This document shows positions 1 through 64,000 of a stretch of DNA of 64,000 nucleotides, piece after piece. Origin of the DNA: an uncultured Gammaproteobacteria bacterium (GTDB lineage: Bacteria > Patescibacteriota > Microgenomatia > UBA10105 > UBA927); the NCBI GenBank assembly GCA_964621305.1, contig CAZUOM010000001.1, positions 229,448 through 293,447 on the forward strand, read 5' to 3'. Within the stretch, counting starts at the first letter, position 1, and every line of letters starts with the position of its first letter. The notes under the pieces were generated by a model. The model did no database searches. It was not told the DNA's origin and worked only from the letters and a program-made list of their open reading frames with translations. The position numbers and the translations under genes are program-made.

Positions 1-214
1 GGTCGAACTCGACTTGACATCAAGCGCTGGCGTTCCGAGCGCCGCCTGAATGGTTGCGCCAAGATCTACAGCCGTCAAGACATCCAAAGACTGCCCAGAC
101 AGCTCTCCTTCATCTTTCAGCGCTTGTAACATGGCATTTGCATTGGTATTCCTGCTCATTGGAAAAAACCTCCTTTGATCGATTTCCTAACTTCGAAACT
201 CTGTCCGATCGTGT

Positions 215-1234
215 TCATACATCAATCGGATCGGTTGACTTGACGACGTGCATACCGGCTGCAGCGAATCTCTTCATCGCCGCTTCTGCTTCGTCGGTGT
301 AATCCACGACCCCGGGCACGACGACCGGAGACGAGCAATCGTCAAGCAGATACACTTTCTTGGCAAGCGACGGATCACGCGCCGCGATCTCGTCGAGCAG
401 GTCAGCAATCGTCCAGGCGTAGCAGTGCGATTTCGCTTGCCCGGCGATATACAGGCGATCAAAAGTGAGTAGTTTTTGCAGGAACCGTGTGTTTTTCTGA
501 CCGATCGGCTCACCGTGCGTACCAGTTTTGACTTCGGGCCCGAGGATCGAATAATTTTCGGTAAGTGGGTTCCCCCCTTTTACTTCAGGTCCGGTCTGGC
601 TGGAACGAGCGACAAGATGGAAGAATGCCGCTTCTTCGATCGTCGGAACAATCGCGTGACCGATTCCACCCAACACCGCATGGTAGGGCCAAATGTTCAG
701 AGCATACCGACCTTGCTTTGCCAGTTCCGTAACGTAGTGGAGCACATACGCCTCAAGCGCCGCAAGATTGGGTTTGTCCATGACATACGGGGTAACCGCG
801 GGATTCACCCGCCATTTCTTGTTCTTCACGTCATTGACAGTGATGACAGAAAACGGAGCGGGGTGCTCACCATTTTCGTTGATCCAATAGATTGCATGAA
901 AGATCTGCATCGCGGTGTGCGTGTCCATCGTCAAAAAGATCTGCGTAATGACACCGAGATTGCGGTAGATGAACTCTGTAAACCGCGCGCTGTCATCAAG
1001 TGCCCCTGTCCCGGATCGCCCGCCAACGTACAGCTCAAATCCGGGCAGACAGAACGTCATTTGCTGGTCGATACCCATGACCGCGATCCGAACCTTGTCA
1101 GAAGCCGCTGGCGTAAGAGCGTGTTTTCGTGCCCATTCTCTCCCGGCTGCTGAAATCTTTTCATACGGGACGCTTCGAACCTCACCCACGTTTGCCGGTT
1201 TGTAGTGTGGGGGAAGCGGAAGTTGTTTTGCCAT
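215..1234 (-). CDS. isochorismatase-family cysteine hydrolase
   Basis: 339-aa ORF. C-terminal 'YIAGQAKSHCYAWTIADLL' resembles the catalytic-Cys motif of isochorismatase/nicotinamidase-like hydrolases. No search run. Confidence 0.5.
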   Translation of the reverse strand: MAKQLPLPPHYKPANVGEVRSVPYEKISAAGREWARKHALTPAASDKVRIAVMGIDQQMTFCLPGFELYVGGRSGTGALDDSARFTEFIYRNLGVITQIFLTMDTHTAMQIFHAIYWINENGEHPAPFSVITVNDVKNKKWRVNPAVTPYVMDKPNLAALEAYVLHYVTELAKQGRYALNIWPYHAVLGGIGHAIVPTIEEAAFFHLVARSSQTGPEVKGGNPLTENYSILGPEVKTGTHGEPIGQKNTRFLQKLLTFDRLYIAGQAKSHCYAWTIADLLDEIAARDPSLAKKVYLLDDCSSPVVVPGVVDYTDEAEAAMKRFAAAGMHVVKSTDPIDV

Positions 1235-1283
1235 TTCGAAAATCCTCCGTAAAATTTTTTCTCATCGATCGTCATTGGAACTG

Positions 1284-3209
1284 TCAATTGATTTGCAGCA
1301 AGAACACCTCCTTTCGTTTAACGACATACAATCCATTAGGTCCGGGAAACAAATGCGACCCAGAATCTACCCATGGCTCGGTATCGGGAAATTCGCGCGT
1401 CTGGACGATTTGGCCGTTGGATAGTTCTACGCGAACAATTCCCTCATCTGTAGCGCAAAGGAGGAAATTGCCGATTGCGCATTTTCCACGGATCGTTCCA
1501 AGCCATGAATCGTCACCGTCTGGCATTTCAGCAGTCGCAAGAGTTGCTCCATCTCTGCTAATTACGGTGCAGCGGTTGATCGTTTTTGTTCCCTCGCGCA
1601 GACTCATGAAAAACCAGCAGAGGTCTTTGGAAAACACCGCCGTGGAGTCTATGAGTTGACCACGAATGGGCTGGATTTGCACTCGATCATTGATCCCCGG
1701 CCGCTCAGCGTCAAAAACAAACGCGACGCTGATGCCGCCGGCTTTGTAGAATCCAAATCCGAAGGTGGGACCAACCCAAAAAACCGTTTGCGCTTGTAAC
1801 ACCTCGCCCACCATCTCGGGTCCTAACTGACCATCCCGATAAAGGTGACCAGCAGAAACCCAGTATTTACGACGGGCATTGGCGTCAAACATAGGCAAGC
1901 TGCCATACGTATCAACAACTGTTTGCTCGGGTGTGGACTCATTGGGAGAAAACTCGAGGAGTCTTCCGCCCTTTGCAAGGAGAGTTTTTTCACCTTTCAG
2001 ACGAAATCGCACGAACGGATCTGGCTCAAACGATGCCACAACAGATCCACCTTCACGTTTCAATTTTCCGTCTTCATGGTACAGAATACGCAGTATCCCA
2101 TCCTGAAAAGCCGCATATACAATCGCCCCGTGGGTGCTAAAGATATTTTTCACGGTTACCTTCCCACGAACTTCTTTCTTCTCAACAGGCGCGGGCTTCG
2201 CACAACTGGGACAGATTGATCGCGCGTGCTCGGTCCCGCAATTGGTGCACTTGGTCCATCGAATCCTTTGAAGAATACCCAAAGGAAACTCGCCTCGCCA
2301 GTCCTTCTCAAATATTTCATGAAATTTTTGAAGGAGATCATCGGGAAGAATGCCCCAATGAGTGGCTGGCCTTGGATAAATCACGTTAGGGTGAAACACC
2401 GTAATTCGCCGCAATGGCCGTTCACCTTCAAGGACTCTCTGCGTTGGCTTCTTTGGTCGATAAACTCCGCCGTACGGCCCCACAAACAACAATGACTGGA
2501 ACAACATGACGGCATAAGCATACCAATCGGAGTTGGCATTATGCGGCTTAATGAGTTTAAGCGATGTCGCGCTATGGTCACAAAGCAGCGGATCTGCAAA
2601 CCGATCTGTATACATAGTACACAGGTATGGACCAAACTGTGAACTGTCTATGTCCACAAGCCACGCCCATGCTGTAGTACCAACGACGAGCACGTTGAGG
2701 TCGTTGTGATCGGCGATAATCACACCAGCTTTATGGACGCCGCACACAGTGGGATGATATCCGGTAAAGATTTCCATAACCATTTGGTTCGTGATACCGG
2801 CTTGCCGAAAATCTCGTGTTCCATAACGCATGAGCACTTCCGCGCCACTTAAGAATTTCATGGTGTATCCACGAACTTCACGACCAGTTTGGTCTGTGGC
2901 TAGATCAAGAGGCACAACGACATGTGACGGCAGACCTTTTGGAAGCTCACGAAGTTTACGTTGATGCGTTGCAATACGCTCTCGTGCCGCCTGTTGGTCA
3001 GCCGGTTGACCGTGAAAGTCAGGGTGATCCGGCGGCTTGAATATTTTGAGTGCTAGGTCAGATGCTATTTTATAAACATCCGCCTCGCCGCCGCTGCCGA
3101 TCGACTGGGTAGAATCAAGCGGAATCCGTTTCCCAGCCACATAGACACTGTTATACATCTTGTATTCCTTTCTTCGCTGGGATTTACTTCCGTTTCCGTC
3201 GACCGGCAA
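1284..3209 (-). CDS. atypical Ser/Thr protein kinase-like protein with C-terminal zinc ribbon and beta-propeller-like region
   Basis: Gly-loop 'IGSGGEADVYK', Lys 'ALKIF', catalytic-loop-like 'IIADHNDLNVLV' (RIO/Kdo-kinase style), 'LVDIDSS' (DFG-like). CxxC...CxxC 'CTNCGTEHARSICPSC'. Long beta-rich C-terminus. The true start may be an internal Met. Confidence 0.55.
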   Translation of the reverse strand: MPVDGNGSKSQRRKEYKMYNSVYVAGKRIPLDSTQSIGSGGEADVYKIASDLALKIFKPPDHPDFHGQPADQQAARERIATHQRKLRELPKGLPSHVVVPLDLATDQTGREVRGYTMKFLSGAEVLMRYGTRDFRQAGITNQMVMEIFTGYHPTVCGVHKAGVIIADHNDLNVLVVGTTAWAWLVDIDSSQFGPYLCTMYTDRFADPLLCDHSATSLKLIKPHNANSDWYAYAVMLFQSLLFVGPYGGVYRPKKPTQRVLEGERPLRRITVFHPNVIYPRPATHWGILPDDLLQKFHEIFEKDWRGEFPLGILQRIRWTKCTNCGTEHARSICPSCAKPAPVEKKEVRGKVTVKNIFSTHGAIVYAAFQDGILRILYHEDGKLKREGGSVVASFEPDPFVRFRLKGEKTLLAKGGRLLEFSPNESTPEQTVVDTYGSLPMFDANARRKYWVSAGHLYRDGQLGPEMVGEVLQAQTVFWVGPTFGFGFYKAGGISVAFVFDAERPGINDRVQIQPIRGQLIDSTAVFSKDLCWFFMSLREGTKTINRCTVISRDGATLATAEMPDGDDSWLGTIRGKCAIGNFLLCATDEGIVRVELSNGQIVQTREFPDTEPWVDSGSHLFPGPNGLYVVKRKEVFLLQIN

Positions 3210-4098
3210 TCAGAGTCGTATCGTCTCTAAGAATCGCAGCATACTTTGTTACGCGCTGCGCTCTGTAATCAATGCTCTGTGTCTCGCGACTCAAGAGATT
3301 GAGACGCATGGTCACAGCCGCTGGATTTTTGAAGTAGATATCTTCTGTCCAGAACTGAGATACCAACCCCACTTTTTGCTGTTGCCCGGGAACATTCTTA
3401 TCGACAGCTTTAAGCAAATAGTTCACGCCGTCACTGCCAATAAGAAAATTGACCAGTTGATCGGTTGCTATGATTTTTTGGATCCGAAATCGTAAGAGCG
3501 CCTGGTCAATCTTCACTTGTCCGGGCTCAAGTAATCCGTGTCCGAAATACGGCGGCTCATTGTCTGGAAACGGACCGATTTTCATGATATCGCTATTGAC
3601 GATCTCAATCCCGTCGCCGATGCTTACAAAAACCGAAATCTTCGGCGTTATAAGTACGCCGAGCACGGTAAAGAGGAAGTAGTCGAATACCACTTGAGTC
3701 AAACTACTGCCCATAGACCGGGCTAGTTCTCGAATTTTGGCAAGCGCATCTTGCCGGCAGCGCTCCCAAAACGCAGCTTGGGAAAAAACAGTCGAATTGG
3801 CATCCCTCGATAGAATCGCCAGAGCGTTCTCACCGATGATGGTCCCGATCACTGGTGCACCAAGAAGAGCGCCGACCTCGCTGAAATTTTTGCTAGTGCA
3901 ACCATCGGCTACAACGCCAATGATCACATTTTGATCGGAAAGAAGAAAGTGACCGTCCTGGTTATTAATACCCTTGAAGACGTGATCCCACCCGATCCGA
4001 CTCCCCATTGCAAACTCAAACTCACTTGACGGGTGACTGCCGAATGCGCGTGCGAATATCGATCTCATTGGACACTCCTTATGGTAAATTTTGCTCAA
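3184..4098 (-). CDS. PP2C-family Ser/Thr protein phosphatase
   Basis: 'GVVADGCTSKNFSEVGA' (DGxGG-like metal motif) and C-terminal 'LIGSDGV' typical of PPM/PP2C. Immediately upstream of the kinase on the same strand. Confidence 0.6.
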   Translation of the reverse strand: MSKIYHKECPMRSIFARAFGSHPSSEFEFAMGSRIGWDHVFKGINNQDGHFLLSDQNVIIGVVADGCTSKNFSEVGALLGAPVIGTIIGENALAILSRDANSTVFSQAAFWERCRQDALAKIRELARSMGSSLTQVVFDYFLFTVLGVLITPKISVFVSIGDGIEIVNSDIMKIGPFPDNEPPYFGHGLLEPGQVKIDQALLRFRIQKIIATDQLVNFLIGSDGVNYLLKAVDKNVPGQQQKVGLVSQFWTEDIYFKNPAAVTMRLNLLSRETQSIDYRAQRVTKYAAILRDDTTLIAGRRKRK

Positions 4099-4383
4099 CG
4101 CGGCTTTGTAGTAGCCACATTCAAACCTTCACAGAGGCGTAAAGGCATAAACGTGGCTACTACATTTTTACTCTCTTTACTTGTTAAAGAGCAAAACGTT
4201 TCGTGTCTCGGCTCTCCTTGGGGCGCGAAATACATTCTCTCCCGCGCCAACGAGAGGCGAGTCCACGAGATTATACACAACTTGGGCAGGTGAACAAAAC
4301 CTCAGGAAAAACCCATCCGGGCAGAAGGTGAGGCCTATAAGTATAACACGTTCATTCAAATTGTCCAGCGCCCGGCCAAAAAT

Positions 4384-5061
4384 TTACTTCTTCGGCTTGA
4401 TGCGCAGGAGGAGTTTGCGGGAGAGGTCGTCGTAGAAAACTTTCATTTTCGGTATCGGAAGCGATACCCGAAGGCTTGGCCACGACTCAATTTTTTCTAT
4501 TTGTGCTATGGAGTTAGCTAAAAAAAACTCTTCAAGTCCCGCGTCTTTTTGCTTAGCCAGGGAAAAAGCTTTGTCAAAGGTAATATTTGTTTTGGTCATA
4601 ATGATGTAAAAATCGATAAAGTCCTTTGGTTCAAGTCTTCCAAAGATAGTCAGTAGCTTGTTTGAAGCGATATTCTCAATTGCGTCAACGGCAACGTCGT
4701 CAATCGTAACAAGTTTCCCAAAATGAATCGGTTGATCAGCAACAATGTCAATTCGCTGTTCCCACCCTTCTCGTTGGTTTTGTAGATAAAGTTCGTTATA
4801 GTTATCTGTTCTTACCTTTGCAAAGATGGTAGCTTCAAGTTTGTCAGCTATGCTCTGCATGACAGCCTGCATTGACTTATAATCGTAGGGCTTGAGGGTA
4901 AAAAAATCCAAATCTTTACTCTCCCTATGAGCAAAATAAAACGCCGACAGTGCTGTACCACCGGTCAGAAAAAAATCTTTGCCAAATCCACTTCGAAAAA
5001 AAATCTCGAGGATTTGAATTTGATAAGAAGTGAGAATAGGGTTCTTATGAAGACGATACAT
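4384..5061 (-). CDS. nucleotidyltransferase AbiEii/AbiGii-family toxin (type IV TA)
   Basis: 'LTGGTALSAFYFAHRESKDLDFF' matches the DUF1814/AbiEii NTase motif (GGTAL...DLDF). Confidence 0.7.
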   Translation of the reverse strand: MYRLHKNPILTSYQIQILEIFFRSGFGKDFFLTGGTALSAFYFAHRESKDLDFFTLKPYDYKSMQAVMQSIADKLEATIFAKVRTDNYNELYLQNQREGWEQRIDIVADQPIHFGKLVTIDDVAVDAIENIASNKLLTIFGRLEPKDFIDFYIIMTKTNITFDKAFSLAKQKDAGLEEFFLANSIAQIEKIESWPSLRVSLPIPKMKVFYDDLSRKLLLRIKPKK

Positions 5062-5320
5062 GATACCCCCAAGCAGTTAATGCCCGCCGCCATGCTTCTT
5101 TTACCCCAGGGCGTAATTTGAGTTTCGCAAATCTGCTCGTAATGTCAGTCATTTTCACGTATCGCCAAACATCACGAAACCGTGCGCTGGTTAAAATCCG
5201 CGACATCATCCAAGTCCTTTCCGTCTCATTGTTTCCATGCAAAATCCGCCGTACATCAGCCTCAGTTAAATCATAGTCCCACAGAAAATATGGGCGCTTG
5301 CCCCTGGTTTTTTGCTTCAT
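5045..5320 (-). CDS. small hypothetical protein, possible cognate antitoxin of adjacent AbiEii
   Basis: 91-aa ORF overlapping the AbiEii start by 17 nt (operon position of an antitoxin). No recognisable wHTH, so this is assigned by position only. Confidence 0.3.
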   Translation of the reverse strand: MKQKTRGKRPYFLWDYDLTEADVRRILHGNNETERTWMMSRILTSARFRDVWRYVKMTDITSRFAKLKLRPGVKEAWRRALTAWGYHVSSS

Positions 5321-5592
5321 AACGGCATTGTATCACCAATTTCCTATGCGCCTCAACTCCGATACACCATAGTTGCTATTTTACCCATCTTTTGTTAAAC
5401 TAATCGCCTTTGCTCGTTGACAATTTCACCTGCTCTACCAAAAGTATTTGGCTGATGGAATAGTGAACGTACTATCCTTTATGTTCAGTTCACCATCAGT
5501 CAAACTCAAATCGTGGAGGTGAATAAAAGATAAACGAAAATTACCTATCGGTACAAAAATCCACACGTGCACGACTTTCCAAGGAGAAAATC

Positions 5593-6717
5593 ATGACGAA
5601 CAGATCGAACGGACTGAAATTCGCACTTAGTCTTTACAAGGCACTGCCGGAAAACGAAAACGTCTTTTTCTCACCTCTCAACATCCAGATGTGTCTTGCG
5701 AGGGCTGCCGTCGGCGCGCGGAACAACACCCGCCGGCAAATGGAAACCGTCATAGGTCTTACGGGCTTAACAGACGAGCAAATCGTCACATGGATCAAGG
5801 ACGCCTCTGACAGTCTCAACAGTGCCCGCGATGGCATCCTTACCACGGCAGCAAGAATCTACGCACAGGAAAGTTACCCGTTCATCAAGTCCTACATGGA
5901 TCTGATGGGACGAATTGCGGGTATCGAGGCGGTAGATTTTCGATCCGCATTTGAACGAGTACGCGCCGAAATCAACGGTTGGGTTGCAGGGGTTACTCAC
6001 AATCGGATCCTCAATCTACTCCCCGAAGGGTCGCTCGACGCGTTGACGCGGATGGTATTGGTGACAGCCATTTATTTCAAATACGATTGGCTGAGCAAGT
6101 TTACCGTCGCCAACACCAAGCCAGACACATTCCATGCAATCGCCGGAGACGTGACCGCGCCGATGATGCACCAAAGCGCGAAAGGCATTTTCTCTTATAC
6201 AGAAACCAAAACGTTCCAGGCCGTTGCACTGCCATACGTCGGCAGACGACTTTCTATGATCTGCCTTTTACCGAAAGGGGGCTTATCTGACTTTGAAAGA
6301 TTGCTTGACGATCAGCATCTTTCAGAGATACTGTGGCCGCTCCGTCCAGAACACGACCTTGAAGTACGGTTGTGGATGCCGAAATTTGAGATCGGTTGGG
6401 GTACTACGGATCTCACTCCAATGCTCAAATCGCTCGGTATGACCGACGCTTTCATTAGCATGGCTGACTTCAGCGGTATGGAGTCTAGCCGAGAACTCTA
6501 CATTGACGGCGTCTACCACAAGGCGTGGGGGAAAGTGGATGAAGAAGGATCGGAGATGGCCGCGGCGACTGCAACGGTTATGCGGTCACTAAGCATCACT
6601 CTCCCGCGCGAACCAGTCATTGTTCGTCTTGACCGCCCATACCTATACTTTGTCTATGATCACGACACAGAAACCATTCTTTTCATGGGCAGGCAAGCGA
6701 ATCCGACTCTGAAGTAA
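5593..6717 (+). CDS. serpin (serine protease inhibitor)
   Basis: N-terminal 'FFSPLNIQMCLA' and C-terminal 'RLDRPYLYFVYDHDTETILFMGRQANP' match serpin signatures (FxxDRPFLFxI...LFxG..xxP). Length is 374 aa. Confidence 0.85.
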   Translation: MTNRSNGLKFALSLYKALPENENVFFSPLNIQMCLARAAVGARNNTRRQMETVIGLTGLTDEQIVTWIKDASDSLNSARDGILTTAARIYAQESYPFIKSYMDLMGRIAGIEAVDFRSAFERVRAEINGWVAGVTHNRILNLLPEGSLDALTRMVLVTAIYFKYDWLSKFTVANTKPDTFHAIAGDVTAPMMHQSAKGIFSYTETKTFQAVALPYVGRRLSMICLLPKGGLSDFERLLDDQHLSEILWPLRPEHDLEVRLWMPKFEIGWGTTDLTPMLKSLGMTDAFISMADFSGMESSRELYIDGVYHKAWGKVDEEGSEMAAATATVMRSLSITLPREPVIVRLDRPYLYFVYDHDTETILFMGRQANPTLK

Positions 6718-6735
6718 AGAACGATGACACGCAGT

Positions 6736-6789
6736 GGCGAGGGTTTGGACCCGAATTTTTTGGGCAGGCCCTCGCTTTTTTTTGATGAA
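6736..6789. terminator. hairpin + T-run (rho-independent terminator-like) downstream of serpin
   Basis: gcgaggg...ccctcgc stem with inner ggacc/ggccc pairing, followed by T9. A near-identical element recurs at 9251..9292. Confidence 0.45.
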
Positions 6790-7003
6790 ATCTACCCTTT
6801 TCTTCCTACTGCCCAGTCGTTACGGACCACTACCCCAAAACGTCTTTCAAACTCCAATGTCGCAAGTTTAATTTAGGAGGCGTGTGAGGCAAACATTTTT
6901 TCCTTTTGCAACACCCTCCCAAAGACGACCATCTGGGCTGGTCCAGACAATTTGTCCGCCAACAGACATCCACTCGGCCCCGGCAGCATCATCGCCTGCC
7001 TTA

Positions 7004-8151
7004 TTATTTAGCTTCTTCTCTTTCAAAAAACGGGGTCAAGGTAAATCGGTATCCGCCTGCCCTTTTATATTCCTTATATTCTTCTAAAGCTTTTTTGTCC
7101 TGCGTTGGTACTTCATCTTTGTGTATATGGGAGAGAAGTATTGAATCGCTTTGCATTGTTTGCAAGCCGGACTGCCTATTAAAAAGCTCCACGACCTTCT
7201 TTTGAACGGCACGATATCTGCTAGGCAATGATTCCAGCCCCACCTCTTCTATCACGCGAAGGCCGACTAGCAGTGCATCATCCCGTTTGAACCATTTATT
7301 CCCAACTAATGAAGGAATTTCATTCCTGGCATAGGTAAATCCAATCCTTTTGCGAAATAACCCGTGAGGCTTACTTAATGAAAGAAAGACTACAGGAATA
7401 TTCTTATGATCAGCGTAAAATTTATACGGCTGCGTAGACCCAACATACGCTAGGTCCAAATATACAGAGTGTCCTTGTTCACAAAGTTTGCGAATAAAAT
7501 CATTGTCTATAATATTTCCATCTCTGGCTGAGGGATTTGAGATAAACCAAATTCCAGGTTCCGGTAATGTAAATGCTTTGTCTTGTTCTACTTCTTCAGT
7601 TCTAACTCCAACTGTTTTTGCATACTCACGGTAGCCTTCATATTCCCCGGACAAAGTATATATTCTATATAATCCCTTCCCCCAAGTTCGGCAATAGTAT
7701 GAAAAATTGCCTCACTAGATCCTGCTGTGGCATAGCGGTATTTAAAATCTCCGAGCCCCGGAACAGTGTTTTTATATTCTTCGACTATCTGCTCCATCAC
7801 AGGGGCGTGAAGTCCGTCAAGGTCTACTGTGCCGTCTGGCTTAGCAGGAAGTATTAACGGTGTTTTAAAACCCAGTTGGTCAACTATGTCCTGGGCTTCT
7901 CCCATAGAAGTTTGCGTCATAAATAACCTCCTGCCGGAGAGGGCAAGTTTTCCCTCTAGATAGTTAACGACATCCCAAACTTCGGGAAATGCGTAGGAGT
8001 ATACGGCCTTCATGGGTTGCAGCTCTTTACTCATGGTAAATATCCTGCGTCTTCCGTCCAATCTGTTGCAATATCTCCATTGAGGTGGAATATTAACTGG
8101 CGCATTTGTTCGGCTGGGTTGGAATCTTTTGTCAGTGAATTGGTCAAGCAA
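7004..8151 (-). pseudogene. PLP-dependent aminotransferase class-V-like enzyme, apparently frameshifted
   Basis: Two overlapping minus-strand ORFs in different frames (7588..8151 and 7004..7654). 'FKYRYATAGSSEAIFHTIAELGG' and 'SLSKPHGLF' resemble class V fold-type I PLP enzymes (Lys in SxHK-like motif). The frameshift is somewhere in 7588..7654. Confidence 0.4.
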
Positions 8152-8954
8152 ACATTTTGACCGTTAACCTCATAAATTGTTGCGCCGAAAGCATAACGGT
8201 TCTTTACCATACCCACGGAATTCAGGTACAAACTGATCTCAGTAAGTTGCTCAGCAGAAATCTCATGGCCCAGTACCCACTGCGAAACAGATAAATTTCG
8301 CGAGCGTTCAGGACGATTCACCGGTCGGGCTGTCAGCTCATCGGCACCGGTAGATTGAACAAATTCGATTAGGTGTTTGAACTTCTCCGCACTGTCGATA
8401 CCGCCGGCAAACATGATACACGAAAGCCTTACACCCAGGCCGTATTTGTGCAGACGAGACACGAGTGAACGAAGATCAATATAAGAGCGTTCGTAAGGAA
8501 TATACACCTCCTGATTTAACTTCGCATCGTATCCGACAAACGACACGATGTAGGTAGTCAAGCCCAGATGTTTCCACGCGGCAAGGTAAGGCTCATAGAA
8601 TTCTGGTTTTTGTTCTATCCGAATGCCATTGGACTGCAATTCCTTTTTCTGAAATCGAAAGCCGGTCTTTTTTTCAAAGGCCAAAGCGGTTGCCAGAAAA
8701 GCAGTCACGTGATCCGGAAACAAAGTAGGCTCCCCTTTTCCGGTGATCATGAAAGTGTTAGCATTACCGATAGCGGCGTACTCAAGTGCATTCCAAAATC
8801 GTTCCCAGACAATAGGAGGTTCCTTGATACCTAATTCATTGTTGGGTGTCATCTTAGAAATGCAGAACGGACAACGGGCGTTGCAGGCTTCAGTGCCTGC
8901 CAGAACACTAAGGGTCTGCACTTTTCCGATTGGTGGAGCCTCGATATTAGACAT
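8031..8954 (-). CDS. radical SAM domain protein
   Basis: 'CNARCPFC' = Cx3Cx2C radical-SAM cluster motif about 24 aa after Met-26. The ORF-track start (9029) is a TTG, so ATG at 8954 is preferred. 'GKGEPTLF' glycine-rich SAM motif. Confidence 0.6.
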   Translation of the reverse strand: MSNIEAPPIGKVQTLSVLAGTEACNARCPFCISKMTPNNELGIKEPPIVWERFWNALEYAAIGNANTFMITGKGEPTLFPDHVTAFLATALAFEKKTGFRFQKKELQSNGIRIEQKPEFYEPYLAAWKHLGLTTYIVSFVGYDAKLNQEVYIPYERSYIDLRSLVSRLHKYGLGVRLSCIMFAGGIDSAEKFKHLIEFVQSTGADELTARPVNRPERSRNLSVSQWVLGHEISAEQLTEISLYLNSVGMVKNRYAFGATIYEVNGQNVCLTNSLTKDSNPAEQMRQLIFHLNGDIATDWTEDAGYLP

Positions 8955-9118
8955 GCTGATGCTCGTTATTTGGGCCCAGTAGAATGACCTAAACGGCTTA
9001 GAGTGTATCACAAAAAAAAGAATCTTCAATCTACCGGCTTCTTGTAATTAGGCTTCTCTAACGAAAAGTGCCCCATCGTTGCTTTTTCCCAAAATTTATT
9101 ATCTCTTTGGCTTTATTT

Positions 9119-9247
9119 GCAGGAGGAGTTTGCGGGAGAGGTCGTCGTAGAAAACTTTCATTTTCGGTATCGGAAGCGATACCCGAAGGCTTGGCCGCGA
9201 CTCAATTTTTTCTATTTGTGCTATGGAGTTAGCTAAAAAAACTCCTC
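9119..9247. repeat. about 128-bp near-identical duplicate of the 3' coding end of AbiEii gene 4384..5061 (relic gene fragment)
   Basis: 9119..9247 matches 4404..4530 with only about 3 mismatches. It lacks the last 6 codons and the rest of the gene. Confidence 0.8.
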
Positions 9248-9250
9248 AAA

Positions 9251-9292
9251 GGTTTTGGGCCCGAATTTTTTGGGCAGGCCCTCGCTTTTTTT
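9251..9292. repeat. second copy of hairpin/T-run element seen at 6741..6789
   Basis: 'gg(g/t)tttgg(a/g)cccgaattttttgggcaggccctcgcttttttt' shared between 6741..6783 and 9251..9292. Confidence 0.6.
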
Positions 9293-9331
9293 GTGGCTTA
9301 CAGTTCGACGCCCATCCAACTTGAGCGTTCT

Positions 9332-10048
9332 TTATGTGTTCCGTTCAATTTCCGCGGAAATCGTCTCCTGAAAATTTGTGAGCTGCCTCCAGTGGCTTTT
9401 GGGGAGAAATCGCCTGAGCTCAGCCGCAACGGATGCGGCGGCCGGAATCTTCTGCCGGACTTCGGCAAGCAGGCGTTTCTCCGCAACCCCCAAGAGATTT
9501 GCTCTCAACAGAAAATAGAGATCATAGAAATCCCTGGGCTTGGCCCGGGTCGTCAGCGCGCGGATTTTCTCCTTCACCAAATGTTCTTTGTCCAACATGA
9601 CCACGGTATAGGCAGGGATAAAGTCGCTTACCACCGTGACAACTTCGCCCGTATCCCCCCTTGCCCGCCGGGAGAGCTCTACGACCAGTCCTACGGTTTC
9701 ATCCAAAAGTCGAAAACGAAGCTCCGCCAGATACCCTCCGCTGGTCTCTTTTGCCTCAACGATATCTCCGGTAACCCCCGCTCGTTCCATCTCCCGGATG
9801 GTTTCAATAAAGAGATCTTCGATCGTTTTCGTGCTCAGGGCCGTCGCGCTAAAATCCAGATCCTCCGAAAATCGCGGACTGCCGTAGACGATGCGAATGG
9901 CCGTACCCCCTTTGAAAAAGATACGGTTGGCCTGGGGAAAGGTGTAGAAGGAAGAAAGGAACAGGTGTTGCACGTATTCCCGACGTACGTTTAACGCAGT
10001 GGTCTGATAGGCGCGCGCGAGCGATACGATGCGATCTTGGGAAATCAT
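9332..10048 (-). CDS. nucleotidyltransferase AbiEii-family toxin
   Basis: 'FFKGGTAIRIVYGSPRFSEDLDF' NTase motif (DUF1814). Confidence 0.7.
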   Translation of the reverse strand: MISQDRIVSLARAYQTTALNVRREYVQHLFLSSFYTFPQANRIFFKGGTAIRIVYGSPRFSEDLDFSATALSTKTIEDLFIETIREMERAGVTGDIVEAKETSGGYLAELRFRLLDETVGLVVELSRRARGDTGEVVTVVSDFIPAYTVVMLDKEHLVKEKIRALTTRAKPRDFYDLYFLLRANLLGVAEKRLLAEVRQKIPAAASVAAELRRFLPKSHWRQLTNFQETISAEIERNT

Positions 10049-10641
10049 AGTCGTGCGTCAAGAAAAACAAGGAGTTTTTTGCTCCCAAAAAGACGGGCAA
10101 AGCGCATCAGTTTTCCTTTCCTGATGCGACTCAGATGTAATCGGTCGTTTTGGGATTTTTCTACCCGCATCACAAAATACAGATAATCAACCAATGCCTT
10201 TTCCGGCTCTGCCATAAGGAAAGACCGTTGTTCCTTTTTTTGGAGAACATAGCCGGTATACGCTTTTGGCTGGATAGACCGATACGAGTAGGCAATGCCA
10301 TTGACGGCAAAGAGTCGGGTCGGTTTCGTGGTAGCGGAGGTGACGGTGTAGGGCATTTCCGGGAGAATCTGCCAGTAGGCCAGCGCATATTCAAAAGAAA
10401 TGTACGAAGGCTGATAGAGACGATTGGCTATTTCCTCCTCTGCCGGAGGGTCGGTTTGCAGCCCGTAGAGCCCTTTTTTCAGACGAACAAAGAGGCCCTC
10501 CCGGGTCTGACGTTCCAGAAAATATTTCGCCCGGTGGGAGTGCGTCTCAAAAATCCGTTCAAATTCGAGCCGAGAAACGATCCGTATCCCGCGCCTGACC
10601 AATGCTTCCCTCACATGTATTGGTTTCAGTAAAGTATACAT
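10045..10641 (-). CDS. AbiEi-family antitoxin / transcriptional regulator
   Basis: 198 aa, stop overlaps the AbiEii start (ATGA). 'YISFEYALAYWQIL' and N-terminal HTH-like region are typical of AbiEi. Confidence 0.6.
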   Translation of the reverse strand: MYTLLKPIHVREALVRRGIRIVSRLEFERIFETHSHRAKYFLERQTREGLFVRLKKGLYGLQTDPPAEEEIANRLYQPSYISFEYALAYWQILPEMPYTVTSATTKPTRLFAVNGIAYSYRSIQPKAYTGYVLQKKEQRSFLMAEPEKALVDYLYFVMRVEKSQNDRLHLSRIRKGKLMRFARLFGSKKLLVFLDARL

Positions 10642-10853
10642 ATTTATACTTTTCTGAAATGAGTATATCTGACCTATGTCTCGTTGTCAATGGCTTGATT
10701 GTTCCCTTGACGGCTTAACGTACGCTCGCCTCCAGGAAGGAGGTGCCGAAAAAATTCTAGGCGCCCAACAACGCCAGGGGTTGGTTGAAAGTGCATCTGT
10801 TACGCGGCAGATTGATTTCGAAGTGTATTCAATTTCTATCGTTGATTAGGAGT

Positions 10854-11972
10854 TCATTGCGCTTTTCCGACTGTCCCGTCGGTCTTAACCACCACCCCAA
10901 ACAGTTGTTCAAGCTTCAAAATTGCAAGTTTAATGTAGGAGGCGTGCGAAGCAAACATGACGTCTTGCGTTATCCCCTTCCAGATCAGGTTACCCCCGAC
11001 GCCTATCCAACTGGCAAGCCTGGCATCATCAGCAGCCGCCGGAACCATGACCTCTGCGGTTTGGGGTTTGGGAATAAACAGAAAAACAGACGTAACAGGC
11101 CAAGCTTGAGCCGTCATACGGAAGTCTCCTACAGTCACCTTATCTAAAATGGAAATCCCCATAATATCGTTGAGATCTTCAATGCCAATTCCTGTTTCTT
11201 CTTTTAGCTCGCGTTTAGCAGCAGTTATAGCTTGTTCTATAACAGCAACTGCGCCGCCTTTAGACCACCCGGTTCTCGTCTTATCAATCATGCCGCCCGG
11301 CAGTGCGCGCCCTCCCCTATCGCTTCGCTCAATCAAAACAACTTCAAATTTATTATCATGAATCCGGATAATGACCGGATCGGCAGCTTCATTTGGCCCC
11401 AGGAACCAATAAAACCCCGGGCCGGTCACGATGCCTTCGGGACTTGTGACCGCCTCTTTAAACATCGGATGAATCGGAGATCCGTCAGAGGCAAGGATCA
11501 ATCTGGCAAACCGTTCGGTCCTTGCTATTTTGGCCCCGTCTCCTCGATACGCTTCAATCGCGAGATTTTTCAGTTTATTGGATAATCTTCCGTCTTCGAC
11601 AATATTCCGGTTCTCGTGGAGGCCAACATAATAAGCCGGGCGCATTCCTGGAAAACCAACAAGTTCGTCGACGGGTCTTCCTGATTTAAACCACTGAAAA
11701 TATTCTTTTTCCGTCCAATGAAGGCCCTGGGCTGGGTAGCCGGCAAAGTTGGCTCGATCTTTCATCGCCTGAAGCACTTCTTGGACTAATTCCGTGTGGC
11801 CGTAGCGAAAATCAATGGGAACGAGGCGATCCTGCGCTTTCACAACTGGAAGGCCCTCGCGCCTAAGCCCAAGGTGTTCGAGGGGATCGGCGTATCGGGT
11901 TAAAAGATCGGGCGCGCTGGCGCTTTCGATTGCCATGGACCGAATTATAGCCCTAAATATGATTTTTGACAA
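10854..11972 (-). CDS. NUDIX hydrolase with N-terminal extra domain
   Basis: Nudix box 'GGRALPGGMIDKTRTGWSKGGAVAVIEQAITAAKRELKEETGI' (GX5EX7REUXEEXGU). Confidence 0.6.
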   Translation of the reverse strand: MSKIIFRAIIRSMAIESASAPDLLTRYADPLEHLGLRREGLPVVKAQDRLVPIDFRYGHTELVQEVLQAMKDRANFAGYPAQGLHWTEKEYFQWFKSGRPVDELVGFPGMRPAYYVGLHENRNIVEDGRLSNKLKNLAIEAYRGDGAKIARTERFARLILASDGSPIHPMFKEAVTSPEGIVTGPGFYWFLGPNEAADPVIIRIHDNKFEVVLIERSDRGGRALPGGMIDKTRTGWSKGGAVAVIEQAITAAKRELKEETGIGIEDLNDIMGISILDKVTVGDFRMTAQAWPVTSVFLFIPKPQTAEVMVPAAADDARLASWIGVGGNLIWKGITQDVMFASHASYIKLAILKLEQLFGVVVKTDGTVGKAQ

Positions 11973-12019
11973 TAGACGGCTCCCCTATTATACTTACGCC
12001 CTATCGAGCTTGCTCTTTT

Positions 12020-12901
12020 TTATAACTTGAGACCTTTGAGGTAGGCTCGGAAGTCTCCGTTGAGATCCTTATGCGCCAGGGCAAACTCGACTACGGTTTT
12101 GAGGTACTCGAGCTTGTTGCCGGTGTCGTAGTATTTTCCATCGATAATCTCGCAGGCATACACCGGCCGCTTTTTCATAAGGGAAGCAATAGCGTCCACG
12201 AGCCAAATTTCGTTACCCTTGCCAGGCTTAAGGCGTGACAGCTCATCAAAAATATCCGGAGTAAGAACATAGCAGCCGTGGGCGGCTAAATTGCTGGGTG
12301 CCTCTTCGGTCGTGGGCTTCTCCATCATCTTTTTAATCTGCCAGATGTTAGCCTCAACTTTGACCGCATCCACGATCCCGTAGCGCGAGACGTCTTTTTT
12401 CGGCACGCGGACGGCAGAGATCACCGGGTCGCCATATTTTTCGAAAACGTCTATACACTGGCGCGCGCGCGGCGGGTGACTGTAAATGAATTCATCTCCC
12501 CAGATGGCGAGAAACGGCTCATCGCCGACTACGGTTTTGGCGCAGAGAACTGGCGTGCCGTTGCCGTAAGGGCCTTTCTGGCGGATGTAGATAAAGTTGG
12601 CTAGCTCCGCCGTCTTTTTAACCGACTCTAACAGTTCATGTTTACCCTGTTCTTTAAGCGTCTGGATTAGCTCGTTGGGGTAATCAAAATGGTCCTCGAT
12701 AGCCCGCTTGTGCCAGCCGGTGACTATAACGATATCCGTAATTCCGCTTGCTACCAGCTCCTCAACGACGTATTGAATAACGGGTTTGTCTACAATCGGC
12801 AGCATCTCCTTGGGCATCGCCTTGGTCTGGGGAAGAAACCGGGTACCGAAGCCAGCGGCCGGAATAACAGCTTTCCTAATTCGAGAAGGGATACGTTTCA
12901 T
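12020..12901 (-). CDS. galU: UTP--glucose-1-phosphate uridylyltransferase
   Basis: 'KAVIPAAGFGTRFLPQTKAMPKEMLPIVDKPVIQYVVEE' is the canonical GalU N-terminus. Confidence 0.85.
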   Translation of the reverse strand: MKRIPSRIRKAVIPAAGFGTRFLPQTKAMPKEMLPIVDKPVIQYVVEELVASGITDIVIVTGWHKRAIEDHFDYPNELIQTLKEQGKHELLESVKKTAELANFIYIRQKGPYGNGTPVLCAKTVVGDEPFLAIWGDEFIYSHPPRARQCIDVFEKYGDPVISAVRVPKKDVSRYGIVDAVKVEANIWQIKKMMEKPTTEEAPSNLAAHGCYVLTPDIFDELSRLKPGKGNEIWLVDAIASLMKKRPVYACEIIDGKYYDTGNKLEYLKTVVEFALAHKDLNGDFRAYLKGLKL

Positions 12902-13215
12902 ACCGACGGTTTACCCCGCAAACGCGCAAGCGTTGTGTGGGGCCTTACGAATTTTGGATGAGTTATTTTTCATCAGGTGCTCTTGATTTTATGCATTAAA
13001 CTCAGTTCTTGTCAATCAAAACAGAAAGGGAATGGCTGCCATTTCCTTATATGCTCATCTAATCAGCTTTTTCGCTGCTTGTCCTGAGCTTCCGAAGGAC
13101 AAACTTGAGTAAGATAGGTATATATCAGGCTCAGTCGTGTTAGGAAATACCATCATCGTAGAACCAGTGCGGTCCTTTACTTAATGTTGTTTTTTTGCTA
13201 GGATAGGACAGGTGA

Positions 13216-13234
13216 CCCCCGGGAGGGGGTTTTA
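13216..13234 (+). terminator. GC hairpin (cccccgggaggggg) + T-run just upstream of secE
   Basis: Perfect 5-bp G/C stem with GGGA loop followed by TTTTA. Role is unclear (terminator or leader structure). Confidence 0.3.
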
Positions 13235-13245
13235 TAAAGAAGAAT

Positions 13246-13431
13246 ATGGTACCACCGGTTGCGTTTTTCAAAGAGGTCACAACGGAGCTGAAGAAGGTTA
13301 CCTGGCCAACCCGTGAAGAGACACTTCGTTACACAGCTATCGTCTTTGCAATATCGATTTTAGTCGGCGCATTCGTCGGCGGACTCGATGTGCTGTTTGT
13401 CAAAACAACGAGTATTTTGTTCAAACGATGA
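13246..13431 (+). CDS. secE: preprotein translocase subunit SecE
   Basis: 61 aa, 'KEVTTELKKVTWPTREE' + single TM helix. Sits immediately upstream of nusG (conserved synteny). Confidence 0.8.
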   Translation: MVPPVAFFKEVTTELKKVTWPTREETLRYTAIVFAISILVGAFVGGLDVLFVKTTSILFKR

Positions 13432-13543
13432 AAATCCAAAATCCTAAGGTTAATCTATTCACCTTTTGAACTTTATCATTGATTTGACATTTGAATTTTG
13501 CTTGCACTGAGTTTTTCCGAAGGGACATTTGAATTTTTGACAT

Positions 13544-14131
13544 ATGGATCAACCAACAACAACAGCCAATCCGCCAGTAACCTCCTCCGGCATTGACCGT
13601 GACGAAGGAAGGACCCGCTGGTATGTGGTCCATACTTACTCCGGCCACGAGAACAAAGTCGCGGCAAATCTTAAGCAGCGCATCGAAACGATGAAGCTTG
13701 CTGATAAAATCTTTGACGTTGTCGTTCCTACAAGGAACATCATCCAGGTCAAGCGAGGTAAAAAAGAAGAAATCAAGGAAAAAATTTTCCCAGGATATAT
13801 TTTGGTAAAAATGGTTTTGGAAGACGACTCCTGGCTCGCTGTCCGGACAACCCAAGGAGTCACGGCTTTCGTCGGTGCCGGCAACAAACCCACCCCAATT
13901 TCCCAAAAGGAAGTGGATACCATCCTCAAGTTTATGGCCCTGGAAGCGCCAACCTATAAGACCAGCTACTCTATGGGTGAAGCCGTCAAAATCATCGATG
14001 GACCGTTTGCGGACTTTCTGGGTTCAGTCAACTCCATTGATGAAACCCGAGGCAAGCTTAAAATCCTCGTCTCGATTTTCGGTAGGGAAACACCAGTGGA
14101 ACTGGATTTTCTCCAAGTATCTAAGCTCTAA
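13544..14131 (+). CDS. nusG: transcription termination/antitermination factor NusG
   Basis: 'WYVVHTYSGHENKV' NGN domain start, KOW-like C-terminus. Confidence 0.9.
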   Translation: MDQPTTTANPPVTSSGIDRDEGRTRWYVVHTYSGHENKVAANLKQRIETMKLADKIFDVVVPTRNIIQVKRGKKEEIKEKIFPGYILVKMVLEDDSWLAVRTTQGVTAFVGAGNKPTPISQKEVDTILKFMALEAPTYKTSYSMGEAVKIIDGPFADFLGSVNSIDETRGKLKILVSIFGRETPVELDFLQVSKL

Positions 14132-14274
14132 ATGCCCGATCTGTTTGTCTATGTTGATAACAAAAACTTAGCGCGCTGTCCGGACTGGGGCGATGGGCTA
14201 TGGAGTGGCATACGTGTCGAGCACAGGGGCTAGACCGTGCTATAATATAGCAACAACACAAGACTTTCTTACAT

Positions 14275-14703
14275 ATGGCAGTCAAGAAAATCAAAACCGT
14301 TATTAAACTAAATCTCTCTGCAGGAGAGGCTACGCCGGCCCCCCCCGTTGGTCCCGCTCTCGGCCAGCACGGACTGCCGATCATGGAGTTTGTCAGAGCC
14401 TACAACGACAAAACAGGGAAGCTCAAAGGCCAAACCATTCCGGCAGTCATCACCGTCTACGAAGATCGGACGTTTAGTTTTATCACTAAGCTTCCTCCAG
14501 TTGCGGCAATGATCAAAAAAGTTCTCGGCATCGACAAGGGCGGAGGTAAAGCCGGCCGCGAGATTTCTGGCAAGCTCACCAAGGCACAGGTTGAAGACAT
14601 CGCAAAAGACAAACTAGCTGATTTGAATACCGAAGATGTTCAACAGGCGATGAAAGTGGTTGCGGGAACGGCAAAATCGATGGGGATTGAAACAGAAGCT
14701 TAG
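14275..14703 (+). CDS. rplK: 50S ribosomal protein L11
   Basis: 'IKLNLSAGEATPAPPVGPALGQHG' canonical L11. Confidence 0.9.
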   Translation: MAVKKIKTVIKLNLSAGEATPAPPVGPALGQHGLPIMEFVRAYNDKTGKLKGQTIPAVITVYEDRTFSFITKLPPVAAMIKKVLGIDKGGGKAGREISGKLTKAQVEDIAKDKLADLNTEDVQQAMKVVAGTAKSMGIETEA

Positions 14704-14758
14704 TGGTTTAGTAGCTTAGTAGCTTAGTAGCTTAGTGGCTTAGTAGCTTAGTAGCTTA
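14698..14758. repeat. tandem octamer repeat (gcttagta)x~7 beginning at the rplK stop codon
   Basis: 'gcttagtggtttagtagcttagtagcttagtagcttagtggcttagtagcttagtagcttaa'. The 8-nt period places TAG in every reading frame. Confidence 0.9.
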
Positions 14759-14809
14759 AAGAAATTCTAAGCTTCTAAATAACTAAGCATCTAAACCTCT
14801 CTTCAAATT

Positions 14810-15673
14810 ATGGGTAAAATTCGTGTAGCTACACTCGGCAGTGAAGAAGAAAAAGAACAACGTCGCAGAGCCGGCGCCCGTCGCCAGACCAAGAAGTCTA
14901 AAAAGGACAAGGTCGAAGGCGTCGGGCTCCATGGCGGCGAGCGCACGGTGGTGATGGAGGGAGCTGAGCTTAAGCCCGAGATAAAACGTTTGGTTGAGGA
15001 AGTAGAAAGTGGAGTGCAGCCAGCAGTCAACAGCCAGCAGTCAACAAAACTGAAAAAAAAGAAACAAGCAAAACCCAAATCCAGACGCTATCAGGAAGCG
15101 GCAAAACTTGTTGATCGCACCAAGCTCTACCTAGTTTCCTCCGCCATTGATCTGGTCAAAAAAACGTCGCTGACCAGATTCGACGGCACAGTCGAGCTCT
15201 CAGTCAACCTCAACGCCGAGTCGTTGGGCGAAAACAAGGCCCTGCGCGGGTCCGCAAGGCTCCCACATTCGATGGGTAAAACCATCCGCGTGGCCATCGC
15301 CGATGATGAGCTTTTGGGTAAAATTGAAAAGGGGGCAATAGATTTTGACATCCTTGTTGCCGCGCCTGCCATGATGCCCAAATTAGCCAAATTTGCCAAA
15401 ATCCTGGGCCCCAAGGGCCTGATGCCCAATCCCAAAAACGGGACCATTGGCGAGGACACAGAGAAACTTGCCGCAAGTTTTGCCAGAGGCGAGATCCACT
15501 TCAAAACCGAGCCGGACCAACCTATTCTCCACTTGGTCGTGGGCAAAGTATCCCAGCCGGAAAAAGAACTGGCAGAAAATGTGGAGGCGTATCTGTCCGC
15601 CATCGGTCCTTCAAAAATTCTCAAGGCCACTCTTTCTGCGACCATGGGACCGGGGGTGAAGGTGAAAATATAA
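14810..15673 (+). CDS. rplA: 50S ribosomal protein L1 (with about 90-aa Lys/Arg-rich N-terminal extension or mis-called start)
   Basis: From 'KPKSRRYQEAAKLVDRTKLY' onward it matches canonical L1. The upstream 90 codons are K/R/E-rich and contain a 15-bp tandem duplication (agccagcagtcaaca x2 at about 15016..15045). No RBS at 14810. Confidence 0.8.
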   Translation: MGKIRVATLGSEEEKEQRRRAGARRQTKKSKKDKVEGVGLHGGERTVVMEGAELKPEIKRLVEEVESGVQPAVNSQQSTKLKKKKQAKPKSRRYQEAAKLVDRTKLYLVSSAIDLVKKTSLTRFDGTVELSVNLNAESLGENKALRGSARLPHSMGKTIRVAIADDELLGKIEKGAIDFDILVAAPAMMPKLAKFAKILGPKGLMPNPKNGTIGEDTEKLAASFARGEIHFKTEPDQPILHLVVGKVSQPEKELAENVEAYLSAIGPSKILKATLSATMGPGVKVKI

Positions 15674-16383
15674 TAAACTACCCAGAATGCGAAGGTGCTC
15701 CTCGATATGTATGATATAGATCAAAAGTATACGCAAATGGATACACCCTGGGATAAAGGACTGATGGGTGGATTAGTCCAAAAACCCAAAGCGTATCAGA
15801 AGTCAAACTCGGCGAGAAACAAATCAATTGTTCACCAAAAAAACTTTCACCATCATCTTTATAGCGGACAACACTCAAATACACGCCTTTTGTTGCTGTC
15901 GGGAAGAAGTAATGCTCTTCTTGATTGGATTCGATATAGGCTGCAACACTTGCTGTATTTTGTTCCTCACCCGGTATACCTAGCCGGAGAAGAATCATAT
16001 TGCGAGCGACAACATCTTCTGGTGAATACCGAAGAAGCCATTTGATGCCATGGCTTCCTGGCTGATAAAATTCTTCTAGACTCGTCCCAACAATGCGTTC
16101 ATTGAGTGCCCATAGGAGATCCGATTGTAATATCGACCGATATCCCTATTGGAAGAGCTTTTGGAAATAGATGCCGAACATCCCTAGGAATAACTACCGG
16201 CGCCCTGATGCGCTGTGTTTCAAATTCGCCAATTGTATTGGTCATATTCATTAATAATTGTATAGTTTTTTGCTATAAGATTTCAATAGCGTCCAAAAAT
16301 TAGCCGATGGGAAAACTATCAAACGCGCGACAGTGACCCTCTCTTCTACCACTAGCCCGGGGGAGAAAGTGATATTTGGGTAA

Positions 16384-17013
16384 CTACGATGCCAACAAGA
16401 GCTTCTTACGCTTGCTCCAAGCGTACTCGTTTATTCCAAGTTCCGGAATTTTTTTCGTTTCCCAGATCAGACTTGTAATTTCATTCTGGAGCGGCTGCAT
16501 GGGCAGTTGGGCAACCAGAAGCGACAGGATGTCCAAGCGGTCTTTCTGACCTTTGGCTGTCAGCTTCCGCTGGCCGTACACATAACCTTTAAGCGCGAGC
16601 AACACATCAACCGTGGGGACAACAAAAGTATCAATAGTGTGTGTTTTTTTCAAAACATCCTCAACCGGCATCCCGATACTGCTCCAATGAGGCAGGTATA
16701 TATCAATGGAAGCCATATCGTCCAGCGCCTCGTATTTTTTGAGCCGTTCGTTTTTGACAACAGGATAACGTTTTTTCAGCTTTTCCAGTTGGTCGTAGGA
16801 GACGATGATATCGATATCCTTGGATTTAAGCGCTTTGGTATAAAGCCACACTGCCCAACCGCCGATGAGGACAAACGTAACTGCCCGCTTCAGATCCTGG
16901 AGCGTCTGCCAGCTTTTGGCAGTGATAATATCGTTATAAAAATCCATAGGCGTGCTCTTTGAGCGCACGGAAGTAATCCGTCGCATACCAATCGGACAAG
17001 TTCCAAAGGTCAA
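16384..17013 (-). CDS. minimal nucleotidyltransferase-fold protein (AbiEii/MNT-like putative toxin)
   Basis: 'VLIGGWAVWLYTKALKSKDIDIIV' = GG...DxD polymerase-beta NTase motif. The real start is probably Met-23 (about 16947), overlapping the upstream HTH gene stop. Confidence 0.5.
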   Translation of the reverse strand: MTFGTCPIGMRRITSVRSKSTPMDFYNDIITAKSWQTLQDLKRAVTFVLIGGWAVWLYTKALKSKDIDIIVSYDQLEKLKKRYPVVKNERLKKYEALDDMASIDIYLPHWSSIGMPVEDVLKKTHTIDTFVVPTVDVLLALKGYVYGQRKLTAKGQKDRLDILSLLVAQLPMQPLQNEITSLIWETKKIPELGINEYAWSKRKKLLLAS

Positions 17014-17503
17014 CCAGCGTCTGGGACACAGGGGTGACGTTACCTGTTAAATACGGGTCCGGACGAAGGACAAAAAGATTGGCCGGGCCGGGTGCTTTGG
17101 GAAACCGCACCTTGAGCGCTTCTGTCCCGTACACGTACACTTTATCATAGTCAGCAGGAGCAGAGCCCAGATGAATGCGCACGGCGCTATAACAGCCGTA
17201 AACGGCGTGGGCATCCATGAGTCCCTCGATTTCGGCAACTGAAAAAGGGGCGCGCGTTGCGTATATAATGTCCCTAGAAAGATTACGGTGCGTGGCCCAG
17301 AAATAGAGGAGTTTTTCGGCATTTGTAAGACGAAAATTTCTCCCGGTAACCACTACCGCGCCAAGTTCCCTTAATGGGGATAGGGCGGAAAATACAGTGC
17401 TGGTGCTCATGCCAAACTGCTCGGCGAGCTTCTTTTGCTCAAACACCGGATGCTTCACCCCGGCCTCTAGGATTTCCCTCCAGATGATTTCGATTTTCTT
17501 CAT
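16934..17503 (-). CDS. HTH-domain protein (AbiEi-like putative antitoxin/regulator)
   Basis: N-terminal wHTH-like 'KKLAEQFGMSTSTVFSALSPLRELG'. Sits upstream of and overlapping the NTase gene, which is the AbiE architecture. Confidence 0.45.
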   Translation of the reverse strand: MKKIEIIWREILEAGVKHPVFEQKKLAEQFGMSTSTVFSALSPLRELGAVVVTGRNFRLTNAEKLLYFWATHRNLSRDIIYATRAPFSVAEIEGLMDAHAVYGCYSAVRIHLGSAPADYDKVYVYGTEALKVRFPKAPGPANLFVLRPDPYLTGNVTPVSQTLVDLWNLSDWYATDYFRALKEHAYGFL

Positions 17504-17756
17504 GCGTTTTTTCTCTCTTTTCGAATATAATCGAAAAGAGCAGCCTTGTCAAATCCTTACACGCCACCTCTCCCCCACCATAACGTAAGGCTATAGCCCA
17601 CCTGGGCTGCGCAAGCGAACACCAATGGGCAATTTTTATTACTTGCAGAATGGCCACGTTTATGAGATACTCTTTTTATCCTAAAGACCGTAGGTTCCGG
17701 TTATCAAGCGGAAGACCGCTTCAGCCGGATTAAAATCCTACCGAGGGAAAATTTAT

Positions 17757-17868
17757 ATTGTTACATTGCTGCGTTGTCACATTGTTAACGAACAATCCAG
17801 AATGTAGCCTTTCCCTCGCATCATGCGAGGTTTTTTATTTTTAACAATTTAACAATTTAACAATTTTT
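17757..17868. promoter_or_regulatory. AT-rich composite motif copy A (TTGTTACATTGCT...ACATTGTTAA...TTAACAATTTAACAATTTAACAAT) in rplJ upstream region
   Basis: Shares submotifs with 32581..32643 and 42078..42150. Lies between divergent gene starts. Confidence 0.5.
17813..17842 (+). terminator. hairpin cctcgcatcatgcgagg + T6AT5 (rplJ leader attenuator/terminator-like)
   Basis: Near-perfect palindrome followed by ttttttattttt, 30 nt upstream of the rplJ start. Confidence 0.5.
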
Positions 17869-17872
17869 CAAT

Positions 17873-18388
17873 ATGCCAACACAGAAAAAAATCGACACCG
17901 TCACTGATTTAACCGAAAAGCTTGCAAGAGCCAAGTCAGTCATGCTGACTGACTATCGCGGTTTAAAGCATAAACAGATGGAGGAGCTAAGGGGTGCGCT
18001 CAAAAAGGCCAATGCTGACTTTATGGTTGCTAAAAATCGGCTGTTTCTGCGCGCCCTTGGTAGTAAAGCAAAATCACTTAAAGAATATCTTAAGGATACA
18101 ACTGCAATCCTTTTTTCCTATGCAGATGGCGTCGCCCCACTCAAAGAACTCGTTAAATATTTCAAAGCAGCCGGTGTGGGCAAAACCAAAATTGGCCTTG
18201 TGGAAGGCCGGATGCTTTTAGAAGATGACCTCCTGCGATTGTCTACCTTGCCAACCCGTGACGTCTTGCTCTCACAGCTCGCTAGACAACTCAATGCCCC
18301 AATCCAAGGCTTACATTACACGCTCTCGCGGAATGTGAGAAGGCTGTTATACGCCTTGCAACAAATCCAAAAATCAAAATCCAAATGA
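17873..18388 (+). CDS. rplJ: 50S ribosomal protein L10
   Basis: 'KKIDTVTDLTEKLARAKSVMLTDYRGLKHKQMEELR' canonical L10. Confidence 0.85.
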   Translation: MPTQKKIDTVTDLTEKLARAKSVMLTDYRGLKHKQMEELRGALKKANADFMVAKNRLFLRALGSKAKSLKEYLKDTTAILFSYADGVAPLKELVKYFKAAGVGKTKIGLVEGRMLLEDDLLRLSTLPTRDVLLSQLARQLNAPIQGLHYTLSRNVRRLLYALQQIQKSKSK

Positions 18389-18447
18389 CAAACCAAGTCA
18401 TAAGCTCTAAATCCAAATTTGAACTTTTCGATCGGAGGTGATTTTTT

Positions 18448-18840
18448 ATGACCAAATTATCAAAAGATGAATTATTAAAAGCAGTTGAGGAGATGAGCGT
18501 TTTGGAGCTGGCTGATTTCGTGAAAGCCTTGGAGGAAAAATTCGGCGTGAGCGCCCAGCCAGTAGCTGTGCCAGCGACTGTGCCCGCCGAAGCTTCAGCG
18601 AAGGAGGGAGCGAATGCCCCCGAACAGACTGTATTCAACGTCGTTCTTGCGGCACCCGGAGACAACAAAATCGGCGTCATCAAAGCTGTCCGCGAGCTCG
18701 TCCCAACTCTCGGACTCCAGGAGGCAAAGATTCTCGTTGAATCTGCTCCCAAGGACGTCCTAACTGCTGTCAACAAGGCAACAGCCGAGGAGGCAAAAAA
18801 GAAATTGGAAGCAGCGGGTGCAAAAGTGGATCTCAACTAA
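18448..18840 (+). CDS. rplL: 50S ribosomal protein L7/L12
   Basis: '[27 protein letters not shown]' ... '[24 protein letters not shown]'. Good RBS ggaggtga. Confidence 0.9.
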
Positions 18841-18848
18841 GCCATTTC

Positions 18849-18863
18849 CAAGGGGTCCCCTTG
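18849..18863. repeat. REP type 1 palindrome caaggggtccccttg (copy a, just after rplL stop)
   Basis: Near-perfect 15-bp palindrome. Same motif at 19075..19089 and 19611..19625. Confidence 0.8.
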
Positions 18864-18882
18864 ATTTTGCCGTAACAACGGG

Positions 18883-19578
18883 CTATGTGTCTTGACCATC
18901 AATACTCATTGTATAAATAAATTCACTATCTCCCGCCTGGGATACAAAAGATTCATAGGACAAATGCGGATTCTTCCGAGAAAAGTAAGAAAGGATTTCA
19001 GTGGTAGACAGCCACATCGTCTTACGGCGACCAAGATAATCTAAATAAGACGAAGGCTGCTCTGACAACATTTCCAAGGGGACCCCTTGCAAAGCTAATG
19101 GGTTGCGATGAATATAGCGGGATAGATGCTGGAGCTGTTCATCGGTTGTGACCAGAACTGCTTTATAAACACCTTGATACAGCGGCCCTACCCGTTTATT
19201 TTTCCTATTAAAATACATCGTATATCGAGTGCATAACGAGTTCATAAATGTATCGACAGCTGTTCCCTCCTTCTGTTTGACTAAAAGATGAAAATGGTTC
19301 GGCATGAGACAGTAAGCAAAAAGACGTATCGAGCCAAAAAAATTGTTGAGTTGAAGTGATTTGAGAATCTTATGTTTCTCTTTTGAAGAAACGGTCGGGT
19401 CGGCCAAACGACTACGAAGAGACTTTTTGTCTTTCTGTAGAAGATATTCTTTCAGATACGACAAAAATACACTATAGTCTTGGGCATCTTGAAAGATAAT
19501 CCGCTTCTCTACTCCGCGATTGTAAATATGGTAATACCCATTGGTAACGTAAAGCTTTTCAGAGTTTTTTGCAGGCAT
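18883..19578 (-). CDS. REP-associated tyrosine transposase (IS200/IS605-like Y1 HUH transposase, RAYT), paralog 1
   Basis: 'YHIYNRGVEKRIIF' and HUH motif 'MPNHFHLL'. Flanked by REP type 1 palindromes, with one more inside the CDS (encoding ALQGVPLEM). Confidence 0.7.
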   Translation of the reverse strand: MPAKNSEKLYVTNGYYHIYNRGVEKRIIFQDAQDYSVFLSYLKEYLLQKDKKSLRSRLADPTVSSKEKHKILKSLQLNNFFGSIRLFAYCLMPNHFHLLVKQKEGTAVDTFMNSLCTRYTMYFNRKNKRVGPLYQGVYKAVLVTTDEQLQHLSRYIHRNPLALQGVPLEMLSEQPSSYLDYLGRRKTMWLSTTEILSYFSRKNPHLSYESFVSQAGDSEFIYTMSIDGQDT

Positions 19579-19607
19579 ATATATACTTTATCTTGTCCTC
19601 ACAACTT

Positions 19608-19628
19608 TTACAAGGGGTCCCCTTGTAA
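19608..19628. repeat. REP type 1 extended palindrome ttacaaggggtccccttgtaa (copy c)
   Basis: 21-bp palindrome 30 nt upstream of the RAYT-1 start. Confidence 0.8.
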
Positions 19629-19766
19629 GTGCTCCTTTTGATTACCCCTTTGATTCCTCTTGACAAGGTATGAGCATTGATGATACTTTACGATAAATAT
19701 TGATATCACTTGAAATTCGCTCAGGCGAATTCAAGTGTAAACCCCCGCCCAATAGAAGGAGGACCT

Positions 19767-19967
19767 ATGTCCCTCGGTGATGACTGGCCAGGTCTTTTAA
19801 CTGTCCGCGAAGTGGCAAAAATCCTGCGCGTCTCGCCTCTGACGATCAAACGCTGGGGCAAGCGCGGCAAACTGCCGGCTATTCGCATTAACTCCCGCGG
19901 CGACCGCAGGTATAAAAAAGAGGCGGTCATGTGGTTGTTAGGCCTCCAGCAAAAAGGACAAGGGTAA
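19767..19967 (+). CDS. helix-turn-helix DNA-binding protein (excisionase/AlpA/MerR-like)
   Basis: 'LTVREVAKILRVSPLTIKRWGKRGKLPAIRI' is a classic HTH of the excisionase family. Strong RBS aaggagga before ATG 19767. Confidence 0.55.
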   Translation: MSLGDDWPGLLTVREVAKILRVSPLTIKRWGKRGKLPAIRINSRGDRRYKKEAVMWLLGLQQKGQG

Positions 19968-20064
19968 CGCGGTAACCAAAAAAAACACCCTCTCCTGTTA
20001 AGAAATCCCAAATGGGACGGACTAGAAAGTCCGAGGGTGAAATGCAAAATCTGCGGATATCTTA

Positions 20065-20568
20065 TTAGGTGTTCTTGACGATGATGGCGGGCTGCAAGCG
20101 CAATATCTCGCCGACTGTCAGTTTGCCTTGGTCATAAAGCTTGAGAGCTTTCCCTGCCAAGCCAACCTTGGGGTTGGTGAGCAATTGACGTTCAGTCATT
20201 CCATACTGCTCGAGTATACCCGGAACATCTTTCGCGATCTCTTCCGCCATGTCAATCGCGCCCGAAAGCGCCGACTCCATCATGCTTGCCGCGGCATCCG
20301 ATCCGAAGAGATCAAGAGACGCTGCTGGAGTCACAGCGACGGCGGCTTTGACGAAGCCGTTTGCGACACAGTAACGGAGGAACGCGATTTTCGCCTTCAT
20401 GAGGGTCTCTACAGTCGCGGTCTTGTCAAGCAAATCCAAAAGCACTGTTGGAGTCGCTTCTATGTATGGGCGAAGCATTTTTTTCATCGCAAACCGTTGA
20501 GCGGCAAATTCAGGATGCTTTTGGAGGGCATCCCAAACTTCCTTAGGTTGAACGGGTTTTTTGGACAT
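20065..20568 (-). CDS. hypothetical protein
   Basis: ORF with RBS aaggagaaacaaATG at Met-23 (MSKKPVQ). No recognisable motif. Confidence 0.4.
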   Translation of the reverse strand: MSKKPVQPKEVWDALQKHPEFAAQRFAMKKMLRPYIEATPTVLLDLLDKTATVETLMKAKIAFLRYCVANGFVKAAVAVTPAASLDLFGSDAAASMMESALSGAIDMAEEIAKDVPGILEQYGMTERQLLTNPKVGLAGKALKLYDQGKLTVGEILRLQPAIIVKNT

Positions 20569-20608
20569 TTGTTTCTCCTTTTTGTTTAAGTGTGTCCGCT
20601 GCTGATAG

Positions 20609-21214
20609 CTACCAGCCGTGGGTGATGCGTTCAAATTGCCGATTTACTCCTGGCAATGGTCGAGGATCAGGACGCTTTTCCCAGCCTGTCTCCGTTTTCT
20701 GTTCAAACCAGCGATGGATTTCAAAAATGTTGTCGCTATCGCTGTAGTACGGCAGAAGGGAATCGGCGCTTGGGGATTGATTGCCTTTTGGGACGGGATA
20801 GAGTCTGAGAAGTTCCTCAAGATCTGTACCTTCCCAAAGAACTTTTGGCTTTCCCGGATCTTGACCTATTGCGTTGATTGTCTCAAGAACCCGGTACGTG
20901 GTCGGCGGTGGCCACTTGGCAATGATTCCGAGGGCTCGTTGATAGTGTGTGTCATATCCCCAGGGACACGCCTTGGGCCGTCCCATTGAGTCGTAAAGTC
21001 TTTCAAAAACGACCTTATCACCCTCTCGGGGATCTCGCAGGTGTTTATTGTTAAGCACCGCCCCGATAAATTGTGGTCCACGCTTTCCTTTGACGGCGTT
21101 GATTATCTGACCGTCGTTGAAGTGAAACCACAGCTGTTCCTCGGCATCATCGTCAGGAACAATGAACCCGAACCGTTTCTGCGTATTAAACCACTTGACT
21201 CTTCCGCTTTCCAT
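20609..21214 (-). CDS. cold-shock-domain protein with C-terminal extension
   Basis: 'GRVKWFNTQKRFGFIVPDDDAEEQLWFHF' resembles the CspA CSD (GxVKWFNxxKGFGFI). About 130-aa unknown C-terminal region. Start is at Met-8 with RBS. Confidence 0.6.
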   Translation of the reverse strand: MESGRVKWFNTQKRFGFIVPDDDAEEQLWFHFNDGQIINAVKGKRGPQFIGAVLNNKHLRDPREGDKVVFERLYDSMGRPKACPWGYDTHYQRALGIIAKWPPPTTYRVLETINAIGQDPGKPKVLWEGTDLEELLRLYPVPKGNQSPSADSLLPYYSDSDNIFEIHRWFEQKTETGWEKRPDPRPLPGVNRQFERITHGW

Positions 21215-21452
21215 ATCACTCACTCCTTCCCTCAAGGCTCACCTACAATAGGTGGCTAACTGCCTACCAAGGCCGATAAACAGATAGCCACCTACAAAGT
21301 GAGTTTTCCGCAGATTGTAAACGTGCAAAGAAAAAAATCCACCAACAAGGCCCAGCAAAAGCGCTGATTGGTGACTTATAATCAAGGAGTCTATCAGAAG
21401 AAGAAGAAGAAGTCAAGATACTATAAGATATAAAAGGGATCATTATGATAAA

Positions 21453-21875
21453 ATGCCTTGCGGCTTCCTGCGCAGCATAGAAAATTTTATGACACAGCCT
21501 GAAACAACCGAGCAACTGGTGGTTTCCGTTCAAATTTTACGGGATATATTAGAGGCGGGATCTTCCGATTCGCCTACGGAATTTCGGTCTCTTCGCGGCA
21601 AACCGCTGACACAAAAAGATCTTGTCACGGCAATCCGCACGGCATTTCAGTACGAAAAAATAAAACTATCTCACGGTCGCGATAATAGAATTATTGTGGT
21701 TGGGGTCACCCGGGTAAAAGACCGGGACATTCCCACAGTCCTCATGGATTCCGAATTTGTGAATCACTCTACCCCAGAAGGACTCAAAGCGGCTATTGAA
21801 AACGGCATAATCAATCCTAGGAAAATCATCCGTAGCTTATATAGTTTGGTAGTTAAAGAACTGGTTGTTGAATAA
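21453..21875 (+). CDS. hypothetical protein
   Basis: 140-aa ORF, no motif. Start uncertain. Confidence 0.3.
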   Translation: MPCGFLRSIENFMTQPETTEQLVVSVQILRDILEAGSSDSPTEFRSLRGKPLTQKDLVTAIRTAFQYEKIKLSHGRDNRIIVVGVTRVKDRDIPTVLMDSEFVNHSTPEGLKAAIENGIINPRKIIRSLYSLVVKELVVE

Positions 21876-21880
21876 TGGTT

Positions 21881-22387
21881 TTATTTTGGCAATCCAATGG
21901 TAGACAGGGACGCATTGGTATACTCGCTCTGACCCGAAACTTCGCGACCAAACCAGTCCGGCGGAATAAAATCGTGTGCGTCATTAAGAGAGGCAAATTC
22001 GACTTCAACTGTTGCAAGCTCCGCCAGATTCCCTGCATAAATATCCAATTGCGCCGTGGCTCCCGATTCAATTGGTATCATATAGCGGCATTTCGTGAGG
22101 CGCTTGCCTTCTGTCAGAGGCCAGAGTTTTTCAAACTGATCACGGGACAATATAACTTCCGTTTCCGGGTGTTCTATGCCGGTTCCGGACTTTACCGTCA
22201 AAAACCACATCTGATGTTCCCCTTCTTTTACATGGCGAAGCCTAAAAACGGACTCCTGGGAAATTGCGATATAGCCCTGGGATATTTCCTGATAAACAAC
22301 AGCATCAAGTCCCTCTGGTATATCCCGAACTAAAAATTTCCGCTCGATTTCTACGTTACTCATACGATTGAATTCTATAGATTTCAT
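21881..22387 (-). CDS. CYTH-domain protein (CyaB/thiamine-triphosphatase-like triphosphate tunnel metalloenzyme)
   Basis: N-terminal 'EIERKFLV' is the CYTH signature. 168 aa. Confidence 0.75.
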   Translation of the reverse strand: MKSIEFNRMSNVEIERKFLVRDIPEGLDAVVYQEISQGYIAISQESVFRLRHVKEGEHQMWFLTVKSGTGIEHPETEVILSRDQFEKLWPLTEGKRLTKCRYMIPIESGATAQLDIYAGNLAELATVEVEFASLNDAHDFIPPDWFGREVSGQSEYTNASLSTIGLPK

Positions 22388-22540
22388 AAATACAAATTAT
22401 ACACCAATATACATCCAATACATAAAAAAAGACCTCTCCTTCCCACTCCACATTTTTCAGACCAACGAATGAGCGCTTTGGCTCACTGTAGAATTCTGAA
22501 AGTTTTGAGTAGATCTGAAAGAGAGGTCTTGAATGGGAGC

Positions 22541-22765
22541 CTAGGCTTTTTTAGCCTGCTCCAAGAGTTCTTGCCCGCGGGGCGAGGATTTCGAAACCCA
22601 CTTTTTGTTCTCCTCGTCCCAGATCGTATTCATCGCCTGTGCCACGTAGGCGGGTGAATTGGCAAGAGCATCAATCCTTGCTTTTTCCCGCAACTGCGCC
22701 GCGCCTGGGTGAATTGCCAAAGCCGCATCCGCAATTGCCTTTCTTAACGTATTCCGTAAACTCAT
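22541..22765 (-). CDS. small hypothetical protein
   Basis: 74 aa with RBS caggaggtaaggaaaATG. Confidence 0.35.
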   Translation of the reverse strand: MSLRNTLRKAIADAALAIHPGAAQLREKARIDALANSPAYVAQAMNTIWDEENKKWVSKSSPRGQELLEQAKKA

Positions 22766-22956
22766 TTTCCTTACCTCCTGAAAAAAGATTGTAGCTCAGG
22801 GCTACTTCGCAAATACAAAAGTTGCACCCACGAAGTAACCCTGAGCCTGAATGGAGGAAGCAAATTCCATCTCCTGTCAACGAGCGAAAAAAACAATACC
22901 GCAGCTTGGAGCGGTACGTTTTAGGTCCTAACTGTAGCACAAAAATGCTTTAATTG

Positions 22957-24618
22957 TCAAATTCCTATGGGCCTATCCGGCAGAGATTCTATCGCATGCG
23001 CTAGCGACGGCGCTTTTGTAAACCATCGAGCGGCAAGGGCACGCTTGGTTTCTCCAACAAGCGCGCTCAACTTCTCCCTCCCCAGCGCATCAACTACCGC
23101 CTGAAAATAGCGCACTTCCGGTGTTTTTTGCAGCTCGGCAACAAGTTCGTCTGCGTTGACTGGTTTGGCGACATGCGGCCCCATAGCCATAGTAAGATAC
23201 GCTGCCACCGTATCGGCGTAGTGTTCCTCTTCAAACTGGAGAGCCGCCCGGATTAATTCCTCCTGATCACCTTCCGAAAGCCTTCCTGTATAATCGCCAT
23301 CAACCACAAGTTTCATACAGTAAAATCCCGTACGGCGCGCCACGGCATCAATTGCCTGCAACGGATTTTTATACTTGATCCCCTGCATAATCATGCCTCT
23401 GTATAACTCCACAGCTTGTCCGGCAATCGGATCAAGACGGCTTAATATGTCCACCAACCGCCCAATCCGCTCCTCGACAAGATAGGACAAAAGCATTTCG
23501 CTAAACTCGTCACTAAGAAACCTGCTAAATTTCCCCACCCAAGGAAGAAGAAAGTACCGCTCGCCCATGTCAAACATTGACTTCCTAGAATCATTCCATA
23601 ATAACTGCGGCAAACCATCTATGTCTATGCAACTTTTGTCCGCTACACATTGCAAAACAGTACTTTGAAATGAGTTTCCTTTTAGGGAAGGATCAAGCGA
23701 AACCATAGTTTTTATCCCCCGAGCGTGCGCCTCCCACCTGGCTGACAACAGCCGCGGTAATGTAGAAACATGAACGAGCTGTAAAACTCGCGGATACCGT
23801 ACAAAAAGGCTCATCGCGTGAGACAATTCATGAGCAACAATAAACGTAGTGATAAACTGTTTCTGTTCCGGAATCGTCGCCTGTTCATAATACCTTAAGA
23901 TTTCGTCCTCCCGATCGACATGAATTTCCCGTAGAGGAGAATTATAACCAGCAGCCCGATCAGCAGTCACTTCTCCCAAAACGATGTCAACCGGCACAGG
24001 AGAAACGCGGCGTACATCGGAAATCCCCCGGCGAAGCCGAGGTTGAGGAGGTCCATCGACCGGATCTTTATCCCGGACATTAGGCTCCTGAAACTTATTG
24101 CCAACTTTATTCCAAAGATTGAGCACAGCATCAATCGGATAAGCTTTCGCTGTTTTGTCTTTTGATAATTTTGTCACCTCCATCACTGCCTGATTGAAAA
24201 TCGTCCGCGCTGACTGAGGTGTTAATTTGTGCGTTTGGTCATTAGAGATAGTCTGGCCAATTAAATCTATAGTTCCTTTCAATATCTTCAGATCAACAAT
24301 CGCTGGAAGATAGAGTTCTCTTTGTGGCAGATCAACCACAAAGGTAAAATCTGGATGAGGAAATAATTTGCTCATGTCCGGAAAACCAGACATGCTGGCG
24401 ACAAACGCTTCACAAGATGCATAAGCTGACTGGATATTTGTCCACAAGCGCTCAAACTCCTCCCTGTCCACTCTGCTAAACCACTGGCCTATACCATACC
24501 ACACTGCCTGTGCAGCTTCTTGGACCTGTTTTGAAGCTGAAGCGGCTGTCCCAACAGCAATGCCGCCGCCTACTGCTGCACTCATTTTAAGAAATTCCCG
24601 ACGGTTCAGATCGTCCAT
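22957..24618 (-). CDS. Tat-signal secreted protein with HExxH (putative zinc metalloprotease)
   Basis: N-terminal 'RREFLKMSAAVGGGIAVGTAASA' twin-arginine signal. Internal 'VAHELSHAMS' HExxH. 553 aa. Confidence 0.5.
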   Translation of the reverse strand: MDDLNRREFLKMSAAVGGGIAVGTAASASKQVQEAAQAVWYGIGQWFSRVDREEFERLWTNIQSAYASCEAFVASMSGFPDMSKLFPHPDFTFVVDLPQRELYLPAIVDLKILKGTIDLIGQTISNDQTHKLTPQSARTIFNQAVMEVTKLSKDKTAKAYPIDAVLNLWNKVGNKFQEPNVRDKDPVDGPPQPRLRRGISDVRRVSPVPVDIVLGEVTADRAAGYNSPLREIHVDREDEILRYYEQATIPEQKQFITTFIVAHELSHAMSLFVRYPRVLQLVHVSTLPRLLSARWEAHARGIKTMVSLDPSLKGNSFQSTVLQCVADKSCIDIDGLPQLLWNDSRKSMFDMGERYFLLPWVGKFSRFLSDEFSEMLLSYLVEERIGRLVDILSRLDPIAGQAVELYRGMIMQGIKYKNPLQAIDAVARRTGFYCMKLVVDGDYTGRLSEGDQEELIRAALQFEEEHYADTVAAYLTMAMGPHVAKPVNADELVAELQKTPEVRYFQAVVDALGREKLSALVGETKRALAARWFTKAPSLAHAIESLPDRPIGI

Positions 24619-25024
24619 ATGAGTGAATCATAGATGTTACCATATTATAGGATATTAATCAAACCATTGACGATAAATCAACGGAGGTATAAAATGCTCA
24701 TCTGTTTCAACAAATCTTATGGGTGAGTATCTTTCGCAAGAATAGTTACAAGATATTTTAGAGTCTGAGCACGGCCTAATTTTTTTTCCGAAACGATCAC
24801 TTGTGCTGCCAGAGATAGCCCAAGACCACCTCGCAAGACTTGTGAAACCAGGAAAATTAGAAACTGCGTTAAAAGGAATAGGTTTTATTCAACAATATCT
24901 TGCAGGAAATGCGGTTGGCGACACATGGGGTAGTAATCATGAAGCAAGACGAAAATGGACTAGTCAGCTTGTCAAGCAATACGGTGAGTCTTTTTTTTAA
25001 AATCGATTGAAGCGTTGGGTTTAT

Positions 25025-25981
25025 TTAAAGGAACTGCTTGAGTAATTTTTTTGCCGTATTTTTTATCACTGGGCTGACAACTACTTCCACAACCCCCTCC
25101 CCAGGCTGGCCGTAGTAGACGATCGCGCCTTCAGGCGCGTGTACCACTACCGGAAGAGCAAGAAGGTCCTCCTCTCCTTTGACAATGAGGAGGGTAGGCC
25201 TGCAATGGGTAGCCCAGGCAGCAATTGCTGTCTGCGCCGTACTGCTAATATAGCCCGGTCCGCTTTCAACAGCCATACTATAATACAAAAGGATCTCTGG
25301 AACTTTTGCCAGAGTGTCGTGAATTTTACGGGCAATATGCAGGTCTATAATGGATAAATTCGGAATACTACCAAGCCCCAAGGCCGTCTCCGTGGTGGCG
25401 TCGCCCACGGTAATTGTGATAGCAGCCGTTGGCTGAAGCGCTTTGTCAATAGCCTTACCCGTCAGCACCCTTCCTAGGGGCCTCCTTAGCTCTGGACGAA
25501 GGCTATCTGGCAATATCAGCTTTCCAAACGCAGTAATCTCACCCCCCCTTATACGTGATGAGGAAATCGGCTGCCCGTCGTCGGCGGCAACGATGGGCAC
25601 CTCGATCAGAGCCACGGGTGACAGGGCGAGACCCTGTCGCAGCTCATTGATACGCTCCCCGGTTGTTCTGTTCTCTGCAGTCACGATGATGGCCGTCAAA
25701 TCCGGCATGCTCGCCGCCGGCTCGTAGGGGTTATCAATAAAAATTATTTTCGCCCGATCAATAAATCCCTGATCAGTCAACCATTGCACAACTGCCTGTT
25801 TCCGTTTTGTTTGGTCATTGTGATTTGTGATTTGTGATTTGTAGGCGCGTATAAACGAATCGCTTGTTACGCCAACCGTTACCCTCTCCCCCTCCTCAAG
25901 CGCCCGGGTTAACAAGGCAATGTGTCCTTTGTGGAGCCCGTCGAAAGTGCCGGCAACAAAGACGTGGGGAAAGCGGTTCAT
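25025..25981 (-). CDS. fusion of archaeal-type phosphopantetheine adenylyltransferase (cytidylyltransferase fold) and DUF359 GTP-dependent dephospho-CoA kinase-like domain
   Basis: N-terminal 'VAGTFDGLHKGHIALL' (T/HxGH nucleotidyltransferase). C-terminal 'LRRPLGRVL...ITVGDATTETALGLGSIPNLSIIDLHIARK...IVKGEEDLLALPVVVHAPEGAIVYYGQPGEGVV' matches remembered DUF359 conserved blocks (VGD...D.K.R, GEEDL, YGQP). Confidence 0.55.
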   Translation of the reverse strand: MNRFPHVFVAGTFDGLHKGHIALLTRALEEGERVTVGVTSDSFIRAYKSQITNHNDQTKRKQAVVQWLTDQGFIDRAKIIFIDNPYEPAASMPDLTAIIVTAENRTTGERINELRQGLALSPVALIEVPIVAADDGQPISSSRIRGGEITAFGKLILPDSLRPELRRPLGRVLTGKAIDKALQPTAAITITVGDATTETALGLGSIPNLSIIDLHIARKIHDTLAKVPEILLYYSMAVESGPGYISSTAQTAIAAWATHCRPTLLIVKGEEDLLALPVVVHAPEGAIVYYGQPGEGVVEVVVSPVIKNTAKKLLKQFL

Positions 25982-26256
25982 GATCGTTGATAGTGATCGT
26001 TTATATCGACAACCTCAATAGTCGCAGGGGTTTTAAAGATAAAAACGGCGCGATATTTTTTGTCAATGCGAAATGAATAAATTTTAAACTCTTTCGGTTC
26101 CAACCTTTCTGTATTCAAGGAGGGGTGTCTGGGATTCGCTAGAAATAGCACCCTTTGCTTTTCAAACTTTCTGATGAGTCCGCGTTTGACCAAAAATTTC
26201 CGCAGGTCCGGCCGAAGGGGTTCAACTTGCATACCAGGAGGATTTCTTGAGACCAC
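25978..26256 (-). CDS. RelE/YoeB-family type II toxin (mRNA interferase)
   Basis: 'KIYSFRIDKKYRAVFIFKTPATIEVVDINDHYQ' fits the RelE/Txe-YoeB C-terminal pattern. Overlaps the upstream RHH gene. Confidence 0.6.
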   Translation of the reverse strand: MVSRNPPGMQVEPLRPDLRKFLVKRGLIRKFEKQRVLFLANPRHPSLNTERLEPKEFKIYSFRIDKKYRAVFIFKTPATIEVVDINDHYQRS

Positions 26257-26485
26257 TTACTACGCTGGTAATAAATTTTTTGTTGTACTTGCCGGTTTTC
26301 TCCATGCCCCTTTTAATTTCTTCAATGGGTCGCCTCTCAAATGCCTCAAACTCCAGATCCTTAAAAAAGTACTTGCGCAGAAGTGCACGGAAAAACTCAC
26401 TCCTTGTCGCAAAGCCACTTTTATGCGTTTCCACATCAACTTGCTGTAAAATCTGGTCTGGGAGAGAAATCGTCAAAGTCGCCAT
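26222..26485 (-). CDS. ribbon-helix-helix (CopG-like) antitoxin
   Basis: 'MATLTISLPDQILQQVD...RSEFFRALLRK' RHH fold signature. Upstream of and overlapping the toxin. Confidence 0.6.
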   Translation of the reverse strand: MATLTISLPDQILQQVDVETHKSGFATRSEFFRALLRKYFFKDLEFEAFERRPIEEIKRGMEKTGKYNKKFITSVVSGLKKSSWYAS

Positions 26486-26536
26486 AATAAGAAATTATAA
26501 CAAAATTTATGAATTTTTGTCAAGACCTGGGGAAAT

Positions 26537-27493
26537 TTACGCATAGGCGACGTGTTGGATAAGAGTTTTGGCCCGATTCAGATGATCTTGGGCAAGTACG
26601 ATTTCAAAAGGACTCCGATCGTTTATGCACCAAAACTCCCCGGTTCCGATATATTTTTGCATACCATCCAGAAAGATTTGCTCATCGTATTGTCCGACCG
26701 TTATGCGATTTGCGGCAAGTTGAACTAAAGCAGCTTCAACCAGATGCCCGTCATTGTGATAAGGATCGCGGTGGCTTAGTGACAATTCGATAATATGCGG
26801 TTTGTTCTCCCGGTCTACATATACCACGTCAAAGGGGTGGGCAACGATAATCCTGCCATCAAAAAAAACGGCTACGCTCTGCTCGAAATAAAGCTTTGTT
26901 GCCTCGTGGGCAACCCGATCAATAGCTGGGGCAAACTGGCGCAGATCAACTCTCACCCCGGCAGGATTCTTGATGACCGTTTCAACCCCCAAGCCAAGCT
27001 GTGTTCCATTCAATCGATTATGAAAATCGTCAAAAAAAGCCGTTAACACGTCTTCTGTCTCATGGCTTTTGGCAAGCTCTCCTCCCAACCGTATGATGGA
27101 ATCCCCAATTGCAAAGGCTTTATTGTGGTGATGACCCATAAAATGAACCAGTGCACCTGTCCTGGCATCTTGGCGGGACATGAGTCCGTCGGTAACGCTG
27201 GTCTTGGTCCACCACTTCCAAAGCATCGTCGCGTAGACAGCCTGTTCTGCCTCGCGACCCAGCTGTTCTGCGTTGGGAAAGAGAACTATTTTTTCCGGCT
27301 TTGGCTTCAGGACTTTTTCTACACGCGACAGTGGGAGAACCCGGAAAGGCTGCGCAATTGGGTGACGACTGTGCCTCGTTCGCCATGATTGTTTTTCAAT
27401 AGCAGCTGCAGCGTCGGCAATATCTTCTGACGAAGGAGGACGTACAGTTTTGCGACGGATCTTATCATCAAACAAAGGATCTTCTGTGCCCAT
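26537..27493 (-). CDS. hypothetical protein
   Basis: 318 aa, His-rich 'HFMGHHHNKAF', no recognised family. Confidence 0.4.
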   Translation of the reverse strand: MGTEDPLFDDKIRRKTVRPPSSEDIADAAAAIEKQSWRTRHSRHPIAQPFRVLPLSRVEKVLKPKPEKIVLFPNAEQLGREAEQAVYATMLWKWWTKTSVTDGLMSRQDARTGALVHFMGHHHNKAFAIGDSIIRLGGELAKSHETEDVLTAFFDDFHNRLNGTQLGLGVETVIKNPAGVRVDLRQFAPAIDRVAHEATKLYFEQSVAVFFDGRIIVAHPFDVVYVDRENKPHIIELSLSHRDPYHNDGHLVEAALVQLAANRITVGQYDEQIFLDGMQKYIGTGEFWCINDRSPFEIVLAQDHLNRAKTLIQHVAYA

Positions 27494-27524
27494 AGGCTGA
27501 TACTACCGATTATATCAGCTTTTC

Positions 27525-28277
27525 GTGTGCAAAGTACGCTACTTGACTCAACTATGGGGCATAGCTATACTACTCCCCCATATGTCAAAAGAAGACAATT
27601 CTCACGATAAATTAGGGGAGATGCAAGCTCATCTGGAAAAAAATCGTGAGACTATTAAAGAGCAGTGTGTCGCCCTCGTCCTCGCAGCAACGGAAGTTGC
27701 CGACTCCATGATCACCAACACGCTATGCTCAGACGATGACAAACAAATCCTAAGCACAGGCATTAGTTACCTTTGGAGTTTTGTCGATAATGATATCGTT
27801 GCGTTTAATGTCTCTCCCCATGTCCCATCTAAAAAAGACAAGCTCCCAAAGTTATTCCCCCGTGAACACCGAGGTGTTGAATTCTCACTGAGCACCAAAG
27901 ACAATACCATCATCTACGTTATGCTCTACGGAGGCATGCGCGATCCAAAGCATCCAGCAGATTATAACGATCGCGACCGACTGCAGCGTCAAGGACATGC
28001 TCCGGCAACCATCGAAACGGTATCGAAGCAAACATTTATCGGTATGAGGCTCGTGAGTGGAAACGGCAGACCATTGACCGAAATTTGGATTACGCACGAA
28101 ACCGGCAGACAATTCCGTCTAAATAGCTTTACGCTCTTTATTCCTAAAAAGAAACACCCATCCGGGGCTTGTCACCCAACACTCCAGTCCAAAGACCAGC
28201 AATTTTCCAATCTTGATAAAAGAACCGGTGCGATAAAAACCGCACTTGCCGACCTGATTCCGAGCGTACCAGAGTAA
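27525..28277 (+). CDS. hypothetical protein
   Basis: 250-aa ORF. Start may be Met-21 (27585). Confidence 0.35.
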   Translation: MCKVRYLTQLWGIAILLPHMSKEDNSHDKLGEMQAHLEKNRETIKEQCVALVLAATEVADSMITNTLCSDDDKQILSTGISYLWSFVDNDIVAFNVSPHVPSKKDKLPKLFPREHRGVEFSLSTKDNTIIYVMLYGGMRDPKHPADYNDRDRLQRQGHAPATIETVSKQTFIGMRLVSGNGRPLTEIWITHETGRQFRLNSFTLFIPKKKHPSGACHPTLQSKDQQFSNLDKRTGAIKTALADLIPSVPE

Positions 28278-28297
28278 TACCATCCACGAGGGGATTT

Positions 28298-29200
28298 TTA
28301 ACGCCGCTCGGGGCAGCCAAATCCGATGCGTTCTCCCACATCGCCGCTAATGATCGTTCGATCCACAAACGCCACCCGGCAGGATCGCTCTGACTGTGGC
28401 AGACGTTCCCACCATGATAAGATCGTCTCGTGATAATCGCGTTGGACGAATCGGGCAAAATCCGCAAGCATCGTGCGGGGAGCGTCGATACCACAATTGC
28501 CACTTAAAAACTGACGCGTCTGATCCGATATGGGTATACCCGCAGGGCATCCGACTGTTTTACCCAAACCCAATTTTCGAAGCATTCCTCTCTCCAGGCC
28601 GCCGGAAGCAGTAATAAGTGCGTAGTTTGACTCGGCAAATAAGCCCGCCGGCAACCCAATGCCCAGAAATGCCTTGGATACATCGCCTAAGGAAACGCGC
28701 GAAAGCTCCACTACTGTTTTTGGATCAAAAGATTCACCCAAGAGTGCAACCAGTTGTACCGTCGCACGCGTACCGGTATGAAGACCCGCGCTCATCTCAG
28801 AGCGCAAATTCAGTCTGTGAAGTACGGCCCGAGATTGATCTGCAACAAGATCATTTGTCAATTCCAACAGATGGCGCGCGTAAGGGTGGATAAACCGTAC
28901 TGCCGCCTCCGGTATCGGTTTACCAAACAGAAACGCTCCCGACTTTTGATCGCCAATTACCTCAAAAATTCGCTGAAAGCTCAAATCCATACTACGCTGA
29001 ATACTCCGTGCATATTCCTTGAGAATAGAGGCTTCATCCTTTGTTGCCGTGAGCTGTTGGGGGTCGAATTGTTTCAAGTGACTACCTTCCCACACTGCCG
29101 CAAATGGGACAGAACCTGCGTCAAGCAAAATTTTATGAAACTCCCACAAAATGCCCGTTGAGTCGGCCAGATACTGATAAAAACGTTTATGACTGTTCAT
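28298..29200 (-). CDS. hypothetical protein
   Basis: 300-aa ORF, no motif recognised. Confidence 0.4.
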   Translation of the reverse strand: MNSHKRFYQYLADSTGILWEFHKILLDAGSVPFAAVWEGSHLKQFDPQQLTATKDEASILKEYARSIQRSMDLSFQRIFEVIGDQKSGAFLFGKPIPEAAVRFIHPYARHLLELTNDLVADQSRAVLHRLNLRSEMSAGLHTGTRATVQLVALLGESFDPKTVVELSRVSLGDVSKAFLGIGLPAGLFAESNYALITASGGLERGMLRKLGLGKTVGCPAGIPISDQTRQFLSGNCGIDAPRTMLADFARFVQRDYHETILSWWERLPQSERSCRVAFVDRTIISGDVGERIGFGCPERR

Positions 29201-29263
29201 CGCTGCATTATATACTATTGTGCTAAAATCGCCTACATGAACGTTGTTGAAGGTGAAAAATTT

Positions 29264-29914
29264 ATGGCGCTTTCTGAAGAAGCTACTATTGGAGACGTCA
29301 ATCAGTTACTGAGGGGATCTTTTGGGGTCGGGATACCGAATACATTAGTTGATCGGTTAGATCTTTCAGCATTTTCATACCAAGTTAAACAAACTAGCCA
29401 AAAACACAGGAAGATGCTCACAATCGTTGGCTGGGACCGGCAGCAGTACGGCTCACCGATATGTGATGCAGTTTCCTGGATACAGTGTATACAGGAAACT
29501 GGTCGTTATCAGATCCGGCAGGTCACCAAAGCATTGGTTATCTCCGGCACTGATCGTACAAGCCATCGTCAGATGAGTCTTTTATATTCCCTTGATAGTC
29601 CGTACGAACTGTTTTACCTTGCGGCGTCTGATCGTTTTCCTTGGGAGGAGCCAGGGGTAGCTCATCCAAACAGTTTAATAGAGACGTGCACAACCGGTAT
29701 GATGTGCCGCACGGATGGGCATACGAGGTTTATCATCTGCCAAAACCGAACATGGGACATTGGTCGCGGTGTTGTCAGCTTCTTTGCACCAGGTATGGAA
29801 AAGTTGGGCTACCGCCTGAACCTAGAAGATACAACCGTTAATCTTTCCTGGGAACCGAATGATCCATGGATAGATCAATCCTGGACCCTCACTATCCCCA
29901 GATACCTCATGTAA
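29264..29914 (+). CDS. hypothetical protein
   Basis: ORF 29189..29914. Preferred start is ATG 29264 after aaggtgaaaaattt. Confidence 0.35.
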   Translation: MALSEEATIGDVNQLLRGSFGVGIPNTLVDRLDLSAFSYQVKQTSQKHRKMLTIVGWDRQQYGSPICDAVSWIQCIQETGRYQIRQVTKALVISGTDRTSHRQMSLLYSLDSPYELFYLAASDRFPWEEPGVAHPNSLIETCTTGMMCRTDGHTRFIICQNRTWDIGRGVVSFFAPGMEKLGYRLNLEDTTVNLSWEPNDPWIDQSWTLTIPRYLM

Positions 29915-30171
29915 CAAATAGAAAACATTTAACTCCGGCTTATTTGGTCGCGAGGAACTCCTTCGGCGTTCGTGCCTGTTGGTATGAGCGCAATGAATTC
30001 GTTTGCTAATGCAATAATTTTTTGATCTGTCGGTTTTCCTTCAGGGTTTTCATACCAGAAAAAGCAAGCTCAAGTATGCAATGCATACAACCCCTACGCC
30101 TTACGTCAAAGTGCCTACTTGTCAACAAAGGTGTTATGGCCTACTATTGAATACACGTATTTCAAGCCCAT

Positions 30172-30843
30172 ATGGATGAAATCAAAACTGAGCACCCAGC
30201 ATCTGCAGAAACCACTTTCAATAAAAAGAAAGATCGTTACCAGATACAAAAAAAGGAAAATGGTACGAAAAATAATTTTAAAAAGTTATCAGAAATATCT
30301 AGTTTGGAAAAACTTGCGATTTCTGAATTTTCGCAACGAGCTGTTTCTTCTGTCATACCCGAGTACTTTGACGATGCCGCCCAAGCTGTCATCACTAACC
30401 TACATAATGTGGATTTGAAGGGCGGTAAGCTGTGGTCTTATCGCACTGCCATAGAACGACTCACAAATTTAAATGGGTTGACAGAGGAGCAGGCAAAATA
30501 TTGCTTCGACTATGGTCGAGCCATTGCAACGATGAAAAAGTACGCACGATTGGCAGCATCGCCTAATTTATTTGATACGAAAGAAGGAAGAGAAGCCAAA
30601 GCAGAAGCGCGCAAATGGTGCGGCATGGCATACGCAGTGGAAAAAGGATATAGTCTTCCGGACTATGTGAGAAGCGCACGATCAATGCTTGCTGCTTTAC
30701 TCCCCACCTCGCCAGTTTCGAAACAAGCCCTTCAGGGACTGCGCAAACGCATGGAGGCGTGTTTTAGAGACAATAAAAATTGTCAGCGACTCCGAACCAT
30801 TGTTGGCCTTAATTCCTCTGCAACTCCGAAACGCGCCTCATGA
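30172..30843 (+). CDS. hypothetical protein
   Basis: 223-aa ORF, no motif recognised. Confidence 0.35.
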   Translation: MDEIKTEHPASAETTFNKKKDRYQIQKKENGTKNNFKKLSEISSLEKLAISEFSQRAVSSVIPEYFDDAAQAVITNLHNVDLKGGKLWSYRTAIERLTNLNGLTEEQAKYCFDYGRAIATMKKYARLAASPNLFDTKEGREAKAEARKWCGMAYAVEKGYSLPDYVRSARSMLAALLPTSPVSKQALQGLRKRMEACFRDNKNCQRLRTIVGLNSSATPKRAS

Positions 30844-31237
30844 GGTCAAGTTGGTAGCTGATATCCATTGCGTTTCGTCCCCATAGGAAACTATACTCCG
30901 TGGTTGCTGTTTCCCAAACATGCGGGCCTGGATCGGATACATCTGCGGCAATTTCGAACAGTCTTGTTGGTTCTGAGACGTGGAGCCTGCCGGTTTTGGC
31001 ATCAACCATCGCAACCAACTCGATGCCACGGAGGATATCTTCCCGTCGAAAGCCCGCCTCCATGGTTTTTTGTTCATATGGCTGGACTGACCCATCGGAG
31101 AGGAATACTGCAGCTGTCCCTGGAGTGAGCCCAAGGGGTGGAACGAACATTATTCCTTCTCTCCGCATGCGGAAAATGACAGCGTAGCCGATGGTTCTGG
31201 GCGCGTGTTCTTCTTCCATGTGGCTACAAGTATACAC
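30809..31237 (-). CDS. hypothetical protein
   Basis: 142-aa ORF. Weak resemblance to DUF296/PPC or PNPOx-like small proteins, not supportable. Confidence 0.3.
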   Translation of the reverse strand: MYTCSHMEEEHAPRTIGYAVIFRMRREGIMFVPPLGLTPGTAAVFLSDGSVQPYEQKTMEAGFRREDILRGIELVAMVDAKTGRLHVSEPTRLFEIAADVSDPGPHVWETATTEYSFLWGRNAMDISYQLDLMRRVSELQRN

Positions 31238-31299
31238 CTTCTTGTCAAAGCGCTTCCGTAGTGCTTTACCAACAGTGGTAAAGTTCTTATACTGGATGC

Positions 31300-31962
31300 A
31301 TGGACGCCCTTGCCCCCTATCTTGACCTAGCCAACCACCACGGAAATGCCACGGCCGTGGACATTAAAAAACTCTGCGCCGACGTCATCACCTACAGCCT
31401 CCACGCGGCGTTTGTGAACCCCTGCTATATTGCTCTTGCCAAAGAAGCGCTTGCCGGACGCGCTCGCGTCGGGACGGCATTTTCTTTTCCGTTAGGACAG
31501 GACACGCTCGCGAGCAAAATATCTACAGCAAATGAACTAGTTCAACTGGGCGCTGACGAGCTGGATGTCGTGCCCAACCTGGGTTTGTTTTTAGGAGGAG
31601 AGACCAACGGGTTCCTGGCTGAAATGAAAGCAGTCGTTGACTCGGCGCGGATGGTGGGAACAGCCGTCATCGTCAAATTCATCATCGAAACCGGCTATAT
31701 GAGCGACGAACAGATTGCCGAGGCTTCTAAGCTGGTCGTTGAAAGCGGCGCGGACTTTGTAAAGATCTGCTCCGGTATGGGGCCACGGGGAGCCAGTGTC
31801 CACGATGTTGAAATAGTTCGACAAGCGGTCGGCCCAAATGTAAAAATCAAAGCCGCCGGAGGAATAGACACACGGGAAGAAGCCGAAGCATTTATAAGGA
31901 CTGGCGCGAGCCGCATCGGCACCAGCCACGCCGTGGAGATTGTCAGAACCAATAGAACATAA
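31300..31962 (+). CDS. deoC: deoxyribose-phosphate aldolase
   Basis: 'FVNPCYIALAKEAL', 'VGTAFSFPLGQ', 'KIKAAGGI' match DeoC class I aldolase. Confidence 0.8.
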   Translation: MDALAPYLDLANHHGNATAVDIKKLCADVITYSLHAAFVNPCYIALAKEALAGRARVGTAFSFPLGQDTLASKISTANELVQLGADELDVVPNLGLFLGGETNGFLAEMKAVVDSARMVGTAVIVKFIIETGYMSDEQIAEASKLVVESGADFVKICSGMGPRGASVHDVEIVRQAVGPNVKIKAAGGIDTREEAEAFIRTGASRIGTSHAVEIVRTNRT

Positions 31963-31977
31963 TTATTTTGATTTTTG

Positions 31978-32580
31978 TTAGAGCATTTTTAGGCGGGGAA
32001 TGATGGCGGGGTCCGATATAATTAGTCTGGTCGCACCGGCATCCACAATCATCTTGGCTGAACTTTCGCTGATCCCTTCTTCTGCAGCAATGGTCAAATC
32101 CGGATATGCCTGATGGATGGCGCGGATTTTTTCGACATTTTCCGGCTGGAGCGTGAGGCCCCTGGCGCCCATCTCTGCCATCATCACTAGCACTACGTCG
32201 ATGGTTTCCAAAAACGGCTCGACTGCCTCGACTTCTGTGGCTCCGTCGATGGCCAGACCCACCTCAACGCTCTCTTTTTCTGTCTCATCAAGAAACAGCC
32301 GCGGGTCGTTGGCTTCGACGTGTGCTATCAGGCGTTTGAACCCGGCATCAACCAGCATCCGGATGTATTTTTCGGGGCTAGCGACCATAAGGTGTGCTTC
32401 GAAACTGACTGGTTTGACTAATTGGCCAAATTTGGCTAAGTCCAAAAATGTCTCCGCCGGCACCAGTGAGCCATCGGCGATATCAATCTGCAACCAGTCA
32501 ACGTAGGGAGCAACAATAGCAACTTTGCGCTCAATTGCGTCCCAGTCTTTTTCAAAAATAGTAGGAATGATGCCGATCAT
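31978..32580 (-). CDS. rpe: ribulose-phosphate 3-epimerase
   Basis: 'IIPTIFEKDWDAIE...WLQIDIADGSLVP...HLMV...VLVMMAEMGARGL' follows the Rpe TIM-barrel pattern (IxPSIL..D, DVMDGxFVP, HLMV, MSVxPGFGGQ-like). Confidence 0.7.
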   Translation of the reverse strand: MIGIIPTIFEKDWDAIERKVAIVAPYVDWLQIDIADGSLVPAETFLDLAKFGQLVKPVSFEAHLMVASPEKYIRMLVDAGFKRLIAHVEANDPRLFLDETEKESVEVGLAIDGATEVEAVEPFLETIDVVLVMMAEMGARGLTLQPENVEKIRAIHQAYPDLTIAAEEGISESSAKMIVDAGATRLIISDPAIIPRLKML

Positions 32581-32643
32581 TGTTAAACTGCTACATTGCT
32601 AAATTGTTAAAAAACAATGTAACCATGTAACAATGTAACAATT
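32581..32643. promoter_or_regulatory. AT-rich composite motif copy B (ctgctacattgctaaattgttaaaaaacaatgtaaccatgtaacaatgtaacaat) upstream of rpe
   Basis: Shares TACATTGCT / ATTGTTAA / AACAATGTAACAAT submotifs with 17757..17868 and 42078..42150. Confidence 0.5.
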
Positions 32644-32958
32644 TTATTTGTAGCTCTGCAAGGAGGAAGAAAGGGAGGCGTAGGACTCATCGAGTTTTTT
32701 GAAGGTCGCGTCATCAAGGAACCCCCTGCCCCAGGCAACAGCCAGATGTGTGCGGGTTTTGGCGACCTCGCCAACGGCTGCCTCAAGAAGCTCTTTAGTC
32801 TTGCTGCTGTCTTTCCTGGTTAGTCCATCGGCAACTGTTGCCGCGACTTTTTCGCTAGAGGCAACAAGATCGCTATCCTCATCAGGGAGGGCTTCCTGTA
32901 AATCCATCAGCGCCACGTAGGCCGCCTGCCAAAGCTTGTGTTCGTGAAAGTTGACCAT
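32644..32958 (-). CDS. four-helix-bundle protein (23S rRNA-intervening-sequence-protein-like)
   Basis: 'HKLWQAAYVALMDL' and overall helical 104-aa architecture typical of the family common in CPR genomes. Weak. Confidence 0.45.
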   Translation of the reverse strand: MVNFHEHKLWQAAYVALMDLQEALPDEDSDLVASSEKVAATVADGLTRKDSSKTKELLEAAVGEVAKTRTHLAVAWGRGFLDDATFKKLDESYASLSSSLQSYK

Positions 32959-33007
32959 AGAGCTATTCTAACGGATTATTCTAGGATTTGCTATACTCAC
33001 AGCCACA

Positions 33008-33394
33008 ATGTCTCCTGAAAACAAATCGCAACAGCGTGCGGGGGTTGATACAGCGGTCCTCCTGACAGTATTGATTGGCCTTGCTGCCAGCGGAGGTGCC
33101 ATGGTTGTGGCCTATTTCCATCAGATACCACTAGAGACAGATGTCTGCGGGGAAGCTTTAAAACTGCCAACACCAACCAGGATTCTGCCGCGGCCCGATG
33201 ATAGTCATCTTGTCCAGTGGCAAGGCATCTACCACTGCAACAAAATCCGCATCCTGGAATACGGATCATTTCCGATTGAAGCCAGAACCGTGGCCGGTGC
33301 TTGTCCTTATAACAGCCGGAATGGCGCATTTAAACTCGTAGACGGCACCTGCCGAAGCTTTGTGCAATCTATAAAACCCACGCCAACACAGTAA
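33008..33394 (+). CDS. small membrane-anchored Cys-containing hypothetical protein
   Basis: N-terminal TM 'VLLTVLIGLAASGGAMVVAYF'. 6 Cys in the C-terminal part. Confidence 0.35.
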   Translation: MSPENKSQQRAGVDTAVLLTVLIGLAASGGAMVVAYFHQIPLETDVCGEALKLPTPTRILPRPDDSHLVQWQGIYHCNKIRILEYGSFPIEARTVAGACPYNSRNGAFKLVDGTCRSFVQSIKPTPTQ

Positions 33395-33489
33395 TGGTTT
33401 TTATATGAAACAACAGTAAATCAAGAATCCTTTGGAATTATTGATGCCGCAACCCTAAGGACTCCCGAGTCCGAACCACGATAAAAGAA

Positions 33490-34329
33490 TCATTTTTTTC
33501 TAAGTTTCTCTGCCGCATCGGTCGGATCAACAATGTTAACGTTGAGTCCCGTGCCCAGCTCAAAACCGGCCCGATGGATAAAGCGCGGGGTGATCCTTAT
33601 AAACCAGTTGACTCCGTGAAAAATGTAGAAGTTGTAGCCCAACGGGTTACCATTGTGCACATGGGCTAGTTCTGGATCCGAATAGACGGCGGCAACCTTC
33701 TTGATCCCGCTCTGGAGGGCTGCCGCTAGCGCAGGCAGAACCGAATCAGGCGTATCTCCAAAGCGCGTACCCTCGATTTTTGGCGCAATCCACGTTTCAA
33801 ACGGCCACTGAGAAAAATCCGGACAGTAAGTCACCATTGCCTCATCCTCACTAACGACGTTTGCAACTGGCTCCCGGGAGAGGGCGTCCAGATTTATCTG
33901 CCGGGGCACAACAACGAGCTGGCTATGCGGATGGGTGAGGCTTGCTCCGGCGTGAGCACCGTGATTGCAGAAGATAATGACATGCCCGTCTGTCGCATGA
34001 ACGCGGAAGCGATCACGGTAGGCGCGGACGATGTCTATGACCTGTTCCAAAGGGAGATCTTCGATATCCCTCTCGTGATCCGGGCTGTGGATCACCACCT
34101 CATGGGTGTCAGTTATGGGAAATTTGTTGGGAATGACGCGCACCTTCCACCCAGGGCTGTTTGCCGGACCTTCGCCGATTCTATAAGTCTCAAGAGGTGT
34201 TGCCCCTTCCGAACCGTGGCAAAACGGACATGTTGGTTGTTCTTTGGCACCATCACTAGGGCGGCCGGTTCTGCCGGGAACGATAATCACCCAGCGCTGG
34301 GTTTTGATATCGGGTACGTATTTGGCCAT
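33490..34329 (-). CDS. galactose-1-phosphate uridylyltransferase-like (GalT/HIT superfamily) enzyme
   Basis: 'CPFCHGSEG' zinc motif and 'HPHSQ' (HxHxQ) nucleotide-transfer motif. Confidence 0.65.
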   Translation of the reverse strand: MAKYVPDIKTQRWVIIVPGRTGRPSDGAKEQPTCPFCHGSEGATPLETYRIGEGPANSPGWKVRVIPNKFPITDTHEVVIHSPDHERDIEDLPLEQVIDIVRAYRDRFRVHATDGHVIIFCNHGAHAGASLTHPHSQLVVVPRQINLDALSREPVANVVSEDEAMVTYCPDFSQWPFETWIAPKIEGTRFGDTPDSVLPALAAALQSGIKKVAAVYSDPELAHVHNGNPLGYNFYIFHGVNWFIRITPRFIHRAGFELGTGLNVNIVDPTDAAEKLRKK

Positions 34330-34344
34330 AAGTAGTAGTCTACA

Positions 34345-35652
34345 CTATTTCGCTTCCCCGTTGCCGTTTGGTTTTTTATAAGCTTTCTTATATAGAAAAT
34401 CTATGAGAAGATCATGGTAAAAGGCTGACATTTTTTCCCCAACCGCATCCCATGTAAAAGTATGCGCGACTCTCTCGATGCCGTTTTCGCGCATCATTTT
34501 TTTTACCTGCGGATGACGAAGGATAAAAAGAAGCTTATCGGCAAATGCACTAGCGTCGCGGGCGGGAACCAAAAATCCGGTTTTGCCGTCGCGGATCGTA
34601 TATAAAAGCCCGCCAACCCTTGATGCAACTATGGGCGTACCGCAGGCCATCGATTCAAGCGGCACGAGCCCGAATGGCTCGTAGTAGGACGGCACACACG
34701 TCACGTCGGCGCTCGAGTAGTAATACGGAAGCTCCTCGGGTGAAACCCCGCCGATGAAGCGGACCACATCGCCGATACCTTCTTTTTCAACAATATCAGT
34801 CAGCCGTTTTCGTTCTTCTGAAACGATCGGCAATTCTTTTTTCCATCTGTTTTTCGGCTCGCCACCGGAGACGATACAACGAAAGTTTTTGCGATTGTCA
34901 CCCATTTTTTGCGCCATAATGGCAACGGCGGCAAGGAGCGTGTCGATCCCCTTTCTCCGTTCGATGCGACCGATATAAAGGACGACGTCTTGATTTTGCG
35001 GCCAGCGCAAAACTCTTCTGGCTATCGTGAGCGGAATAGGAAAAAACCTTTTGAGATTAACCCCTTCTCCGATGACGACAATTTTTTTGGACGATACGGC
35101 ATAAAGGCCCATCAGCTCGTCCTTCATCTGGGGACACGTAGCGATGACGCGATGCAGCCGGTCGAGCACCTCTTTTTCGTGGGTGATCCGGTCCGAAGGC
35201 GACGGGTCGTTGCTGCCAAGAGCCTGGTGTTTGACCATGCCCAAGGTATGGAATGTGTTGACCGCCGGAATTCCCAACTTCGCCGCCGCTTCAACGGCAG
35301 CATAGGCTGAATTATAGTAGTTGCCGTGAATCAGAAGGTAGTCGAGATTGTTTTTTTCTTTGAAAGCCAAAAAGCTTTCGACATATTTGGGCATGAGGGG
35401 AAACAATTCTTCTTTCGGAACAAACTTTACCGGCCCAGCGGGTATACGCACAACTCGAACCGTATCGGATACTTTGGCTATCTGTGCCGTCTTGTGAAAG
35501 GACCAACGCACAAAAACATCAACTGTCCATCCTAGACGTCCGAGTGCACGGGAAACTTCGAGTATGTAGACGTTCTCGCCTCCTGCTTCGTGCCCGCCAA
35601 GGGGAGACAGGGGGTCGGCATTGTCGGTAAAAAAAGCAATGCGCTTAGTCAC
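34345..35652 (-). CDS. glycosyltransferase family 4
   Basis: 'EPFGLVPLESMACGTPIVASRVGG' GT4 (E-X7-E) motif. Confidence 0.8.
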   Translation of the reverse strand: MTKRIAFFTDNADPLSPLGGHEAGGENVYILEVSRALGRLGWTVDVFVRWSFHKTAQIAKVSDTVRVVRIPAGPVKFVPKEELFPLMPKYVESFLAFKEKNNLDYLLIHGNYYNSAYAAVEAAAKLGIPAVNTFHTLGMVKHQALGSNDPSPSDRITHEKEVLDRLHRVIATCPQMKDELMGLYAVSSKKIVVIGEGVNLKRFFPIPLTIARRVLRWPQNQDVVLYIGRIERRKGIDTLLAAVAIMAQKMGDNRKNFRCIVSGGEPKNRWKKELPIVSEERKRLTDIVEKEGIGDVVRFIGGVSPEELPYYYSSADVTCVPSYYEPFGLVPLESMACGTPIVASRVGGLLYTIRDGKTGFLVPARDASAFADKLLFILRHPQVKKMMRENGIERVAHTFTWDAVGEKMSAFYHDLLIDFLYKKAYKKPNGNGEAK

Positions 35653-35725
35653 CTAGCCATGGTATCACATAAAGAGTTAATTCTGTCAAGCGGCGAACCC
35701 GCGCATGGTCTGAATTTTGTAAACG

Positions 35726-36871
35726 CTATAAAGAGGTTTTTAGTCCCAATATTTGCTCGTACACTCTTTCATATCCAGCTACCATCTTCTCGATCGTAAA
35801 ATAATCTTCAATTCGTTTTCTGCATGCCAAACGCATCGCACGGTATTGACTATTCGGCATCTCATAGATACGTCTAATCGCCTCTTTCATGCCTTCCATG
35901 CCTGTTCTTTTCACTACCCAGTCACCGCGAATATCCTCAACTGATGGGTTGAGAATATATCCGGTCACCCCATCGACTACAATTTCCGGCACAGACCCAC
36001 GGGCAAAAGCGATAACCGGCGTCCCGCATGCCATGGCCTCAATCATCACCAGCCCAAACGGCTCCTCCCATTGGAGCGGAAACAGATAGGCTTTAGCCTG
36101 CCCATAACGGAAAAATAAATCATTCTGCGAAAGCATTCCACCGTGCTGGACAAGATTCCCGCCTAAATAAGGAACTATCTGAACCCAATATGCATCGCCA
36201 TGGCCTTGGTGATGCGTTCCGAAAATTTGAAGGGGCATTCCGGTTGCGTGAGCCAGTTGTGCCGCCTGTAATATTCCTTTGTCCGGGGTGATGCGACCGA
36301 CAATCAGAAGAAAACCACCGGCTCCATCACCCGCTGGATAAAGTTTAGGGTCAACGCCATGATAGACCGTACCGGCATAGCGTAGATTGGGCAAATTTTT
36401 TCGTTGTGCATTGCTAATTGATACATACCATTGCGTATCTGGAATTTTTTCAAGTATTCGCTTTTTTATGCCTACAAGCGGACTATGAAGAGTAGCCACG
36501 GTAGGCGTTGATACAAATGATGAATAATACGCACTACGTGTATCAAAAGATGAATGAATTATATCAAATATCTGATCGCGTGCATCAAGATAGCACCGAC
36601 GAATCAACAAGTGCTCCATTTCAAAATGGTTCGCAAGACCTATTTCTTGATCATGTATACTTGCTACCTCACTAACAGAAATCAATCTTCCCGTTGTTTT
36701 ACTATCGCCCGATGCGTACAGCTTCACATCATGCCCATGTGCAACAAGGCCATCCGTAATCTTTGACATGATCCGCTCGCTGGCACCGGCAAATCCCGGT
36801 GGAAGCCTAGTGGGATCAGGAGGAAGGGGAAACAAATTTGAAGCAAGTATTGCAATACGTAATTTTCTCAT
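35726..36871 (-). CDS. glycosyltransferase family 4
   Basis: 'EEPFGLVMIEAMACGTPVIAFARGSVPEIV'. Confidence 0.8.
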   Translation of the reverse strand: MRKLRIAILASNLFPLPPDPTRLPPGFAGASERIMSKITDGLVAHGHDVKLYASGDSKTTGRLISVSEVASIHDQEIGLANHFEMEHLLIRRCYLDARDQIFDIIHSSFDTRSAYYSSFVSTPTVATLHSPLVGIKKRILEKIPDTQWYVSISNAQRKNLPNLRYAGTVYHGVDPKLYPAGDGAGGFLLIVGRITPDKGILQAAQLAHATGMPLQIFGTHHQGHGDAYWVQIVPYLGGNLVQHGGMLSQNDLFFRYGQAKAYLFPLQWEEPFGLVMIEAMACGTPVIAFARGSVPEIVVDGVTGYILNPSVEDIRGDWVVKRTGMEGMKEAIRRIYEMPNSQYRAMRLACRKRIEDYFTIEKMVAGYERVYEQILGLKTSL

Positions 36872-37932
36872 GCCTTTTTATCACCTAATATGCGTTCATA
36901 TACTTTTAAATATCCATCAGCCATCTTTTCTTTCGAAAATCGCTCTTCCACCCATCGACGACATTTCAAGCGAGCTAAGCCTGATATCTGTGGTACATAA
37001 GAAGCTAACTCCTCAACTGTCTTACCCAAAAATCCAGTTTCTCCATGACGAATTATTTCTGGAAAAGATCCTCGGCTAACACCAATGACCGGAGTCCCGC
37101 AGGCCATAGCCTCTACAGCGTATAGACCAAATGGTTCATCCCATTGAATCGGCGCAAGCAAGGCATATGCTTGCTGCAGATATTTTACTTTAGTTTCAAG
37201 ATCGAGTTCGCCCAGCAAAACAATCTGAGATCCGTCAATCATTGGCTTACACGATTCAAAATACTGCCAATCTGCAGAATCTACTTGACGATCGATTTCT
37301 TTAGTTGCCAACAACAGTCGACGGCCAGCTTTTTTAGCTATCTCTATTGCCTCTTTTGCTCCTTTATCTGGAGAAAATCGTGCAAGAAAAAGCAGGTAAT
37401 CATCGTGAACATCTAAATATGAATATAAAGATAAATCGATACCGTTATAAACTGTTGCTTTATACTGTAGCTTTGGTGCGCCCTTTCGTTGATTATTCGA
37501 AATAGAAACATATTCCAGATCTGAAGAAGACTGATAACCAATCTGTTGATGTTGCAAGTTTGTAGGCATGTGTAATGTCGTTATGAGCGGGTTATGAATA
37601 AATTGATGGAAAAGAAGAAGGCGCCAACCGTTGTGGTTATGAACTATATCAAATGCACGATTTTGTAATTCAGAAAGTGTCAAACTAATTCCATAATACT
37701 TTGCTCCTTCTCGGCTAGACAAATGGGTACTATATGGTGCTGTTGATCGCAAAGCACTCGGGAAAATTGACACTAATTTGCACGGCACGTTAGAATCGCC
37801 CGTTCCAAATAAAGTCACGTCGTGACCACGGGAAACAAGCTCTGTTATGAGGTTGTAAATGACAACCTCTGTCCCTCCGTATTTTTTCGGCGGCACGGAT
37901 TCTTCAAACGGAGCAAGCATGGCAATCTTCAT
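36868..37932 (-). CDS. glycosyltransferase family 4
   Basis: 'DEPFGLYAVEAMACGTPVIGVSRGSFPEII'. Overlaps the downstream GT4 by 4 nt. Confidence 0.8.
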   Translation of the reverse strand: MKIAMLAPFEESVPPKKYGGTEVVIYNLITELVSRGHDVTLFGTGDSNVPCKLVSIFPSALRSTAPYSTHLSSREGAKYYGISLTLSELQNRAFDIVHNHNGWRLLLFHQFIHNPLITTLHMPTNLQHQQIGYQSSSDLEYVSISNNQRKGAPKLQYKATVYNGIDLSLYSYLDVHDDYLLFLARFSPDKGAKEAIEIAKKAGRRLLLATKEIDRQVDSADWQYFESCKPMIDGSQIVLLGELDLETKVKYLQQAYALLAPIQWDEPFGLYAVEAMACGTPVIGVSRGSFPEIIRHGETGFLGKTVEELASYVPQISGLARLKCRRWVEERFSKEKMADGYLKVYERILGDKKA

Positions 37933-38048
37933 ATTGATTAGTATGAATCAGTTTCTGCCTGAATACAAGGAGGAATAAAACTTTTTGCAACAAGAAGGCT
38001 CCTTACGGTGCCCTTGATAGACATCCGTATCTTCTTTATGATTACTCT

Positions 38049-38282
38049 ATGCCAACTGGTGAAATATCACCAACTACAATTTTATTCGGGGCAGCCAAGC
38101 CTCCTCGCCTTGATACAATAAAACTTGCTACTGTGATTAGCCAATCTGCAGCAACTGTGTCTGGACCAAGACAAAATGAAAAAGTAAGTGGGATTATTGA
38201 GAAAATCCTGCGAGATTCGGACCCTGAAATACAACAATTTGCATTAAATTATCAACAATTTCTCGGTCTGTTTAAAGACTAG
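38049..38282 (+). CDS. small hypothetical protein
   Basis: 77-aa ORF only. Confidence 0.2.
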   Translation: MPTGEISPTTILFGAAKPPRLDTIKLATVISQSAATVSGPRQNEKVSGIIEKILRDSDPEIQQFALNYQQFLGLFKD

Positions 38283-38312
38283 GGAGCACGAAGAGAAACA
38301 CCTGACACGGTC

Positions 38313-38930
38313 ATGTTCAGCCAGGAATTTGCCCGTTTTATCTATCGAGGCCTTCGTGTTGGAGACGAAGCTCCATTTATGTCTGATTGTTTGTCTCAAC
38401 TGCGTGACATATCTAGTGCACTCAAAAGAACACGCTTTGGATCAGCGCTTGGCAATGGAATGATGAGAGCAATAGCTGGCGCCCAGACCCATGCTGGACT
38501 TATGAATCTATTAACAGACGCTGGATACCAGATTGTTGTTCCGAAGCTCAGCGATAAAGCCGAATGCGTTCAGTGGGACTGGAACATTGGTTGCGACTTT
38601 GCAGCATATAAACAAGAGAAACTGTATCTTATTGACACTAAAAATGCCCTCTTCGACGCAGAACAAGCTGATAAATCTTTTCTAGAAGTAGCAAGCGTGG
38701 TCGAGGTGACTAGAGGAAAGTACAACATGCGTCTTGTATTATCAGTTCGTCACGATATATTGAAGTTGCTCAAAGCGCCAGATGAAACACACATGAACCA
38801 TCTTATTGTTACTGTTCCATCAGTCGGGATTATTAAGGGGTCAATAGCCACCATTGAACCAACCGCAGCAAGTGATATACTCAGGCAATTAAATTCTATA
38901 AAAGGAAAAACGTATGCCGCAGACAATTGA
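38313..38930 (+). CDS. hypothetical protein
   Basis: 205-aa ORF, no motif. Confidence 0.4.
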   Translation: MFSQEFARFIYRGLRVGDEAPFMSDCLSQLRDISSALKRTRFGSALGNGMMRAIAGAQTHAGLMNLLTDAGYQIVVPKLSDKAECVQWDWNIGCDFAAYKQEKLYLIDTKNALFDAEQADKSFLEVASVVEVTRGKYNMRLVLSVRHDILKLLKAPDETHMNHLIVTVPSVGIIKGSIATIEPTAASDILRQLNSIKGKTYAADN

Positions 38931-39097
38931 AGATAGCATTAAGCACTATAAATTGAGATATTTTGATCAACTGAAGGGATTACCTCCGTATGAGATGGTG
39001 AAGAAAACGATTCTCATTTTCTGGTATGGCCTAACAGGAAATCGCCTTCTAGAAAGCAAACAGTCAGTCCCGCCTTCCCCGGCCACGACAAAAAAAT

Positions 39098-39133
39098 AAG
39101 GCCCCCTAGCCTGAAAAGGCGAGGCCTTTTCTA
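39098..39133. terminator. hairpin aaggcc...ggcctt with A-tract/T-tract flanks (bidirectional terminator-like)
   Basis: aaaaaaataaggccccctagcctgaaaaggcgaggccttttct. Confidence 0.4.
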
Positions 39134-39173
39134 GCTAACTTTATGTATCAAGATATTATTTGTATGACCCTGG

Positions 39174-39890
39174 ATGTATTTTGATATATATTGTTATATA
39201 ATTCCTGTCGCAATGAAAGAATTTCCAACTAACCCAGAGGCATTACCCAAACAAGTGTCACTTCCGGTCAGACGACCGGATGACTTTGGAAGCGTAAACT
39301 GTTTTATTGATGTCTGCACGACAGGACTCCTGTCAATTGATCCTCAACTTCAGATGTCTTCTCACTCGTTTGCGGACTTAATGCCCCAACCTTATGAAAA
39401 ATATTGCAGTTGGTTCTATGCAGAACATGTGGTTAATCAAGTTATTGCCCAGGTTGAAACCCGAATTTATTACAAAGAAGAGTCAGCCTGGCCTATTGGG
39501 CCAAAATTTAACACTGCCATACAACGCAAAATCGCCTCTGGAAACTATATCCATGTGGGAGTTGACGATAAGGAATGGCTCAAAAGAGTCTACAATGTCG
39601 ATATCTCGACACGACAAACGCACGCAGTCCTTATCACCGGATATAGACAGTCTGCTCCAACAGGAGAGCTTCTATTTGAAGTACAGGATTCCCTGTCGAA
39701 AAACCAACCGGGACCAATGGGCGTATCAAGTACGATTCTTTTCCGATCGGTCCTCGCTTCTATGTCTCTCATCCATCCGAATATCGATGGTAGATTGTTC
39801 AGGTGTCCTTATGGAGTATTTTATTGGACAAAATCAGCCACCCAACCTGGTACCCGCTTCTGGCATTCAGAGAGTTTCCCCCGTGGGTAA
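39174..39890 (+). CDS. hypothetical protein
   Basis: 238-aa ORF. Start is probably MKEFPTNPE (about 39213). Overlaps the next ORF in another frame. Confidence 0.35.
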   Translation: MYFDIYCYIIPVAMKEFPTNPEALPKQVSLPVRRPDDFGSVNCFIDVCTTGLLSIDPQLQMSSHSFADLMPQPYEKYCSWFYAEHVVNQVIAQVETRIYYKEESAWPIGPKFNTAIQRKIASGNYIHVGVDDKEWLKRVYNVDISTRQTHAVLITGYRQSAPTGELLFEVQDSLSKNQPGPMGVSSTILFRSVLASMSLIHPNIDGRLFRCPYGVFYWTKSATQPGTRFWHSESFPRG

Positions 39891-40267
39891 CCTTAAACAC
39901 GGATAGCAGCGACTATTTTGACGACGTGCTCGTATCGCTCGTGGGGAACTTCCCCCCAAAGAGCGTCTTGGGACTCCTGGACCGCCTCCGTCGTGAGCCG
40001 AGCAAACTGGACTGGGGAACGATCCTGTACGCACGTGACCTGCTCTTTATCGACGACAACCGATACGATTCGGCCGTTCCGGCCCATGCATTTTTTCAGG
40101 GAATAAAACTGACGAAGCATGAGTGGGTAGCAAATGATTTACTGGAGTTTCGGCGGCGAGGCCTTTCCAGGCTAATGTTCGTGCATCATGAGCCAGAGGA
40201 ATTTGAGGAGTGCCAGCTGCCGCTTCCAACGCCGGGGCTGCCTGCTAAGCCGCCAGAGCCACTCTAG
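39803..40267 (+). CDS. hypothetical protein (possibly the frameshifted continuation of the previous ORF)
   Basis: 154-aa ORF in a different frame overlapping 39174..39890 by 88 nt. Confidence 0.25.
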   Translation: MSLWSILLDKISHPTWYPLLAFREFPPWVTLNTDSSDYFDDVLVSLVGNFPPKSVLGLLDRLRREPSKLDWGTILYARDLLFIDDNRYDSAVPAHAFFQGIKLTKHEWVANDLLEFRRRGLSRLMFVHHEPEEFEECQLPLPTPGLPAKPPEPL

Positions 40268-40894
40268 GCCGATAGCCCTGACGAAGGAAGGGGCACGGGG
40301 GATAATGCCGGCGATCATATCGAACGCCCCGCCGACGGACATGAGCACAATTTGAGATTTGAGATTTGAAATTTGAAATTGGCGCGCGAGGCAGATACAG
40401 AAGTGCTCTTGTTTCGGTGCACCGAGGCCAACGAAAACCAAACGAGTCTTGGTGACAGCGAGTTTTTGAGTAATTTCCTCGATAGTTTTCCCTTCAGGCA
40501 CATCCGCCCACCCTGCGAGGCCAGGAAACCGCCTCTGTAAGCACTCGAGAGCTTTAAGTGCTACACCTCCTCCACCGCCTATAAGTGCTATTGAGAAGCC
40601 CCGCCTGGAAGCTAGCTCAACCAGCGACTCCAAAAGATCAATTCCAGCGATTTTTTCGCAGCCGACGGTGAGCGCAAGTCCGATACCGTCGGGGATTGCT
40701 ATATCGGCCCGATTGAGGACTTTTCGGAAATGAAAATCTGTCTGTGCCAAAACCACCTGCTCGGGATTTGGAGTGGCGATAACCAAGGGCTTGAGTGCGG
40801 GAACGTTTAAGTACTTTTCTATATACTCTAAGATAGTTATCTTAGAATTCAACGTTATGCAAATTCCGAAGATTTTTTTTGATATTAATCTCAT
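40172..40894 (-). CDS. WecB/TagA/CpsF-family glycosyltransferase (N-acetylmannosaminyltransferase-like)
   Basis: 'FDMIAGIIPRAPSFVRAIGLEWLWRLSRQPRRWKR' is the conserved WecG/TagA C-terminal motif. Start at Met-12. Confidence 0.75.
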   Translation of the reverse strand: MRLISKKIFGICITLNSKITILEYIEKYLNVPALKPLVIATPNPEQVVLAQTDFHFRKVLNRADIAIPDGIGLALTVGCEKIAGIDLLESLVELASRRGFSIALIGGGGGVALKALECLQRRFPGLAGWADVPEGKTIEEITQKLAVTKTRLVFVGLGAPKQEHFCICLARQFQISNLKSQIVLMSVGGAFDMIAGIIPRAPSFVRAIGLEWLWRLSRQPRRWKRQLALLKFLWLMMHEH

Positions 40895-41031
40895 AGTATA
40901 ATATACTATCTTAATACACCATTCCAAAGTTCATCGAGATACTTGAAATGAACACAATTTTTCGAAGCTGTTTTACAGGTTACTTCTTATTAGCTACTTC
41001 TAATAAATAGAACTATAAGATTTGTCTTACT

Positions 41032-42063
41032 TCACTTACCAATACTTCGTTTGTAAAGCTCTATGTTCTCCAATGCCACGCCGGTGCCGCGGACCACACA
41101 GAGTAGAGCCTCATCAGCAACATGACAAGGGACACCGGTCGCTTGTGTCATGAGCCGGTCGAAGTTATATAGAAGTGACGTTCCGCCAGCCATGACAATC
41201 CCTTTATCAATAATGTCTGCTGCTAGCTCTGGCGGCGTATCACCAAGGACCGCCTTAACTGCTGCAATGATCTGTTGAAGTACTGGACTGATCGCTTCGC
41301 TGACTTCTCTTTGCGTCAGTACTGCCATCCGCGGCAGACCGGTGATCGCATCTCGGCCGCGGACCTCTATGGAGTCACGGGAGTCGGGCGATTGTTTATC
41401 TGTTTTTGGCAGGCCCGATGGGAGAGCGTCTCCTATCGTCGTTTTGATTGTCTCGGCCATACGCTCGCCTATAATGAGGTTGTATTGTTTCTTGACAAAG
41501 TTAGCTATAGCTTCATCTAGCTTGTTTCCCGCAACACGCGCGCTTTTGTGTACCACCACGCCACCTAAAGAAATAACTGCCGCCTCCGTCGACCCTCCGC
41601 CAATATCGACAATCATGTGGCCGGAGGCTTGTGCGACTGGAATTTTGGCACCGATTGCTGCTGCAAGAGGCTCTTCGATGAGAAAAGCCATCTTGGCTCC
41701 AGCAGCAAGTGTTGCATCCAATACGGCCCGCCGTTCAACCTGAGAAGCCCCGGATGGTACGCAAACCATGACTTCTGGCTTGAATATCCTATTTCTCCCA
41801 ACAGCTTTATCCATAAAATATCCAAGCATAGCCTCAGTTACTACGTAATCAGCTATTACTCCGTCTCGCAGTGGTCGTGTGACCATAATGTTGCCGGGGG
41901 TGCGACCAAGCATCTCTTTGGCTTCGCTTCCTACTGCCACGACCCTATTATCATCTACAGTCACGGCTACAACGGTCGGCTCATTAAGGACAACGCCGAT
42001 GCCCGCCAACCAGACGAGTGAATTGGCTGTACCTAGATCTATGCCGATTCGTTTGGTAAACAT
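41032..42063 (-). CDS. mreB: rod shape-determining protein MreB
   Basis: 'RIGIDLGTANSLVW', 'DIGGGSTE' actin-fold ATPase motifs, 343 aa. Confidence 0.9.
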   Translation of the reverse strand: MFTKRIGIDLGTANSLVWLAGIGVVLNEPTVVAVTVDDNRVVAVGSEAKEMLGRTPGNIMVTRPLRDGVIADYVVTEAMLGYFMDKAVGRNRIFKPEVMVCVPSGASQVERRAVLDATLAAGAKMAFLIEEPLAAAIGAKIPVAQASGHMIVDIGGGSTEAAVISLGGVVVHKSARVAGNKLDEAIANFVKKQYNLIIGERMAETIKTTIGDALPSGLPKTDKQSPDSRDSIEVRGRDAITGLPRMAVLTQREVSEAISPVLQQIIAAVKAVLGDTPPELAADIIDKGIVMAGGTSLLYNFDRLMTQATGVPCHVADEALLCVVRGTGVALENIELYKRSIGK

Positions 42064-42077
42064 ACATTCGGAGGATA

Positions 42078-42150
42078 ATTGTTACATTGCTACATGGCTA
42101 CATTGTTAAAAGTCAAAGCAATTTAACAATGTAACAATTTAACAATAATC
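42078..42150. promoter_or_regulatory. AT-rich composite motif copy C (ttgttacattgctacatggctacattgttaaaag...aacaatgtaacaatttaacaat) between divergent mreB and PEGA gene
   Basis: Same submotifs as copies A and B. Confidence 0.5.
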
Positions 42151-42187
42151 ATTAGCATTCTACCACACCAGCGAGTATAATAGACCC

Positions 42188-43381
42188 ATGGTGGAAAAGG
42201 TAAAAGAAGCAACTAGGAAACTGATACCTTTTATTGTATTTATACTCATTCTTACAATATCAATTGGCATCATCGCTTATGGCAAGGGATGGCGATTGGA
42301 CGTCACCAATAGGTCAGTCAAGCCCACCGGTCTTATTTCTGTAACATCACAACCAAGTGGCGCCCAGGTTTTCGTCGACGGAGCACTCAGAACGGCCACC
42401 AACAATGCATTCAATATCGACCCTGGCTGGTATACTGTTCGGATTGTTAAAGAGGGATATTTGCCTTGGGAAAAAAAGTTGCGCGTGCAAGGAGAAATAG
42501 CGGTTAAGGTCGAAGCGTTACTGCTGCCAGGGAGCCCCTCTCTTTCACCCCTGACGAATACTGGAGTTGTCAAACCGACACTCTCTCCCGACGGCACAAA
42601 AGTTGCCTATATCGCCACTTCATCGCTTCGCTCCTCAGTGCAAGCGCAGGCTGGTTTATGGGTGCTTGAGTTATCTGACCGGCCACTGGGGCCCAACAGA
42701 GATCCGCAACAACTTGCCCAAAATGATACCATTCTTTCATCGCCGGAGGCAGAGCTCCTTTGGTCACCGGATTCACGGGATCTCATGGTTAAAACAAAAA
42801 CCGCAGCCCATCTTTATACTGTCGGAAAAAGCCAATCCTTCGTTGATATTTCGGCAGTCACCGTTTCTGTCCTTGCAGGCTGGCAAGCCGAGGACAAAAA
42901 AAGGGAAAAACAGAAACTCGCAGGTTTCGCGCAAGAATTTGCCAACGTTGCGTCAAGTTCCGCAACCATCTTGTCCTTTAGCCCCGATGAAACCAAAATT
43001 CTCTACGAAGCCACGGCGCCAGCAACTATTCCAATAATTATCAAACCACCACTTATTGCATCAAACCCCACTGTTGAAACGCGAAATATCATACCAACAA
43101 AAATGTACGTCTATGACGCGAAAGAAGACAAAAATTTTCTCATTGAAAATTATCCGCGCAACGGAATTTGGTTCCCAACATCAAACCACTTTATAATATC
43201 TCAAAATAATAAAATAGATATCATGGAATACGACGGGGCTAACCGAGTCACACTCTACGCCGGTCCGTTTGTCGAGGGGTTTCTGGCCCCCTGGACCAGC
43301 GGAAACAGACTCGTCATCCTCACCAACCTCAACCCCGGCGCAAGCACCCTACCCAACCTGTATACGGTTAATTTGAGGTAA
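42188..43381 (+). CDS. PEGA-domain membrane protein with TolB-like beta-propeller region
   Basis: N-terminal TM. 'VTSQPSGAQVFVDGALRTATNNAFNIDPGWYTVRIVKEGYLPWEKKLRV' PEGA domain. 'SPDGTKVAYI' TolB-like repeats. Confidence 0.55.
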   Translation: MVEKVKEATRKLIPFIVFILILTISIGIIAYGKGWRLDVTNRSVKPTGLISVTSQPSGAQVFVDGALRTATNNAFNIDPGWYTVRIVKEGYLPWEKKLRVQGEIAVKVEALLLPGSPSLSPLTNTGVVKPTLSPDGTKVAYIATSSLRSSVQAQAGLWVLELSDRPLGPNRDPQQLAQNDTILSSPEAELLWSPDSRDLMVKTKTAAHLYTVGKSQSFVDISAVTVSVLAGWQAEDKKREKQKLAGFAQEFANVASSSATILSFSPDETKILYEATAPATIPIIIKPPLIASNPTVETRNIIPTKMYVYDAKEDKNFLIENYPRNGIWFPTSNHFIISQNNKIDIMEYDGANRVTLYAGPFVEGFLAPWTSGNRLVILTNLNPGASTLPNLYTVNLR

Positions 43382-43383
43382 AC

Positions 43384-43650
43384 ATGGCAAAACCTGAAGA
43401 CACGCGCCCATTAGATGCTGATATAGGGGCATACATTGACAGTTTAAGGCGGGACACTAAACATACCCCTGCTGACTGTCAAACTCCTGGACACTTAGTC
43501 ATTCGGCTACCAAGTAGAGACCTTGCTTGCGGATTCGGTGGGGTGTGGCCAGAGACCGGAGATGCTTTTGTCTATGATCCTAAAGATCATAGCAATTTAA
43601 GTGGTAAACTTGTGCGGATAAATCCTCCCCAAAACAACTGGAAGGCGTAA
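43384..43650 (+). CDS. small hypothetical protein
   Basis: 88-aa ORF. Confidence 0.3.
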   Translation: MAKPEDTRPLDADIGAYIDSLRRDTKHTPADCQTPGHLVIRLPSRDLACGFGGVWPETGDAFVYDPKDHSNLSGKLVRINPPQNNWKA

Positions 43651-43656
43651 ATTCTG

Positions 43657-43728
43657 TGCCGCTAGAAGGAATCGAACCCTCATCGTACCCTTAGGACGGG
43701 TCTGCTCTGTCCATTGAGCTATAGCGGC
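43657..43728 (-). tRNA. tRNA-Arg (anticodon CCU)
   Basis: Manual fold of the reverse complement: acceptor GCCGCUA/UAGCGGC, D-arm GCUC-AAUGGACA-GAGC, anticodon loop GUCCUAA, T-arm GAGGG-UUCGAUU-CCUUC. 72 nt. Confidence 0.7.
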
Positions 43729-43734
43729 TCGCGG

Positions 43735-43807
43735 TCGGAGAGCCGGGACTCGAACCCGGGACCTCATCGTCCCGAACGATGCGCGCTACCAACTGCGCCA
43801 CTCTCCG
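43735..43807 (-). tRNA. tRNA-Pro (anticodon CGG)
   Basis: Acceptor CGGAGAG/CUCUCCG, D-arm GCGC-AGUUGGUA-GCGC, anticodon stem CAUCG/CGAUG with loop UUCGGGA, T-arm CCGGG-UUCGAGU-CCCGG. 73 nt. Confidence 0.7.
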
Positions 43808-43975
43808 AAATTTTTGCGGGGCCAACCGAGCGCTCTACACTGAAAATTACTTCGTAATTTCCAGTGTAAACCAACTGTTTACTCGGTACATCTTTCAAGA
43901 TGTTACCGAGAGCTATACCCTCAGGCGATTTTCATTGTAGCAAATTTGCAGTTTTTGCGATATACTAGACTTCTC

Positions 43976-44626
43976 ATGAACTTATCCTTCAGGAAATCCT
44001 CCGATCCCCTGCCTCCTCCCCCAGTCCAAGTCATTCTTGCTTCCCAGTCCCTCGGCCGGCGGCACCTTCTGGAAAAACTGGGCATCCCGTTTCGGGTAGT
44101 AATTAGCCGCATTGAGGAAGAAAAAATTACTAACAGCGATCCTTTTCTCACTCTCAAAAAGCGGGCAGCAGCCAAGGCCGAGGAAGTTTCTAAAAATCCG
44201 CGCGTTTATTCCTTGCCGGAATCCGGCAAGGCACTGATAGTTGCAGCTGATTCAATGGGCGTCTTGGGCAAAAAAACTTTCGGCAAATCCCGCGATCGGG
44301 AGGACACAAAGGAAATTCTTAAAAATCTCATGGGCCGCACCCATGTATTCGCCACGCACACAGTAGCATTGTACCTTGAAAACCTAGAAGAGAAGAAACG
44401 GTGGGAAAAGCTCGTCAAAACGCGCGTAACGCTAAGAAAACTAACGGCAACCGAAGTCGATAGCTTCGTCAACCGCTACGACCTGTCCCGCTTTGCCGCC
44501 GGCTACGCGCTCAACGAAACCCCCTGGGATTTAGTCACCAAAATCGAGGGAAGCTACACGAATGTCATTGGCCTCCCGTTTGAAGTGCTTCTCCCTGTCC
44601 TTCGCCAACACAAGATTATCATCTGA
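43976..44626 (+). CDS. maf: Maf-like nucleoside triphosphate pyrophosphatase
   Basis: 'VILASQSLGRRHLLEKLGIPFRVV' and 'VAADSMGVLGKKTFGKSRDREDTKEIL' match the Maf family. Start at Met-11 of the track ORF. Confidence 0.75.
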   Translation: MNLSFRKSSDPLPPPPVQVILASQSLGRRHLLEKLGIPFRVVISRIEEEKITNSDPFLTLKKRAAAKAEEVSKNPRVYSLPESGKALIVAADSMGVLGKKTFGKSRDREDTKEILKNLMGRTHVFATHTVALYLENLEEKKRWEKLVKTRVTLRKLTATEVDSFVNRYDLSRFAAGYALNETPWDLVTKIEGSYTNVIGLPFEVLLPVLRQHKIII

Positions 44627-44780
44627 CAACGGCCTTTCTCAAATCCAATCATTTCGTTTGACACCTTGCTGTAAGTCTTACCCAATACAAAATATACCCT
44701 ACGGGTCTCTCTACCCAATTGAAAAAAGAGACCATTGAGGACTAGAAAAGAAAGGCGCGAACCGTGTACCCTGTCGGTGT

Positions 44781-45971
44781 ATGAAGATCGACATGGACGA
44801 TTGGCGCATCCAAAGTATTGCACAGCTACAAGATCTCCTCAAGGGAACGGAGCGGTTTGTCGTATCTTTGGAGCACGGCTCCATTGAAGAAAAGTACCGG
44901 TTCATTGACCGTACCGTTGACCGCTTCCAGTATCAGACGCTTACGAGGAGACAGCGGCATGCCGTCTACCGCTATCTGCCAAAGGTGACGGGCTACAAGA
45001 AAGCCTAACTCCTCCGGCTCATCAAACGGGCAGTGGTGGGAAAACTCATACGGAAGGAGTACAAAAGGAGAAATCCCAACCGCATCTACACCAGTCGTGA
45101 TATTAAGCTCCTGGAGAAAACAGATGAGCTTCACCTTCGCCTCTCCGACCGGGCAACACAAGAAATTCTCCGACGTGAGTACGAAGTGTTCGACAAAAAG
45201 GAGTATCAAACCATTGCCCGTGTCTCTCATGGACACATCACCAATCTCCGGCATCACCCCCTCTATGTAAATGCGTACGTCAACCACACCAAAGCCCGAC
45301 TCATCCCCATCGGGATGACCAGACCTCCGGAAACCTACGGCAGGCCAGGCTCGATTCGGGTTGATACAGTCCACCAAAGAGACATCTACCACATTAACGC
45401 GGTGGATGAGATTACCCAGTGGGAAGTCCTGGTCTCTGTACCCGTCATCAGTGAAGTCTGCATGCTGCCGGCTATCTCTATCCTTCTTGACCAGTTTCCT
45501 TTCACGATCTTCAACTTCCACTCTGACCGGGGAGGAGAGGCGATCAACTATCTGGTTTCTGATTTTCTCCAGAAGCTCCTCATCACCCAGACCAAGTCAA
45601 GAGCACGTCACCCCAATGACAACGCGCTTGTGGAAACCAAAAACGGCAGTGTAGTCAGGAAGAACATGGGGTGGGAACACGTGAGCCAACAGTTTGCCGA
45701 TAGTTTCACTGTTTACTACCGTACCTGGTTCAACCCCTATCTCAACTTCCACCGGCCCTGTGCATTTCCGACCATAAATAAGGATGAGAAGGGAAAAACC
45801 AGGAAGGTCTATGAGATCTACCAAACCCCATATGATGCTCTCAAGGGCATTCCAGGGGCTCACAGGTTTTTGAAACCCGGGCAAACTTTTGAAAAACTTG
45901 ATACAATAGCCTATGCCATGAGTGACAATGAGTTTGCTGAACTGATACGGTATCATTTTTCGATTGAGTAG
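44781..45971 (+). mobile_element. IS481-like DDE transposase gene interrupted by an in-frame TAA (pseudogene or readthrough)
   Basis: ORFs 44781..45008 and 45033..45971 are in the same frame, separated by TAA at 45006. The C-terminal part has the integrase-core 'FHSDRGGEAINY' ... 'HPNDNALVETKNG' (DDE, rve). The N-terminal part has an HTH-like region. Confidence 0.6.
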
Positions 45972-45994
45972 GACTACGTTGTGAGGTTTATCTT

Positions 45995-46020
45995 TAGCTT
46001 CGCAAGGACTCTCCTTGCAA
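45995..46020. repeat. REP type 2 palindrome tagcttcgcaaggactctccttgcaa (copy a, upstream of RAYT-2)
   Basis: Palindromic core gcaagga(c/g)(t/a)ctccttgc. Copies at 46536..46561, 46742..46772, 49640..49669. Confidence 0.8.
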
Positions 46021-46048
46021 ATTATTTTCCTTCTGCTAGTATGGTTTC

Positions 46049-46744
46049 ATGCCCGCAAAACACGCAATCAAAGAGTTCGCGCCTCACGCCTACTACCACA
46101 TCTACAACCGCGGTGTAGAAAAACGCACCATTTTCCTCGACCAACAGGATCGCGCTGTCTTCCTTTCCTACCTCAAAGTGTATCTGCTCCCAAAAGAAAA
46201 AGACGTACTGCTCGGAGTTATTGCAAATCCAGAATCTTCATCCAAAGAAAAAGATCAGGCGCTGAAATTGTTGCGCCTCAATAACTTTGCTGATTCGCTT
46301 ACTCTGCTGGCGTTTTGTCTCATGCCCAACCATTTCCATCTCCTTATTAAACAAACAGACGCAATAACGATAGATCATTTTATGAGATCGTTCGGTACAC
46401 GGTACACGATGTATTTCAACCGGAAGTATCGTCGGGTAGGAGGATTGTTCCAAGGTGTCTATAAAGCCGTGCAAGTTGTAAGCAACGAACAACTTCTTCA
46501 CCTTTCTCGTTACATTCACCGCAACCCCATAGATCTAGCTTCGCAAGGAGAGTCCTTGCAAAACTTTAGCTACTCATCTTATCCCAAATATCTAGGAATA
46601 ACCCATACAGAGTGGGTCCATCCAGAAGATATTCTCTCCACTTTTCCAAAATCCGGCAAACGAGGTTACAAAGAATTTGTTGAAGGGCCATCAGATGAGG
46701 CCGGAAAACTGGCAATTGCCAAACTTATCATCGACGTTGACTAG
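46049..46744 (+). CDS. REP-associated tyrosine transposase (RAYT), paralog 2
   Basis: 'YHIYNRGVEKRTIF', 'MPNHFHLLIKQ' HUH motif. Highly similar to 18883..19578. REP type 2 lies upstream, at its stop codon, and inside the CDS (encoding LASQGESLQN). Confidence 0.7.
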   Translation: MPAKHAIKEFAPHAYYHIYNRGVEKRTIFLDQQDRAVFLSYLKVYLLPKEKDVLLGVIANPESSSKEKDQALKLLRLNNFADSLTLLAFCLMPNHFHLLIKQTDAITIDHFMRSFGTRYTMYFNRKYRRVGGLFQGVYKAVQVVSNEQLLHLSRYIHRNPIDLASQGESLQNFSYSSYPKYLGITHTEWVHPEDILSTFPKSGKRGYKEFVEGPSDEAGKLAIAKLIIDVD

Positions 46745-46772
46745 CTTCGCAAGGAGAGTCCTTGCGAAGCTA
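46742..46772. repeat. REP type 2 palindrome (copy c) overlapping the RAYT-2 stop codon
   Basis: tagcttcgcaaggagagtccttgcgaagcta, a perfect 31-bp palindrome apart from its centre. Confidence 0.8.
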
Positions 46773-47168
46773 AAACAGCAGGCTGATTTCCTTGGCTGCT
46801 GCCTCTGCCGAATCGGAGCGGTGGACGACGTTGCGGGGCTTATCAATGCCAAAATCTTTCCTGACAGTTCCTGGCGCGGCATCCGCCGGATCAGTCGGGC
46901 CACAAATATCAAACACAATCTGAATCGCACCATCTCCTTCTAGTACCATTGCTACGACGGGTGTACTCATCATTTGCCTACACAGCTCCGGAAAAAAGGC
47001 CTTATCCTTGTGGTGGGCATACCAGACGTCGAGGATATCCTGGGTCAGCCGGACCATCTTCAACCCGACGACAGCAAGCCCCACCTTTTCAAACCGGCTG
47101 ATGACTTCACCGATGATGTGCTGTTCCATCCCGTCGGGCTTGATTAAAACAACAGTTTTTTCTTTCAT
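46770..47168 (-). CDS. ndk: nucleoside diphosphate kinase
   Basis: 'KEKTVVLIKPDG' ... 'NVVHRSDSAEAAAKEISLLF' canonical NDK (the active-site His is in 'VVHRSDS'). Start at ATG 47168, as the upstream track start is out-of-family. Confidence 0.85.
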   Translation of the reverse strand: MKEKTVVLIKPDGMEQHIIGEVISRFEKVGLAVVGLKMVRLTQDILDVWYAHHKDKAFFPELCRQMMSTPVVAMVLEGDGAIQIVFDICGPTDPADAAPGTVRKDFGIDKPRNVVHRSDSAEAAAKEISLLF

Positions 47169-47274
47169 ATACTTCAAATATAAAATAGAAAAAGAAACGT
47201 GTCTACTACCAACCTGAACTTTCCTTCTTGACAATTTCAAAGTGTACATATAATTATTTCTGTTCGCAGAATGC

Positions 47275-47559
47275 ATGAAAAGGAGGTGGCAAAGTATGAA
47301 AAAATTAAAAAAAATACCGCATTTTAAAACCGAAGAGGAGGAGAATCGTTTTTGGCAGCGAGTGGATTCGACTCAATATGTAGATTGGGACAAGGCTGAG
47401 CATTGGGTTTTTCCTAATTTGAAATTAACATCTAGACCAATAACCTTGCACCTTCCGTGTGGCTTAATCAATGATTACAAACTCAAGGCCCACAAAATGG
47501 GACTACCATACCAGGGACTCATGAAACAAGTGCTGTATAAGGGACTCGCGACGATCTAA
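47275..47559 (+). CDS. BrnA-like antitoxin (orphan)
   Basis: 'KIPHFKTEEEENRFWQRVDSTQYVDWDKAEHWVFPNLKLTSRPITLHLPCGLINDYKLKAHKMGLPYQGLMKQVL' matches the BrnA/CopG-like antitoxin pattern. No BrnT upstream. Confidence 0.45.
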   Translation: MKRRWQSMKKLKKIPHFKTEEEENRFWQRVDSTQYVDWDKAEHWVFPNLKLTSRPITLHLPCGLINDYKLKAHKMGLPYQGLMKQVLYKGLATI

Positions 47560-48365
47560 CGAAACCGCTGCCCAAAATTATCGATTGCTTTGGCCTTATC
47601 CCAAACAAACTCAAAAAGCTGGCGCAGCATAGATGCGTATTCGCTGTTTGTCACCTGAATGGCCACCTCGTCTCCTATTTTGACGCCCCAAAAGACGATG
47701 GAGTCGTCAGTAATGAAAATGTCTTGCTTGATATCCAGAACTTTTTTGGGGATCAACCTGTGGCGGTAGAACTTCGTAGTATATTTTTTGTTGGTCGTCC
47801 AGGTCGTCGTACCGTCGGGAGCTATGGGGTCTTCTGAATTGGATATTGACCGGATGCGCACATTTTTTTCGACATTGATCTGCCTGAGCTCTTCCGTAAA
47901 AGCTGACCCCAGTTTATCGTTCCACTGGAGAGAGTCAAATACCAGGACCTCGGTATCTGGTTTTCTGCCACGGATAATCCACTCCATTTGTTTGAGGCCC
48001 CGCACGCCTTTGTAATACAAAACGGATGTTTGGCCAGGGTTACCGGCCACAATTTGTTCGCTAAACTGCCTGATTTTTTCAACTGATGCTTTCATCTCTC
48101 TGGTTTTGGCCTCGGATTCGAGGATTATGGTTTTGAAGCTGTCAGCACTGGAAACGTTGTAAAAGCTGGTTTTCTCCCCTAGCTGGGTAACCACGAGGCC
48201 TTTTTCAATCAGAGACTCAAGGACTCTGTAGATAGTTGACCGCTTTATTGGACAATTTTTGGATAACTGCACCACCGTACTCCAGCCTTTTTTTACAAGG
48301 AGCAGATAAACCTTCTGTTCATCATCAGTAAGTCCAAAAACGCTGAGATCTTCCGTAATGGTCAT
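47556..48365 (-). CDS. TrmB-family transcriptional regulator
   Basis: N-terminal 'FGLTDDEQKVYLLLVKKGWSTVVQLSKNCPIKRSTIYRVLESLIEKGLV' TrmB wHTH. C-terminal sugar-binding-like domain. Confidence 0.6.
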   Translation of the reverse strand: MTITEDLSVFGLTDDEQKVYLLLVKKGWSTVVQLSKNCPIKRSTIYRVLESLIEKGLVVTQLGEKTSFYNVSSADSFKTIILESEAKTREMKASVEKIRQFSEQIVAGNPGQTSVLYYKGVRGLKQMEWIIRGRKPDTEVLVFDSLQWNDKLGSAFTEELRQINVEKNVRIRSISNSEDPIAPDGTTTWTTNKKYTTKFYRHRLIPKKVLDIKQDIFITDDSIVFWGVKIGDEVAIQVTNSEYASMLRQLFEFVWDKAKAIDNFGQRFR

Positions 48366-48452
48366 ACCTGTCCACCATTATGGACAACAGTTGGACAAAA
48401 ATCAAGACCGCTTCTATACTATGGGACTGTTCTTTGAGGGAGGTGAAATTTT

Positions 48453-48746
48453 ATGTCAGAACACATTAGGCCATCTTCTCAAGAAGAGGTAATCATTAGA
48501 AATGCGTTTCGTCGGGAAAAGACGAGAGGAAGGTGGCCAACAAAACAAGCAAAAGACCGAGAACTGGTCGGAACCGCTTTACATGTACTGAAAGATCATC
48601 CAGAAGATGATTTTAGCGAACAAATGTATCGTCATATTGCTGCAACGTGCAGAGAGGAACTGCCTAGGGTGTCAGCTCCAGGTGATACCGTTGATGTGGA
48701 GACTTGGCATCGTTTGACCCTCTTTATTAAGGAAGCAATTGGGTGA
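48453..48746 (+). CDS. hypothetical protein
   Basis: 97-aa ORF. Confidence 0.3.
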   Translation: MSEHIRPSSQEEVIIRNAFRREKTRGRWPTKQAKDRELVGTALHVLKDHPEDDFSEQMYRHIAATCREELPRVSAPGDTVDVETWHRLTLFIKEAIG

Positions 48747-48888
48747 CAGGAGGAGAGGAATGTAAAGCTTAAGTATGGAGTAAAAAGGGAGTTTTTTCTT
48801 TTCTTCCAACATTTCGCCCTAAAATATCAGGAGCTTCAAATAAAACTCGCTCAATCGTGGTAATTTTCTTCAGATAGTTTCAGTATAG

Positions 48889-50175
48889 TTACAGCTTAAG
48901 CATGTATTCAAGTTTTTCATCTCTCGGTTTGTTCCACACCAGTGCCATATTGAGGGTTTTTGTGACCAGATACTTTCTTACTAGTCGGTTGATGTCCTCT
49001 TTTGTAACCTTTTCTATCTTTTTGAGATATTCATCCAGCGTCAAAATGGGCTGACCGAAGACTTCCTGCCGTCCGTAAAACTCGGTCATAAACTCCGGGT
49101 CCTCAGCTTTAAATGCCATCATGGTTTTGATCCGTTTTTTGGCAACAGCAACTTCTTTCTCCGTTACTCCTTTCTCTCCCGCTTTTGCCAACTCTGCCAG
49201 TATTGCTTGTGTTGCTTGTGTTACTTTCTCTGTAGCCACACCAGCATAGATACTCCAGTACCCCACGTCTGCCCAGTTATTGGAGTTTGACCGGATGTGG
49301 TAACACAGTCCCCGCTTTTCGCGGATTTCCTTAAATAGCCGGCTGGTAAACGAGACACCCATAAGGAGATTAAAGACATTCCATGCAAACCGATCCTCGC
49401 TCCCCCGGCAAAACGTACGAAAGCCTAAAACCAGATGCGCCTGACTCGCATCGGGCTTGGTGACGACCTCAAGCTTGGGCTTACTTTGATGATTAACGAT
49501 CCTCTCCGCCTCCTCGGCGGACCCGCCGGTGAGGCTGGCAAACCACTCTTCTGTTTTCTGTCTGACGGCTGATGACTGACGACTGATGGCTCCTGCCAAC
49601 ACCACCACCATCCTACCAGGCGTGTACCAACGATCGTAGTAGCTTCGCAAGGACTCTCCTTGCAAAGCTAAGAGGCTTTCTGGTTCGCCGATTGTTCGCA
49701 TGCCGAGGCTAGTCGCTGGGTACATCATCGTGTGAAACGTTTCTTCTACTTTTGCTTCCGGCTCATCCTCGTAACGCTTCATTTCTTCGAGAATCACGCT
49801 GCGCTCCCGGTCGATGTGCTTCTGTTCGATTAATGGCGCCAGAGCAAGCTCGCGATTTATCTCTAGCGCTAGCTCCCAATCAGTGCTTAATACCTTGTTG
49901 TGGTAGTTGGTGATATCTATATCTGTATAGGCGTTTTGCAGCCCACCGATCCGCTCAATGATGTTGACGTCGTCGGTGGTAGGGTACCTTTTGGTTCCTT
50001 TGAAGACCATATGCTCCAAGAAATGGGAAACTCCGTTAATATCTTTGGTTTCGTAGCGGCTGCCCACCGCCACCATGACAGCCGTTGCCACACTGTTGAC
50101 GCCCTGCATTGGGACGAGAATGAGCCGAACGCCGCTTGGGAGGGTGGTTTTGTCGTAAGGGTTCCCTGTCTGCAT
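48889..50175 (-). CDS. M16-family (pitrilysin/insulinase-like) zinc peptidase
   Basis: 'HFLEHMVFKGT' inverted zinc motif HxxEH. 428 aa. Carries an in-frame REP type 2 copy (49640..49669, encoding LALQGESLRS) and a CTGATG-rich repeat (49541..49580). Confidence 0.8.
   Translation of the reverse strand: MQTGNPYDKTTLPSGVRLILVPMQGVNSVATAVMVAVGSRYETKDINGVSHFLEHMVFKGTKRYPTTDDVNIIERIGGLQNAYTDIDITNYHNKVLSTDWELALEINRELALAPLIEQKHIDRERSVILEEMKRYEDEPEAKVEETFHTMMYPATSLGMRTIGEPESLLALQGESLRSYYDRWYTPGRMVVVLAGAISRQSSAVRQKTEEWFASLTGGSAEEAERIVNHQSKPKLEVVTKPDASQAHLVLGFRTFCRGSEDRFAWNVFNLLMGVSFTSRLFKEIREKRGLCYHIRSNSNNWADVGYWSIYAGVATEKVTQATQAILAELAKAGEKGVTEKEVAVAKKRIKTMMAFKAEDPEFMTEFYGRQEVFGQPILTLDEYLKKIEKVTKEDINRLVRKYLVTKTLNMALVWNKPRDEKLEYMLKL
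49640..49669. repeat. REP type 2 palindrome (copy d) inside the M16 peptidase CDS
   Basis: tagcttcgcaaggactctccttgcaaagcta. Confidence 0.8.
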
Positions 50176-50240
50176 AGATGTTCATCCTACCAAATTCCTA
50201 GCCTTGCGTAAAGGCTCATTCCGCGCTATAGTTTACACCT

Positions 50241-50750
50241 ATGAAAAAAGAACAAAAAATTACTGGCCTTGAGCTCTACCGGCATTTCCCCTGGTACCAA
50301 CGCGTGACGGATTCGATACAGGGCATTTTAACTCAAGACGCAATCGACGCTGTTAGCGAATACGGACTGGACATAGAAGACTACAAAAAGCTCCTGTTTT
50401 ACCAAACAGGTGCTCGCGAACTAATTGGAGAAACCAATGATCGAATGCAGAAGCTCACGCAACACGAGCTATGGGAAATTTACCAATACCAGAAAACTGA
50501 ACTTGCCAAATGGGAAAGGCAGGAAGCCAGCGATTGGGCGGCGCAGAATCTAAAAGAGTACAAAATTTCGCGACTGCGCCAAGCTCTTTCAGCCAAATGT
50601 TTCCAAGACTTCGATGCACAACTTGCGGCTATTAGCGAACTGGAGGCAACAGTCAACCTGTTTCGCTTTGAATCGGACCTTCTTTCCCCTAACATCCACT
50701 CCGACTGGCCTAATGAACTTTTAAGCAAGAAAAAAAGGAAAAAGAAGTAA
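50241..50750 (+). CDS. hypothetical protein
   Basis: 169-aa ORF, Lys-rich C-terminus. Confidence 0.35.
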   Translation: MKKEQKITGLELYRHFPWYQRVTDSIQGILTQDAIDAVSEYGLDIEDYKKLLFYQTGARELIGETNDRMQKLTQHELWEIYQYQKTELAKWERQEASDWAAQNLKEYKISRLRQALSAKCFQDFDAQLAAISELEATVNLFRFESDLLSPNIHSDWPNELLSKKKRKKK

Positions 50751-50835
50751 GTGTTTACCAGCGCCTTTTTTTCCGGGGAATTTTTGGTGGCGTATGCTAT
50801 ACTGAATATATGACACAGGAAGAAGCAATTGCCCG

Positions 50836-51000
50836 ATGGAGAAAAAGCGCCAACCCTTCAGGGAACTGGTCCGACTCAAACAGCTCACTGGCGACATCGA
50901 GTTGGTTATCGAGCCGGTCCCCTACCATCCGGATGACCTGACTGATAAGTACGACCCACTGGCAAAAGAAATCCGCACCCACGGCATCCGGATCGTGTAA
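50836..51000 (+). CDS. possible small protein (54 aa)
   Basis: ATG..TAA ORF 'MEKKRQPFRELVRLKQLTGDIELVIEPVPYHPDDLTDKYDPLAKEIRTHGIRIV', below the ORF-track cutoff. Coordinates are +/-1. No motif. Confidence 0.2.
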   Translation: MEKKRQPFRELVRLKQLTGDIELVIEPVPYHPDDLTDKYDPLAKEIRTHGIRIV

Positions 51001-51505
51001 ACAGTGCTCAATAGAAAATCCTATAGGGTCTTGATTTTTTGGGGAGTTTGTGGTATAAGAAGAACAATCAACAACGCCTTGTCCTTCGTCGAAGACTCCT
51101 CAGGACGAGTCCTAAGAAGGAAATTATAACCGGCCAGAGAGCCGGTTTAATTGTGGGGAAAAACCGGTAAAATTGATTTTCGAACCAAAATGAATATAAT
51201 ACGATATCTTGTAGTAAGTCTTGAGTAAACATAGCTCTTTGACCCCGCCACCAATCTTACCTCGCGCCGTCCGCCCCCAGCTACGCAGTTGCTGGCGGAG
51301 CGCTCGCGAGGAGCGATGGTGCAAGGGTCTGGATCACAACATGCGATGCAGTTGTTCTTTGACATATCAGGATGAAAAACCAGGAAGGATGCATTCTGGA
51401 AGCTATCAGTCTTCAGTCATCAGCCATCAGACTGAAAGCTGAGCGCTGACAGCTGGCAGCTTTTGGAAGGCATCCTTGCTGGGGAGGATGTAAAGGAGGA
51501 AGACG

Positions 51506-51694
51506 ATGTGGTTAATACCAATAATCATTATCGTGATTACCATCGCGCTCGCCATTTTGCTGATACTCACAGCGCCACTCTGGGCGAGAATGTTCAATGC
51601 GATCGCCAGCCTCGGAAAAAAACAGATCAAAGAGGCAGGCGAGACACTTGAGGCGGACGAAAAAAAGGAGGAAGGAAATGAGCCGCTATCGTGA
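51506..51694 (+). CDS. small membrane protein
   Basis: RBS aaggaggaagacgATG. 'LIPIIIIVITIALAILLILTAPLW' TM helix. Overlaps the SPFH gene start. Confidence 0.4.
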   Translation: MWLIPIIIIVITIALAILLILTAPLWARMFNAIASLGKKQIKEAGETLEADEKKEEGNEPLS

Positions 51695-52679
51695 TGATGA
51701 GTTAAGTAGAAGAACGTCTATCCCCGGCACATACATAGCCGCTGGTATCGTCGTGATTCTACTGGGGTGCAGCGTTCTGTTTGCATGCACGGCGGTTGAT
51801 CGGGTTGATCCCGGAAACGCGGGAGTGCTCGTAGACTTTGGGGCGGGTACTGTGGCTGGGGAACCGAAACTCAGCTCAATCCAAACGTCACAGTACTTTT
51901 TCAAAAACCCGATCTGGCAAGTCCTGGTTGAATATCCCATCACCCAACAAACTCTCACCATGAACAAAGCCGAGAAGGAGGGTGATGATTCCATCCGCTG
52001 TCAGGACATGAACGGGGTGCCCGTGAATATCGACACCTCTACGCTCTGGCGCGTGGATCCATTGAAGGTTGGGCAATTATACCTCAAGCGCCGCGACATG
52101 CCGCTCGTTGGCAAGGCCGGAGGCGACATTGAAAGTGTGATTGTCCGACGAGAAGTACGAAACGCTGTTACACTAACGTGCAGCAAATACCGATACGACG
52201 AGATGTACGGCACCAAGCGCGTGGAGTTCGGCGAGAAAGCAACTAACTTTCTCGGTCCTGAGTTGTTAGAAAATCACATTCTGCTGGACAAGTTCATTTT
52301 GGGCGAGATTCACCTTTTGCCAGAACAGCAGACGGCAATCAACCGCAAGGTGCTCGCCGAGCAGGCGGCGCTCGAAGCGGCGTTTCTGAAGCAGAAAGCC
52401 GAAAACGAAGCAGCGGGAAAGGTTGCCGACGCAGAAGGTCAGCGTAAGGTGCGTATTTTGCAAGCCCAGGCGGAAGCGGAGGCAATCCGCATCGTGAATG
52501 AACAACTTGGGCAGTCAAAGTTCTACATCGAGTACACCTACGCGATCAAGTGGAATGGAGCGTATCCATCGACGATCGTACTCGGTAGCGGGCAATCAAT
52601 CCCGGTCCTAGCGGGACTACAACTGCAACAACTGGCAACACCAACACCCGCGCCAACCGTACCAACGGGCACCAAATAA
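51678..52679 (+). CDS. SPFH/band-7 (stomatin/prohibitin-like) membrane protein
   Basis: RBS aaaaaggaggaaggaaATG. N-terminal TM, then beta/alpha SPFH-like region and the Ala/Glu-rich coiled coil 'AEQAALEAAFLKQKAENEAAGKVADAEGQRKVRILQAQAEAEAIRIV' typical of HflK/C and stomatins. Confidence 0.65.
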   Translation: MSRYRDDELSRRTSIPGTYIAAGIVVILLGCSVLFACTAVDRVDPGNAGVLVDFGAGTVAGEPKLSSIQTSQYFFKNPIWQVLVEYPITQQTLTMNKAEKEGDDSIRCQDMNGVPVNIDTSTLWRVDPLKVGQLYLKRRDMPLVGKAGGDIESVIVRREVRNAVTLTCSKYRYDEMYGTKRVEFGEKATNFLGPELLENHILLDKFILGEIHLLPEQQTAINRKVLAEQAALEAAFLKQKAENEAAGKVADAEGQRKVRILQAQAEAEAIRIVNEQLGQSKFYIEYTYAIKWNGAYPSTIVLGSGQSIPVLAGLQLQQLATPTPAPTVPTGTK

Positions 52680-52884
52680 CATCATCCTCACCCCCTGGGT
52701 AGTCCCCAGAGTACCCAGGTCATCCTGATACCAAGGTGCAAAACCTCGGTCGGGCTTGGAGAAAAAGCACTATGCATCTGCATACTGCCTATACCCTCTC
52801 TAGCCCGACCGATTTTTTTTAGGAAAAGGCAATTCTATTGTAGCACCAGATCCGTTTGAGCAGCTATGGTATACTACCATCAGC

Positions 52885-53172
52885 GTGGATATTCAAACGG
52901 TCAAGCATAAATCAGCCCCAATATTGCAACAATATCATGTACGAAAAGCCGCGGTTTTTGGATCTTTTGCCCGCGGAGAAGATCACGAAAAAAGCGATAT
53001 TGATATTCTCGTCGACCTACCCGATGCGCTCAGTTTATTTGATTTCGTCGCCCTCTCAAGCGATTTGGAATCTATTCTCCACACTGCGGTAGATCTGGTT
53101 GAGTATGATGCAATAAAACCGGCACTCCGAAAATATATTCTTGGCACAGAAATCCCCATTTATCCCATATGA
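52885..53172 (+). CDS. MNT-type nucleotidyltransferase (MntA-like antitoxin)
   Basis: 'VFGSFARGEDHEKSDIDILV' = GSxxRGx...SDxD minimal NTase motif. Confidence 0.7.
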   Translation: MDIQTVKHKSAPILQQYHVRKAAVFGSFARGEDHEKSDIDILVDLPDALSLFDFVALSSDLESILHTAVDLVEYDAIKPALRKYILGTEIPIYPI

Positions 53173-53501
53173 CTCGAGATATCAACGTCTATCTTGACGA
53201 TATATTAGAAGCTATTGCAAAAATACGTGAGTATACCAACTGATTGGATGAAGTCCGGTTTTCTGAGGATACCCCAATCCAGGACGCGGTCATCCGGCGG
53301 CTGACCATCATCGGCGAAGCAGCCGGGAATATTCCCAAAGAGATCCGGCTGCAATTCCCCGACGTAAAGTGGAAGTCTATTGTGGGACTTCGAAATGTCG
53401 TCATACACGAATATGCCAAAGTGAAGCGCTCCCCCGACCTTACGGTCGGGGCATCGGCTGGTTCATTCGGAGCGCGAAACCCCGCACCGAATGCCTTTTG
53501 A
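53170..53501 (+). pseudogene. HEPN/DUF86 (HepT-like) toxin gene, frameshifted
   Basis: 'MTRDINVYLDDILEAIAKIREYTN*' (frame 1) then 'LDEVRFSEDTPIQDAVIRRLTIIGEAAGNIPKEI...VGLRNVVIHEYAKV' (frame 0) with the Rx4HxY HEPN motif. The C-terminus also diverges. Confidence 0.5.
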
Positions 53502-53690
53502 AACCATTCATCCCTCGAGCTTACGCTCGGGGCATTCTGGTGCTGGGGTAAAAATGGGACGGGTGTGGGAAGTGGTTCACTCAGAGTTATCGAGCCTTGA
53601 ATCGTCTATCCAATCGATGAAAGAATCGTGTGTGAAACAACAACGACACTGAAAAACCCTCTCTAGCCCGACCGAACCTTTTTTCCCAAC

Positions 53691-54929
53691 TCAAAAGAGG
53701 CACGCCGGAGCCTGGCCGGTCAATGATACAAGCTGAAAGGTATACCCAGGTAGAGACACGGTAGGCTTCCATCGGTCATCGGCGTCAGACCGGAACTTGA
53801 CTTCATAGGCTTGTCTTTTCTTTGGCACGAGAAAGTCTATTTCCTTATCGCGCTTGCGCAGAAACGTCACTTCTTCCCCCTTTTCCAACAACCGCTCCAA
53901 AACGTAGGACTCAACGGCAAAGCCCATACCCGTGGCAAAATCGTGTTTGGACTCAAAAAGCGAAAACATGGAACTCACGTATATCTTTTTGGCGCTGTTT
54001 TCTCTCGTGAGAGGCTTAGTGCTGTTGTACACGATATACACCAACCCCATCAGCTCCAGAACAGAAAGATATTTTTCCAATGTGACGGCTGTCGTGTTGG
54101 CAACGCGCGCTAGGTTGATGGTCGATACGACGCTACCGCTATTGGTTCGAAGGTAGGTAAACAGGGCATTTATAATCTGCGGTTTTTCTATTGCAAAATA
54201 GTTAAACGCATCCTGCGTGAGGCTCTGGCCGAGGACAGAAAGAATATATGCTTTCTGCTGGTCCGGCGTAAGCCGTACCATTTCCGGCAGTCTCCCCCAC
54301 GCAAGAAACTCGCGGAACCGGCTATTGAGCTCGGAAAGCATGTGTCCCCGCACGAACCGATCTTTTTCGTGTTGGACCGATGATGCGACGGAAACAAGCG
54401 AAGAACCGGTCAACCCCAGGTATTCACTAAATCCCAACGGAAAAAGGCGGTAGTGGAAAAATCTCCCCCCCAGGCTCTCTTCCATTCTCTGTTTGTAGGA
54501 GAGGCTCAGCGACCCGGTCAATACAAATTTTGTCTTCGGCCCTGTGTCGTAAAACTCCTTCACCACCCGTTCAAATCCATGGACAAATTGTATTTCGTCG
54601 AAAAAACAATAAACCGGGAGCCCCGGCGCGGCGATTTCTTTCAGAAAAAGATCATAGACCGACCAGATATCCTCACGGGTATCTCCCGGACCAAACTCAA
54701 AAAAAAGGATCTGGGTCGGCGGCACAGCCTTCTGACGGATGAGATCATCAACAACCTGTCGAAGAAGCACAGACTTGCCGGTCCGCCTGGGCCCGGTCAA
54801 AAAAATCATGGGGCGCGATCTCATATCTTTCCAAATGTTGCCAAATAGAGCTCTCCGGAACACAAAAGTCTCAAGCTGCCTTCCGGACCAATGGCGATTT
54901 TGAAAAATGACACGATCGCGTATGATCAT
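53691..54929 (-). CDS. AAA+ ATPase (AAA_14/DUF4143 family)
   Basis: Walker A 'LTGPRRTGKS', Walker B 'YCFFDEIQ'. C-terminal DUF4143-like region. Confidence 0.65.
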   Translation of the reverse strand: MIIRDRVIFQNRHWSGRQLETFVFRRALFGNIWKDMRSRPMIFLTGPRRTGKSVLLRQVVDDLIRQKAVPPTQILFFEFGPGDTREDIWSVYDLFLKEIAAPGLPVYCFFDEIQFVHGFERVVKEFYDTGPKTKFVLTGSLSLSYKQRMEESLGGRFFHYRLFPLGFSEYLGLTGSSLVSVASSVQHEKDRFVRGHMLSELNSRFREFLAWGRLPEMVRLTPDQQKAYILSVLGQSLTQDAFNYFAIEKPQIINALFTYLRTNSGSVVSTINLARVANTTAVTLEKYLSVLELMGLVYIVYNSTKPLTRENSAKKIYVSSMFSLFESKHDFATGMGFAVESYVLERLLEKGEEVTFLRKRDKEIDFLVPKKRQAYEVKFRSDADDRWKPTVSLPGYTFQLVSLTGQAPACLF

Positions 54930-55096
54930 ATACTAAACTCTATACGATCTATATAATTTTGTCAACAAAGCAATAAAGAGCCTATCGGAATATGGTTGCA
55001 GCTAAACACGGCCAAACGACACTAAAAAACACCCAAGCAGAACGCGATAGTCATCTTCATGAAGAAGACAATATCGATCCGCCTGGGTGTTTGTGT

Positions 55097-55615
55097 TTAT
55101 CTAAACGACCGTCCGTATAAGTACCAAACGGCCTCATATCCATCAATCTGAAGAGTACCAAATAAAACATCCACCACGCTCCCCTCTTTCCACTGGCTCT
55201 TCAAGGAATACGTGTACTGGGTTGTTAGATCTCCAGCAATAATGTCTTTATTGGGAACTCTCCGATAATTCACGTACAACAACTCCGGCACGATGCAGGA
55301 GGCCGGCGGCAGTGTTGGATTCTGGCAACGAGGCACATCAAGAACGACTGTGTCCCCATTTTTAACTTCCACCGCGATCGCATCTTCGTCTGGAACGTAT
55401 CCAAACCAGGTTACTTTCGGGGGATTATCCCAGACCGGCGGTGTTATCTCGAAGATATGTTTGATATCATCAATCGAGAAGATTCGCTTGGATTCGTCAG
55501 TCGTGAGAGGAACTGATGTTTCCAACACGAATGATATTCTTTCTCCAGCCGGCGCGGCCTGACAGGCGCTGGCAGCTAGGAGAACTAGCGCCAAAACACC
55601 AAGAAACTTTCTCAT
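55097..55615 (-). CDS. secreted hypothetical protein
   Basis: RBS ggaggaATGgcATG. Signal peptide 'MRKFLGVLALVLLAASACQAAPAG'. Confidence 0.45.
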   Translation of the reverse strand: MRKFLGVLALVLLAASACQAAPAGERISFVLETSVPLTTDESKRIFSIDDIKHIFEITPPVWDNPPKVTWFGYVPDEDAIAVEVKNGDTVVLDVPRCQNPTLPPASCIVPELLYVNYRRVPNKDIIAGDLTTQYTYSLKSQWKEGSVVDVLFGTLQIDGYEAVWYLYGRSFR

Positions 55616-55749
55616 GCCATTCCTCCAAAATTGGATTCGCACTATAATGTTCAACTACAATGGAAATGTGCGTATCTATTATTTTATCATATCCTATAAC
55701 AATAGTAAACTACGCCCTAGTTATTTCGTCGTGACTTCTATATGATTAT

Positions 55750-56127
55750 TTGATGACCGCTGATGATCTACGTCAGGATTTGGAACTGAAAATCGTTGAG
55801 CTTCTAAAAGCTAAAGTTGAGGATGGGTCGATGACCGAAGAGCGGAGCCAGCAAATAGCCAAGATCGTCCTGGAGCTCCTGCGGCCCGGCATGAGCTGGG
55901 AGGAGCTGTTCAAAGCCATTCCCAGACTGGACGATAGCGCATCGGAGCTTTGTATTGTCATCCTCCCCTATTTACGAAAATACGAGGAAATGGTAAGCAA
56001 CAAAGCTACACACCAGGTAGCAGAATTCATTCGCACCGGTCAATACGATGCAGCCGTACAACTGTCTAGGAAAGTAATCGCCCAAGAGGGCGTCACGCTG
56101 ACGGGATCAGGAAGCGCTACCAGCTAG
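55750..56127 (+). CDS. hypothetical protein
   Basis: 125-aa helical ORF. Confidence 0.35.
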   Translation: MMTADDLRQDLELKIVELLKAKVEDGSMTEERSQQIAKIVLELLRPGMSWEELFKAIPRLDDSASELCIVILPYLRKYEEMVSNKATHQVAEFIRTGQYDAAVQLSRKVIAQEGVTLTGSGSATS

Positions 56128-56129
56128 GC

Positions 56130-58103
56130 CTAATCTCTATCAAGGCGGGGAAATCGGGCATCCGCTTGCCCCTTTAATGCCGCAAGCATGGGTCTAGTGA
56201 TATCATCAACTGCACTTTTTGCATTTGGATCTGGCTGGCCGGGTGATGCGGAAGAAAATGCATCATTTATTTTAAGTTGCGGGGCAAAATCATCCGTGTC
56301 GCAATATTCTGCGTATGCCGCAAAACAATCGGCGACGTAGGCTGTTAATGCAGTTAATTGCTCTTTCGTAATGCCAACGTTGTGCGCGCTTTCAAAAAAC
56401 TCCGTGGCTTTTTCACGATAAGTATCCTGCCCGTATATGGATATGTTTTGTTTACAGAGCAATTTCATATACTGTACTATAAATTCACTCTGGTGAAAAA
56501 TGTCACTCGTTTTTTTGTGCGGTGGTCGATAATTAAGTGGTGATTCAGATAATATATCTATATCAGAAAATCCAGTAAACATTTTTCTTAAATCCGTTTG
56601 CAATTGGGCGAGTGATTTTTTCGTATTCAACTGTCCTTCTATAACATAACTGACTCCAATAGAATACAACGTTTTTAGCATCATATATTTCACCTGATCG
56701 GTAAATTGATCTCTGGTCTGGCTATGTTTGAGTGCCATGAGTGTGTTTTCAGCGCCAAATTCACGAATTTGCGCGACATATATTCTCTTGCGCAGGTGTT
56801 GTTTTGTATGCTCTACCAATAAGCGCGCTGATAGCTCTATCAGCTTTTTTCTATACTTCTGTGTATCCTCTCCTTCAAATGCACTACTATACAAGTCTTT
56901 TTCGTGTTTGCGAAGATAGTCCCGGTGCCGGATGACAATTAGCTTTTTTACCGCTTCGGCACGCGGATCTCCTCTTTCGTAAAACAGGCGGTAGGCCGTG
57001 ATGGCTCCCACGGCAAGGCTCTGGGCATATTGAGGTATCTGACTGGCACAAACGATATATTCTGCAATATTTTGATTACTTACGATAATTTTTAATGCTC
57101 TTCCTAAAGCATAGGATGCATCATCTCGATAGCCGGTGTTGAGTGAAGATGTGAGTAGCAACTCCAAATCCTCTGTATCGCTATCTTCAAATCCTTCAAA
57201 TATTTTTGAGGTGAACGTGGTATGGGCATGGTCAATCTCGGAAAGCCGCCTGGGAGCAAATTGATCCATGGCTTCCAATGCGCGTATAAAAACAGATGTA
57301 TTGATGAATTGTTCGTCCCGGCTATAAGTCTTCGTCGCCCGTATCTCTTTTGCTGATCCGGCGAACTTTGGGCCTATGTACCGGCCGACGATGACGCTTT
57401 TTCCCTGAAAAAATCGAATGATTTGCGCTAATGAAAAAGCGGTCTGAAGCCTGCGATATCTATATTTGTCCTCCGGTGTTGGGTCATCATAAAAATCAAA
57501 TTGGAATTTTTCCTTCACATGGTAGGCGCCATAGACCGTATCGATCCCAAGGCGCTTGGCGACCTGGGCAACCGCCGTTTCCCACTGATATTCCCACGCT
57601 CTGCTCCGGTCCCATGCCTGGCCTTTGATCAAGTTTTGGGTAAAGGCGTCTTTTGCAAAATCAAAGACCCCCTCGCGCACGACTGAATCCTCCATCGAGC
57701 CCAATGGACTATTCAAATATCTATGAACTATACTTTCAAGCTCTGTGAGCAGTCTGTTGTCTGCAAGTGATTCTGGGTCTTTTCGTGCGTCGTCGATAAG
57801 ATGCTGCCACAATTCTGTTTGTGCAAGAATTTTAGCAAATGCATTAAGTTCTACTGAGGCTGCCTGGTCTATGAGGCGGAGCACTTGTTGATGCTTTTCT
57901 TGTTCTATTGCCAATCTATCGGGGTTTGTTTGTTTTAATATTTCAATATCCGATTCGTCAGGATACAGTGCATCTTTCAGTGGCTTTATTATCCGTTCAC
58001 TAAAGATATACCGCTTTGCTCGGATATCTCCGGATACCTGTGTGGCAAAGTGATACCAAATATCCCCGCCCGCCGGCAACGGTAAAACTTTTTGTTCACT
58101 CAT
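56130..58103 (-). CDS. large hypothetical protein (657 aa), operon member
   Basis: No motif recognised. Start ATGA-overlaps the stop of the upstream 73-aa ORF. Confidence 0.5.
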   Translation of the reverse strand: MSEQKVLPLPAGGDIWYHFATQVSGDIRAKRYIFSERIIKPLKDALYPDESDIEILKQTNPDRLAIEQEKHQQVLRLIDQAASVELNAFAKILAQTELWQHLIDDARKDPESLADNRLLTELESIVHRYLNSPLGSMEDSVVREGVFDFAKDAFTQNLIKGQAWDRSRAWEYQWETAVAQVAKRLGIDTVYGAYHVKEKFQFDFYDDPTPEDKYRYRRLQTAFSLAQIIRFFQGKSVIVGRYIGPKFAGSAKEIRATKTYSRDEQFINTSVFIRALEAMDQFAPRRLSEIDHAHTTFTSKIFEGFEDSDTEDLELLLTSSLNTGYRDDASYALGRALKIIVSNQNIAEYIVCASQIPQYAQSLAVGAITAYRLFYERGDPRAEAVKKLIVIRHRDYLRKHEKDLYSSAFEGEDTQKYRKKLIELSARLLVEHTKQHLRKRIYVAQIREFGAENTLMALKHSQTRDQFTDQVKYMMLKTLYSIGVSYVIEGQLNTKKSLAQLQTDLRKMFTGFSDIDILSESPLNYRPPHKKTSDIFHQSEFIVQYMKLLCKQNISIYGQDTYREKATEFFESAHNVGITKEQLTALTAYVADCFAAYAEYCDTDDFAPQLKINDAFSSASPGQPDPNAKSAVDDITRPMLAALKGQADARFPRLDRD

Positions 58104-58321
58104 AATGATGTTTGTAAGACACGGAAAAATTGCGTGCAGGTCTTTTTGAGTTCAATGATCGCCTGAGCACCTGAAATAATATTATCGCTGTATTGATTTC
58201 GAATTGTTTGAAGATTTTTTTGAAAGGCAATATGCGCGGAAAGGTCATGCGGAGAAACAATAATCCCGTGGTTTATTGCCGTACCGGTCATTCCATCGGA
58301 CATATACGGCAAGTATAGCAC
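58100..58321 (-). CDS. small hypothetical protein (73 aa), operon member
   Basis: Translationally coupled between the 560-aa and 657-aa genes. Confidence 0.35.
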   Translation of the reverse strand: MLYLPYMSDGMTGTAINHGIIVSPHDLSAHIAFQKNLQTIRNQYSDNIISGAQAIIELKKTCTQFFRVLQTSL

Positions 58322-58335
58322 AAAAAAATCGCCTA

Positions 58336-60018
58336 CTACGATTTTTTCTGTGTTTGAATGAAAAAACCATCATCTCGTATCTCAAAGCCGGTAACAGAAA
58401 CATTCTGAAGATTCGTATTGAGATACCACATGGCCGCCGGAAGCAACCAACTTGAGGCAATACCTGCAAGTGAAAAAATATCTTCATCCGTTGCACCCTT
58501 CAGTTCATCAGGAAACGCTTCGCGCATTTGATCGGAAACTATTTCTAAACTATCCACGCGTATGCCAAGTTTATCATGATCGTCATTTACTAAAACAATG
58601 CGTCCAAAAAAACGTTCAACGTCAATCTCAATAGTTGCTCTTTTTTCTGATTTACGTTCATCGAAAATAATATTCATTTTCTTTTTATCATCATCTTTTA
58701 ATGCTTCATCAATTATGTCGCGACTGATGAAATACCCATCAGATTCGGGAGATGCATCGATGGCGGCTACTATATCCGGCTGTTTTTCCGGCACGTCCAT
58801 GTTACCGAGTACCGTAAAACCATCTTTGGTAACTTGAAAACGGGTAAATTCAATCTGCTGTCCCTCCGATTGCCTGACAAACAGCTCAGGCAAACGGGTA
58901 AACAGAAGGTGGATGCCCTCCGTCGTTTCCGGTATGTCAGAAAATTCATCTTTTTCTCCTTCTGCCATTCGTGCCAGCGGCCGTTCCATGCGTTTACCAA
59001 TGCGTATGGCCAAATCCAATATCTTTTTCACTATCGGATTGAGGACTAATTCTGTCTCGATTCCAACTTTTGAAGCATTCGAGTTGCGCACCACTACTTC
59101 TACGGAGAGGTTATTGACAAACCTCTGAAGCCTGGATAACGGCGTACCGGAAAGATTGAGCCCAAAATCCGCGTGTGCGGTGATTTCTGACGGGTTCTTC
59201 TGCGTAAGCGTGAGATGAAACTTCTTCAGATGGTTGCCCAGTATGGCTTCTTCTACTATCTCAGATACTGATTTTCCTGCGTTATCAACTTGCAATAATC
59301 GAATGCCAATGGCGGCAGCGGTATTGACGCTGTATTCTGTAAGCCCGAGCGGAATGGTGAACTCGTAGGGCAACCGTATGGTAGGCTCTTTTTCTTCTTT
59401 CTTCATTCGTTTGGGCATTTCGGGATCATCTCGGACCATCAAATCAAATACTTTGCTGTCGCCAATGTCCGGAGGCACAAAATCTTTCCCAACGCCTAAT
59501 TTTAGACGAATGGGTAGTTCTGTTGATGATATTTGCTGTATGATTTTTTCTCCTGCTTCATCTGAGAGACGATCAAAACATGGAATGACAATTTCTATCC
59601 CTTCCAAGTTAGCTGCATGAAGAAGTCGGCCCAGTTCTCCCATGGGATCAACACTAAACTCATTGGTCCACTCTTCACGCTGTATGCGATCTGTCTCTGA
59701 TACATCAATCCGATGATTTTTTTGTATGACATCTCTATCATCTGTGAAAGACCAGAAGATATGGTGTGTGAAGGGGTTAAAAAATTTACTATACGATATA
59801 TCATCCTGCGGAGAAAGAATAACCGGAATCGCTAAAATTCCATCTGGGTGTACAGATTTCAGGCCGATGGTCGCGTCGCGAGCTTCGAGTAATTTGCTCA
59901 TTGATCGTTCTCTCTGCCGAAGGCTGCCGCGAAGAAAGGAAATGGGGGCGGCAGAGCCTATCCACTCAGACCCGGCAGGATCTTCTGTGGGGATTTCAGG
60001 CACTAGAGAAGAAGGCAT
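58336..60018 (-). CDS. large hypothetical protein (560 aa), operon member
   Basis: No motif recognised. Its first about 17 codons are duplicated at 60813..60860. Confidence 0.5.
   Translation of the reverse strand: MPSSLVPEIPTEDPAGSEWIGSAAPISFLRGSLRQRERSMSKLLEARDATIGLKSVHPDGILAIPVILSPQDDISYSKFFNPFTHHIFWSFTDDRDVIQKNHRIDVSETDRIQREEWTNEFSVDPMGELGRLLHAANLEGIEIVIPCFDRLSDEAGEKIIQQISSTELPIRLKLGVGKDFVPPDIGDSKVFDLMVRDDPEMPKRMKKEEKEPTIRLPYEFTIPLGLTEYSVNTAAAIGIRLLQVDNAGKSVSEIVEEAILGNHLKKFHLTLTQKNPSEITAHADFGLNLSGTPLSRLQRFVNNLSVEVVVRNSNASKVGIETELVLNPIVKKILDLAIRIGKRMERPLARMAEGEKDEFSDIPETTEGIHLLFTRLPELFVRQSEGQQIEFTRFQVTKDGFTVLGNMDVPEKQPDIVAAIDASPESDGYFISRDIIDEALKDDDKKKMNIIFDERKSEKRATIEIDVERFFGRIVLVNDDHDKLGIRVDSLEIVSDQMREAFPDELKGATDEDIFSLAGIASSWLLPAAMWYLNTNLQNVSVTGFEIRDDGFFIQTQKKS
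59971..60018. repeat. direct repeat copy 1 (about 48 bp) flanking the VapBC cassette
   Basis: cccggcaggatcttctgtggggatttcaggcactagagaagaaggcat versus 60813..60860 with 4 mismatches. Confidence 0.85.
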
Positions 60019-60132
60019 AAAGTAATTGTAGCATATTGCCGCTAGCGCGGCTCTTCCTCATATTAGAATCTGTATTCTAATATGTATATTCTCCTTGACA
60101 ATGCATAGACTGTCTGGTATCGTTGCTCTACC

Positions 60133-60387
60133 ATGAACACCAAAATCATCCCTATCACAGAATTCATCCGCAGGTTCGGAGTCTATAGCCAGCTTCTTCC
60201 TACGCTTTCCGGCCTTATTTTAACCCGTGAGGGCCGCCCGTTTGCGACACTCAGGGCTACGCCGGAGGAAAAAAACCGGCAACTTCTCTCTTTTTTCGGT
60301 CTCTGGAAAGGAACGGACTTGGATAGCGATCTCCTCTGGAAAACCGTTCGCAAACGCCGCAACCGCAAGGCCCTTATCTCTCTCTAA
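60133..60387 (+). CDS. Phd/YefM-family antitoxin
   Basis: 'KIIPITEFIRRFGVYSQLL...LILTREGRPFATL' Phd/YefM-like N-terminus. 4-nt gap to vapC. Confidence 0.5.
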   Translation: MNTKIIPITEFIRRFGVYSQLLPTLSGLILTREGRPFATLRATPEEKNRQLLSFFGLWKGTDLDSDLLWKTVRKRRNRKALISL

Positions 60388-60390
60388 GCT

Positions 60391-60822
60391 ATGACGTATC
60401 TTTTAGATACTTCGGTCATTGTGGGATTATTACGAAGAAACCAGGCAGTGCGTGATTTCCTTGCAGCCCATCAAGACGACACGTTCACCGCCAGTACACT
60501 TTGCGTTTTTGAAATTACCAGCGGTATCTATCGTGCACCGATCAAGGATCAAGCCAGGTATCAAAGCCAGGCAAAGGCAGTATTCGGAACTCTTACGGAA
60601 CTATTGCCATTTACCACAGAGTACGCGGATATTGCCGGCGCAATCCAGGCAGAGCTTGCCAAAAAGGGTAACCTCATTGATGATATCGATATCCTTATTG
60701 CCGCAACCGCACTGGCCAATCACGCCACGCTCGTAACGCTCAATATGCGACATTTCCAGCGTATCAAGGGACTTGCCATTGTCTCCCCCACTGAGAAACG
60801 CCACCACTCGGGCCCGGCATGA
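60391..60822 (+). CDS. vapC: PIN-domain VapC toxin
   Basis: 'YLLDTSVIVGLL' (Asp-5), '...FEI...', 'DILIAATALANHATLVTLNMRHF' PIN acidic residues. Confidence 0.7.
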   Translation: MTYLLDTSVIVGLLRRNQAVRDFLAAHQDDTFTASTLCVFEITSGIYRAPIKDQARYQSQAKAVFGTLTELLPFTTEYADIAGAIQAELAKKGNLIDDIDILIAATALANHATLVTLNMRHFQRIKGLAIVSPTEKRHHSGPA

Positions 60823-60860
60823 TCTTCTGTTGGGATTTCTGGCACAAGAGAAGAAGGCAT
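60813..60860. repeat. direct repeat copy 2 flanking the VapBC cassette (overlaps the vapC stop)
   Basis: See copy 1. Creates a decoy ATG plus 17 codons of the 560-aa gene N-terminus. Confidence 0.85.
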
Positions 60861-60866
60861 CAGCAC

Positions 60867-61682
60867 TTATTTTGAAGTATTTTCCAAAAATTTCTCGAAT
60901 ACATCCTTTTGTGTAGCTTCCGGAGCTGCAAAAAATTCTTCTGCGTTCTGAAGATTAAACGCCTTCACCAGGGCTTTCTGCATCATGTCCAATCTTTCTG
61001 CAGTGGTTCCCGGACGAAAATTTTCTGCTAGTCCCGGTGCCCAATTTCTCAATAGATCGTACACTGTCCGATGTCCTACGTGTCTATCATAGTTATCAAG
61101 CATTTTTACAGAAAGCGCCGCAAGATCTCCTATTGCCTGCCGACGGTCCTCGCTTAAGTTTGCTCCAGTCTGATCAACTGACTCACCCTGACATCGAACG
61201 TTGAGTATGTTGATAAACAATTGACGCTCCTGCTGTGACATGCCAACCACCTTTCCCGGTTCGGTTCCAGCCTTTTTGAAAGCAATATCTGCTTGTTTAT
61301 AAAATCTCTCAATCAGTTGTTTTCGAGCTCTTTCATTTGCGGCTTCTTCTGCTTTAGATTCTCTCTCCGTTTTCCATCTCGCGCCCAACAATTTTTCTGC
61401 TTGTAATTTTTCTACCCTCGTTGCGTTTCTAAGAAACGCTTCTGAAGTAACCCGAAGATATTTATCTATTGTACGTGCTTCACCTAAGAAAGGCGCCTTA
61501 TATCCTTCCGCACGCTCTTCTTTTTTAGGAGCTAATCTAGCGACCCTCTCTGGATCCAAAGTTTTCCTCGGGTCTGTTAACGCCGCATCTGCAACAAACG
61601 CTGGCGCCTCTGGCTTCAGGGGTCCAGGACCTTTATCATGGGTTAAAGCTCTCAATGCTCCTTCTGTATCTATTGATGCCAT
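60867..61682 (-). CDS. hypothetical protein (271 aa), operon member
   Basis: No motif. Charged/helical. Confidence 0.45.
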   Translation of the reverse strand: MASIDTEGALRALTHDKGPGPLKPEAPAFVADAALTDPRKTLDPERVARLAPKKEERAEGYKAPFLGEARTIDKYLRVTSEAFLRNATRVEKLQAEKLLGARWKTERESKAEEAANERARKQLIERFYKQADIAFKKAGTEPGKVVGMSQQERQLFINILNVRCQGESVDQTGANLSEDRRQAIGDLAALSVKMLDNYDRHVGHRTVYDLLRNWAPGLAENFRPGTTAERLDMMQKALVKAFNLQNAEEFFAAPEATQKDVFEKFLENTSK

Positions 61683-61743
61683 ATTTTTGCCTTATCTATT
61701 CTGAATTTTAGTATCAAAAATAATCCCTTGTCAATGCCCAATT

Positions 61744-62181
61744 TCACGCGGTTGTGGCGGAGGCAACCGTTGCCCAGTCGTCCTGGTCGATAGCCGTCAA
61801 GACTGACTGCACGCGTGCTTTCTCTGCCTCGTCAGGGGCAGTATTGAGTATATCCAGCCGCTCTTGGAAATTGGCTTTCACGAGGTCTTTTTTCATCGCC
61901 AGCAGCTTGGCCCTTACGTAATCGTCAAAGTCCGGAAACTTTTGCTTCAGAAACTCCATGGCCTGGGGTTTGGTTGCAGGATCTGCCGAAAGCTTATTAA
62001 ACTCGTCAATATCCTCCTCGGTCATATAAAGCGGTAGGTCTTCTGCTGCCATGGCACTAAAGGCACCCTCTAACAGCTCGTTGGTGTAGCCTTCCCGTTC
62101 TTCGGGCGTCAAGTGGGACAGGCCCAACAGCTTAAACAAATCAAGTTCTTCCAGTGTTACTTTTTTGGGTTGATCATCCAT
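61744..62181 (-). CDS. acidic hypothetical protein (145 aa), operon member
   Basis: No motif. pI clearly acidic (many D/E). Confidence 0.4.
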   Translation of the reverse strand: MDDQPKKVTLEELDLFKLLGLSHLTPEEREGYTNELLEGAFSAMAAEDLPLYMTEEDIDEFNKLSADPATKPQAMEFLKQKFPDFDDYVRAKLLAMKKDLVKANFQERLDILNTAPDEAEKARVQSVLTAIDQDDWATVASATTA

Positions 62182-62221
62182 ATGTATCTATTAAAAAGCC
62201 AAAAGCCGCTGTTGTCAAGGA

Positions 62222-63997
62222 TTACTTTCTGATGAGGCTAAGCGGTATCTTAAGTTTGGCTTCCTTACCTACATAGTGCCAGAGCTCCTTTAGTTTTCTC
62301 ACTGCATCGGCTTTTGAAGTAGCATCGCCTGTTTGAGCAGATGCAACGAGGCTAGCGATTTTATCCTGATCCAATCCCGCGGGAGTAATAAGTCCCTCTA
62401 GTGTCGCAATAACATTCGTATTCTTTACCGCTTTTGCCATAGCAAGGGAACGATTCCAGTACTCAACATTGTCACTATTGGCCTTGGCCATCTCTCCTAA
62501 TATGGTATTGGTGTCTTTCCAAAGATGCGGATCGCTGACTCCTTTCTCCCTCATGTAGGCAAAAACCGTATCGCCGACGGTTTTATTGACCGTCACGGTG
62601 TCAAAGGTCGGAGCGATCGGAGCGGTCGGAGGCGCCGGGGGAACCTCAACTCTCTCCTGGAGCTTCTGATACACGTCTTTTTGCTTCATTTTCTCCAACT
62701 CCTCAGGCGTAAACGTTCTGTCTTCTGGCACAGGCGGAGCCGCTGGTGCTTCTTGGGCAGGTACTTCTCCTAGTCGAATCGCCCAGTCAAAAACAGAAAA
62801 TACATTAATGGCCTTTGCTGCGGCCGTCAAGCTCCTGCCTGTGACATAGGCAGCTTCCAGCCCAAACCTATTGATGTCACCTCTCCTAGACTCGGAGAGG
62901 ATCTGCGTAAGCTCATTGGCAAGTTCTTTATCTTCCGCTGCCGGGCTATCTTTAAGTTGCGCAATAGCACTTAGACTCATGTCTCGAAAATCCCTATACA
63001 ATTTATTGAGCCTATCTATCCTACTATTGGGACTTTGCAGGGTTTCTGGATTTTCTATGGATTTGAGATAATCAGTTTCACGGAAGTACCCCACCTCCCT
63101 ATCCCGACCTAATTGTCTGGTCATTTTAACAAGATTTAATCGAAAGAGTCGTGCGTCATGAGATGTTGAATCCAAGCCTTCTCTCACCGCAGCCTTAATG
63201 TCCTCAATATTAAAGTCAGAATTGAGTACTTCGTTGATCATTCCCCTCACTCTTTGGTTTTCCGCTCCGCGTTCAATGGAAAAGGCTCGGACGGCTAGCT
63301 GACCCGCGCGGACCTCCGTGCCCCGGCCAAGGGCGCCAAAAAACCTGCCCACCGTCTCCAATCGCCCCCGCCACCCCTTGTTTTCACTCTTTTTAAACGA
63401 CACATCCTCGGCCATCATACTCGCGAGCCCCCGTCCCCTCCACATTTCTGAAGCGCCACGCGCTCCCGAAAGAGCCGCTCCTGCCCCTGCGGCAACGAGG
63501 AGGCCTGCGCCACCGGTTAAAATCATGGCGTAATCTTTTGCCAGTGCGGTACCCACGCCAACTGCCGTGGCACCGACGAGGTCTTTGCGGCTAGCCCACA
63601 TTCCGGCAACGAAATTCTTGGTGAATTCGTAAATCTTCTTCTGACGAGGAGAAGGTGTTTCCGGAGCCACTGTTGCTCCGCCCAGTTCCGGTTTGACAAA
63701 GCGCTTATCCCACTCAGCCCGCCACCGGGTCGCTATCTCCCGCAACCATTGGCCCTTCTGAATTTGCCCTTTGCGTTCTGCAACAGGCAGATCTCTCGTC
63801 CTCCTCCTATCATCTTCCAAAGATCCCTGAAAAGCTTTACCTAGTGGTATTAATAAGGTGAGTCTGTCCTTTGCCCGCTCTATTATGCCTTTACGGGCCG
63901 CTACGGCACGAGATGTCAACTGGGCAACACTATCTTCAGACGGTTTGGTTGCCACAGGCTTCTTTTCGCCACGAGTCTTCTTCTCAGATACCGGCAC
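62222..63997 (-). CDS. large membrane-associated hypothetical protein with glycine-zipper hydrophobic segment (partial, continues beyond the window)
   Basis: 'LVGATAVGVGTALAKDYAMILTGGAGLLVAAGAGAALSGARGA' GxxxG-rich TM segment. Pro/Ala-rich linker 'PAQEAPAAPPVPE...VPPAPPTAPIAPT'. The ORF reaches the window edge. Confidence 0.45.
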   Translation of the reverse strand: MPVSEKKTRGEKKPVATKPSEDSVAQLTSRAVAARKGIIERAKDRLTLLIPLGKAFQGSLEDDRRRTRDLPVAERKGQIQKGQWLREIATRWRAEWDKRFVKPELGGATVAPETPSPRQKKIYEFTKNFVAGMWASRKDLVGATAVGVGTALAKDYAMILTGGAGLLVAAGAGAALSGARGASEMWRGRGLASMMAEDVSFKKSENKGWRGRLETVGRFFGALGRGTEVRAGQLAVRAFSIERGAENQRVRGMINEVLNSDFNIEDIKAAVREGLDSTSHDARLFRLNLVKMTRQLGRDREVGYFRETDYLKSIENPETLQSPNSRIDRLNKLYRDFRDMSLSAIAQLKDSPAAEDKELANELTQILSESRRGDINRFGLEAAYVTGRSLTAAAKAINVFSVFDWAIRLGEVPAQEAPAAPPVPEDRTFTPEELEKMKQKDVYQKLQERVEVPPAPPTAPIAPTFDTVTVNKTVGDTVFAYMREKGVSDPHLWKDTNTILGEMAKANSDNVEYWNRSLAMAKAVKNTNVIATLEGLITPAGLDQDKIASLVASAQTGDATSKADAVRKLKELWHYVGKEAKLKIPLSLIRK

Positions 63998-64000
63998 CTC

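Follow-up and report, generated by a model that had tools for sequence, protein, structure and literature searches.

A putative MenAT/AbiE-like nucleotidyltransferase cassette from a CPR-wide family lies between rplKA and rplJL

The window analyzed in this work is a stretch of 64,000 nucleotides from contig CAZUOM010000001.1, whose GTDB lineage is Patescibacteriota. Its plus strand carries an upstream ribosomal protein unit made up of rplK (uL11; 14275 to 14703; taken from the ORF list, with Ribosomal_L11 domains found in an identical gene) and rplA (uL1, 287 aa; 14810 to 15673; Pfam Ribosomal_L1, 8.7e-31; TIGR01169, 2e-51), the product of which has a Lys/Arg-rich N-terminal extension that is kept across relatives in the lineage. 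Further along the same strand are rplJ (uL10; 17873 to 18388; Pfam Ribosomal_L10, 6.4e-24; NF000955, 1e-38) and rplL (bL12; 18448 to 18840; ORF list, Ribosomal_L12 domains). The gap between rplA and rplJ extends from 15674 to 17872 (2,199 bp) and contains two overlapping minus-strand genes, one encoding a winged helix-turn-helix (wHTH) protein, referred to here as the HTH protein (16934 to 17503), and one encoding a nucleotidyltransferase (NTase; 16384 to 16947). The original prediction, which placed an opposite-strand pair in a 2.2-kb gap between the end of rplA at 15673 and the start of rplJ at 17873, was confirmed by the ORF list, Pfam, and NCBIfam. Its coordinates for the HTH gene also held, but it had the NTase gene extend from 16384 to 17013. 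Translation instead begins from the ATG at 16947 (MDFYND), on which a 100% identical database copy and all homologues agree; therefore, the stop codon of the HTH gene overlaps the NTase start by 14 nt and not by 80 nt.

A chimeric assembly, with two contigs joined at the ends of rplA and rplJ during assembly or binning, had been named from the outset as an outcome that would overturn the prediction. This is a general risk for metagenome-assembled genomes of the Candidate Phyla Radiation (CPR), with nothing pointing to it specifically at this locus. A separate Logan assembly contig of SRR6943130 (13 kb, 2 samples), which may share source reads with the source genome, has the identical order of nusG, rplK, rplA, gap, rplJ, and rplL. 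That contig reaches from nusG past rplL with a sequence identical to that of the window, including 710 of 710 and 369 of 369 bases in the two non-coding parts of the gap. Composition is continuous across the region, and expanded junctions between rplA and rplJ occur in relatives as well. Because the independent Logan assembly agrees, we rejected the chimera explanation, which we regard as extremely improbable; the gap arrangement is not an assembler-specific chimera. We also considered a pair of 19-nt direct repeats with 79% identity (15671/17786) as a target-site duplication and judged it to be the same as expected by chance.

The ribosomal genes downstream of the gap appear to have regulatory sequences of their own. 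The conserved TTGCGT-17-TATACT of the relatives aligns with TTGCAG-17-GATACT in the window (plus strand, 17643 to 17671), which we take to be the rplJ promoter. Rfam model RF00557 matched at 17663 to 17845 over its full length (positions 1 to 138) with a score of 40.2 bits (E = 2.7e-5), below the gathering score of 44, and the match lies directly 5′ of rplJ, on the right strand, with the terminator aligned to the model. This points to an L10 leader RNA, with its L10(L12)4 binding motif and intrinsic terminator/attenuator. A terminator scan placed a hairpin at 17814 to 17830, followed by the T-run TTTTTTATTT. A hairpin/T-run terminator had been predicted at 17813 to 17842; it is present but is probably not a separate element, since it appears to form the 3′ terminator stem and U-run of the L10 leader. 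The leader core, TATCCTAAAGACCGTAGG...CCTACCGAGGGAA, is conserved in an alignment of 8 relatives, and this conservation rests on the alignment and not on Rfam scores, as a scan of six relatives together (70 kb, E ≤ 0.1) did not recover the L10 leader. We infer that a conserved promoter and an L10 leader/attenuator dedicated to rplJL lie immediately 5′ of these genes and that the ribosomal genes are probably not functionally split by the inserted DNA. The rplKA genes form a separate autoregulated unit in Escherichia coli and Bacillus subtilis, and in these species rplJL likewise has a promoter to itself and a leader that binds L10 and includes a terminator; in the window, however, the spacing between the two units is 2.2 kb and includes foreign genes, compared to 45 to 406 bp in 49 of the 50 loci sampled from other, non-CPR phyla. 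The junction between rplA and rplJ is a natural boundary of two transcription units, rplKA and rplJL. Thus, the module does not lie inside one highly conserved operon, as had been proposed, but between two transcription units, the second of which appears to have a conserved promoter and the L10 leader.

Comparison with the closest Gottesmanbacteria-like relatives led to a similar revision of the claim that the placement is unusual. In these genomes, the gap between rplA and rplJ measures 132, 580, 726, 1705, 1965, or 2210 bp, and in three further loci (L007, L009, and L016) rplA is absent within 2 to 7 kb upstream of rplJ. The junctions of relatives hold 0.6 to 2.2 kb of other cargo: a phosphodiesterase-like, PaaX-like, or retropepsin-like gene or unknown ORFs. 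None of the closest relatives has the HTH-NTase cassette at this junction. Synteny therefore revealed gaps of 132 to 2210 bp with unrelated cargo, or unlinked genes, and the junction has repeatedly taken up unrelated genes in the lineage, as has that between nusG and rplK. Other genes are often found at this natural operon boundary in the lineage, so the placement of the cassette is unremarkable.

The original prediction also noted about 700 bp of sequence in the gap, possibly degraded. This is real and corresponds to a 710-bp orphan spacer (15674 to 16383) in which six-frame translation revealed only broken ORFs, located on the minus strand at 16251 to 16099 (50 aa) and, in another frame, at 16145 to 15681 (155 aa). 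A promoter-like site (minus strand, 16286 to 16257; score, 10/12) lies 5′ of these ORFs, and the GC content of the spacer is 0.42 to 0.45, compared with ~0.5 in the flanks. The spacer matched no Pfam or PHROG entry, a search of 5.8 billion proteins returned no homologue of it, and neither the other fetched loci nor the rest of the window contain similar sequences. It may be non-coding DNA or the remnant of a gene.

The NTase is a protein of 187 aa with a predicted minimal Pol-beta fold (AF2 model; pLDDT, 92) and a pI of 9.3 (family median, 9.1). Its motifs are G29-G30, S42-K-D44-I-D46, D82, K120...R127, and K132-G-x-K-D136-x-x-D139, and the columns that are invariant in the family are G29, G30, S42, K43, D44, D46, D82, K120, R127, K132, G133, K135, D136, and D139. 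In the toxin MenT1, the corresponding residues are T39, D41xD43, K137, and D152, with strict S/T conservation at the phospho-acceptor (PMC11375011). The two active sites appear to be alike, with S42, D44, and D46 matching T39, D41, and D43; K120 matching K137; and D136 and D139 matching D152. Ser42 would occupy the position of MenT1 T39 and of MenT3 S78. The NTase thus appears to carry the motifs of the MenT/AbiEii superfamily (motif I with the S/T phospho-acceptor, acidic motif II, the Lys of motif III, and the Asp of motif IV), an equivalence drawn by pattern and fold and not by residue-level structural alignment.

Structural searches gave a consistent but more moderate picture. The best Foldseek matches of the NTase model were MenT1 structures 8an5 and 8an4, with E values of 4.5e-6 (8an5_B) to 8.5e-5 and TM scores of 0.49 to 0.58 (the latter for 8an4_B), followed by 5uvd and JHP933 (4o8s; E = 1.1e-4). 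The resistance-type enzymes ANT(2″)-Ia and LnuA, together with TM1012, were also matched, with E values of 4.6e-4 to 3e-3 and TM scores of 0.45 to 0.56. The predicted fold is thus moderately similar (TM of ~0.5, high rmsd) to those of solved MenT/AbiEii-like toxins, and resistance NTases match too. These latter matches raise an alternative in which the cassette encodes no toxin-antitoxin (TA) system but a regulated housekeeping or resistance-type enzyme that nucleotidylylates a small molecule (an antibiotic, as for ANT(2″)/Lnu, or a metabolite or cofactor) under the control of a ligand-responsive wHTH repressor. Weak Aminoglyc_resit matches in 27 of 36 family members are in keeping with this alternative, as is the GGWA motif of the NTase, which we take to be similar to that in ANT(2″)/LnuA-type enzymes. 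On the other hand, the best structural matches are the MenT1 toxins, the invariant serine of S-x-D-x-D matches the MenT phospho-acceptor, and the basic character of the protein is as for an RNA-binding enzyme.

Profile searches placed the NTase near, rather than within, families already described. DUF6036 (PF19502) was the best-scoring Pfam family, matched by 33 of 36 family members; the window protein itself reached 20.1 bits (E = 6e-4), below the gathering threshold of 23.6, and matched in its N-terminal part only. Relatives that are 59% identical exceed the threshold across almost the entire model, and P0014 (35.2 bits, profile positions 16 to 161 of 164), P0098, and P0115 are above it. To our knowledge, DUF6036 has no assigned function or partner. 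Our literature search found no paper mentioning DUF6036 and none describing the CPR cassette family. Pfam AbiEii (PF08843) was matched by 13 of the 36 members, weakly in all but one; the exception, P0117 (48% identical), scored 30.1 bits, above threshold, at positions 128 to 189 of 238 only, i.e., in the motif III/IV region, and this AbiEii-type match also speaks against the small-molecule enzyme alternative. The window NTase matched neither PF08843 nor the PADLOC AbiE models at E ≤ 1, the family HMM profile retrieved no MenT or AbiEii chain among PDB sequences (only a marginal match to 5uvd), and scans of PADLOC, NCBIfam, and PHROGs gave no meaningful match for either the NTase or the HTH protein.

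The HTH protein (189 aa) is predicted with high local confidence (AF2 pLDDT, 94) to consist of an N-terminal wHTH domain and a C-terminal alpha/beta domain, and it is a putative autorepressor/antitoxin. None of the AbiEi Pfam families matched it. Foldseek returned PDB matches for the N-terminal wHTH domain only; no AbiEi structure was among the 50 best, and the profile of the protein retrieved only generic wHTH regulators from the PDB. In an exhaustive search with the alignment profile, the best 150 matches were all family members, the most distant of which lack AbiEi domains (Pfam). For the C-terminal domain, we detected no relation to AbiEi, to MenA3, or to any entry in Pfam or the PDB, so the case for an antitoxin role is drawn entirely from gene order and analogy. 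Under the small-molecule enzyme alternative, this fold without a family assignment could instead bind a ligand.

Both genes belong to a large family, comprising >1,700 NTase clusters and 379 HTH representatives at 50% identity, that is confined to Patescibacteria as far as source names show. In all of the ~80 loci with upstream sequence except one, an orphan NTase, the NTase gene is immediately preceded on the same strand by an HTH homologue. The two genes are spaced by −29 to +43 nt (HTH stop to NTase start) in 78 of 79 loci, and in 37 of these they overlap. Neighboring genes are not conserved: a shared flanking gene family was found in at most 5 of 71 loci, and homologues at 66 to 70% identity occupy three different genomic contexts. 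In one locus (L119), a frameshifted HTH gene sits beside an intact NTase gene, which speaks against a TA pair. Neither component is curated in defense or TA databases.

Upstream of the HTH gene, a promoter scan identified a sigma-70-type site, TTGACA-17-TATATT (minus strand, 17552 to 17524), which matches at 11 of 12 positions and is the best promoter-like site within 15500 to 18000. An inverted-repeat scan detected a 26-bp palindrome (17515 to 17540), a putative operator that includes the −10 box of this promoter, with an 18-bp core, TTTCGAATATAATCGAAA, at 17519 to 17536. Of 61 family loci, 57 have the 18-bp palindrome TTTCGAnTATnATnGAAA across the −10 box. In these loci the core is located 5′ of the HTH gene, whereas elsewhere it occurs 20 times in 470 kb; it is conserved although the family proteins are only 40 to 60% identical. 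We conclude that the pair belongs to a large cassette family spread across the CPR, with autoregulation as a putative property.

The position of the cassette promoter, divergent from the rplJ promoter (17643 to 17671) and ~90 bp from it, could also mean that the cassette is coupled to ribosomal protein expression and that the site was selected, with the HTH protein coregulating the rplJ promoter some 100 bp away or the NTase acting on translation in step with L10/L12. Two of ~30 long loci (L070 and L094) do have rplJ-rplL within 2 to 5 kb of the cassette, a number that is not significant, and in both the position and orientation of the cassette relative to rplJL are unlike those in the window. 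Moreover, ribosomal genes are missing from the vicinity of ~70 other family loci, the junctions of relatives hold unrelated cargo and in no case this cassette, and the operator is always found with the HTH gene and not with rplJ. The operator core has a single match in the 64-kb window, at the cassette, where it does not overlap the rplJ promoter. We therefore consider such coupling very unlikely.

The original prediction assigned the pair to the type IV AbiEi/AbiEii architecture. The overlapping layout of an HTH gene and a Pol-beta NTase gene and the relation to the AbiEii/MenT superfamily stood, and relatives match AbiEii or DUF6036, but the window NTase and HTH protein have no match to AbiEii or AbiEi, and membership of the cassette in AbiE proper is not supported (no PF08843, PADLOC, or AbiEi match, and no AbiEi structure among the top Foldseek results). 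In AbiE and in MenAT3/MenAT4 (COG5340 plus DUF1814), as with the putative antitoxin gene in the window, an upstream antitoxin gene encoding a wHTH/C-terminal-domain protein of ~21 to 22 kDa overlaps the NTase gene; the MenA3/AbiEi antitoxin layout is that of a 22.5-kDa protein with a wHTH and a C-terminal domain (PMC11375011). Neither the toxin profile nor the AbiEi/COG5340 antitoxin profile supported membership in the AbiE/MenAT3 type, and AbiEii and MenT3 are ~100 aa longer than the window NTase, although PF08843 sees motif III/IV in relatives of the latter. AbiEi promoters contain inverted repeats for autorepression, a feature that the putative operator of the window cassette shares. MenAT1 of Mycobacterium tuberculosis (MenT1, Rv0078A, which is the best Foldseek match, and MenA1) resembles the cassette, with its putative toxin and antitoxin, in having a minimal NTase toxin of ~20 kDa and an antitoxin gene upstream of the toxin gene (PMC11375011). 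In contrast, MenA1 lacks an HTH and is a peptide of only 7.4 kDa, and MenAT1 has no transcriptional autoregulation (PMC11375011), whereas the window partner is a 21-kDa wHTH protein and the window cassette has a conserved putative operator; there is also no sequence-level match between MenT1 and the window NTase, and the TM score is only ~0.5. MNT-HEPN systems (type II/VII) are also small two-gene cassettes with a minimal Pol-beta NTase. There, however, toxicity comes from a HEPN RNase and the NTase serves as its antitoxin; the window cassette has no HEPN gene, and its NTase falls in the AbiEii/DUF6036 branch.

Judged from its genes and sites, the cassette appears to share the generic traits of TA cassettes, namely, a coupled two-gene operon with the regulator first, a putatively bound operator in the promoter, and variable contexts. 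We consider it probable, on balance, that the gap holds a self-contained, autoregulated MenAT/AbiE-like (type VII/IV-style) TA module of a CPR-abundant family placed between rplKA and rplJL. Most likely, the NTase is toxic and the HTH partner represents a new antitoxin/repressor family. The more far-reaching view, that the family is a new CPR-wide branch of NTase TA systems with a minimal DUF6036-type MenT-like toxin, a new antitoxin family (a wHTH with an unclassified C-terminal domain) unrelated to AbiEi/MenA1, and a near-invariant operator around its own −10 box, is a real possibility that we put forward tentatively. In the mechanism we propose, the strong promoter would drive the wHTH gene and a translationally coupled NTase gene, and the wHTH protein would bind the palindrome over the −10 box and repress the operon, as conservation of the site suggests. 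Free NTase, a basic protein with intact metal-binding and catalytic motifs, would most likely extend tRNA 3′-CCA ends and so block translation, like MenT toxins and AbiEii; this is suggested by its fold and motifs. The C-terminal domain of the wHTH protein may neutralize the NTase, possibly via auto-phosphorylation of the invariant Ser42.

The family shows unusually strong conservation of proteins and operator, a scan of viral contigs found no family member (leaving phage carriage without evidence), and no mobile-element genes flank the cassette. These features run counter to the TA reading and would also fit a non-toxic regulated enzyme. The tight overlap with the regulator gene first and the scattered genomic contexts are both TA typical, however, and with the structural and motif evidence described above we regard the small-molecule enzyme as unlikely.

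For the question of a TA module splitting a core operon, the answer is a deflating one: the insertion lies at the boundary of two apparently autonomously promoted, autoregulated units, and as this boundary is a common landing site in the lineage, the insertion says little about the integrity of the ribosomal operon. The interest of the TA interpretation lies in the cassette itself, in which an NTase that appears to have every part of the MenT/AbiEii catalytic signature, the phospho-acceptor serine among them, is joined to a partner with a conserved putative operator that is easy to test. If this interpretation is correct, the cassette would be one of the few defense- or TA-type modules widely kept in reduced CPR genomes. 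Through this family, the recently proposed model in which an antitoxin induces auto-phosphorylation could be carried over to a new antitoxin family, and if the partner triggers auto-phosphorylation of Ser42, one toxin fold would have a third independent antitoxin solution. The family could also offer a way into translation control or phage defense in these unculturable organisms.

Two minus-strand genes, coding for a winged-helix-turn-helix (wHTH) protein of 189 aa (16934-17503) and a nucleotidyltransferase (NTase), lie in the 2199-bp gap between rplA and rplJ, in agreement with the original prediction and the ORF list. On the plus strand, the surrounding order is secE (13246-13431), nusG (13544-14131), rplK (14275-14703), rplA (14810-15673; L1 by Pfam and NCBIfam), rplJ (17873-18388; L10 by Pfam and NCBIfam), and rplL (18448-18840). 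The NTase had been placed at 16384-17013, which is the mechanical ORF; however, since P0001 (the 100% identical database copy) and every homologue begin at MDFYND, the gene spans 16384-16947, overlapping the wHTH stop by 14 nt. A chimeric assembly had been raised as an artifactual source of this arrangement. The nusG-rplK-rplA-gap-rplJ-rplL contig recurs in a Logan assembly of SRR6943130, where the noncoding sequence is identical, so an assembler-specific chimera is very unlikely; GC content is also continuous between gap and flanks, with 15674-16383 somewhat AT-richer, and we consider a chimera extremely improbable. Directly downstream of rplL is an IS200/Y1-transposase-like gene (18883-19578, minus strand; Pfam Y1_Tnp, 4e-10), and rpoB, the usual next gene, is not adjacent to rplL.

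The NTase belongs to the MenT/AbiEii superfamily. Its AF2 model was confident (pLDDT 92), and in Foldseek searches of the PDB, MenT1 toxin structures ranked first (8an5_B, E 4.5e-6; 8an4_B, TM 0.58), followed by 5uvd, JHP933, and then ANT(2'')-Ia, LnuA, and TM1012. DUF6036 matched 33 of 36 family members (the relative P0014 reached 35.2 bits along almost the entire model) and AbiEii matched 13 of 36 (the relative P0117 reached 30.1 bits in the motif III/IV region, which exceeds the threshold); the window protein itself scored only 20.1 bits against DUF6036 and had no match to Pfam AbiEii. Its catalytic signature is intact, and the residues invariant in the family alignment are G29-G30, S42-K43-D44-x-D46, D82, K120, R127, and K132-G-x-K135-D136-x-x-D139. 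The key residues of MenT1 are T39, D41xD43, K137, and D152, and the S42-x-D44-x-D46 signature fits its T39, D41xD43 pattern; T39 (S78 in MenT3) is auto-phosphorylated, and S/T at this position is strictly conserved (PMC11375011). Antitoxin-induced auto-phosphorylation has been extended to AbiEii (10.64898/2026.01.19.700257, 2026 preprint). The protein is basic (pI 9.3; family median, 9.1), a property consistent with an RNA substrate. The main rival reading, that of a nontoxic NTase acting on small molecules with a dedicated repressor, has the lower-ranked ANT(2'')-Ia and LnuA matches beside it and the first-ranked MenT1 structures against it; we consider it unlikely.

The partner resembles MenA3/AbiEi (22.5 kDa; PMC11375011) in size (21.4 kDa) and layout, with a wHTH (residues 1 to 72) followed by an alpha/beta domain in a confident AF2 model (pLDDT 94). 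The partner family is nevertheless not classifiable as AbiEi. Pfam gave only generic, subthreshold wHTH matches (HTH_Crp_2, E 5e-5), Foldseek returned only wHTH regulators (E >= 5e-3) with no AbiEi structure among the top 50 matches, and no AbiEi Pfam family matched the window protein, 36 relatives, or 10 distant representatives.

The best sigma-70-like site in 15500-18000 (11/12) lies directly upstream of the HTH gene on the minus strand (17552-17524). TTGACA at 17552 is separated by 17 nt from a TATATT that ends at 17524, and this -10 hexamer is enclosed by a 26-bp palindrome (17515-17540) with the 18-bp core TTTC[G/T]A-N6-T[C/A]GAAA, centered on TATnAT. The core occurs exactly once in the 64-kb window. 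Of 61 family loci, 57 have it 14 to 81 nt ahead of the HTH start; elsewhere in these loci, 470 kb contain 20 occurrences. Because the core is so conserved although the proteins are only 40 to 60% identical, there is strong evidence for a putative operator that the wHTH protein would bind.

The family is widespread, with 1747 NTase homologues (E<=1e-3) and 765 wHTH homologues; an exhaustive profile search gave 379 wHTH representatives at 50% clustering. Named sources were Gottesmanbacteria, Microgenomates, Portnoybacteria, or Patescibacteria group, and no members were found in the viral contigs scanned. Three look-ups of close homologues (66 to 70% identity) showed the same overlapping pair in different neighborhoods (ndk/peptidase M16; RadA-like gene/citrate synthase). 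A metagenome scan added 80 loci; apart from L141, all those that extend far enough upstream have the HTH gene directly before the NTase and in the same orientation. In 78 of 79 loci the NTase starts -29 to +43 nt from the HTH stop, and in 37 the two genes overlap. The NTase of L141 (1-888) is an orphan lacking an upstream HTH gene, and in L119 (1919-2472) an apparently frameshifted HTH gene adjoins an intact NTase; these may be counterexamples to obligate antitoxin dependence or sequencing errors. Clustering of 327 flanking ORFs revealed no conserved neighbor, the largest shared family occurring in 5 of 71 loci. Functional coupling of the cassette to rplJL is highly improbable. In two other family loci rplJ-rplL lies within 2 to 5 kb of the cassette, namely in L070 (10863-11677) and L094 (128-1058), at differing relative positions, and these 2 of roughly 30 long loci are suggestive but not significant.

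A MenAT/AbiE-like toxin-antitoxin module is the best-supported reading of the cassette, and a reasonably probable one. Such a module would be an autoregulated, translationally coupled operon in which a toxic NTase probably extends tRNA 3' ends and the wHTH protein, as antitoxin, would repress the promoter and neutralize the NTase, possibly via Ser42 auto-phosphorylation.

The ribosomal operon had been described as split by the insertion, with a separate hairpin/T-run terminator before rplJ. That hairpin (17814-17830 plus TTTTTT) instead aligns in Rfam as the terminator stem of the L10 leader model, which matches full length at 17663-17845 (40.2 bits, just below the gathering score of 44; E 4.8e-4 searching 6 kb and 2.7e-5 searching 341 nt). 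The sequences preceding rplJ in the window and its nine closest relatives were aligned. The leader core (TATCCTAAAGACCGTAGG...CCTACCGAGGGAA) is common to eight of the nine, and just upstream the relatives have the promoter TTGCGT-17-TATACT, to which a predicted window promoter aligns (17643-17671, plus strand; TTGCAG at 17643-17648, 17-nt spacer, GATACT at 17666-17671). Given the leader match and the conservation of promoter and core, rplJL is predicted to have its own promoter and autoregulatory leader, the arrangement known from E. coli and B. subtilis. On this reading, the foreign DNA (15674 to about 17640) is predicted to sit between two transcription units and inside neither. The leader takes two forms in this alignment (window 17650-17875 and relatives L007-L016): a short one with the ATG directly after CCGAGGGAAcat (L007, L010, L012, and L013) and a long one in which ~100 additional nt and a terminator hairpin separate the two (window, L008, L009, and L015). 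Between the window terminator and the rplJ start codon are three to four tandem copies of the 8-mer TTTAACAA (17840-17871).

Within the foreign DNA, the ~700 bp regarded as possibly degraded (15674-16383, 710 bp) does contain broken frames: on the minus strand, a promoter-like site (16286-16257, 10/12) is followed by a 50-aa ORF (16251-16099) and then by a 155-aa reading frame in a different phase. It had no Pfam, PHROG, or homologue match and resembled none of the fetched loci, and it is compatible with either a decayed orphan gene or spacer DNA.

An L10 genome scan yielded 62 loci, in which L1, L11, L10, L12, and NusG were placed by tblastn. The premise that rplA and rplJ are adjacent in almost all bacteria held for non-CPR phyla (Chloroflexota, Zixibacteria, Coriobacteriia, and others), where 49 of 50 loci have 45 to 406 bp between them; L035 is the exception, with a 1535-bp gap and transposase-like ORFs by eye, its 223-aa ORF giving no Pfam match. 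It failed in the lineage of the window: among ten Gottesmanbacteria/Woesebacteria-like relatives (L10 identity, 48 to 68%), gaps were 132, 580, 726, 1705, 1965, and 2210 bp, rplA was not found by tblastn within 2 to 7 kb upstream of rplJ in L007, L009, and L016, and the upstream sequence of L011 was too short to place it. The cargo varies from locus to locus, comprising a roughly 520-aa protein resembling type I phosphodiesterases (L008 and L010), an opposite-strand PaaX-like regulator (L014), a retropepsin-like aspartyl protease of 119 to 125 aa (L012, 6138-6497; L009, 6456-6833; Pfam gag-asp_proteas/Asp_protease_2), and ORFs without assignment (L015 and L008); none of the ten carries the HTH/NTase pair at this junction. 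The protease gene adjoins the rplJ promoter on its upstream side, and L012 also has a DUF3800-II sRNA match that exceeds the gathering score (10661-10725, plus strand; 57.2 bits, E 4.4e-9). The uL1 protein (287 aa) has a Lys/Arg/Glu-rich N-terminal extension of ~95 aa (14810-15100 region; MGKIRVATLG..EEKEQ.RRA.ARRQTKKSKK.KVEGVG..GGER), after which the canonical L1 domain begins; it is kept in all Gottesmanbacteria-like relatives examined (L008, L010, L012, L014, and L015). The nusG-rplK junction is likewise expanded by 1.2 to 2.9 kb of unrelated ORFs (L008, 1099-3451; L010, 2690-3936; L015, 2229-5149), so more than one boundary of secE-nusG-rplKAJL is permissive in this lineage. The original observation is confirmed and its interpretation is partly supported, but the rplA-rplJ junction is a recurrent insertion site here, repeatedly holding differing cargo, and the placement of the cassette, first taken as unusual, is not remarkable for this lineage.

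Follow-up and report, generated by a model that had tools for sequence, protein, structure and literature searches.

Paired inverted arrays of an 8-bp unit at rplJ, rpe, and mreB in a Gottesmanbacteria-like bacterium: probable gene-less copies of an intervening-sequence-like element

Three AT-rich motif clusters in a 64-kb stretch of DNA (the window) from a Gottesmanbacteria-like bacterium of the CPR are tandem arrays of 8-bp units set out in two inverted arms. We consider it probable that these clusters, R1 in the putative rplJ (L10) leader, R2 before rpe, and R3 between mreB and PEGA, represent a widespread intervening-sequence-like (selfish hairpin) element in gene-less ("miniature") form. 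This reading follows from an 80-locus test in which the same arrays mostly flanked a PF05635 gene; the unit, the arm order, and the arm length are common to the window copies and the PF05635 cassette.

Results

Three clusters share an inverted-arm architecture

The original prediction described a composite motif family shared by three promoter regions. Inspection of the sequence bore out its submotif positions at the three loci, while the regular 8-bp inverted-arm structure had been overlooked (Table 1). The general plan of each locus is four ATTGYTAM units, a spacer, and then three to four inverted KTAACAAT units, with spacers of 52 bp (R1), 0 bp (R2), and 5 bp (R3) and with 4+3(+1), 4+4, and 4+4 units per arm, respectively. 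At all three the ATTG-type arm comes first and the CAAT-type arm second, the arms match the family consensus ATTGYTAW/WTARCAAT, and Tandem Repeats Finder returned a period of 8. The loci therefore consist of head-to-tail intergenic units within the 5- to 11-nt range of the long simple-sequence repeat/STRR/TAACTGA class. Their interiors are mutually unrelated, and no PF05635/TIGR02436 gene lies between the arms of R1, R2, or R3, since the spacers are so short.

Table 1. Coordinates of the array arms and associated features in the window
Feature	Position	Strand	Sequence or remark
Second array element	14694..14797	+	(AGTAGCTT)x8, then inverted (nCTAAGCn)x4; between rplK and rplA; architecture as R1-R3, other 8-bp unit
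R1 left arm	17757..17788	+	ATTGTTAC ATTGCTGC GTTGTCAC ATTGTTAA
R1 proximal degenerate inverted units	17789..17812	+	CGAACAAT CCAGAATG TAGCCTTT
L10-leader terminator hairpin, T run after	17814..17830	+	between R1 arms, outside the repeat
R1 right arm	17841..17872	+	TTAACAAT x3 + TTTTCAAT; abuts rplJ ATG at 17873
R2 left arm	32579..32610	+	ATTGTTAA ACTGCTAC ATTGCTAA ATTGTTAA
R2 right arm	32611..32642	+	AAAACAAT GTAACCAT GTAACAAT GTAACAAT
PF05635/TIGR02436 homologue, distant	32644..32958	-	four-helix-bundle intervening-sequence protein; adjoins R2
R3 left arm	42078..42109	+	ATTGTTAC ATTGCTAC ATGGCTAC ATTGTTAA
R3 right arm	42115..42146	+	AAAGCAAT TTAACAAT GTAACAAT TTAACAAT

TAACAAT occurs 19 times in the window against 9.0 expected, a count that none of 100 shuffles reached, and 14 of the 19 occurrences fall within the three clusters. 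Arrays with at least three phased units number 5; in 200 dinucleotide-preserving shuffles of the window, their number averaged 0.005 and never exceeded 1. The assignments of the neighboring genes rplJ, rpe, mreB, and PEGA were confirmed with Pfam; rplJ, rpe, and mreB are not preceded by a Shine-Dalgarno sequence. Searches of the 64-kb window gave no rRNA match, no match to the cassette-protein profile described below (E value of ≤1e-3), and no reverse transcriptase or template/variable repeat pair. Tandem arrays of 7- to 9-nt units, of several unrelated kinds, are common both in the window and in its relatives.

R1 lies inside the putative rplJ leader RNA. The Rfam L10 leader (RF00557) was recovered at 17663-17845 with a score of 40.2 bits against a gathering threshold of 44 (E = 3.6e-5), and the left arm of R1 aligns as an insertion in the linker of this leader. 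In the predicted plus-strand fold, the proximal degenerate units pair with the left arm. A relative (L207) conserves the aptamer sequence and holds a different array family at this site, namely, that of the second array element, in the leader linker. A gene for a Crp-type HTH protein (16934-17503) lies 250 bp from R1.

R2 fills a 63-bp intra-operon spacer from stop codon to start codon: the first unit of the left arm includes the start codon of rpe (minus strand, A at 32580), and 1 nt separates the right arm from the stop codon (32644-32646) of the minus-strand gene upstream. The left arm of R3 lies 14 nt away from the start of mreB (42063, minus strand), and a promoter-like TTAGCA-18-TATAAT of PEGA (42152-42181) follows just downstream of the right arm. 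The minus-strand RNAs of R2 and R3 have predicted folds of -24.9 kcal/mol (z -5.6) and -23.2 kcal/mol (z -5.9), respectively, and, as in intervening sequences (IVSs), the terminal inverted repeats could form a stem of at least two helical turns. That the clusters sit directly upstream of gene starts, as originally proposed, is true and does not discriminate: intergenic regions are very short in these compact genomes, so the arrays abut genes on both sides.

The rpe and mreB copies are absent from syntenic relatives

In syntenic Gottesmanbacteria-like relatives, the PEGA-mreB spacer is ~49 bp long and has no array, and rpe either overlaps the upstream gene or follows a 19-bp spacer, again with no array; relatives L121 and L124 had no array upstream of the orthologous mreB and rpe genes. 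Since these relatives lack arrays there, the mreB and rpe copies are, judged by sequence comparison, lineage-specific gains. Comparison of R2 and R3 with the empty sites in relatives revealed no target-site duplication. The mreB -10 element is TATAAT or TATGAT in relatives, the ancestral state, and TGTGGT in the window. The distant PF05635-type gene adjoining R2 is kept at the same place in array-less relatives and falls outside the cassette subfamily.

The arrays flank a PF05635 gene in distant phyla

A search pattern made from the left arm (22 specified bases; chance expectation of <0.1 in 596 Gb) matched at least 119 loci in Patescibacteria, Bacteroidota, Ignavibacteria/Chlorobiota, Aminicenantes, other MAGs, and Chryseobacterium isolates. 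Because the pattern was derived from the window, the unit statistics of this locus set are biased. Across the family, the ATTG-type arm came first in 44 pairs, compared with 8 pairs in the opposite order. The arrays occupied 109 tandem, 16 divergent, and 11 convergent intergenic regions (background, 534, 96, and 93), approximately the background proportions, convergent gene ends included. The arm opposite the CAAT-type one directly follows stop codons; in convergent regions this is true of both arms. The array-to-start distance peaked at -2, where CAATG supplies the ATG (9 of 98 cases, rpe among them). An array pair in the fabG-fabF spacer is kept in four Chryseobacterium species, and some Bacteroidota loci carry runaway arrays of 20 to 45 units.

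Array pairs 255 to 620 bp apart enclose an ORF of roughly 125 amino acids that scores 65 to 77 bits on PF05635 and 75 to 81 bits on TIGR02436. Among solved structures, 2RLD and 2GSC, both with five chains per PDB entry, are its relatives. All nine strong matches to a profile of this ORF were array flanked. For an unbiased sample, 80 metagenome loci were picked by the PF05635-type cassette protein alone: 53 had both arms and 74 had at least one, and the rest, where flanks were present, had variant units. The modal arm length in these protein-selected cassettes was four units (40/75 left arms and 41/75 right arms). Arms paired better within a cassette than between cassettes (-37.4 versus -31.8 kcal/mol; permutation P < 0.0002), and the gene was co-oriented with both neighbors in 50 of 57 loci. 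In full cassettes, the 3′ end of the PF05635 gene and the CAAT-type arm overlap; the sense-strand folding bias of these cassettes was only marginal (46 versus 29; P = 0.055). No rRNA or other Rfam family was detected in the 20 protein-selected loci checked, and the cassette was not found in IMG/VR viral contigs.

In gene-less copies, arm complementarity was 0.828 with the own partner and 0.821 with other partners (P = 0.11), the variable T/C position showed no compensation, and sense-strand folding was no better than antisense (13 versus 12).

Discussion

According to the explanation that we favor, the cassette sits sense oriented within host transcription units, and the window copies are the two arms alone, in noncoding sites that tolerate insertion: the L10-leader linker, the gap that separates a stop codon from the rpe start, and the mreB leader. 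Once transcribed, the arms would pair into an imperfect A-U-rich stem of ~25 to 32 bp, which at R2 would also hide the rpe AUG. By analogy with 23S rRNA IVSs, such a stem would be an RNase III substrate, so that excision or processing of the element would take place in the RNA. Several observations count against the gene-less-element reading: the 64-kb window contains no cassette-type gene; the gene beside R2 is only a distant PF05635 member, retained where relatives have no arrays; R1 is irregular, with a terminator between its arms; arms of gene-less copies are no more complementary to their own partners than to others, and these copies show no sense-strand preference in folding, a bias that is marginal even in full cassettes; and no target-site duplication was found in 40 elements.

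A broader and more speculative possibility, which we hold only tentatively, is that PF05635 proteins and their flanking short-unit arrays form a self-propagating system comparable to REPIN-RAYT. Each subfamily would recognize its own 7- to 9-nt unit in RNA or DNA, and, across Patescibacteria and Bacteroidota, gene-less four-unit hairpins would reach operon spacers and mRNA leaders because the protein drives or stabilizes their spread. Candidate subfamily units are ATTGYTAW for the elements described here, a 9-mer for L121, and GACAGAT for Coxiella. If this were true, the "rRNA intervening-sequence protein" would finally get a function.

The original prediction offered two readings, and that of a small dispersed intergenic repeat was essentially right. 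Its other reading, a transcription-factor or nucleoid-protein binding array, would have a DNA-binding protein, such as the product of the nearby Crp-like HTH gene, coregulate rplJ, rpe, and mreB. All three clusters adjoin gene starts, and cooperative binding typically uses repeated units, but we regard this as highly improbable, because R2 is an intra-operon spacer rather than a promoter region, R1 lies within putative leader RNA, the nearest relatives have no array upstream of mreB or rpe, and arrays occur in tandem, divergent, and convergent regions, after stop codons included, at about background frequency. The arrays are neither confined to promoters nor conserved at orthologous ones, in several phyla these arrays stand on both sides of a PF05635 gene, and B-DNA geometry implies that 8-bp phasing would place successive units on different helix faces. 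A promoter or translation-initiation module, in which the WTARCAAT arm always reads toward the adjacent gene, is unlikely as well. The promoter variant of this idea would see a run of extended -10-like elements (TGTAACAAT versus TGnTATAAT); in the translation variant, an unstructured A/U-rich leader would recruit ribosomes to genes without a Shine-Dalgarno sequence, which parallels a proposal for TAACTGA heptamer repeats (PMC4679880). Consistent with such a module are the arrays abutting start codons with the peak at -2, the missing Shine-Dalgarno sequences, the published analogue, the replacement of the ancestral mreB -10 element, and an apparently leaderless PEGA with TATAAT 6 nt before its ATG. 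The opposite arm nevertheless sits just after stop codons, as both arms do in convergent regions, and in full cassettes the WTARCAAT arm overlaps the end of the PF05635 gene. Moreover, the unit placed as the rpe -10 element is AGCAGT, a poor match, and a consensus promoter scan gave no intra-array promoter toward rpe or mreB.

Two further explanations treat the clusters as repeats of another kind. Neutral simple-sequence repeats, arising by in-place slippage in AT-rich spacers, resembling arrays elsewhere by convergence and having no relation to the PF05635 cassette, would fit the common unrelated 7- to 9-nt arrays in the window and its relatives, the runaway arrays of some Bacteroidota loci, and the long 5- to 11-nt simple-sequence repeats that bacteria are known to have (Mrazek 2007, cited in PMC4679880). 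We think this quite unlikely: a degenerate unit, a fixed order, and a four-unit length recur across phyla with one protein subfamily, arm length is sharply peaked rather than broad, arms covary between cassettes, and the fabG-fabF pair has been kept among species. A classical MITE, that is, a nonautonomous DNA transposon with terminal inverted repeats whose transposase is encoded elsewhere, would likewise be small and intergenic, with inverted terminal arms, several copies per genome, and presence/absence between relatives. It is very unlikely here. The check for target-site duplications suggested with the original prediction came out negative (longest flank match in 40 elements, 3.95 for own and 3.70 for mismatched flanks), the window copies have unrelated interiors rather than the shared one that a transposase-encoding parent would leave, the sole gene found between arms encodes PF05635 and not a transposase, and IMG/VR viral contigs yielded no such cassette.

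The evidence shows one PF05635 subfamily moving in a compact cassette with inverted arrays of four 8-nt units at its borders; the cassette is inserted, sense oriented, in ordinary operons from very distant phyla, and gene-less arms populate the leaders and spacers of essential genes (rplJ, rpe, and mreB) in a CPR bacterium. This would extend the concept of the intervening sequence from rRNA to mRNA and suggests how a selfish gene might live cheaply in compact operons via RNA-level excision. Concrete sequences are now given for the putative RNase III processing and for possible binding of the protein to the repeat. For annotation, it accounts for a class of prominent AT-rich repeats between genes that might otherwise be taken for operators or promoters.

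Known systems share parts of this organization. In the REP/REPIN-RAYT systems (REPtrons) of proteobacteria, gene-less palindromes occur in many copies across intergenic regions, operon spacers possibly included, and a few copies of a protein gene each stand between two inverted copies of that repeat. The elements described here match that layout in their many gene-less copies, few repeat-flanked genes, and operon-spacer sites; they differ in that the flanked gene encodes a four-helix-bundle PF05635/TIGR02436 protein rather than a Y1 (IS200/IS605-type) transposase and in that the arms are tandem 8-mer arrays rather than a single imperfect palindrome. Avd is a pentameric four-helix-bundle protein that binds nucleic acid, and the five chains in each of the 2RLD and 2GSC entries recall it. 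PF05635 proteins are homologous to Avd, an accessory protein of diversity-generating retroelements (PMC10053308), whereas no reverse transcriptase or template/variable repeat pair lay by the cassettes in the loci read. TAACTGA heptamer repeats of Beggiatoaceae, Cyanobacteria, and Bacteroidetes (PMC4679880), like cyanobacterial STRR and Mrazek's repeats, are intergenic tandem units of 7 to 8 nt, often before start codons without Shine-Dalgarno sequences (ribosomal protein genes included), with one unit in distant phyla. They are almost exclusively direct repeats (PMC4679880), whereas the arrays here are inverted pairs with a fixed arm order, a preferred four-unit length, and a link to a specific protein gene.

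Another comparison is with the 23S rRNA IVSs that carry an S23p/PF05635 ORF in Coxiella burnetii, Leptospira, Xanthomonas, and Brucella (PMC4990558). In Coxiella, terminal inverted repeats pair into a 28-bp stem that RNase III cuts, and two to three tandem GACAGAT heptamers precede the S23p ORF (PMC4990558). The elements described here lie between protein-coding genes or in mRNA leaders and, at the window loci, outside helices 25 and 45 of the 23S rRNA gene, where IVSs reside; unlike those IVSs, both of their arms are regular arrays of four 8-nt units, and the ORF is missing from the window copies, whether by loss or from the start. They share with them the PF05635 family between the arms of full-length relatives, inverted repeats at the ends from which a long stem can form, short tandem repeats directly before the ORF, sense orientation within the host transcript, and a patchy taxonomic distribution that suggests horizontal transfer.

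Tandem 8-bp units in inverted arms

The original prediction described three AT-rich motif clusters upstream of gene starts, and these were borne out with a regularity above that first description. In each cluster (R1 in the rplJ leader, R2 at rpe, and R3 at mreB/PEGA), 8-bp units are repeated in tandem along two arms that are inverted relative to each other, a left arm of ATTG-type units (ATTGYTAM/ATTGYTAW) and a right arm of CAAT-type units (WTARCAAT). Tandem Repeats Finder gave a period of 8 in all of the arms. The interiors of R1, R2, and R3 were unrelated to each other. Occurrence at random frequency does not fit the window, where TAACAAT is in excess (19 observed versus 9 expected, with 14 of the 19 inside the clusters) and five arrays have three or more units in phase; 200 shuffles that preserved dinucleotides averaged 0.005 such arrays. 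A small-ORF reading of the arrays was rejected, since units of 8 nt change frame from one to the next and the frequent TAA units place stop codons in every frame.

Features of the window, with positions relative to the stretch
Feature	Positions	Units or description
R1 left arm	17757-17788	ATTGTTAC ATTGCTGC GTTGTCAC ATTGTTAA
R1 right arm	17841-17872	TTAACAAT x3 + TTTTCAAT; 52 bp between R1 arms
R2 left arm	32579-32610	ATTGTTAA ACTGCTAC ATTGCTAA ATTGTTAA
R2 right arm	32611-32642	AAAACAAT GTAACCAT GTAACAAT GTAACAAT; no spacer between R2 arms
R3 left arm	42078-42109	ATTGTTAC ATTGCTAC ATGGCTAC ATTGTTAA
R3 right arm	42115-42146	AAAGCAAT TTAACAAT GTAACAAT TTAACAAT; 5 bp between R3 arms
L10 leader match (RF00557)	17663-17845	Contains R1
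Terminator hairpin, L10 leader	17814-17830	
PF05635/TIGR02436 gene	32644-32958	Minus strand; distant family member
Promoter-like site	42152-42181	TTAGCA-18-TATAAT, just outside R3
Candidate TATTAT	42182-42177	Minus strand
Region before PEGA gene	42152-42190	No Shine-Dalgarno sequence
rplK-rplA element	14694-14797	AGTAGCTT x8, then ~4 inverted units TCTAAGCT TCTAAATA ACTAAGCA TCTAAACC
7-nt tandem arrays	49550-49591; 51401-51461	CTGAYGR / ATCAGYC
GC-rich palindromes	45994-46024, 46535-46565, 46741-46771, 49639-49669; also 18843-18863, 19069-19089, 19605-19625	Families TAGCTTCGCAAGGAGAGTCCTTGCGAAGCTA and CATTTCCAAGGGGTCCCCTTG
Direct repeats	4384-4526 / 9099-9241	143 nt, 95%
Direct repeats	6740-6782 / 9250-9292	43 nt, 95%
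Direct repeats	6803-6896 / 10865-10958	94 nt, 78%
Ribosomal protein L1	14810-15673	287 aa
rplK-rplA to rplJ-rplL region	14275-18840	~2.2 kb between the two gene pairs
ORF with weak Crp-type HTH match	16934-17503	Minus strand

Gene context of R1 to R3

Pfam identified rplJ, rplL, rpe, mreB, and a PEGA-domain gene around the clusters. At the gathering threshold, Rfam matched two tRNAs and nothing else in the whole window; the sole match of a permissive scan was the L10 leader around R1 (40.2 bits, below the gathering score of 44; E = 3.6e-5). In the leader alignment, the left arm of R1 is an insertion in the linker from the conserved aptamer to the terminator hairpin, and the right arm lies between the terminator T run and the rplJ ATG. 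R2 occupies the entire 63-bp gap from the stop codon of the minus-strand PF05635/TIGR02436 gene to the rpe start codon. The rpe ATG falls within the first R2 unit, and this start is correctly placed, since the N-terminus (MIGIIPTIFEKDWD) agrees with relatives. R3 is in the mreB-PEGA spacer, where the candidate minus-strand TATTAT would put all of R3 in the mreB 5′ UTR. Given these contexts (L10 leader, intergenic gap before rpe, and predicted mreB 5′ UTR), R1 to R3 are probably all transcribed within mRNAs.

The promoter-like TATAAT outside R3 stops 6 nt short of the PEGA ATG, which fits a leaderless PEGA mRNA. An obvious Shine-Dalgarno sequence was missing for each of rplJ, rpe, mreB, and rplA. 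Minus-strand ORFs lie in the interval that separates rplK-rplA from rplJ-rplL, and ribosomal protein L1 matched Pfam in two stretches, which suggests that it carries an insertion relative to ordinary L1.

The unit family is widespread

A left-arm pattern fitting R1 to R3 specified 22 bases, for which ~0.07 chance matches are expected in 596 Gb; it matched at least 119 stretches. Hosts among the matches listed included many Patescibacteria classes, many Bacteroidota, Ignavibacteriales, Chlorobiota, Aminicenantes, Gammaproteobacteria-labelled MAGs, and Chryseobacterium isolates. Three matches (database loci L002, L007, and L037), all inside a conserved coding sequence, were rejected as chance. 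The matches listed and the window together held 243 arrays of at least 3 units; adjacent pairs had the ATTG arm first in 44 cases versus 8 in the opposite order, with spacers of -4 to 115 bp. Many loci among the matches listed carried several separate array sites within 8 kb.

Some lineages showed patterns of their own. Four Chryseobacterium species (L024, L056, L100, and L109) kept a reversed-order pair, CAAT type first, at the fabG-fabF spacer; its ATTGTTACATTGCTAGATTGATACATTGTTAA arm was near-identical in all four, while the unit number of the other arm varied. Peribacteria and Peregrinibacteria (L014, L057, L090, L107, L119, and L120) had gene-less copies with a conserved spacer ending YGCTTGCGAACAAT, so that the interior was conserved along with the arms within this lineage. 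Five loci of Bacteroidota MAGs (L019, L036, L052, L077, and L111) carried runaway arrays of 20 to 45 units of the ATTGYTAW-family 8-mer, some at contig ends or beside N runs, and such arrays may break assemblies.

Some array pairs enclose a PF05635 gene

Array pairs 255 to 620 bp apart enclosed an ORF of ~125 amino acids. Across the retrieved loci, a profile from the enclosed ORFs had nine strong matches, all of them flanked by arrays; the distance from array to gene was mostly ~30 bp or less and never above 145 bp. The layout of this cassette is (ATTGYTAW)n, a short linker, and an ORF from ATG to KLTI and stop, in which the codons TTA ACA ATn TAA double as the first right-arm unit. Examples are a cassette protein encoded at L070 424-807 and the cassette of the cultivable Paludibacter propionicigenes. 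The ORF scored 65 to 77 bits against PF05635, whose gathering score is 33.8, and 75 to 81 bits against TIGR02436. A single-sequence PDB search with the cassette protein returned no match; a profile search led to 2RLD and 2GSC, four-helix-bundle structures with five chains deposited each. Cassette proteins of Bacteroidota, Chlorobiota, and Falkowbacteria were 65 to 69% identical, which points to horizontal transfer. The 64-kb window held no cassette gene; the unit, arm order, and arm length of its loci are common to the cassette arms.

The first locus set had been selected by the window-derived pattern. An unbiased set came from a metagenome scan by protein alignment alone, in which 80 of 279 relatives were kept. 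Both arms were present by strict criteria at 53 of these 80 loci and at least one arm at 74; where flanking sequence was available, the remaining loci had variant units, e.g., ATGGTTAT or ATTGTTTC. Exactly four units made up 40/75 left arms and 41/75 right arms, a mode that equals the window arm length. The arms of a cassette co-vary: duplex energy was -37.4 kcal/mol with the cassette's own partner versus -31.8 kcal/mol with other cassettes' arms (P < 0.0002), and the own partner was the best partner in 8 of 75. Folding was better for the sense strand in 46 cassettes versus the antisense strand in 29 (P = 0.055). The cassette gene was co-oriented with both neighbors at 50 of 57 loci and antisense to both at 2, i.e., it is sense-embedded in operons, and no rRNA or other Rfam family was found in the 20 cassette loci checked. 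Taken together, the results for the protein-selected set indicate that the cassette is a defined element in ordinary transcription units, in sense orientation. Phage carriage was rejected, with no relative among IMG/VR viral contigs.

Operator, transposon, and hairpin readings

The original prediction offered a transcription factor or nucleoid protein array at promoters as one reading. Arrays lay in 109 tandem, 16 divergent, and 11 convergent contexts, compared to a background of 534, 96, and 93 by crude gene calls, and on this comparison a promoter-specific operator was rejected; the array finding is real, and it is not a regulon operator. Extended -10 elements stand as a rival explanation only. 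Single arrays adjoined the nearest gene end with 5′-WTARCAAT-3′ always directed toward that gene, as expected from a bracket around the whole spacer. Bracketing of a gene, in which a 5′ arm before it pairs with a 3′ arm after it, was rejected for want of partner arrays, none being found after rplL, PEGA, or mreB in the window. For the MITE-like alternative, target-site duplications were searched for and none were found, and with the unrelated interiors of R1 to R3 this rejects a classical MITE.

A selected hairpin in the gene-less copies found no statistical support in complementarity, compensation, or strand folding. Arm complementarity was 0.828 with the own partner versus 0.821 with other elements' arms (P = 0.11), the T/C position in the arms showed no compensation, and sense folding was better in 13 copies versus antisense in 12. 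All three window copies have a minus-strand G-U bias, which may be a local feature, since it is not general across the gene-less copies by that strand comparison.

Gain of R2 and R3 in the window lineage

MreB shared 84 to 85% identity with proteins from Candidatus Gottesmanbacteria (Patescibacteria). Two relatives, L121 (GCA_016194575.1) and L124 (GCA_040960175.1), are syntenic and keep both the PEGA-mreB and the intervening-sequence protein (IVP)-like-rpe pairs. In these relatives, the PEGA-mreB spacer is ~49 bp, rpe is preceded by an ATGA overlap or by a 19-bp gap, and neither region has an array; from this we infer that R2 and R3 are gains in the window lineage. The mreB -10 box reads TATAAT/TATGAT in relatives and TGTGGT in the window. 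A third relative, L207, has an inverted array pair in its L10 leader (2898-2973) at R1's linker position, made of GYTTAGWA-family units, not ATTGYTAM. The linker may be a favored site that tolerates insertions, or the leader may benefit from a hairpin at this position.

Other unit families

Among the retrieved loci, further PF05635-type genes were each bracketed by inverted tandem arrays with a different unit, e.g., ACGTTGAA, AATTACGA, ATTTTAG, and GGGTTGG, and one in L121 by the 9-mers AATCCGACC / GGTCGGATT. As read from these sequences, the inverted-array architecture is general beyond ATTGYTAW. The rplK-rplA element of the window has the same architecture as R1 to R3 with a different 8-mer, of the family that forms the hairpin in the L207 L10 leader. 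Of the two 7-nt arrays, with tandem repeats at 49562-49588 and 51405-51461, the second is itself an inverted pair and is 86% complementary to the first, 1.8 kb away; no PF05635-like ORF lies near or between them (49.5 to 51.5 kb).

Inverted 7-nt array pairs (CGAAATT/TTTCGGA and GGACTTA/GTCTTAC) also occur in the Gottesmanbacteria-like L124 at 1641-1749, 6028-6076, and 8120-8203, between genes of a glycosyltransferase cluster. Two dispersed families of GC-rich palindromes at gene ends in the window look like REP-like or terminator hairpins. Direct repeats in its first 11 kb suggest that gene ends were duplicated or that a segment was rearranged.

Proposed mechanism and precedents

In our model, the arms would pair in the transcript into an imperfect stem of ~25 to 32 bp, with predicted minus-strand energies of -24.9 kcal/mol for R2 and -23.2 kcal/mol for R3. 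RNase III would cut this stem, as with rRNA intervening sequences; excision or separation of the insertion in the RNA would then cause little polar damage. The R1 stem would lie between the L10 aptamer and terminator and the R3 stem in the mreB leader, while the R2 stem would also bury the rpe AUG. The arrays are best filed as intervening-sequence-like elements, here outside rRNA and mostly without a gene.

An incomplete literature search found no published account of PF05635 cassettes outside rRNA or of the ATTGYTAW unit; unit strings appeared only as PCR primers, and the family was not found among descriptions of octamer tandem repeats. Avd, from diversity-generating retroelements, is a homologue of PF05635 (PMC10053308), and CPR bacteria have rRNA insertions that contain PF05635-family ORFs (PMC11270868). 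The 23S rRNA intervening sequence of Coxiella burnetii is described as a 428-nt selfish element with an S23p (PF05635-type) ORF after two to three tandem GACAGAT heptamers, strain variable in number, and earlier authors proposed that rRNA intervening sequences are or were mobile (PMC4990558). A further analogue of the window arrays is the TAACTGA heptamer repeats common to Beggiatoaceae, Cyanobacteria, and Bacteroidetes, which often lie directly 5′ of start codons (PMC4679880).

Follow-up and report, generated by a model that had tools for sequence, protein, structure and literature searches.

How RAYTs make and spread their REPs and keep them uniform is still an open question, to which the locus described here adds a second one: Why does the gene of a RAYT-like enzyme carry, within its own reading frame, the same palindrome that borders it on either side, and how do the three copies stay alike? 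The locus is part of a stretch of 64,000 nt (the window, by which we mean the whole stretch of DNA that was analyzed) and consists of the following features:

18448..18840, plus strand: rplL, encoding ribosomal protein L7/L12 (Pfam Ribosomal_L12 and L12_N), the conserved neighbor that anchors the locus
18883..19578, minus strand: RAYT1, a gene for a 231-aa Y1/HUH single-strand DNA transposase-like protein (Pfam PF01797)
19608..19628 (core 19611-19625), minus strand: RAYT1 upstream hairpin in the leader, a perfect 21-nt palindrome, TTACAAGGGGWCCCCTTGTAA
19075..19098 (core 19075-19089 plus TTAGC tag), minus strand: RAYT1 internal in-frame hairpin, encoding L-A-L-Q-G-V-P-L
18844..18863 (core 18849-18863, flank CATTTC), minus strand: RAYT1 downstream hairpin, placed where rplL and RAYT1 converge, between their two stops

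The original prediction had placed a palindrome directly after the rplL stop, inside the RAYT gene, and before the RAYT start, and a pattern search of the window bears this out: The occurrences of CAAGGGGWCCCCTTG at 18849-18863, 19075-19089, and 19611-19625 are its sole matches with up to two mismatches in the 64 kb, where shuffled sequence leads one to expect 0.07, and three or more matches were obtained in none of 100 shuffles. The copy at 18849 begins 8 nt past the rplL stop and 19 nt past the RAYT1 stop, and the upstream copy is separated from the ATG by 32 nt if counted from the core or by 29 nt if counted from the 21-nt palindrome. Reading of the codons confirms that the internal copy is in frame, as had been claimed: GCT TTG CAA GGG GTC CCC TTG GAA ATG encodes ALQGVPLEM at residues 162-170, and the accompanying TTAGC tag appears as GCTAA on the plus strand (19094-19098). 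The flank said to be common to the copies at 18844 and 19070 is found at both positions (CATTTCCAAGGGG). Moreover, the internal and the upstream copy are 84% identical across 31 nt, and the shared 3' flank is in direct orientation in all three copies; the two flanking copies are devoid of the TTAGC tag and have the 3' flank GAAATG/TAAAAG (coding strand) in common. Because a promoter-like site (consensus match only) is located farther upstream on the minus strand (19709-19680), the upstream hairpin would be part of the 5' UTR. The designation of the whole as a REP/RAYT pair stands in one part and falls in the other: A RAYT-like Y1/HUH enzyme with three related palindromes is present, but a dispersed REP is not supported, as the palindrome has no copy outside the locus in the 64-kb window. 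A metagenome scan for the palindrome with its 3' tag, conducted in a collection that does not contain the source genome and is uninformative on it, returned 10 single copies, each in an unrelated context and away from any RAYT homologue. Within the window and the flanks of relatives covered here, the RAYT hairpins form a low-copy family at best.

The encoded protein matches Pfam Y1_Tnp (PF01797, E = 4e-10), a model that spans the whole superfamily. In a search of NCBIfam the RAYT model REP_Tyr_transpos (NF047646) was the only match, scoring RAYT1 at 47.2 bits and a paralogue introduced below, RAYT2, at 42.5 bits, both of which are under the cut-off of 80; no IS200/IS605 model matched at E of 0.01 or better. 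The HUH motif H95-F96-H97 (HFH) and the catalytic Y155 are invariant in 24 homologues, and judged by these residues the catalytic motifs of RAYT1 are intact. An AlphaFold (AF2) model of RAYT1 (mean pLDDT 83, pTM 0.82) was compared with the PDB by Foldseek, which ranked the E. coli RAYT-REP complex (4er8_A) first, followed by the ISDra2 and IS608 transposases. In the same model, the hairpin-encoded peptide forms the loop of lowest pLDDT (residues 162-165 below 50), directly after the helix that holds the catalytic tyrosine (146-156). This peptide is not indispensable: In L010 and P0083 the internal hairpin is absent while the reading frame is kept, and L010 retains both flanking hairpins, so the internal hairpin is deletable in nature. 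Taken as a whole, RAYT1 is probably a vertically inherited gene for a RAYT-type (HUH/Y1) enzyme that would cleave and join single-stranded DNA; it belongs to a CPR bacterium of the Microgenomates type and is accompanied by its predicted cognate hairpin sites.

The window contains a second gene of this kind, which is accompanied by a hairpin set of its own:

46049..46744, plus strand: RAYT2, a paralogue of RAYT1 (57% identical; tblastn, NCBIfam) with its own hairpin set
45994..46018, plus strand: RAYT2 upstream copy, TTAGCTTC, GCAAGGA-CTC-TCCTTGC (loop flipped)
46535..46559, plus strand: RAYT2 internal in-frame copy, CTAGCTTC, GCAAGGA-GAG-TCCTTGC, encoding LASQGESLQ
46742..46772, no strand assigned: RAYT2 downstream copy, a perfect 31-nt palindrome that overlaps the RAYT2 stop
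49640..49671, minus strand: fourth RAYT2 hairpin copy, which encodes LALQGESLRS in frame with the M16 peptidase gene that contains it (48889-50175)

The palindrome of RAYT2, TAGCTTC-GCAAGGA-(GAG/CTC)-TCCTTGC, differs from that of RAYT1, yet it occupies the three homologous places: The upstream copy is situated 30 nt before the ATG, and the internal copy follows immediately upon YIHRNP in codons homologous to those of RAYT1. Consequently, the hairpin within the gene varies jointly with those on its two sides. The terminal TAG and CTA of the downstream palindrome serve as the stop codons of RAYT2 (plus strand) and of the convergent ndk (minus strand), respectively, and its folding free energy is -26.3 kcal/mol (z = -6.9).

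What holds for these two genes holds for many of their relatives. Proteins of about 230 aa with PF01797 form a very large family in Patescibacteria/CPR (Levy-, Davies-, Gottesmanbacteria, and others), with 7877 of 8000 scored candidates reaching an E of 1e-5 or better. The segment behind the invariant Y-I-H aligns as LA[LS]QGxAL, which can be encoded by a palindrome, and a QG..L-type peptide is present in nearly all of the 120 best homologues. For a comparison of the layout, 80 loci were fetched from reference genomes: In many of them, the best palindrome at the homologous coding position has a further copy 9-50 nt ahead of the start and another 0-21 nt behind the stop, with cores that are unlike between loci (e.g., CCGCAAGGCGAGGCCTTGCGG, CAGGGCCTCGCCCTG, CCAAGCCAGGCTTGG, AAAAGGTTAAACCTTTT, and CCTACGAGGACTCTCCTCGTAGG). 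The internal copy hence occupies a conserved position in RAYT homologues and is a family feature that comes with its own flanking hairpins; the DNA behind the consensus LA[LS]QGxAL is palindromic and co-varies with those flanks. This was quantified in an own-versus-other test among relatives of at least 51% identity, in which the internal 15-mer was compared with the upstream 120 nt and the downstream region of its own locus: It recurs at 14-15 of 15 positions in the own upstream region of 20 of 23 loci and in the own downstream region of 14 of 24 loci, whereas mismatched locus pairs reach a mean of 10.6/15 with a 99th percentile of 14. The pattern is also found in about nine deeper lineages, several of which have a fourth in-frame copy at nt ~150-190, and in these deeper relatives the upstream hairpin is just 9-16 nt away from the ATG; in distant homologues of the NPVxxGLV...WSSY type it is mostly absent. 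The flanking regions of the relatives contain extra hairpin copies, about one in every 30-40 kb. A large clade is characterized by this arrangement of hairpins at three sites.

In most copies of the relatives, including the non-coding upstream ones, the 5' foot of the hairpin, as read on the coding strand, bears TTAGC(Y)T(Y)G; 30 copies have the TAGC tag on this side and 2 have it reversed. Within the gene the tag encodes Leu-Ala, and in many downstream copies its TAG is the RAYT stop codon. A reading in which the internal hairpin marks a site of module shuffling was rejected: Comparison of N- and C-terminal identity in the 120 homologues revealed one clear chimera, P0014, whose breakpoint at residues ~124-144 is in conserved sequence away from the hairpin and which may be an assembly artefact.

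We then turn to how these genes and their hairpins are inherited. The three closest RAYT1 homologues examined (73, 70, and 65% identity) are all convergent to rplJ-rplL, an arrangement observed in L086-L093. As the orthologues of RAYT1 all lie beside rplL, the gene has been inherited vertically rather than by jumping. The hairpin has nevertheless changed along these lineages:

RAYT1 of the window: CAAGGGGwCCCCTTG at all three sites
L086: CAAGGGCwGCCCTTG, again in all three places
L089: two copies of the L086 form and a downstream copy that has diverged
L091: two copies of CAAGGCCACCCCTTG and an internal copy that is flipped

L086 thus differs from the window by a compensatory swap of G-C to C-G that has taken place at every site. 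In several other locus pairs, synteny extends over more than 4 kb, with DNA that is about 72% identical: L003 and L005 (72% over 4.8 kb) have different hairpins, each of them uniform at its own three sites, and L015 and L016 (72% identical) have the same 17-mer intact at all sites. Since hairpins differ between loci, syntenic orthologues included, yet match within a locus, the hairpin copies of a locus evolve in concert. These RAYTs are resident genes whose hairpin copies change together, not jumping insertion sequences. The family amounts to a compact natural experiment: It comprises thousands of loci, in each of which three or four hairpin copies occupy fixed positions that can be aligned, so that a comparison of orthologues directly reveals concerted change. 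A three-site layout with concerted change was not found described in the literature searched, and whether the enzyme rewrites its hairpins would also bear on the annotation of CPR genomes, in which such proteins are now merely labelled 'transposase'.

The closest known system to the RAYT1 locus is the REPtron, in which cognate REPs border a RAYT (TnpA-REP) on both sides (Nunvar 2010, PMC2817692; Ton-Hoang 2012, PMC3333891; Corneloup 2021, PMC8266576). Both have a Y1/HUH enzyme, with E. coli RAYT bound to REP as the best structural match; in both, the gene is bordered by short palindromes with a TAG-containing 5' tag, a genome holds several diverged paralogues with a hairpin each, enzyme and hairpin appear to co-evolve, and the chromosomal position is conserved, in our case by convergence of the RAYT1 orthologues to rplL. 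Moreover, RAYTs have been characterized as single, vertically inherited genes at conserved loci (Bertels 2017, PMC5581495), which is also what we find for RAYT1 with its orthologues of 65-73% identity and for several other syntenic pairs. The two systems differ in five respects: First, the RAYT1 family has a cognate hairpin at a conserved position inside the reading frame. In the RAYT literature searched, a REP within the reading frame of a RAYT was not found to be reported, an absence that is no proof of novelty. Second, the flanks of REPtrons are inverted, whereas the flanking copies in the RAYT1 family are direct (30 versus 2 across relatives). Third, the tag is GTAG in REPtrons and TTAGC in the RAYT1 family, where RAYT1 itself has it in the internal and not in the flanking copies. 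Fourth, REPtron REPs are dispersed, usually with more than 100 per genome, whereas within the 64 kb the RAYT1 palindrome has no extra copy and the RAYT2 hairpin has one. Fifth, RAYT1 with its 231 aa has an insert as well as an extended C-terminus, and its score falls short of the NCBIfam cut-off for RAYTs.

Based on these observations, the explanation that we favor, and hold to be somewhat better than an even bet, is that the hairpins serve the enzyme as its own sites on single-stranded DNA, which are kept identical by copying, and that the internal copy is a member of this set residing in a tolerant linker. One hairpin is placed in the 5' leader, one in frame in the flexible linker behind the helix of the catalytic tyrosine, and one at the stop codon or shortly behind it. 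On the coding strand, the copies of most relatives all point in one direction, as marked by the 5' TTAGC tag. By analogy to REP/RAYT and IS200/IS605 systems, the hairpins may be the single-stranded DNA substrates of the encoded enzyme. Their identity would be upheld by copying between sites, for which the cleave-and-rejoin chemistry of the enzyme is the most plausible route and local template switching an alternative one. The internal copy would then persist because it is rewritten repeatedly, and it may additionally provide a site for self-limitation in the enzyme's own gene. Caveats to this explanation are that the RAYT1 palindrome has no demonstrated REP population and that its two flanking copies deviate from most relatives in having no TTAGC tag.

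An alternative to which we assign a minor yet appreciable share of the probability dispenses with any role for the enzyme and for the internal copy: An ancestral REP-like hairpin would have come to rest, or have arisen, in a tolerant linker of the gene and would since have been homogenized by short-tract gene conversion or template switching. The copies are within about 750 nt of one another, and at distances of about 700 nt recombination or template switching could give rise to concerted evolution without the enzyme. The variants observed also suit such a process: Loops are often flipped among copies while the flank is unchanged, and L003 has an asymmetric stem mismatch that is likewise flipped, as intra-hairpin template switching predicts; L009 has a deletion variant of the slippage type. 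The dispensability of the internal copy in L010 and P0083 and the position of its peptide in a loop that is disordered in the model fit a passive passenger equally well. Against this passenger stand the persistence of the layout in a very large clade, as evident from the QG..L-type peptide in nearly all of the 120 best homologues, and the orientation of the tag, which is fixed even in non-coding upstream copies. Moreover, a matching copy is located 3 kb off in the M16 gene, and the hairpins of L015 and L016 have been kept perfectly at a background identity of 72%. Repeats of 15-25 nt are also short for RecA-type conversion.

Improbable, in our assessment, is control at the level of RNA, in which the hairpins would be signals for mRNA stability, processing, pausing, or termination, with the downstream one also ending rplL. 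All copies would be co-transcribed with the gene, the upstream one being situated between the promoter-like site and the ATG, to which it comes as close as 9-16 nt in the deeper relatives; furthermore, REPs near stop codons, with TAG termini serving as stops, are documented (PMC3733652). Such functions, however, require neither an identical sequence nor a joint change of three hairpins. The pairing pattern was assessed by covariation in a gap-free alignment of 17 in-gene hairpin copies from 17 loci: In the symmetric helix 77% of the cells are paired and 10 of 13 pairs have changes on both sides, a level that was attained in 0 of 500 shuffles and compares with at most 52.5% in slid registers. 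The six pairs of the inner stem are Watson-Crick in 96 of 102 cells with zero G-T, and over the entire helix 11 G-T stand against 15 A-C mismatches. There is therefore no bias of the RNA type, no sense-strand enrichment of G-U, and an RNA-level structure was rejected for want of a G-T excess over A-C; the pairing pattern fits a DNA palindrome better than an RNA structure. The suggestion that the palindrome at 18849 doubles as the rplL terminator finds no support either: A consensus scan of the plus strand did not call it, and its folding is at background, with a free energy of -7.8 kcal/mol (z = -0.41) that is no better than that of shuffled sequence. Only 4 T follow the stem, and the L086 orthologue has no T-run after the hairpin on the rplL strand.

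We consider it very improbable that the locus is an active element of the IS200/IS605 type, the flanking hairpins of which would be its left and right ends and the internal hairpin an alternative end for shorter derivatives. RAYT1 shares the catalytic fold of IS608, ISDra2, and IS200 as well as subterminal hairpins on the same strand at both gene ends, and direct hairpins on both sides of a Y1 gene are the IS200/IS605 layout. The upstream/internal pair is also the best conserved one (20/23 loci versus 14/24 for the downstream copy), and the position of RAYT2 is not conserved relative to L081-L085. The family nevertheless differs from these elements in having neither identical copies nor signs of recent mobility: The 64-kb window contains no partial copies and no identical or nearly identical gene copies, its two paralogues being 57% identical, and synteny between species holds for RAYT1 as well as for several other pairs. 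In NCBIfam, no IS200/IS605 model but solely the RAYT model is matched. We know of no third, in-frame end in IS200/IS605 elements. Mere coincidence, i.e., a peptide that is conserved for protein reasons and whose consensus LALQGxAL happens to be writable as a palindrome, is already refuted by the own-versus-other test, the covariation, and palindromes that differ by locus and match their own non-coding flanks, to which the three matches versus 0.07 expected and the location of the peptide in a disordered, length-variable linker can be added.

Returning to the hairpins as sites of the enzyme that are kept identical by copying, we consider the copy in the M16 peptidase gene, which lies outside any RAYT gene. 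It is identical to the RAYT2 downstream copy at 30 of 31 nt, and an alignment of the peptidase with PDB homologues and 120 orthologues has no indel at the hairpin site, at which 19 of the 120 orthologues have a hairpin-type peptide. Together, the copy in the enzyme's own frame and the length-neutral copy in M16 suggest that hairpins can be rewritten in place. The match between M16 and RAYT2 may be less telling than its length implies: It comes down to only ~5 variable positions, the same variant is present in other loci, e.g., L007, and coincidence could account for it at roughly the 5-10% level. It is conceivable, though we would sooner doubt than assert it, that CPR RAYT-type enzymes overwrite existing hairpin sites with their current 'master' hairpin, including in-frame ones in their own gene and in housekeeping genes such as that of the M16 peptidase, and that the copy in the enzyme's own linker provides for self-recognition or self-limitation. 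Should the rewriting be the work of the enzyme, it would be an activity new to HUH/Y1 proteins, and if the overwriting is true, it would constitute a natural system for the length-neutral, site-directed replacement of stretches of roughly 10 codons.

Palindromes within genes are not without precedent. Intragenic REPs and REP TAG termini that serve as stop codons are documented (Di Nocera 2013, PMC3733652), and the RAYT loci resemble them in that palindromes are tolerated in frame and that the TAG terminus of 46742-46772 is a stop codon. What sets the RAYT loci apart from intragenic REPs, and from the palindromic elements of Rickettsia, is that the hairpin is found in the gene of the presumed mobilizing enzyme itself and that its position is conserved across a large family. 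The Rickettsia elements, too, are reportedly tolerated in frame in protein genes, to which they add residues, whereas the M16 hairpin replaces about 10 codons and leaves the length unchanged. In the DNA of three other species, the outer stem at the M16 site is kept (TTAGCYTYG...CGARGCTA) and the inner stems are different and compensating. Among the fetched loci, these M16 hairpins have no cores in common with RAYT hairpins, and their loci are without a RAYT, so the link between M16 and RAYT is one that is drawn within the 64-kb window. Apart from the sets described, the window contains a related orphan hairpin at 39113-39131.

The second RAYT gene of the window, RAYT2 (46049-46744), is 57% identical to RAYT1; its palindrome differs from that of RAYT1, but the three positions that the hairpins occupy, namely the leader, the in-frame linker and the stop codon, are the same. 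The locus is placed as follows:

45994-46772: RAYT2 (plus strand) with its three hairpin copies

The last of these copies, at 46742-46772, is a single perfect palindrome of 31 nt that supplies the TAG stop codons of both RAYT2 and the convergent ndk, leaving an intergenic spacer of zero between the two genes.

A further copy of the RAYT2 hairpin lies at 49640-49671, in frame within an M16 peptidase gene (48889-50175, minus strand), where it encodes LALQGESLRS and leaves the length of the protein unchanged. A hairpin-type peptide is present at this site in 19 of 120 orthologues, and in three other species the stems found there are different, with compensating changes. The M16 orthologue of locus L105 (733-2040) is devoid of an LLA-type peptide; here the site carries CGTAGC followed by a 10-nt palindrome (CGGAGCTCCG), one base out of register relative to the TTAGC tag of the others, an arrangement that may be due to chance.

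Members of a deeper RAYT subfamily (loci L028, L030, L032, L052, L063 and L072) possess a fourth cognate hairpin, which lies in frame within the part of the ORF (nt ~150-190) that encodes the protein's N-terminal insert, and L030 contains an additional inverted pair 240-270 nt downstream. The gene of locus L010 (1965-2594) and the homologous protein P0083 are natural variants without the internal hairpin, in both of which the linker is shortened (YIHVQAIQSRTPSSY). Despite this loss, L010 has retained both flanking hairpins.

Other palindromes and repeats were also observed. The intergenic sequence at 39106-39137 (CTAGCCT GAAAAGGC GAG GCCTTTTC TAGCTA) forms a hairpin that belongs to the class of the RAYT hairpins but is an orphan, with no cognate RAYT within the window. 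The Maf-like gene (43946-44626) harbors a perfect palindrome with a 10-bp stem at 44211-44231 (CCTTGCCGGAATCCGGCAAGG), which lacks the TAGC tag. Two repeats are unrelated to the RAYT hairpins: a direct repeat of 143 nt with 95% identity (4384-4526 and 9099-9241), whose sequence includes the hairpin GGTATCGGAAGCGATACC, and another of 43 nt (6740-6782 and 9250-9292).

With regard to neighboring genes, a 312-aa ORF with weak similarity to IS3/IS481-type (DDE) transposases (45033-45971) directly precedes the RAYT2 leader hairpin on its 5' side. The ndk-maf interval, which contains both this ORF and RAYT2, is far shorter in relatives (L081). Divergent from RAYT1 lies a MerR/excisionase-type HTH gene (19710-19967), and in L091 and L092 the RAYT1 orthologue likewise has a comparable small HTH gene close by.

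Follow-up and report, generated by a model that had tools for sequence, protein, structure and literature searches.

Several forms of the last two steps of CoA synthesis have been described, and the gene analyzed here can be placed by comparison with them. The bacterial form consists of CoaD and CoaE, which are encoded by separate genes and perform the same two reactions that are proposed below for the present protein; CoaD (TIGR01510), the usual pantetheine-phosphate adenylyltransferase (PPAT) of bacteria, is a distant superfamily relative of the PPAT domain found here, and CoaE is unrelated to the second, DUF359 domain. In the eukaryotic CoA synthase, COASY, the last two steps are combined in one polypeptide in the order PPAT, then dephospho-CoA kinase (DPCK), which is also the order in the present protein, and the PPAT domain of COASY belongs to the archaeal-type PPAT family. 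The kinase domain of COASY, in contrast, is a P-loop domain of the CoaE type which uses ATP, and it is not homologous to the DUF359 fold. Membership of the present protein in the COASY family was considered and rejected, because its C-terminal domain is DUF359 and no PF01121 domain is present, so that COASY is a functional analogue only.

The same two domain families, with the same inferred consecutive reactions, have been described in one polypeptide from archaea. Fusions of PPAT with arCOG04076 (DUF359) in uncultured archaea, for example AIF21550.1 from marine group II/III Euryarchaeota, were what pointed to the archaeal DPCK, a prediction that was subsequently borne out by biochemistry (Shimosaka, Makarova, Koonin & Atomi 2019, PMC6650551). 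Before that, DUF359 had been singled out as the one gene of the pan-archaeal core that was still uncharacterised (PMC6393860). A PSI-BLAST search from the Thermococcus kodakarensis protein TK1697 gave archaeal sequences only in 2019, and the two types of DPCK, archaeal and CoaE, were called analogous enzymes (PMC6650551). Because PPAT-arCOG04076 fusions in uncultured archaea have already been published, the architecture itself is not new. The difference between these fusions, which are compared here by their published description only, and the present protein lies in the host, which is archaeal in the published cases and a CPR bacterium in this one. No description of the bacterial or CPR branch of the fusion was found in the open-access literature searched, and this branch, which is both widespread and under-annotated, is a new bacterial member of the published architecture.

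The gene lies at 25025..25981 on the minus strand of a 64-kb window, by which is meant the whole stretch of DNA that was analyzed. It is complete, as judged from the ORF list, the sequence, the domain matches and the full-length homologues, over 120 in number, that share its architecture: the ORF encodes 318 aa between an ATG at 25981-25979 and a TAA at 25027-25025, it is the sole long ORF listed at this position, and its start codon is consistent with those of the homologues, all of which start 3-5 residues ahead of the VFVAGTFD motif. An earlier reading of the letters alone (the sequence-only reading) had proposed that this single gene fuses an archaeal-type PPAT with a DUF359 domain, an archaeal-style arrangement in a bacterium, and had based the proposal on a GTFDGLHKGH nucleotidyltransferase signature at the N-terminus and on four DUF359 blocks in the C-terminal 200 aa. 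The signature is present at residues 11-20, and all of the blocks are present too (ITVGD at residues 190-194, IDLHIARK at 212-219, IVKGEEDLLALP at 266-277 and YYGQPGEGVV at 289-298). The proposed fusion is borne out as well, since PF04019 and NF001985 both score above their cut-offs, and the host does belong to the CPR/Patescibacteria.

Judged from its sequence, the gene very probably encodes a bifunctional “CoA synthase” which is built from archaeal enzyme types. In such an enzyme, residues 1-156 would adenylylate 4'-phosphopantetheine, either salvaged or made locally, with ATP to yield dephospho-CoA and PPi, and the DUF359 domain (residues 157-318) would then turn dephospho-CoA into CoA by phosphorylation of its 3'-OH, probably with GTP as the phosphate donor by analogy with TK1697. 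Most likely it is with these two reactions that CoA synthesis would end in the reduced genomes of Microgenomates-type CPR bacteria, and perhaps no other CoA-forming step is encoded there.

The C-terminal domain (residues 157-318 plus the stop codon; 25025..25513, minus strand) belongs to the DUF359/arCOG04076 DPCK family by its Pfam score, its catalytic residues and its fold. PF04019 (DUF359) matches residues 196-317 over positions 1-125 of the 126 in the model, with 95.3 bits where the gathering score is 25 (E=2.8e-27), and NF041125, “GTP-dependent dephospho-CoA kinase”, matches residues 157-316 with E=1e-23. The sequence-only reading had made its case depend on a DUF359/PF04019 match of this kind; the match stands above threshold, and the nearest structure is that of the GTP-dependent DPCK of T. 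kodakarensis (TK1697, EC 2.7.1.237). In a PDB sequence search this enzyme (8jvc) is homologous to residues 159-315 with E=1e-19 and 34% identity, and 8jvc, 8jvg and 8jvf top the Foldseek ranking against the PDB with E-values of 1e-13 to 3e-10 (1.1e-13 for 8jvc) and target-normalised TM scores of 0.76-0.80. The fold is thiamine-pyrophosphokinase-like rather than P-loop, and the Pfam search produced no CoaE/PF01121 match to the 318-aa protein at E<=1. TK1697 is a standalone protein of ~175 aa, whereas the corresponding domain is fused here, but its residues Asp48, Asp67 and Asp125 are kept. Alignment to the 8jvc sequence places them at Asp194 in the ITVGD motif (25400..25402), Asp213 in the IDLH motif (25343..25345) and Asp272 in the GEEDL motif (25166..25168), all on the minus strand, and all three are invariant (100%) across 120 fused homologues. 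The substitutions D48A and D67A impair TK1697 function in vivo, D125A does so less, and with D48A complementation in T. kodakarensis is almost lost (PMC6650551).

The evidence that bears on the function of this domain must also be weighed against the possibility that only the PPAT half takes part in CoA synthesis, and that the DUF359 half has drifted to another role, for example as a kinase of some other nucleotide-containing substrate or as a regulatory or oligomerisation module. The distance of the domain from its archaeal relatives is in keeping with such drift: the equivalog models, NF041125 Thermococcales and the PRK01160 sub-models, stay at 83.7, 82.7 and 68.1 bits, with cut-offs of 300-324, identity to 8jvc is 28-34%, and the NCBI name given to the fusions is “pantetheine-phosphate adenylyltransferase” only. 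With ~84 bits against a Thermococcales equivalog cut-off of 300, the kinase half represents a divergent branch within the Pfam family, which for this reason could differ from TK1697 in the phosphate donor it prefers. Apart from these lineage-specific cut-offs, the protein departs from the DUF359 family only in the absence of an archaeal host, its own host being a CPR bacterium, and this departure concerns distribution and not mechanism. Functional drift is nonetheless unlikely, because 120-258 sequences show no variation in the three aspartates validated by mutagenesis or in the GEEDL, YGQP and SGPG blocks, and because the C-terminal domain is as conserved as the N-terminal domain and the two halves co-diverge. 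In 257 family members, pairwise distances computed for one domain correlate strongly with those computed for the other (Pearson coefficient 0.81, a value reached by none of 200 Mantel permutations), and the mean identities of the halves are equal (44% for the N-domain and 43% for the C-domain), which is the pattern expected if both halves came under shared purifying selection after a single fusion. The permanent fusion of the domain to an enzyme that makes dephospho-CoA also argues against drift, since the same logic correctly predicted the archaeal DPCK.

The assignment of the N-terminal domain (residues 1-156; 25514..25981, minus strand) to the archaeal/eukaryotic-type PPATs is supported by a family cut-off, by sequence motifs and by the predicted fold. 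NF001985, “pantetheine-phosphate adenylyltransferase”, which represents the archaeal-type subfamily PRK00777, aligns residues 3-156 with positions 3-153 of its 157 and reaches 126.7 bits, with a curated cut-off of 104. The Pfam model CTP_transf_like (PF01467) covers residues 9-145 with 45.5 bits (E=1.1e-11), and a PDB sequence search matches residues 7-156 to the Archaeoglobus fulgidus PPAT homologue 3do8 with E=2.2e-16. When the AF2 model of this half is compared with 3do8 by Foldseek, the two agree with E=7e-9, TM scores of 0.80-0.84 and an rmsd of 1.8-2.2 Å, and the fold is the nucleotidyltransferase Rossmann-like fold of that solved family member. The HxGH nucleotide-binding motif is formed by H17-K18-G19-H20 (25922..25933, minus strand), within the stretch G11-T-F-D-G-L-H-K-G-H20, in which G11, T12, F13, H17, G19 and H20 are 100% and D14 97% conserved among the 120 fused homologues. 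The second superfamily signature, ISSxR, is present as I139-S-S-S-R143 (25553..25567, minus strand) and matches the ISSTR of 3do8; in the same homologues S140 is 98-100% and R143 99% conserved, and N112, R115 and D135 are conserved like the residues of the two motifs. The domain thus aligns end to end with the described PPATs of the archaeal/eukaryotic type (COG1019; NF001985; 3do8; TK2128; the Pyrococcus abyssi enzyme) and retains both of their motifs, and it differs from them in being bacterial and in being fused to a DPCK. The PPAT assignment is drawn from the family models and from the P. abyssi/T. kodakarensis genetics cited in PMC6650551, because 3do8 came from structural genomics and bears the title “protein with unknown function”.

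If the N-terminal domain were instead a FAD synthase or RibL-like enzyme, an NMNAT or a glycerol-3-phosphate cytidylyltransferase, then the protein would not combine two consecutive CoA steps. Models of these families do produce weak matches to the N-terminal half, with 21.3 bits for Pfam FAD_syn (cut-off 27), 17-21 bits for the FAD synthase/RibF models (184-396), 29.8 bits for the glycerol-3-phosphate cytidylyltransferase model TagD (165), 14.7 bits for NMNAT (127) and a sub-threshold 35.3 bits for RfaE domain II, but matches of this strength are accounted for by the shared HxGH superfamily. RibL/FAD synthase and glycerol-3-phosphate cytidylyltransferase, the two identities which the sequence-only reading had set against its own proposal, thus both remain far below cut-off. 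The bacterial CoaD model (TIGR01510) likewise reaches 20.1 bits against 103.3 and covers residues 9-42 only. A different nucleotidyltransferase identity is very improbable in the face of these results, because the one model passed by this half at its curated cut-off is NF001985, the PPAT subfamily, which covers the whole domain; because a Thermococcales CoaD model aligns with the domain from end to end (E=4e-23); and because the next-best fold matches behind 3do8 in the PDB are bacterial PPATs. Two relatives with a triple fusion (P0258 and P0261) bear on the same question: an NMNAT match is present in them as a separate N-terminal domain, and the domain beside DUF359 is still a PPAT, with 170-177 bits.

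The bifunctional reading also raises the question of how the two domains are joined. The C-terminus of the A. fulgidus PPAT falls on residue 156 of the present protein and residue 9 of the T. kodakarensis DPCK falls on residue 159, so that the domains abut with practically no linker, and 178 of 257 family members have a junction of exactly 27 aa. Given this tight junction, channelling of the intermediate between the modelled domains is plausible. The AF2 model, which was built with 43 homologues, has a mean pLDDT of 90.7 and a pTM of 0.62, and its pLDDT drops to 68-77 around residues 145-170 and is lower also in two surface stretches; the low pTM and the drop around residues 145-170 leave the relative orientation of the domains, and hence channelling, undefined by the model.

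The extent of the family was mapped by several searches. A word-indexed protein search found 373 proteins at E<=1e-5, and the best 120 of these all contain both domains, with ~99% coverage and 44-61% identity; those among the 120 that carry names are called “pantetheine-phosphate adenylyltransferase” of Candidatus Gottesmanbacteria or of the “Patescibacteria group”. When genome contigs were scanned with the 318-aa protein, one true relative was recovered, in a Woesebacteria MAG (61% identity), and two further matches were rejected as spurious because they involve the N-terminal motif only. An exhaustive search of 1.84 billion cluster representatives returned 3608 matches at E<=1e-3, of which 396, counted as clusters at 50% identity, reach E<=1e-30; nearly all of the best 150 of the 3608 are full-length fusions, and the second and third identity tiers of this search come from CPR too. 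The relatives form three deep groups, with the present protein in group 1, the names Gottesmanbacteria, Microgenomates and Patescibacteria in group 2, and Levybacteria included in group 3. An artificial query composed of the A. fulgidus PPAT and the T. kodakarensis DPCK matched ~95 standalone DPCKs of Thermococcales, a few standalone PF01467 proteins and then the CPR fusions, with no archaeal fusions among its matches.

Every genomic context of a relative that could be read is bacterial. The fusion relatives of group 1 lie in the context rplKAJL-nusG-secE, and other relatives are found with SecA, bacterial TopoI (TopA), GreA and TsaD, with BipA, or with FtsZ-FtsA-MurG-FtsW. Gene order is also kept within group 1, as Rpe-DeoC-[fusion]-GalT-like-MerR near rplKAJL, on contigs of 0.4-1.09 Mb even though the proteins are only 46-51% identical to the present one, and synteny that persists at such a level of divergence speaks for long vertical inheritance and against contamination. 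The comparisons of sequence and context together mark the fusion as a large, vertically inherited family in CPR bacteria of the Microgenomates type (Gottesman-, Woese- and Levybacteria).

The host of the present gene is a bacterium of the CPR/Patescibacteria, of the Microgenomates type. Its bacterial nature follows from the presence in the window of nusG (13544-14131), followed by rplK, rplA, rplJ and an rplL with the bacterial L7/L12 domain, and of MreB and Maf. Besides these, the window has toxin-antitoxin genes, many orphan ORFs, and genes for several glycosyltransferases, a serpin and an M16 peptidase; 87% of its length is coding, with all three stop codons in use. The possibility that the gene is archaeal DNA which was mis-assembled or mis-binned, or which arrived by a very recent transfer, so that the fusion would not be a true bacterial trait, draws on the archaeal type of both domains and on the exclusively archaeal outcome of the 2019 PSI-BLAST search, but it has almost no probability left and is effectively refuted by synteny, since the same gene order recurs in relatives on long contigs. 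The gene itself sits in a continuous 64-kb window of even GC (0.43-0.52), with the bacterial rplKAJL cluster ~6 kb away; the same protein, identical in sequence, has been recorded on a contig of 310 kb; and CPR names are carried by hundreds of clusters. The window contains in addition an NDK gene (46770-47276), whose product could supply GTP to the kinase half, although this is a circumstantial observation.

Other genes of the CoA pathway, which CPR genomes often lack according to the sequence-only reading, were sought around the fusion. The window ORFs of 125 aa or more include no PanK, CoaBC, CoaE or bacterial CoaD, the search for further CoA-pathway genes in the 64-kb window and in ~170 kb of relatives' flanks was negative, and a CoA gene is adjacent to the fusion in none of the 10 contexts examined. 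A 159-aa cytidylyltransferase encoded near one relative (P0263) was considered as a bacterial CoaD and rejected, being RfaE-domain-II-like (109.7 bits to TIGR02199) and having no TIGR01510 match at E<=0.001. Because no CoA gene lies nearby in any genome examined, gene context lends no independent support to a role in the CoA pathway; the same pattern in the window and the ~170 kb of flanks is consistent with replacement of CoaD and CoaE by the fusion and with salvage of phosphopantetheine.

We infer that the fusion may be of archaeal origin and may have been acquired by horizontal transfer, in a scenario with a single transfer. A fuller version of this history, in which an ancestor of the Microgenomates type took up an archaeal PPAT-DPCK that was already fused, and in which this protein displaced CoaD and CoaE and is now the sole CoA enzyme in genomes of roughly 1 Mb, with CoA being finished by a GTP-dependent kinase from 4'-phosphopantetheine (or dephospho-CoA) that the cells take up from their hosts or neighbours, is offered tentatively, as a possible but rather doubtful reading. 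If it is true, it would describe a lineage-defining, archaeal-derived strategy of cofactor salvage in Microgenomates-type CPR bacteria, and the NMNAT-PPAT-DPCK triple fusions would extend that strategy to one “cofactor-finishing” enzyme for both NAD and CoA.

The PPAT-DPCK fusion reveals neither a new mechanism nor a new enzyme class. Its large bacterial branch does correct the phyletic picture of DUF359/arCOG04076 as an archaea-specific analogue of CoaE, it forms a clean addition to the archaeal-type genes of central metabolism in CPR bacteria, and it provides a simple testable hypothesis about the supply of CoA in tiny CPR cells. Recognition of the branch also closes an annotation gap. The bacterial fusions are labelled in databases by one part only, as “PPAT”, “cytidyltransferase-like” or “DUF359 domain-containing protein”, and because of such labels a metabolic reconstruction of CPR bacteria that depends on finding CoaE may wrongly report the final step of CoA synthesis as absent.

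Two small ORFs precede the PPAT-DPCK gene on the same strand. The nearer of these (25978..26256, minus strand) encodes a RelE/HigB-like toxin of 92 aa, whose PF05015 match (E=1.3e-5) has 26.0 bits and is just below the gathering score of 27, and its TGA stop and the ATG start of the PPAT-DPCK gene overlap in the sequence ATGA. The other (26222..26485, minus strand) encodes an 87-aa ribbon-helix-helix antitoxin of the CopG type, with 25.9 bits to PF01402 against a gathering score of 20.5 (E=9.2e-6). The only strong candidate promoter upstream of this antitoxin-toxin-PPAT/DPCK string is a sigma70-type site, TTGACA-18-TATAAT with an upstream TG, at 26494..26523 on the minus strand, which matches the consensus at 12 of 12 positions. 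Promoter-like sites, scored by consensus match only, number 5 in the region against 3.7 expected, and the intrinsic terminators predicted in 24400-26800 and most of the promoter-like sites there were set aside as occurring at background frequency, with the 12/12 match as the sole exception. This site may serve as a promoter from which the PPAT-DPCK gene would be co-transcribed with the toxin-antitoxin pair. The toxin-antitoxin arrangement upstream of the gene is specific to this genome.

The stop codon of a RelE/HigB-like toxin ORF (25978-26256, minus strand), which lies directly upstream of the fused PPAT-DPCK gene, overlaps the start of that gene in the sequence ATGA. The toxin ORF is in turn preceded by a ribbon-helix-helix antitoxin ORF (26222-26485, minus strand), and ahead of both is a promoter-like site, TTGACA-18-TATAAT (26494-26523, minus strand), which matches the consensus perfectly. 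Given this overlap, the promoter of a toxin-antitoxin pair appears to drive the CoA gene, which is a housekeeping gene for a cofactor. The pair precedes the fusion in this genome only, and the genes upstream of the fusion differ in the relatives.

In the loci of the group-1 relatives (L005, L006 and L007), the group to which the query belongs, the fusion sits inside the order Rpe-DeoC-[fusion]-GalT-like-MerR. In the window, the toxin-antitoxin pair and about 5 kb of ORFs (26537-31237) part the fusion from DeoC (31300-31962), Rpe (31978-32580) and GalT (33490-34329). Pfam yielded no significant match for these ORFs, the sole match being a weak one to Urease_beta (E=0.014), and the segment looks like a set of orphan genes inserted into a conserved neighbourhood. 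The ribosomal protein cluster differs in its spacing as well: between rplA (14810-15673) and rplJ (about 17873-18388) the relatives have only one small ORF, whereas the window has a gap of about 2.2 kb (15674-17872) with three ORFs without family matches.

The neighbourhood of the group-2 fusions (L010, L011 and L012) is unlike that of group 1, its conserved order being a dihydroorotase-like amidohydrolase, the fusion, and then GT2-GT2-YfhO-GT4-methyltransferase-GT2-GT2; four to five PMT_2/ArnT-like glycosyltransferases in tandem arrays flank this neighbourhood. Other homologues carry additional domains. P0258 (530 aa; L009, 10001-11593) and P0261 (523 aa) are triple fusions of an archaeal-type NMN adenylyltransferase, PPAT and the DUF359 DPCK, with NF002243 scores of 116 and 127 bits for the first domain against a cut-off of 127. 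In L009, where BipA marks the context as bacterial, the gene adjoins an NAD synthase (PF02540). NAD and CoA would both be finished by one polypeptide. P0304 (589 aa) adds a PF01182 domain (glucosamine-6-phosphate isomerase/6-phosphogluconolactonase) to the PPAT-DPCK fusion.

A nucleoside diphosphate kinase (46770-47276, minus strand) could be the source of GTP for a GTP-dependent DPCK; the window also encodes a borderline CYTH-domain (triphosphate tunnel) protein (21881-22387, minus strand; 22.7 bits against 23.2).

The downstream neighbour of the fusion, a 553-aa orphan (22957-24618, minus strand) without a family match, combines an HExxH-type motif, HELSH, with a twin-arginine signal (RREFLK; PF10518, E=2.5e-4) and may be a secreted metalloprotease. 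Two paralogous IS200-like Y1 transposase genes (PF01797; 231 aa each; 18883-19578, minus strand, and 46049-46744, plus strand), with very similar N-termini, lie about 27 kb apart in opposite orientation. At 3184-6717 and 9332-10641, genes for a PP2C-like phosphatase and an AbiEii-family nucleotidyltransferase toxin cluster with one for a full-length serpin (PF00079, E=1e-90), and a second AbiEii gene is at 9332-10048; serpins are uncommon among bacteria.
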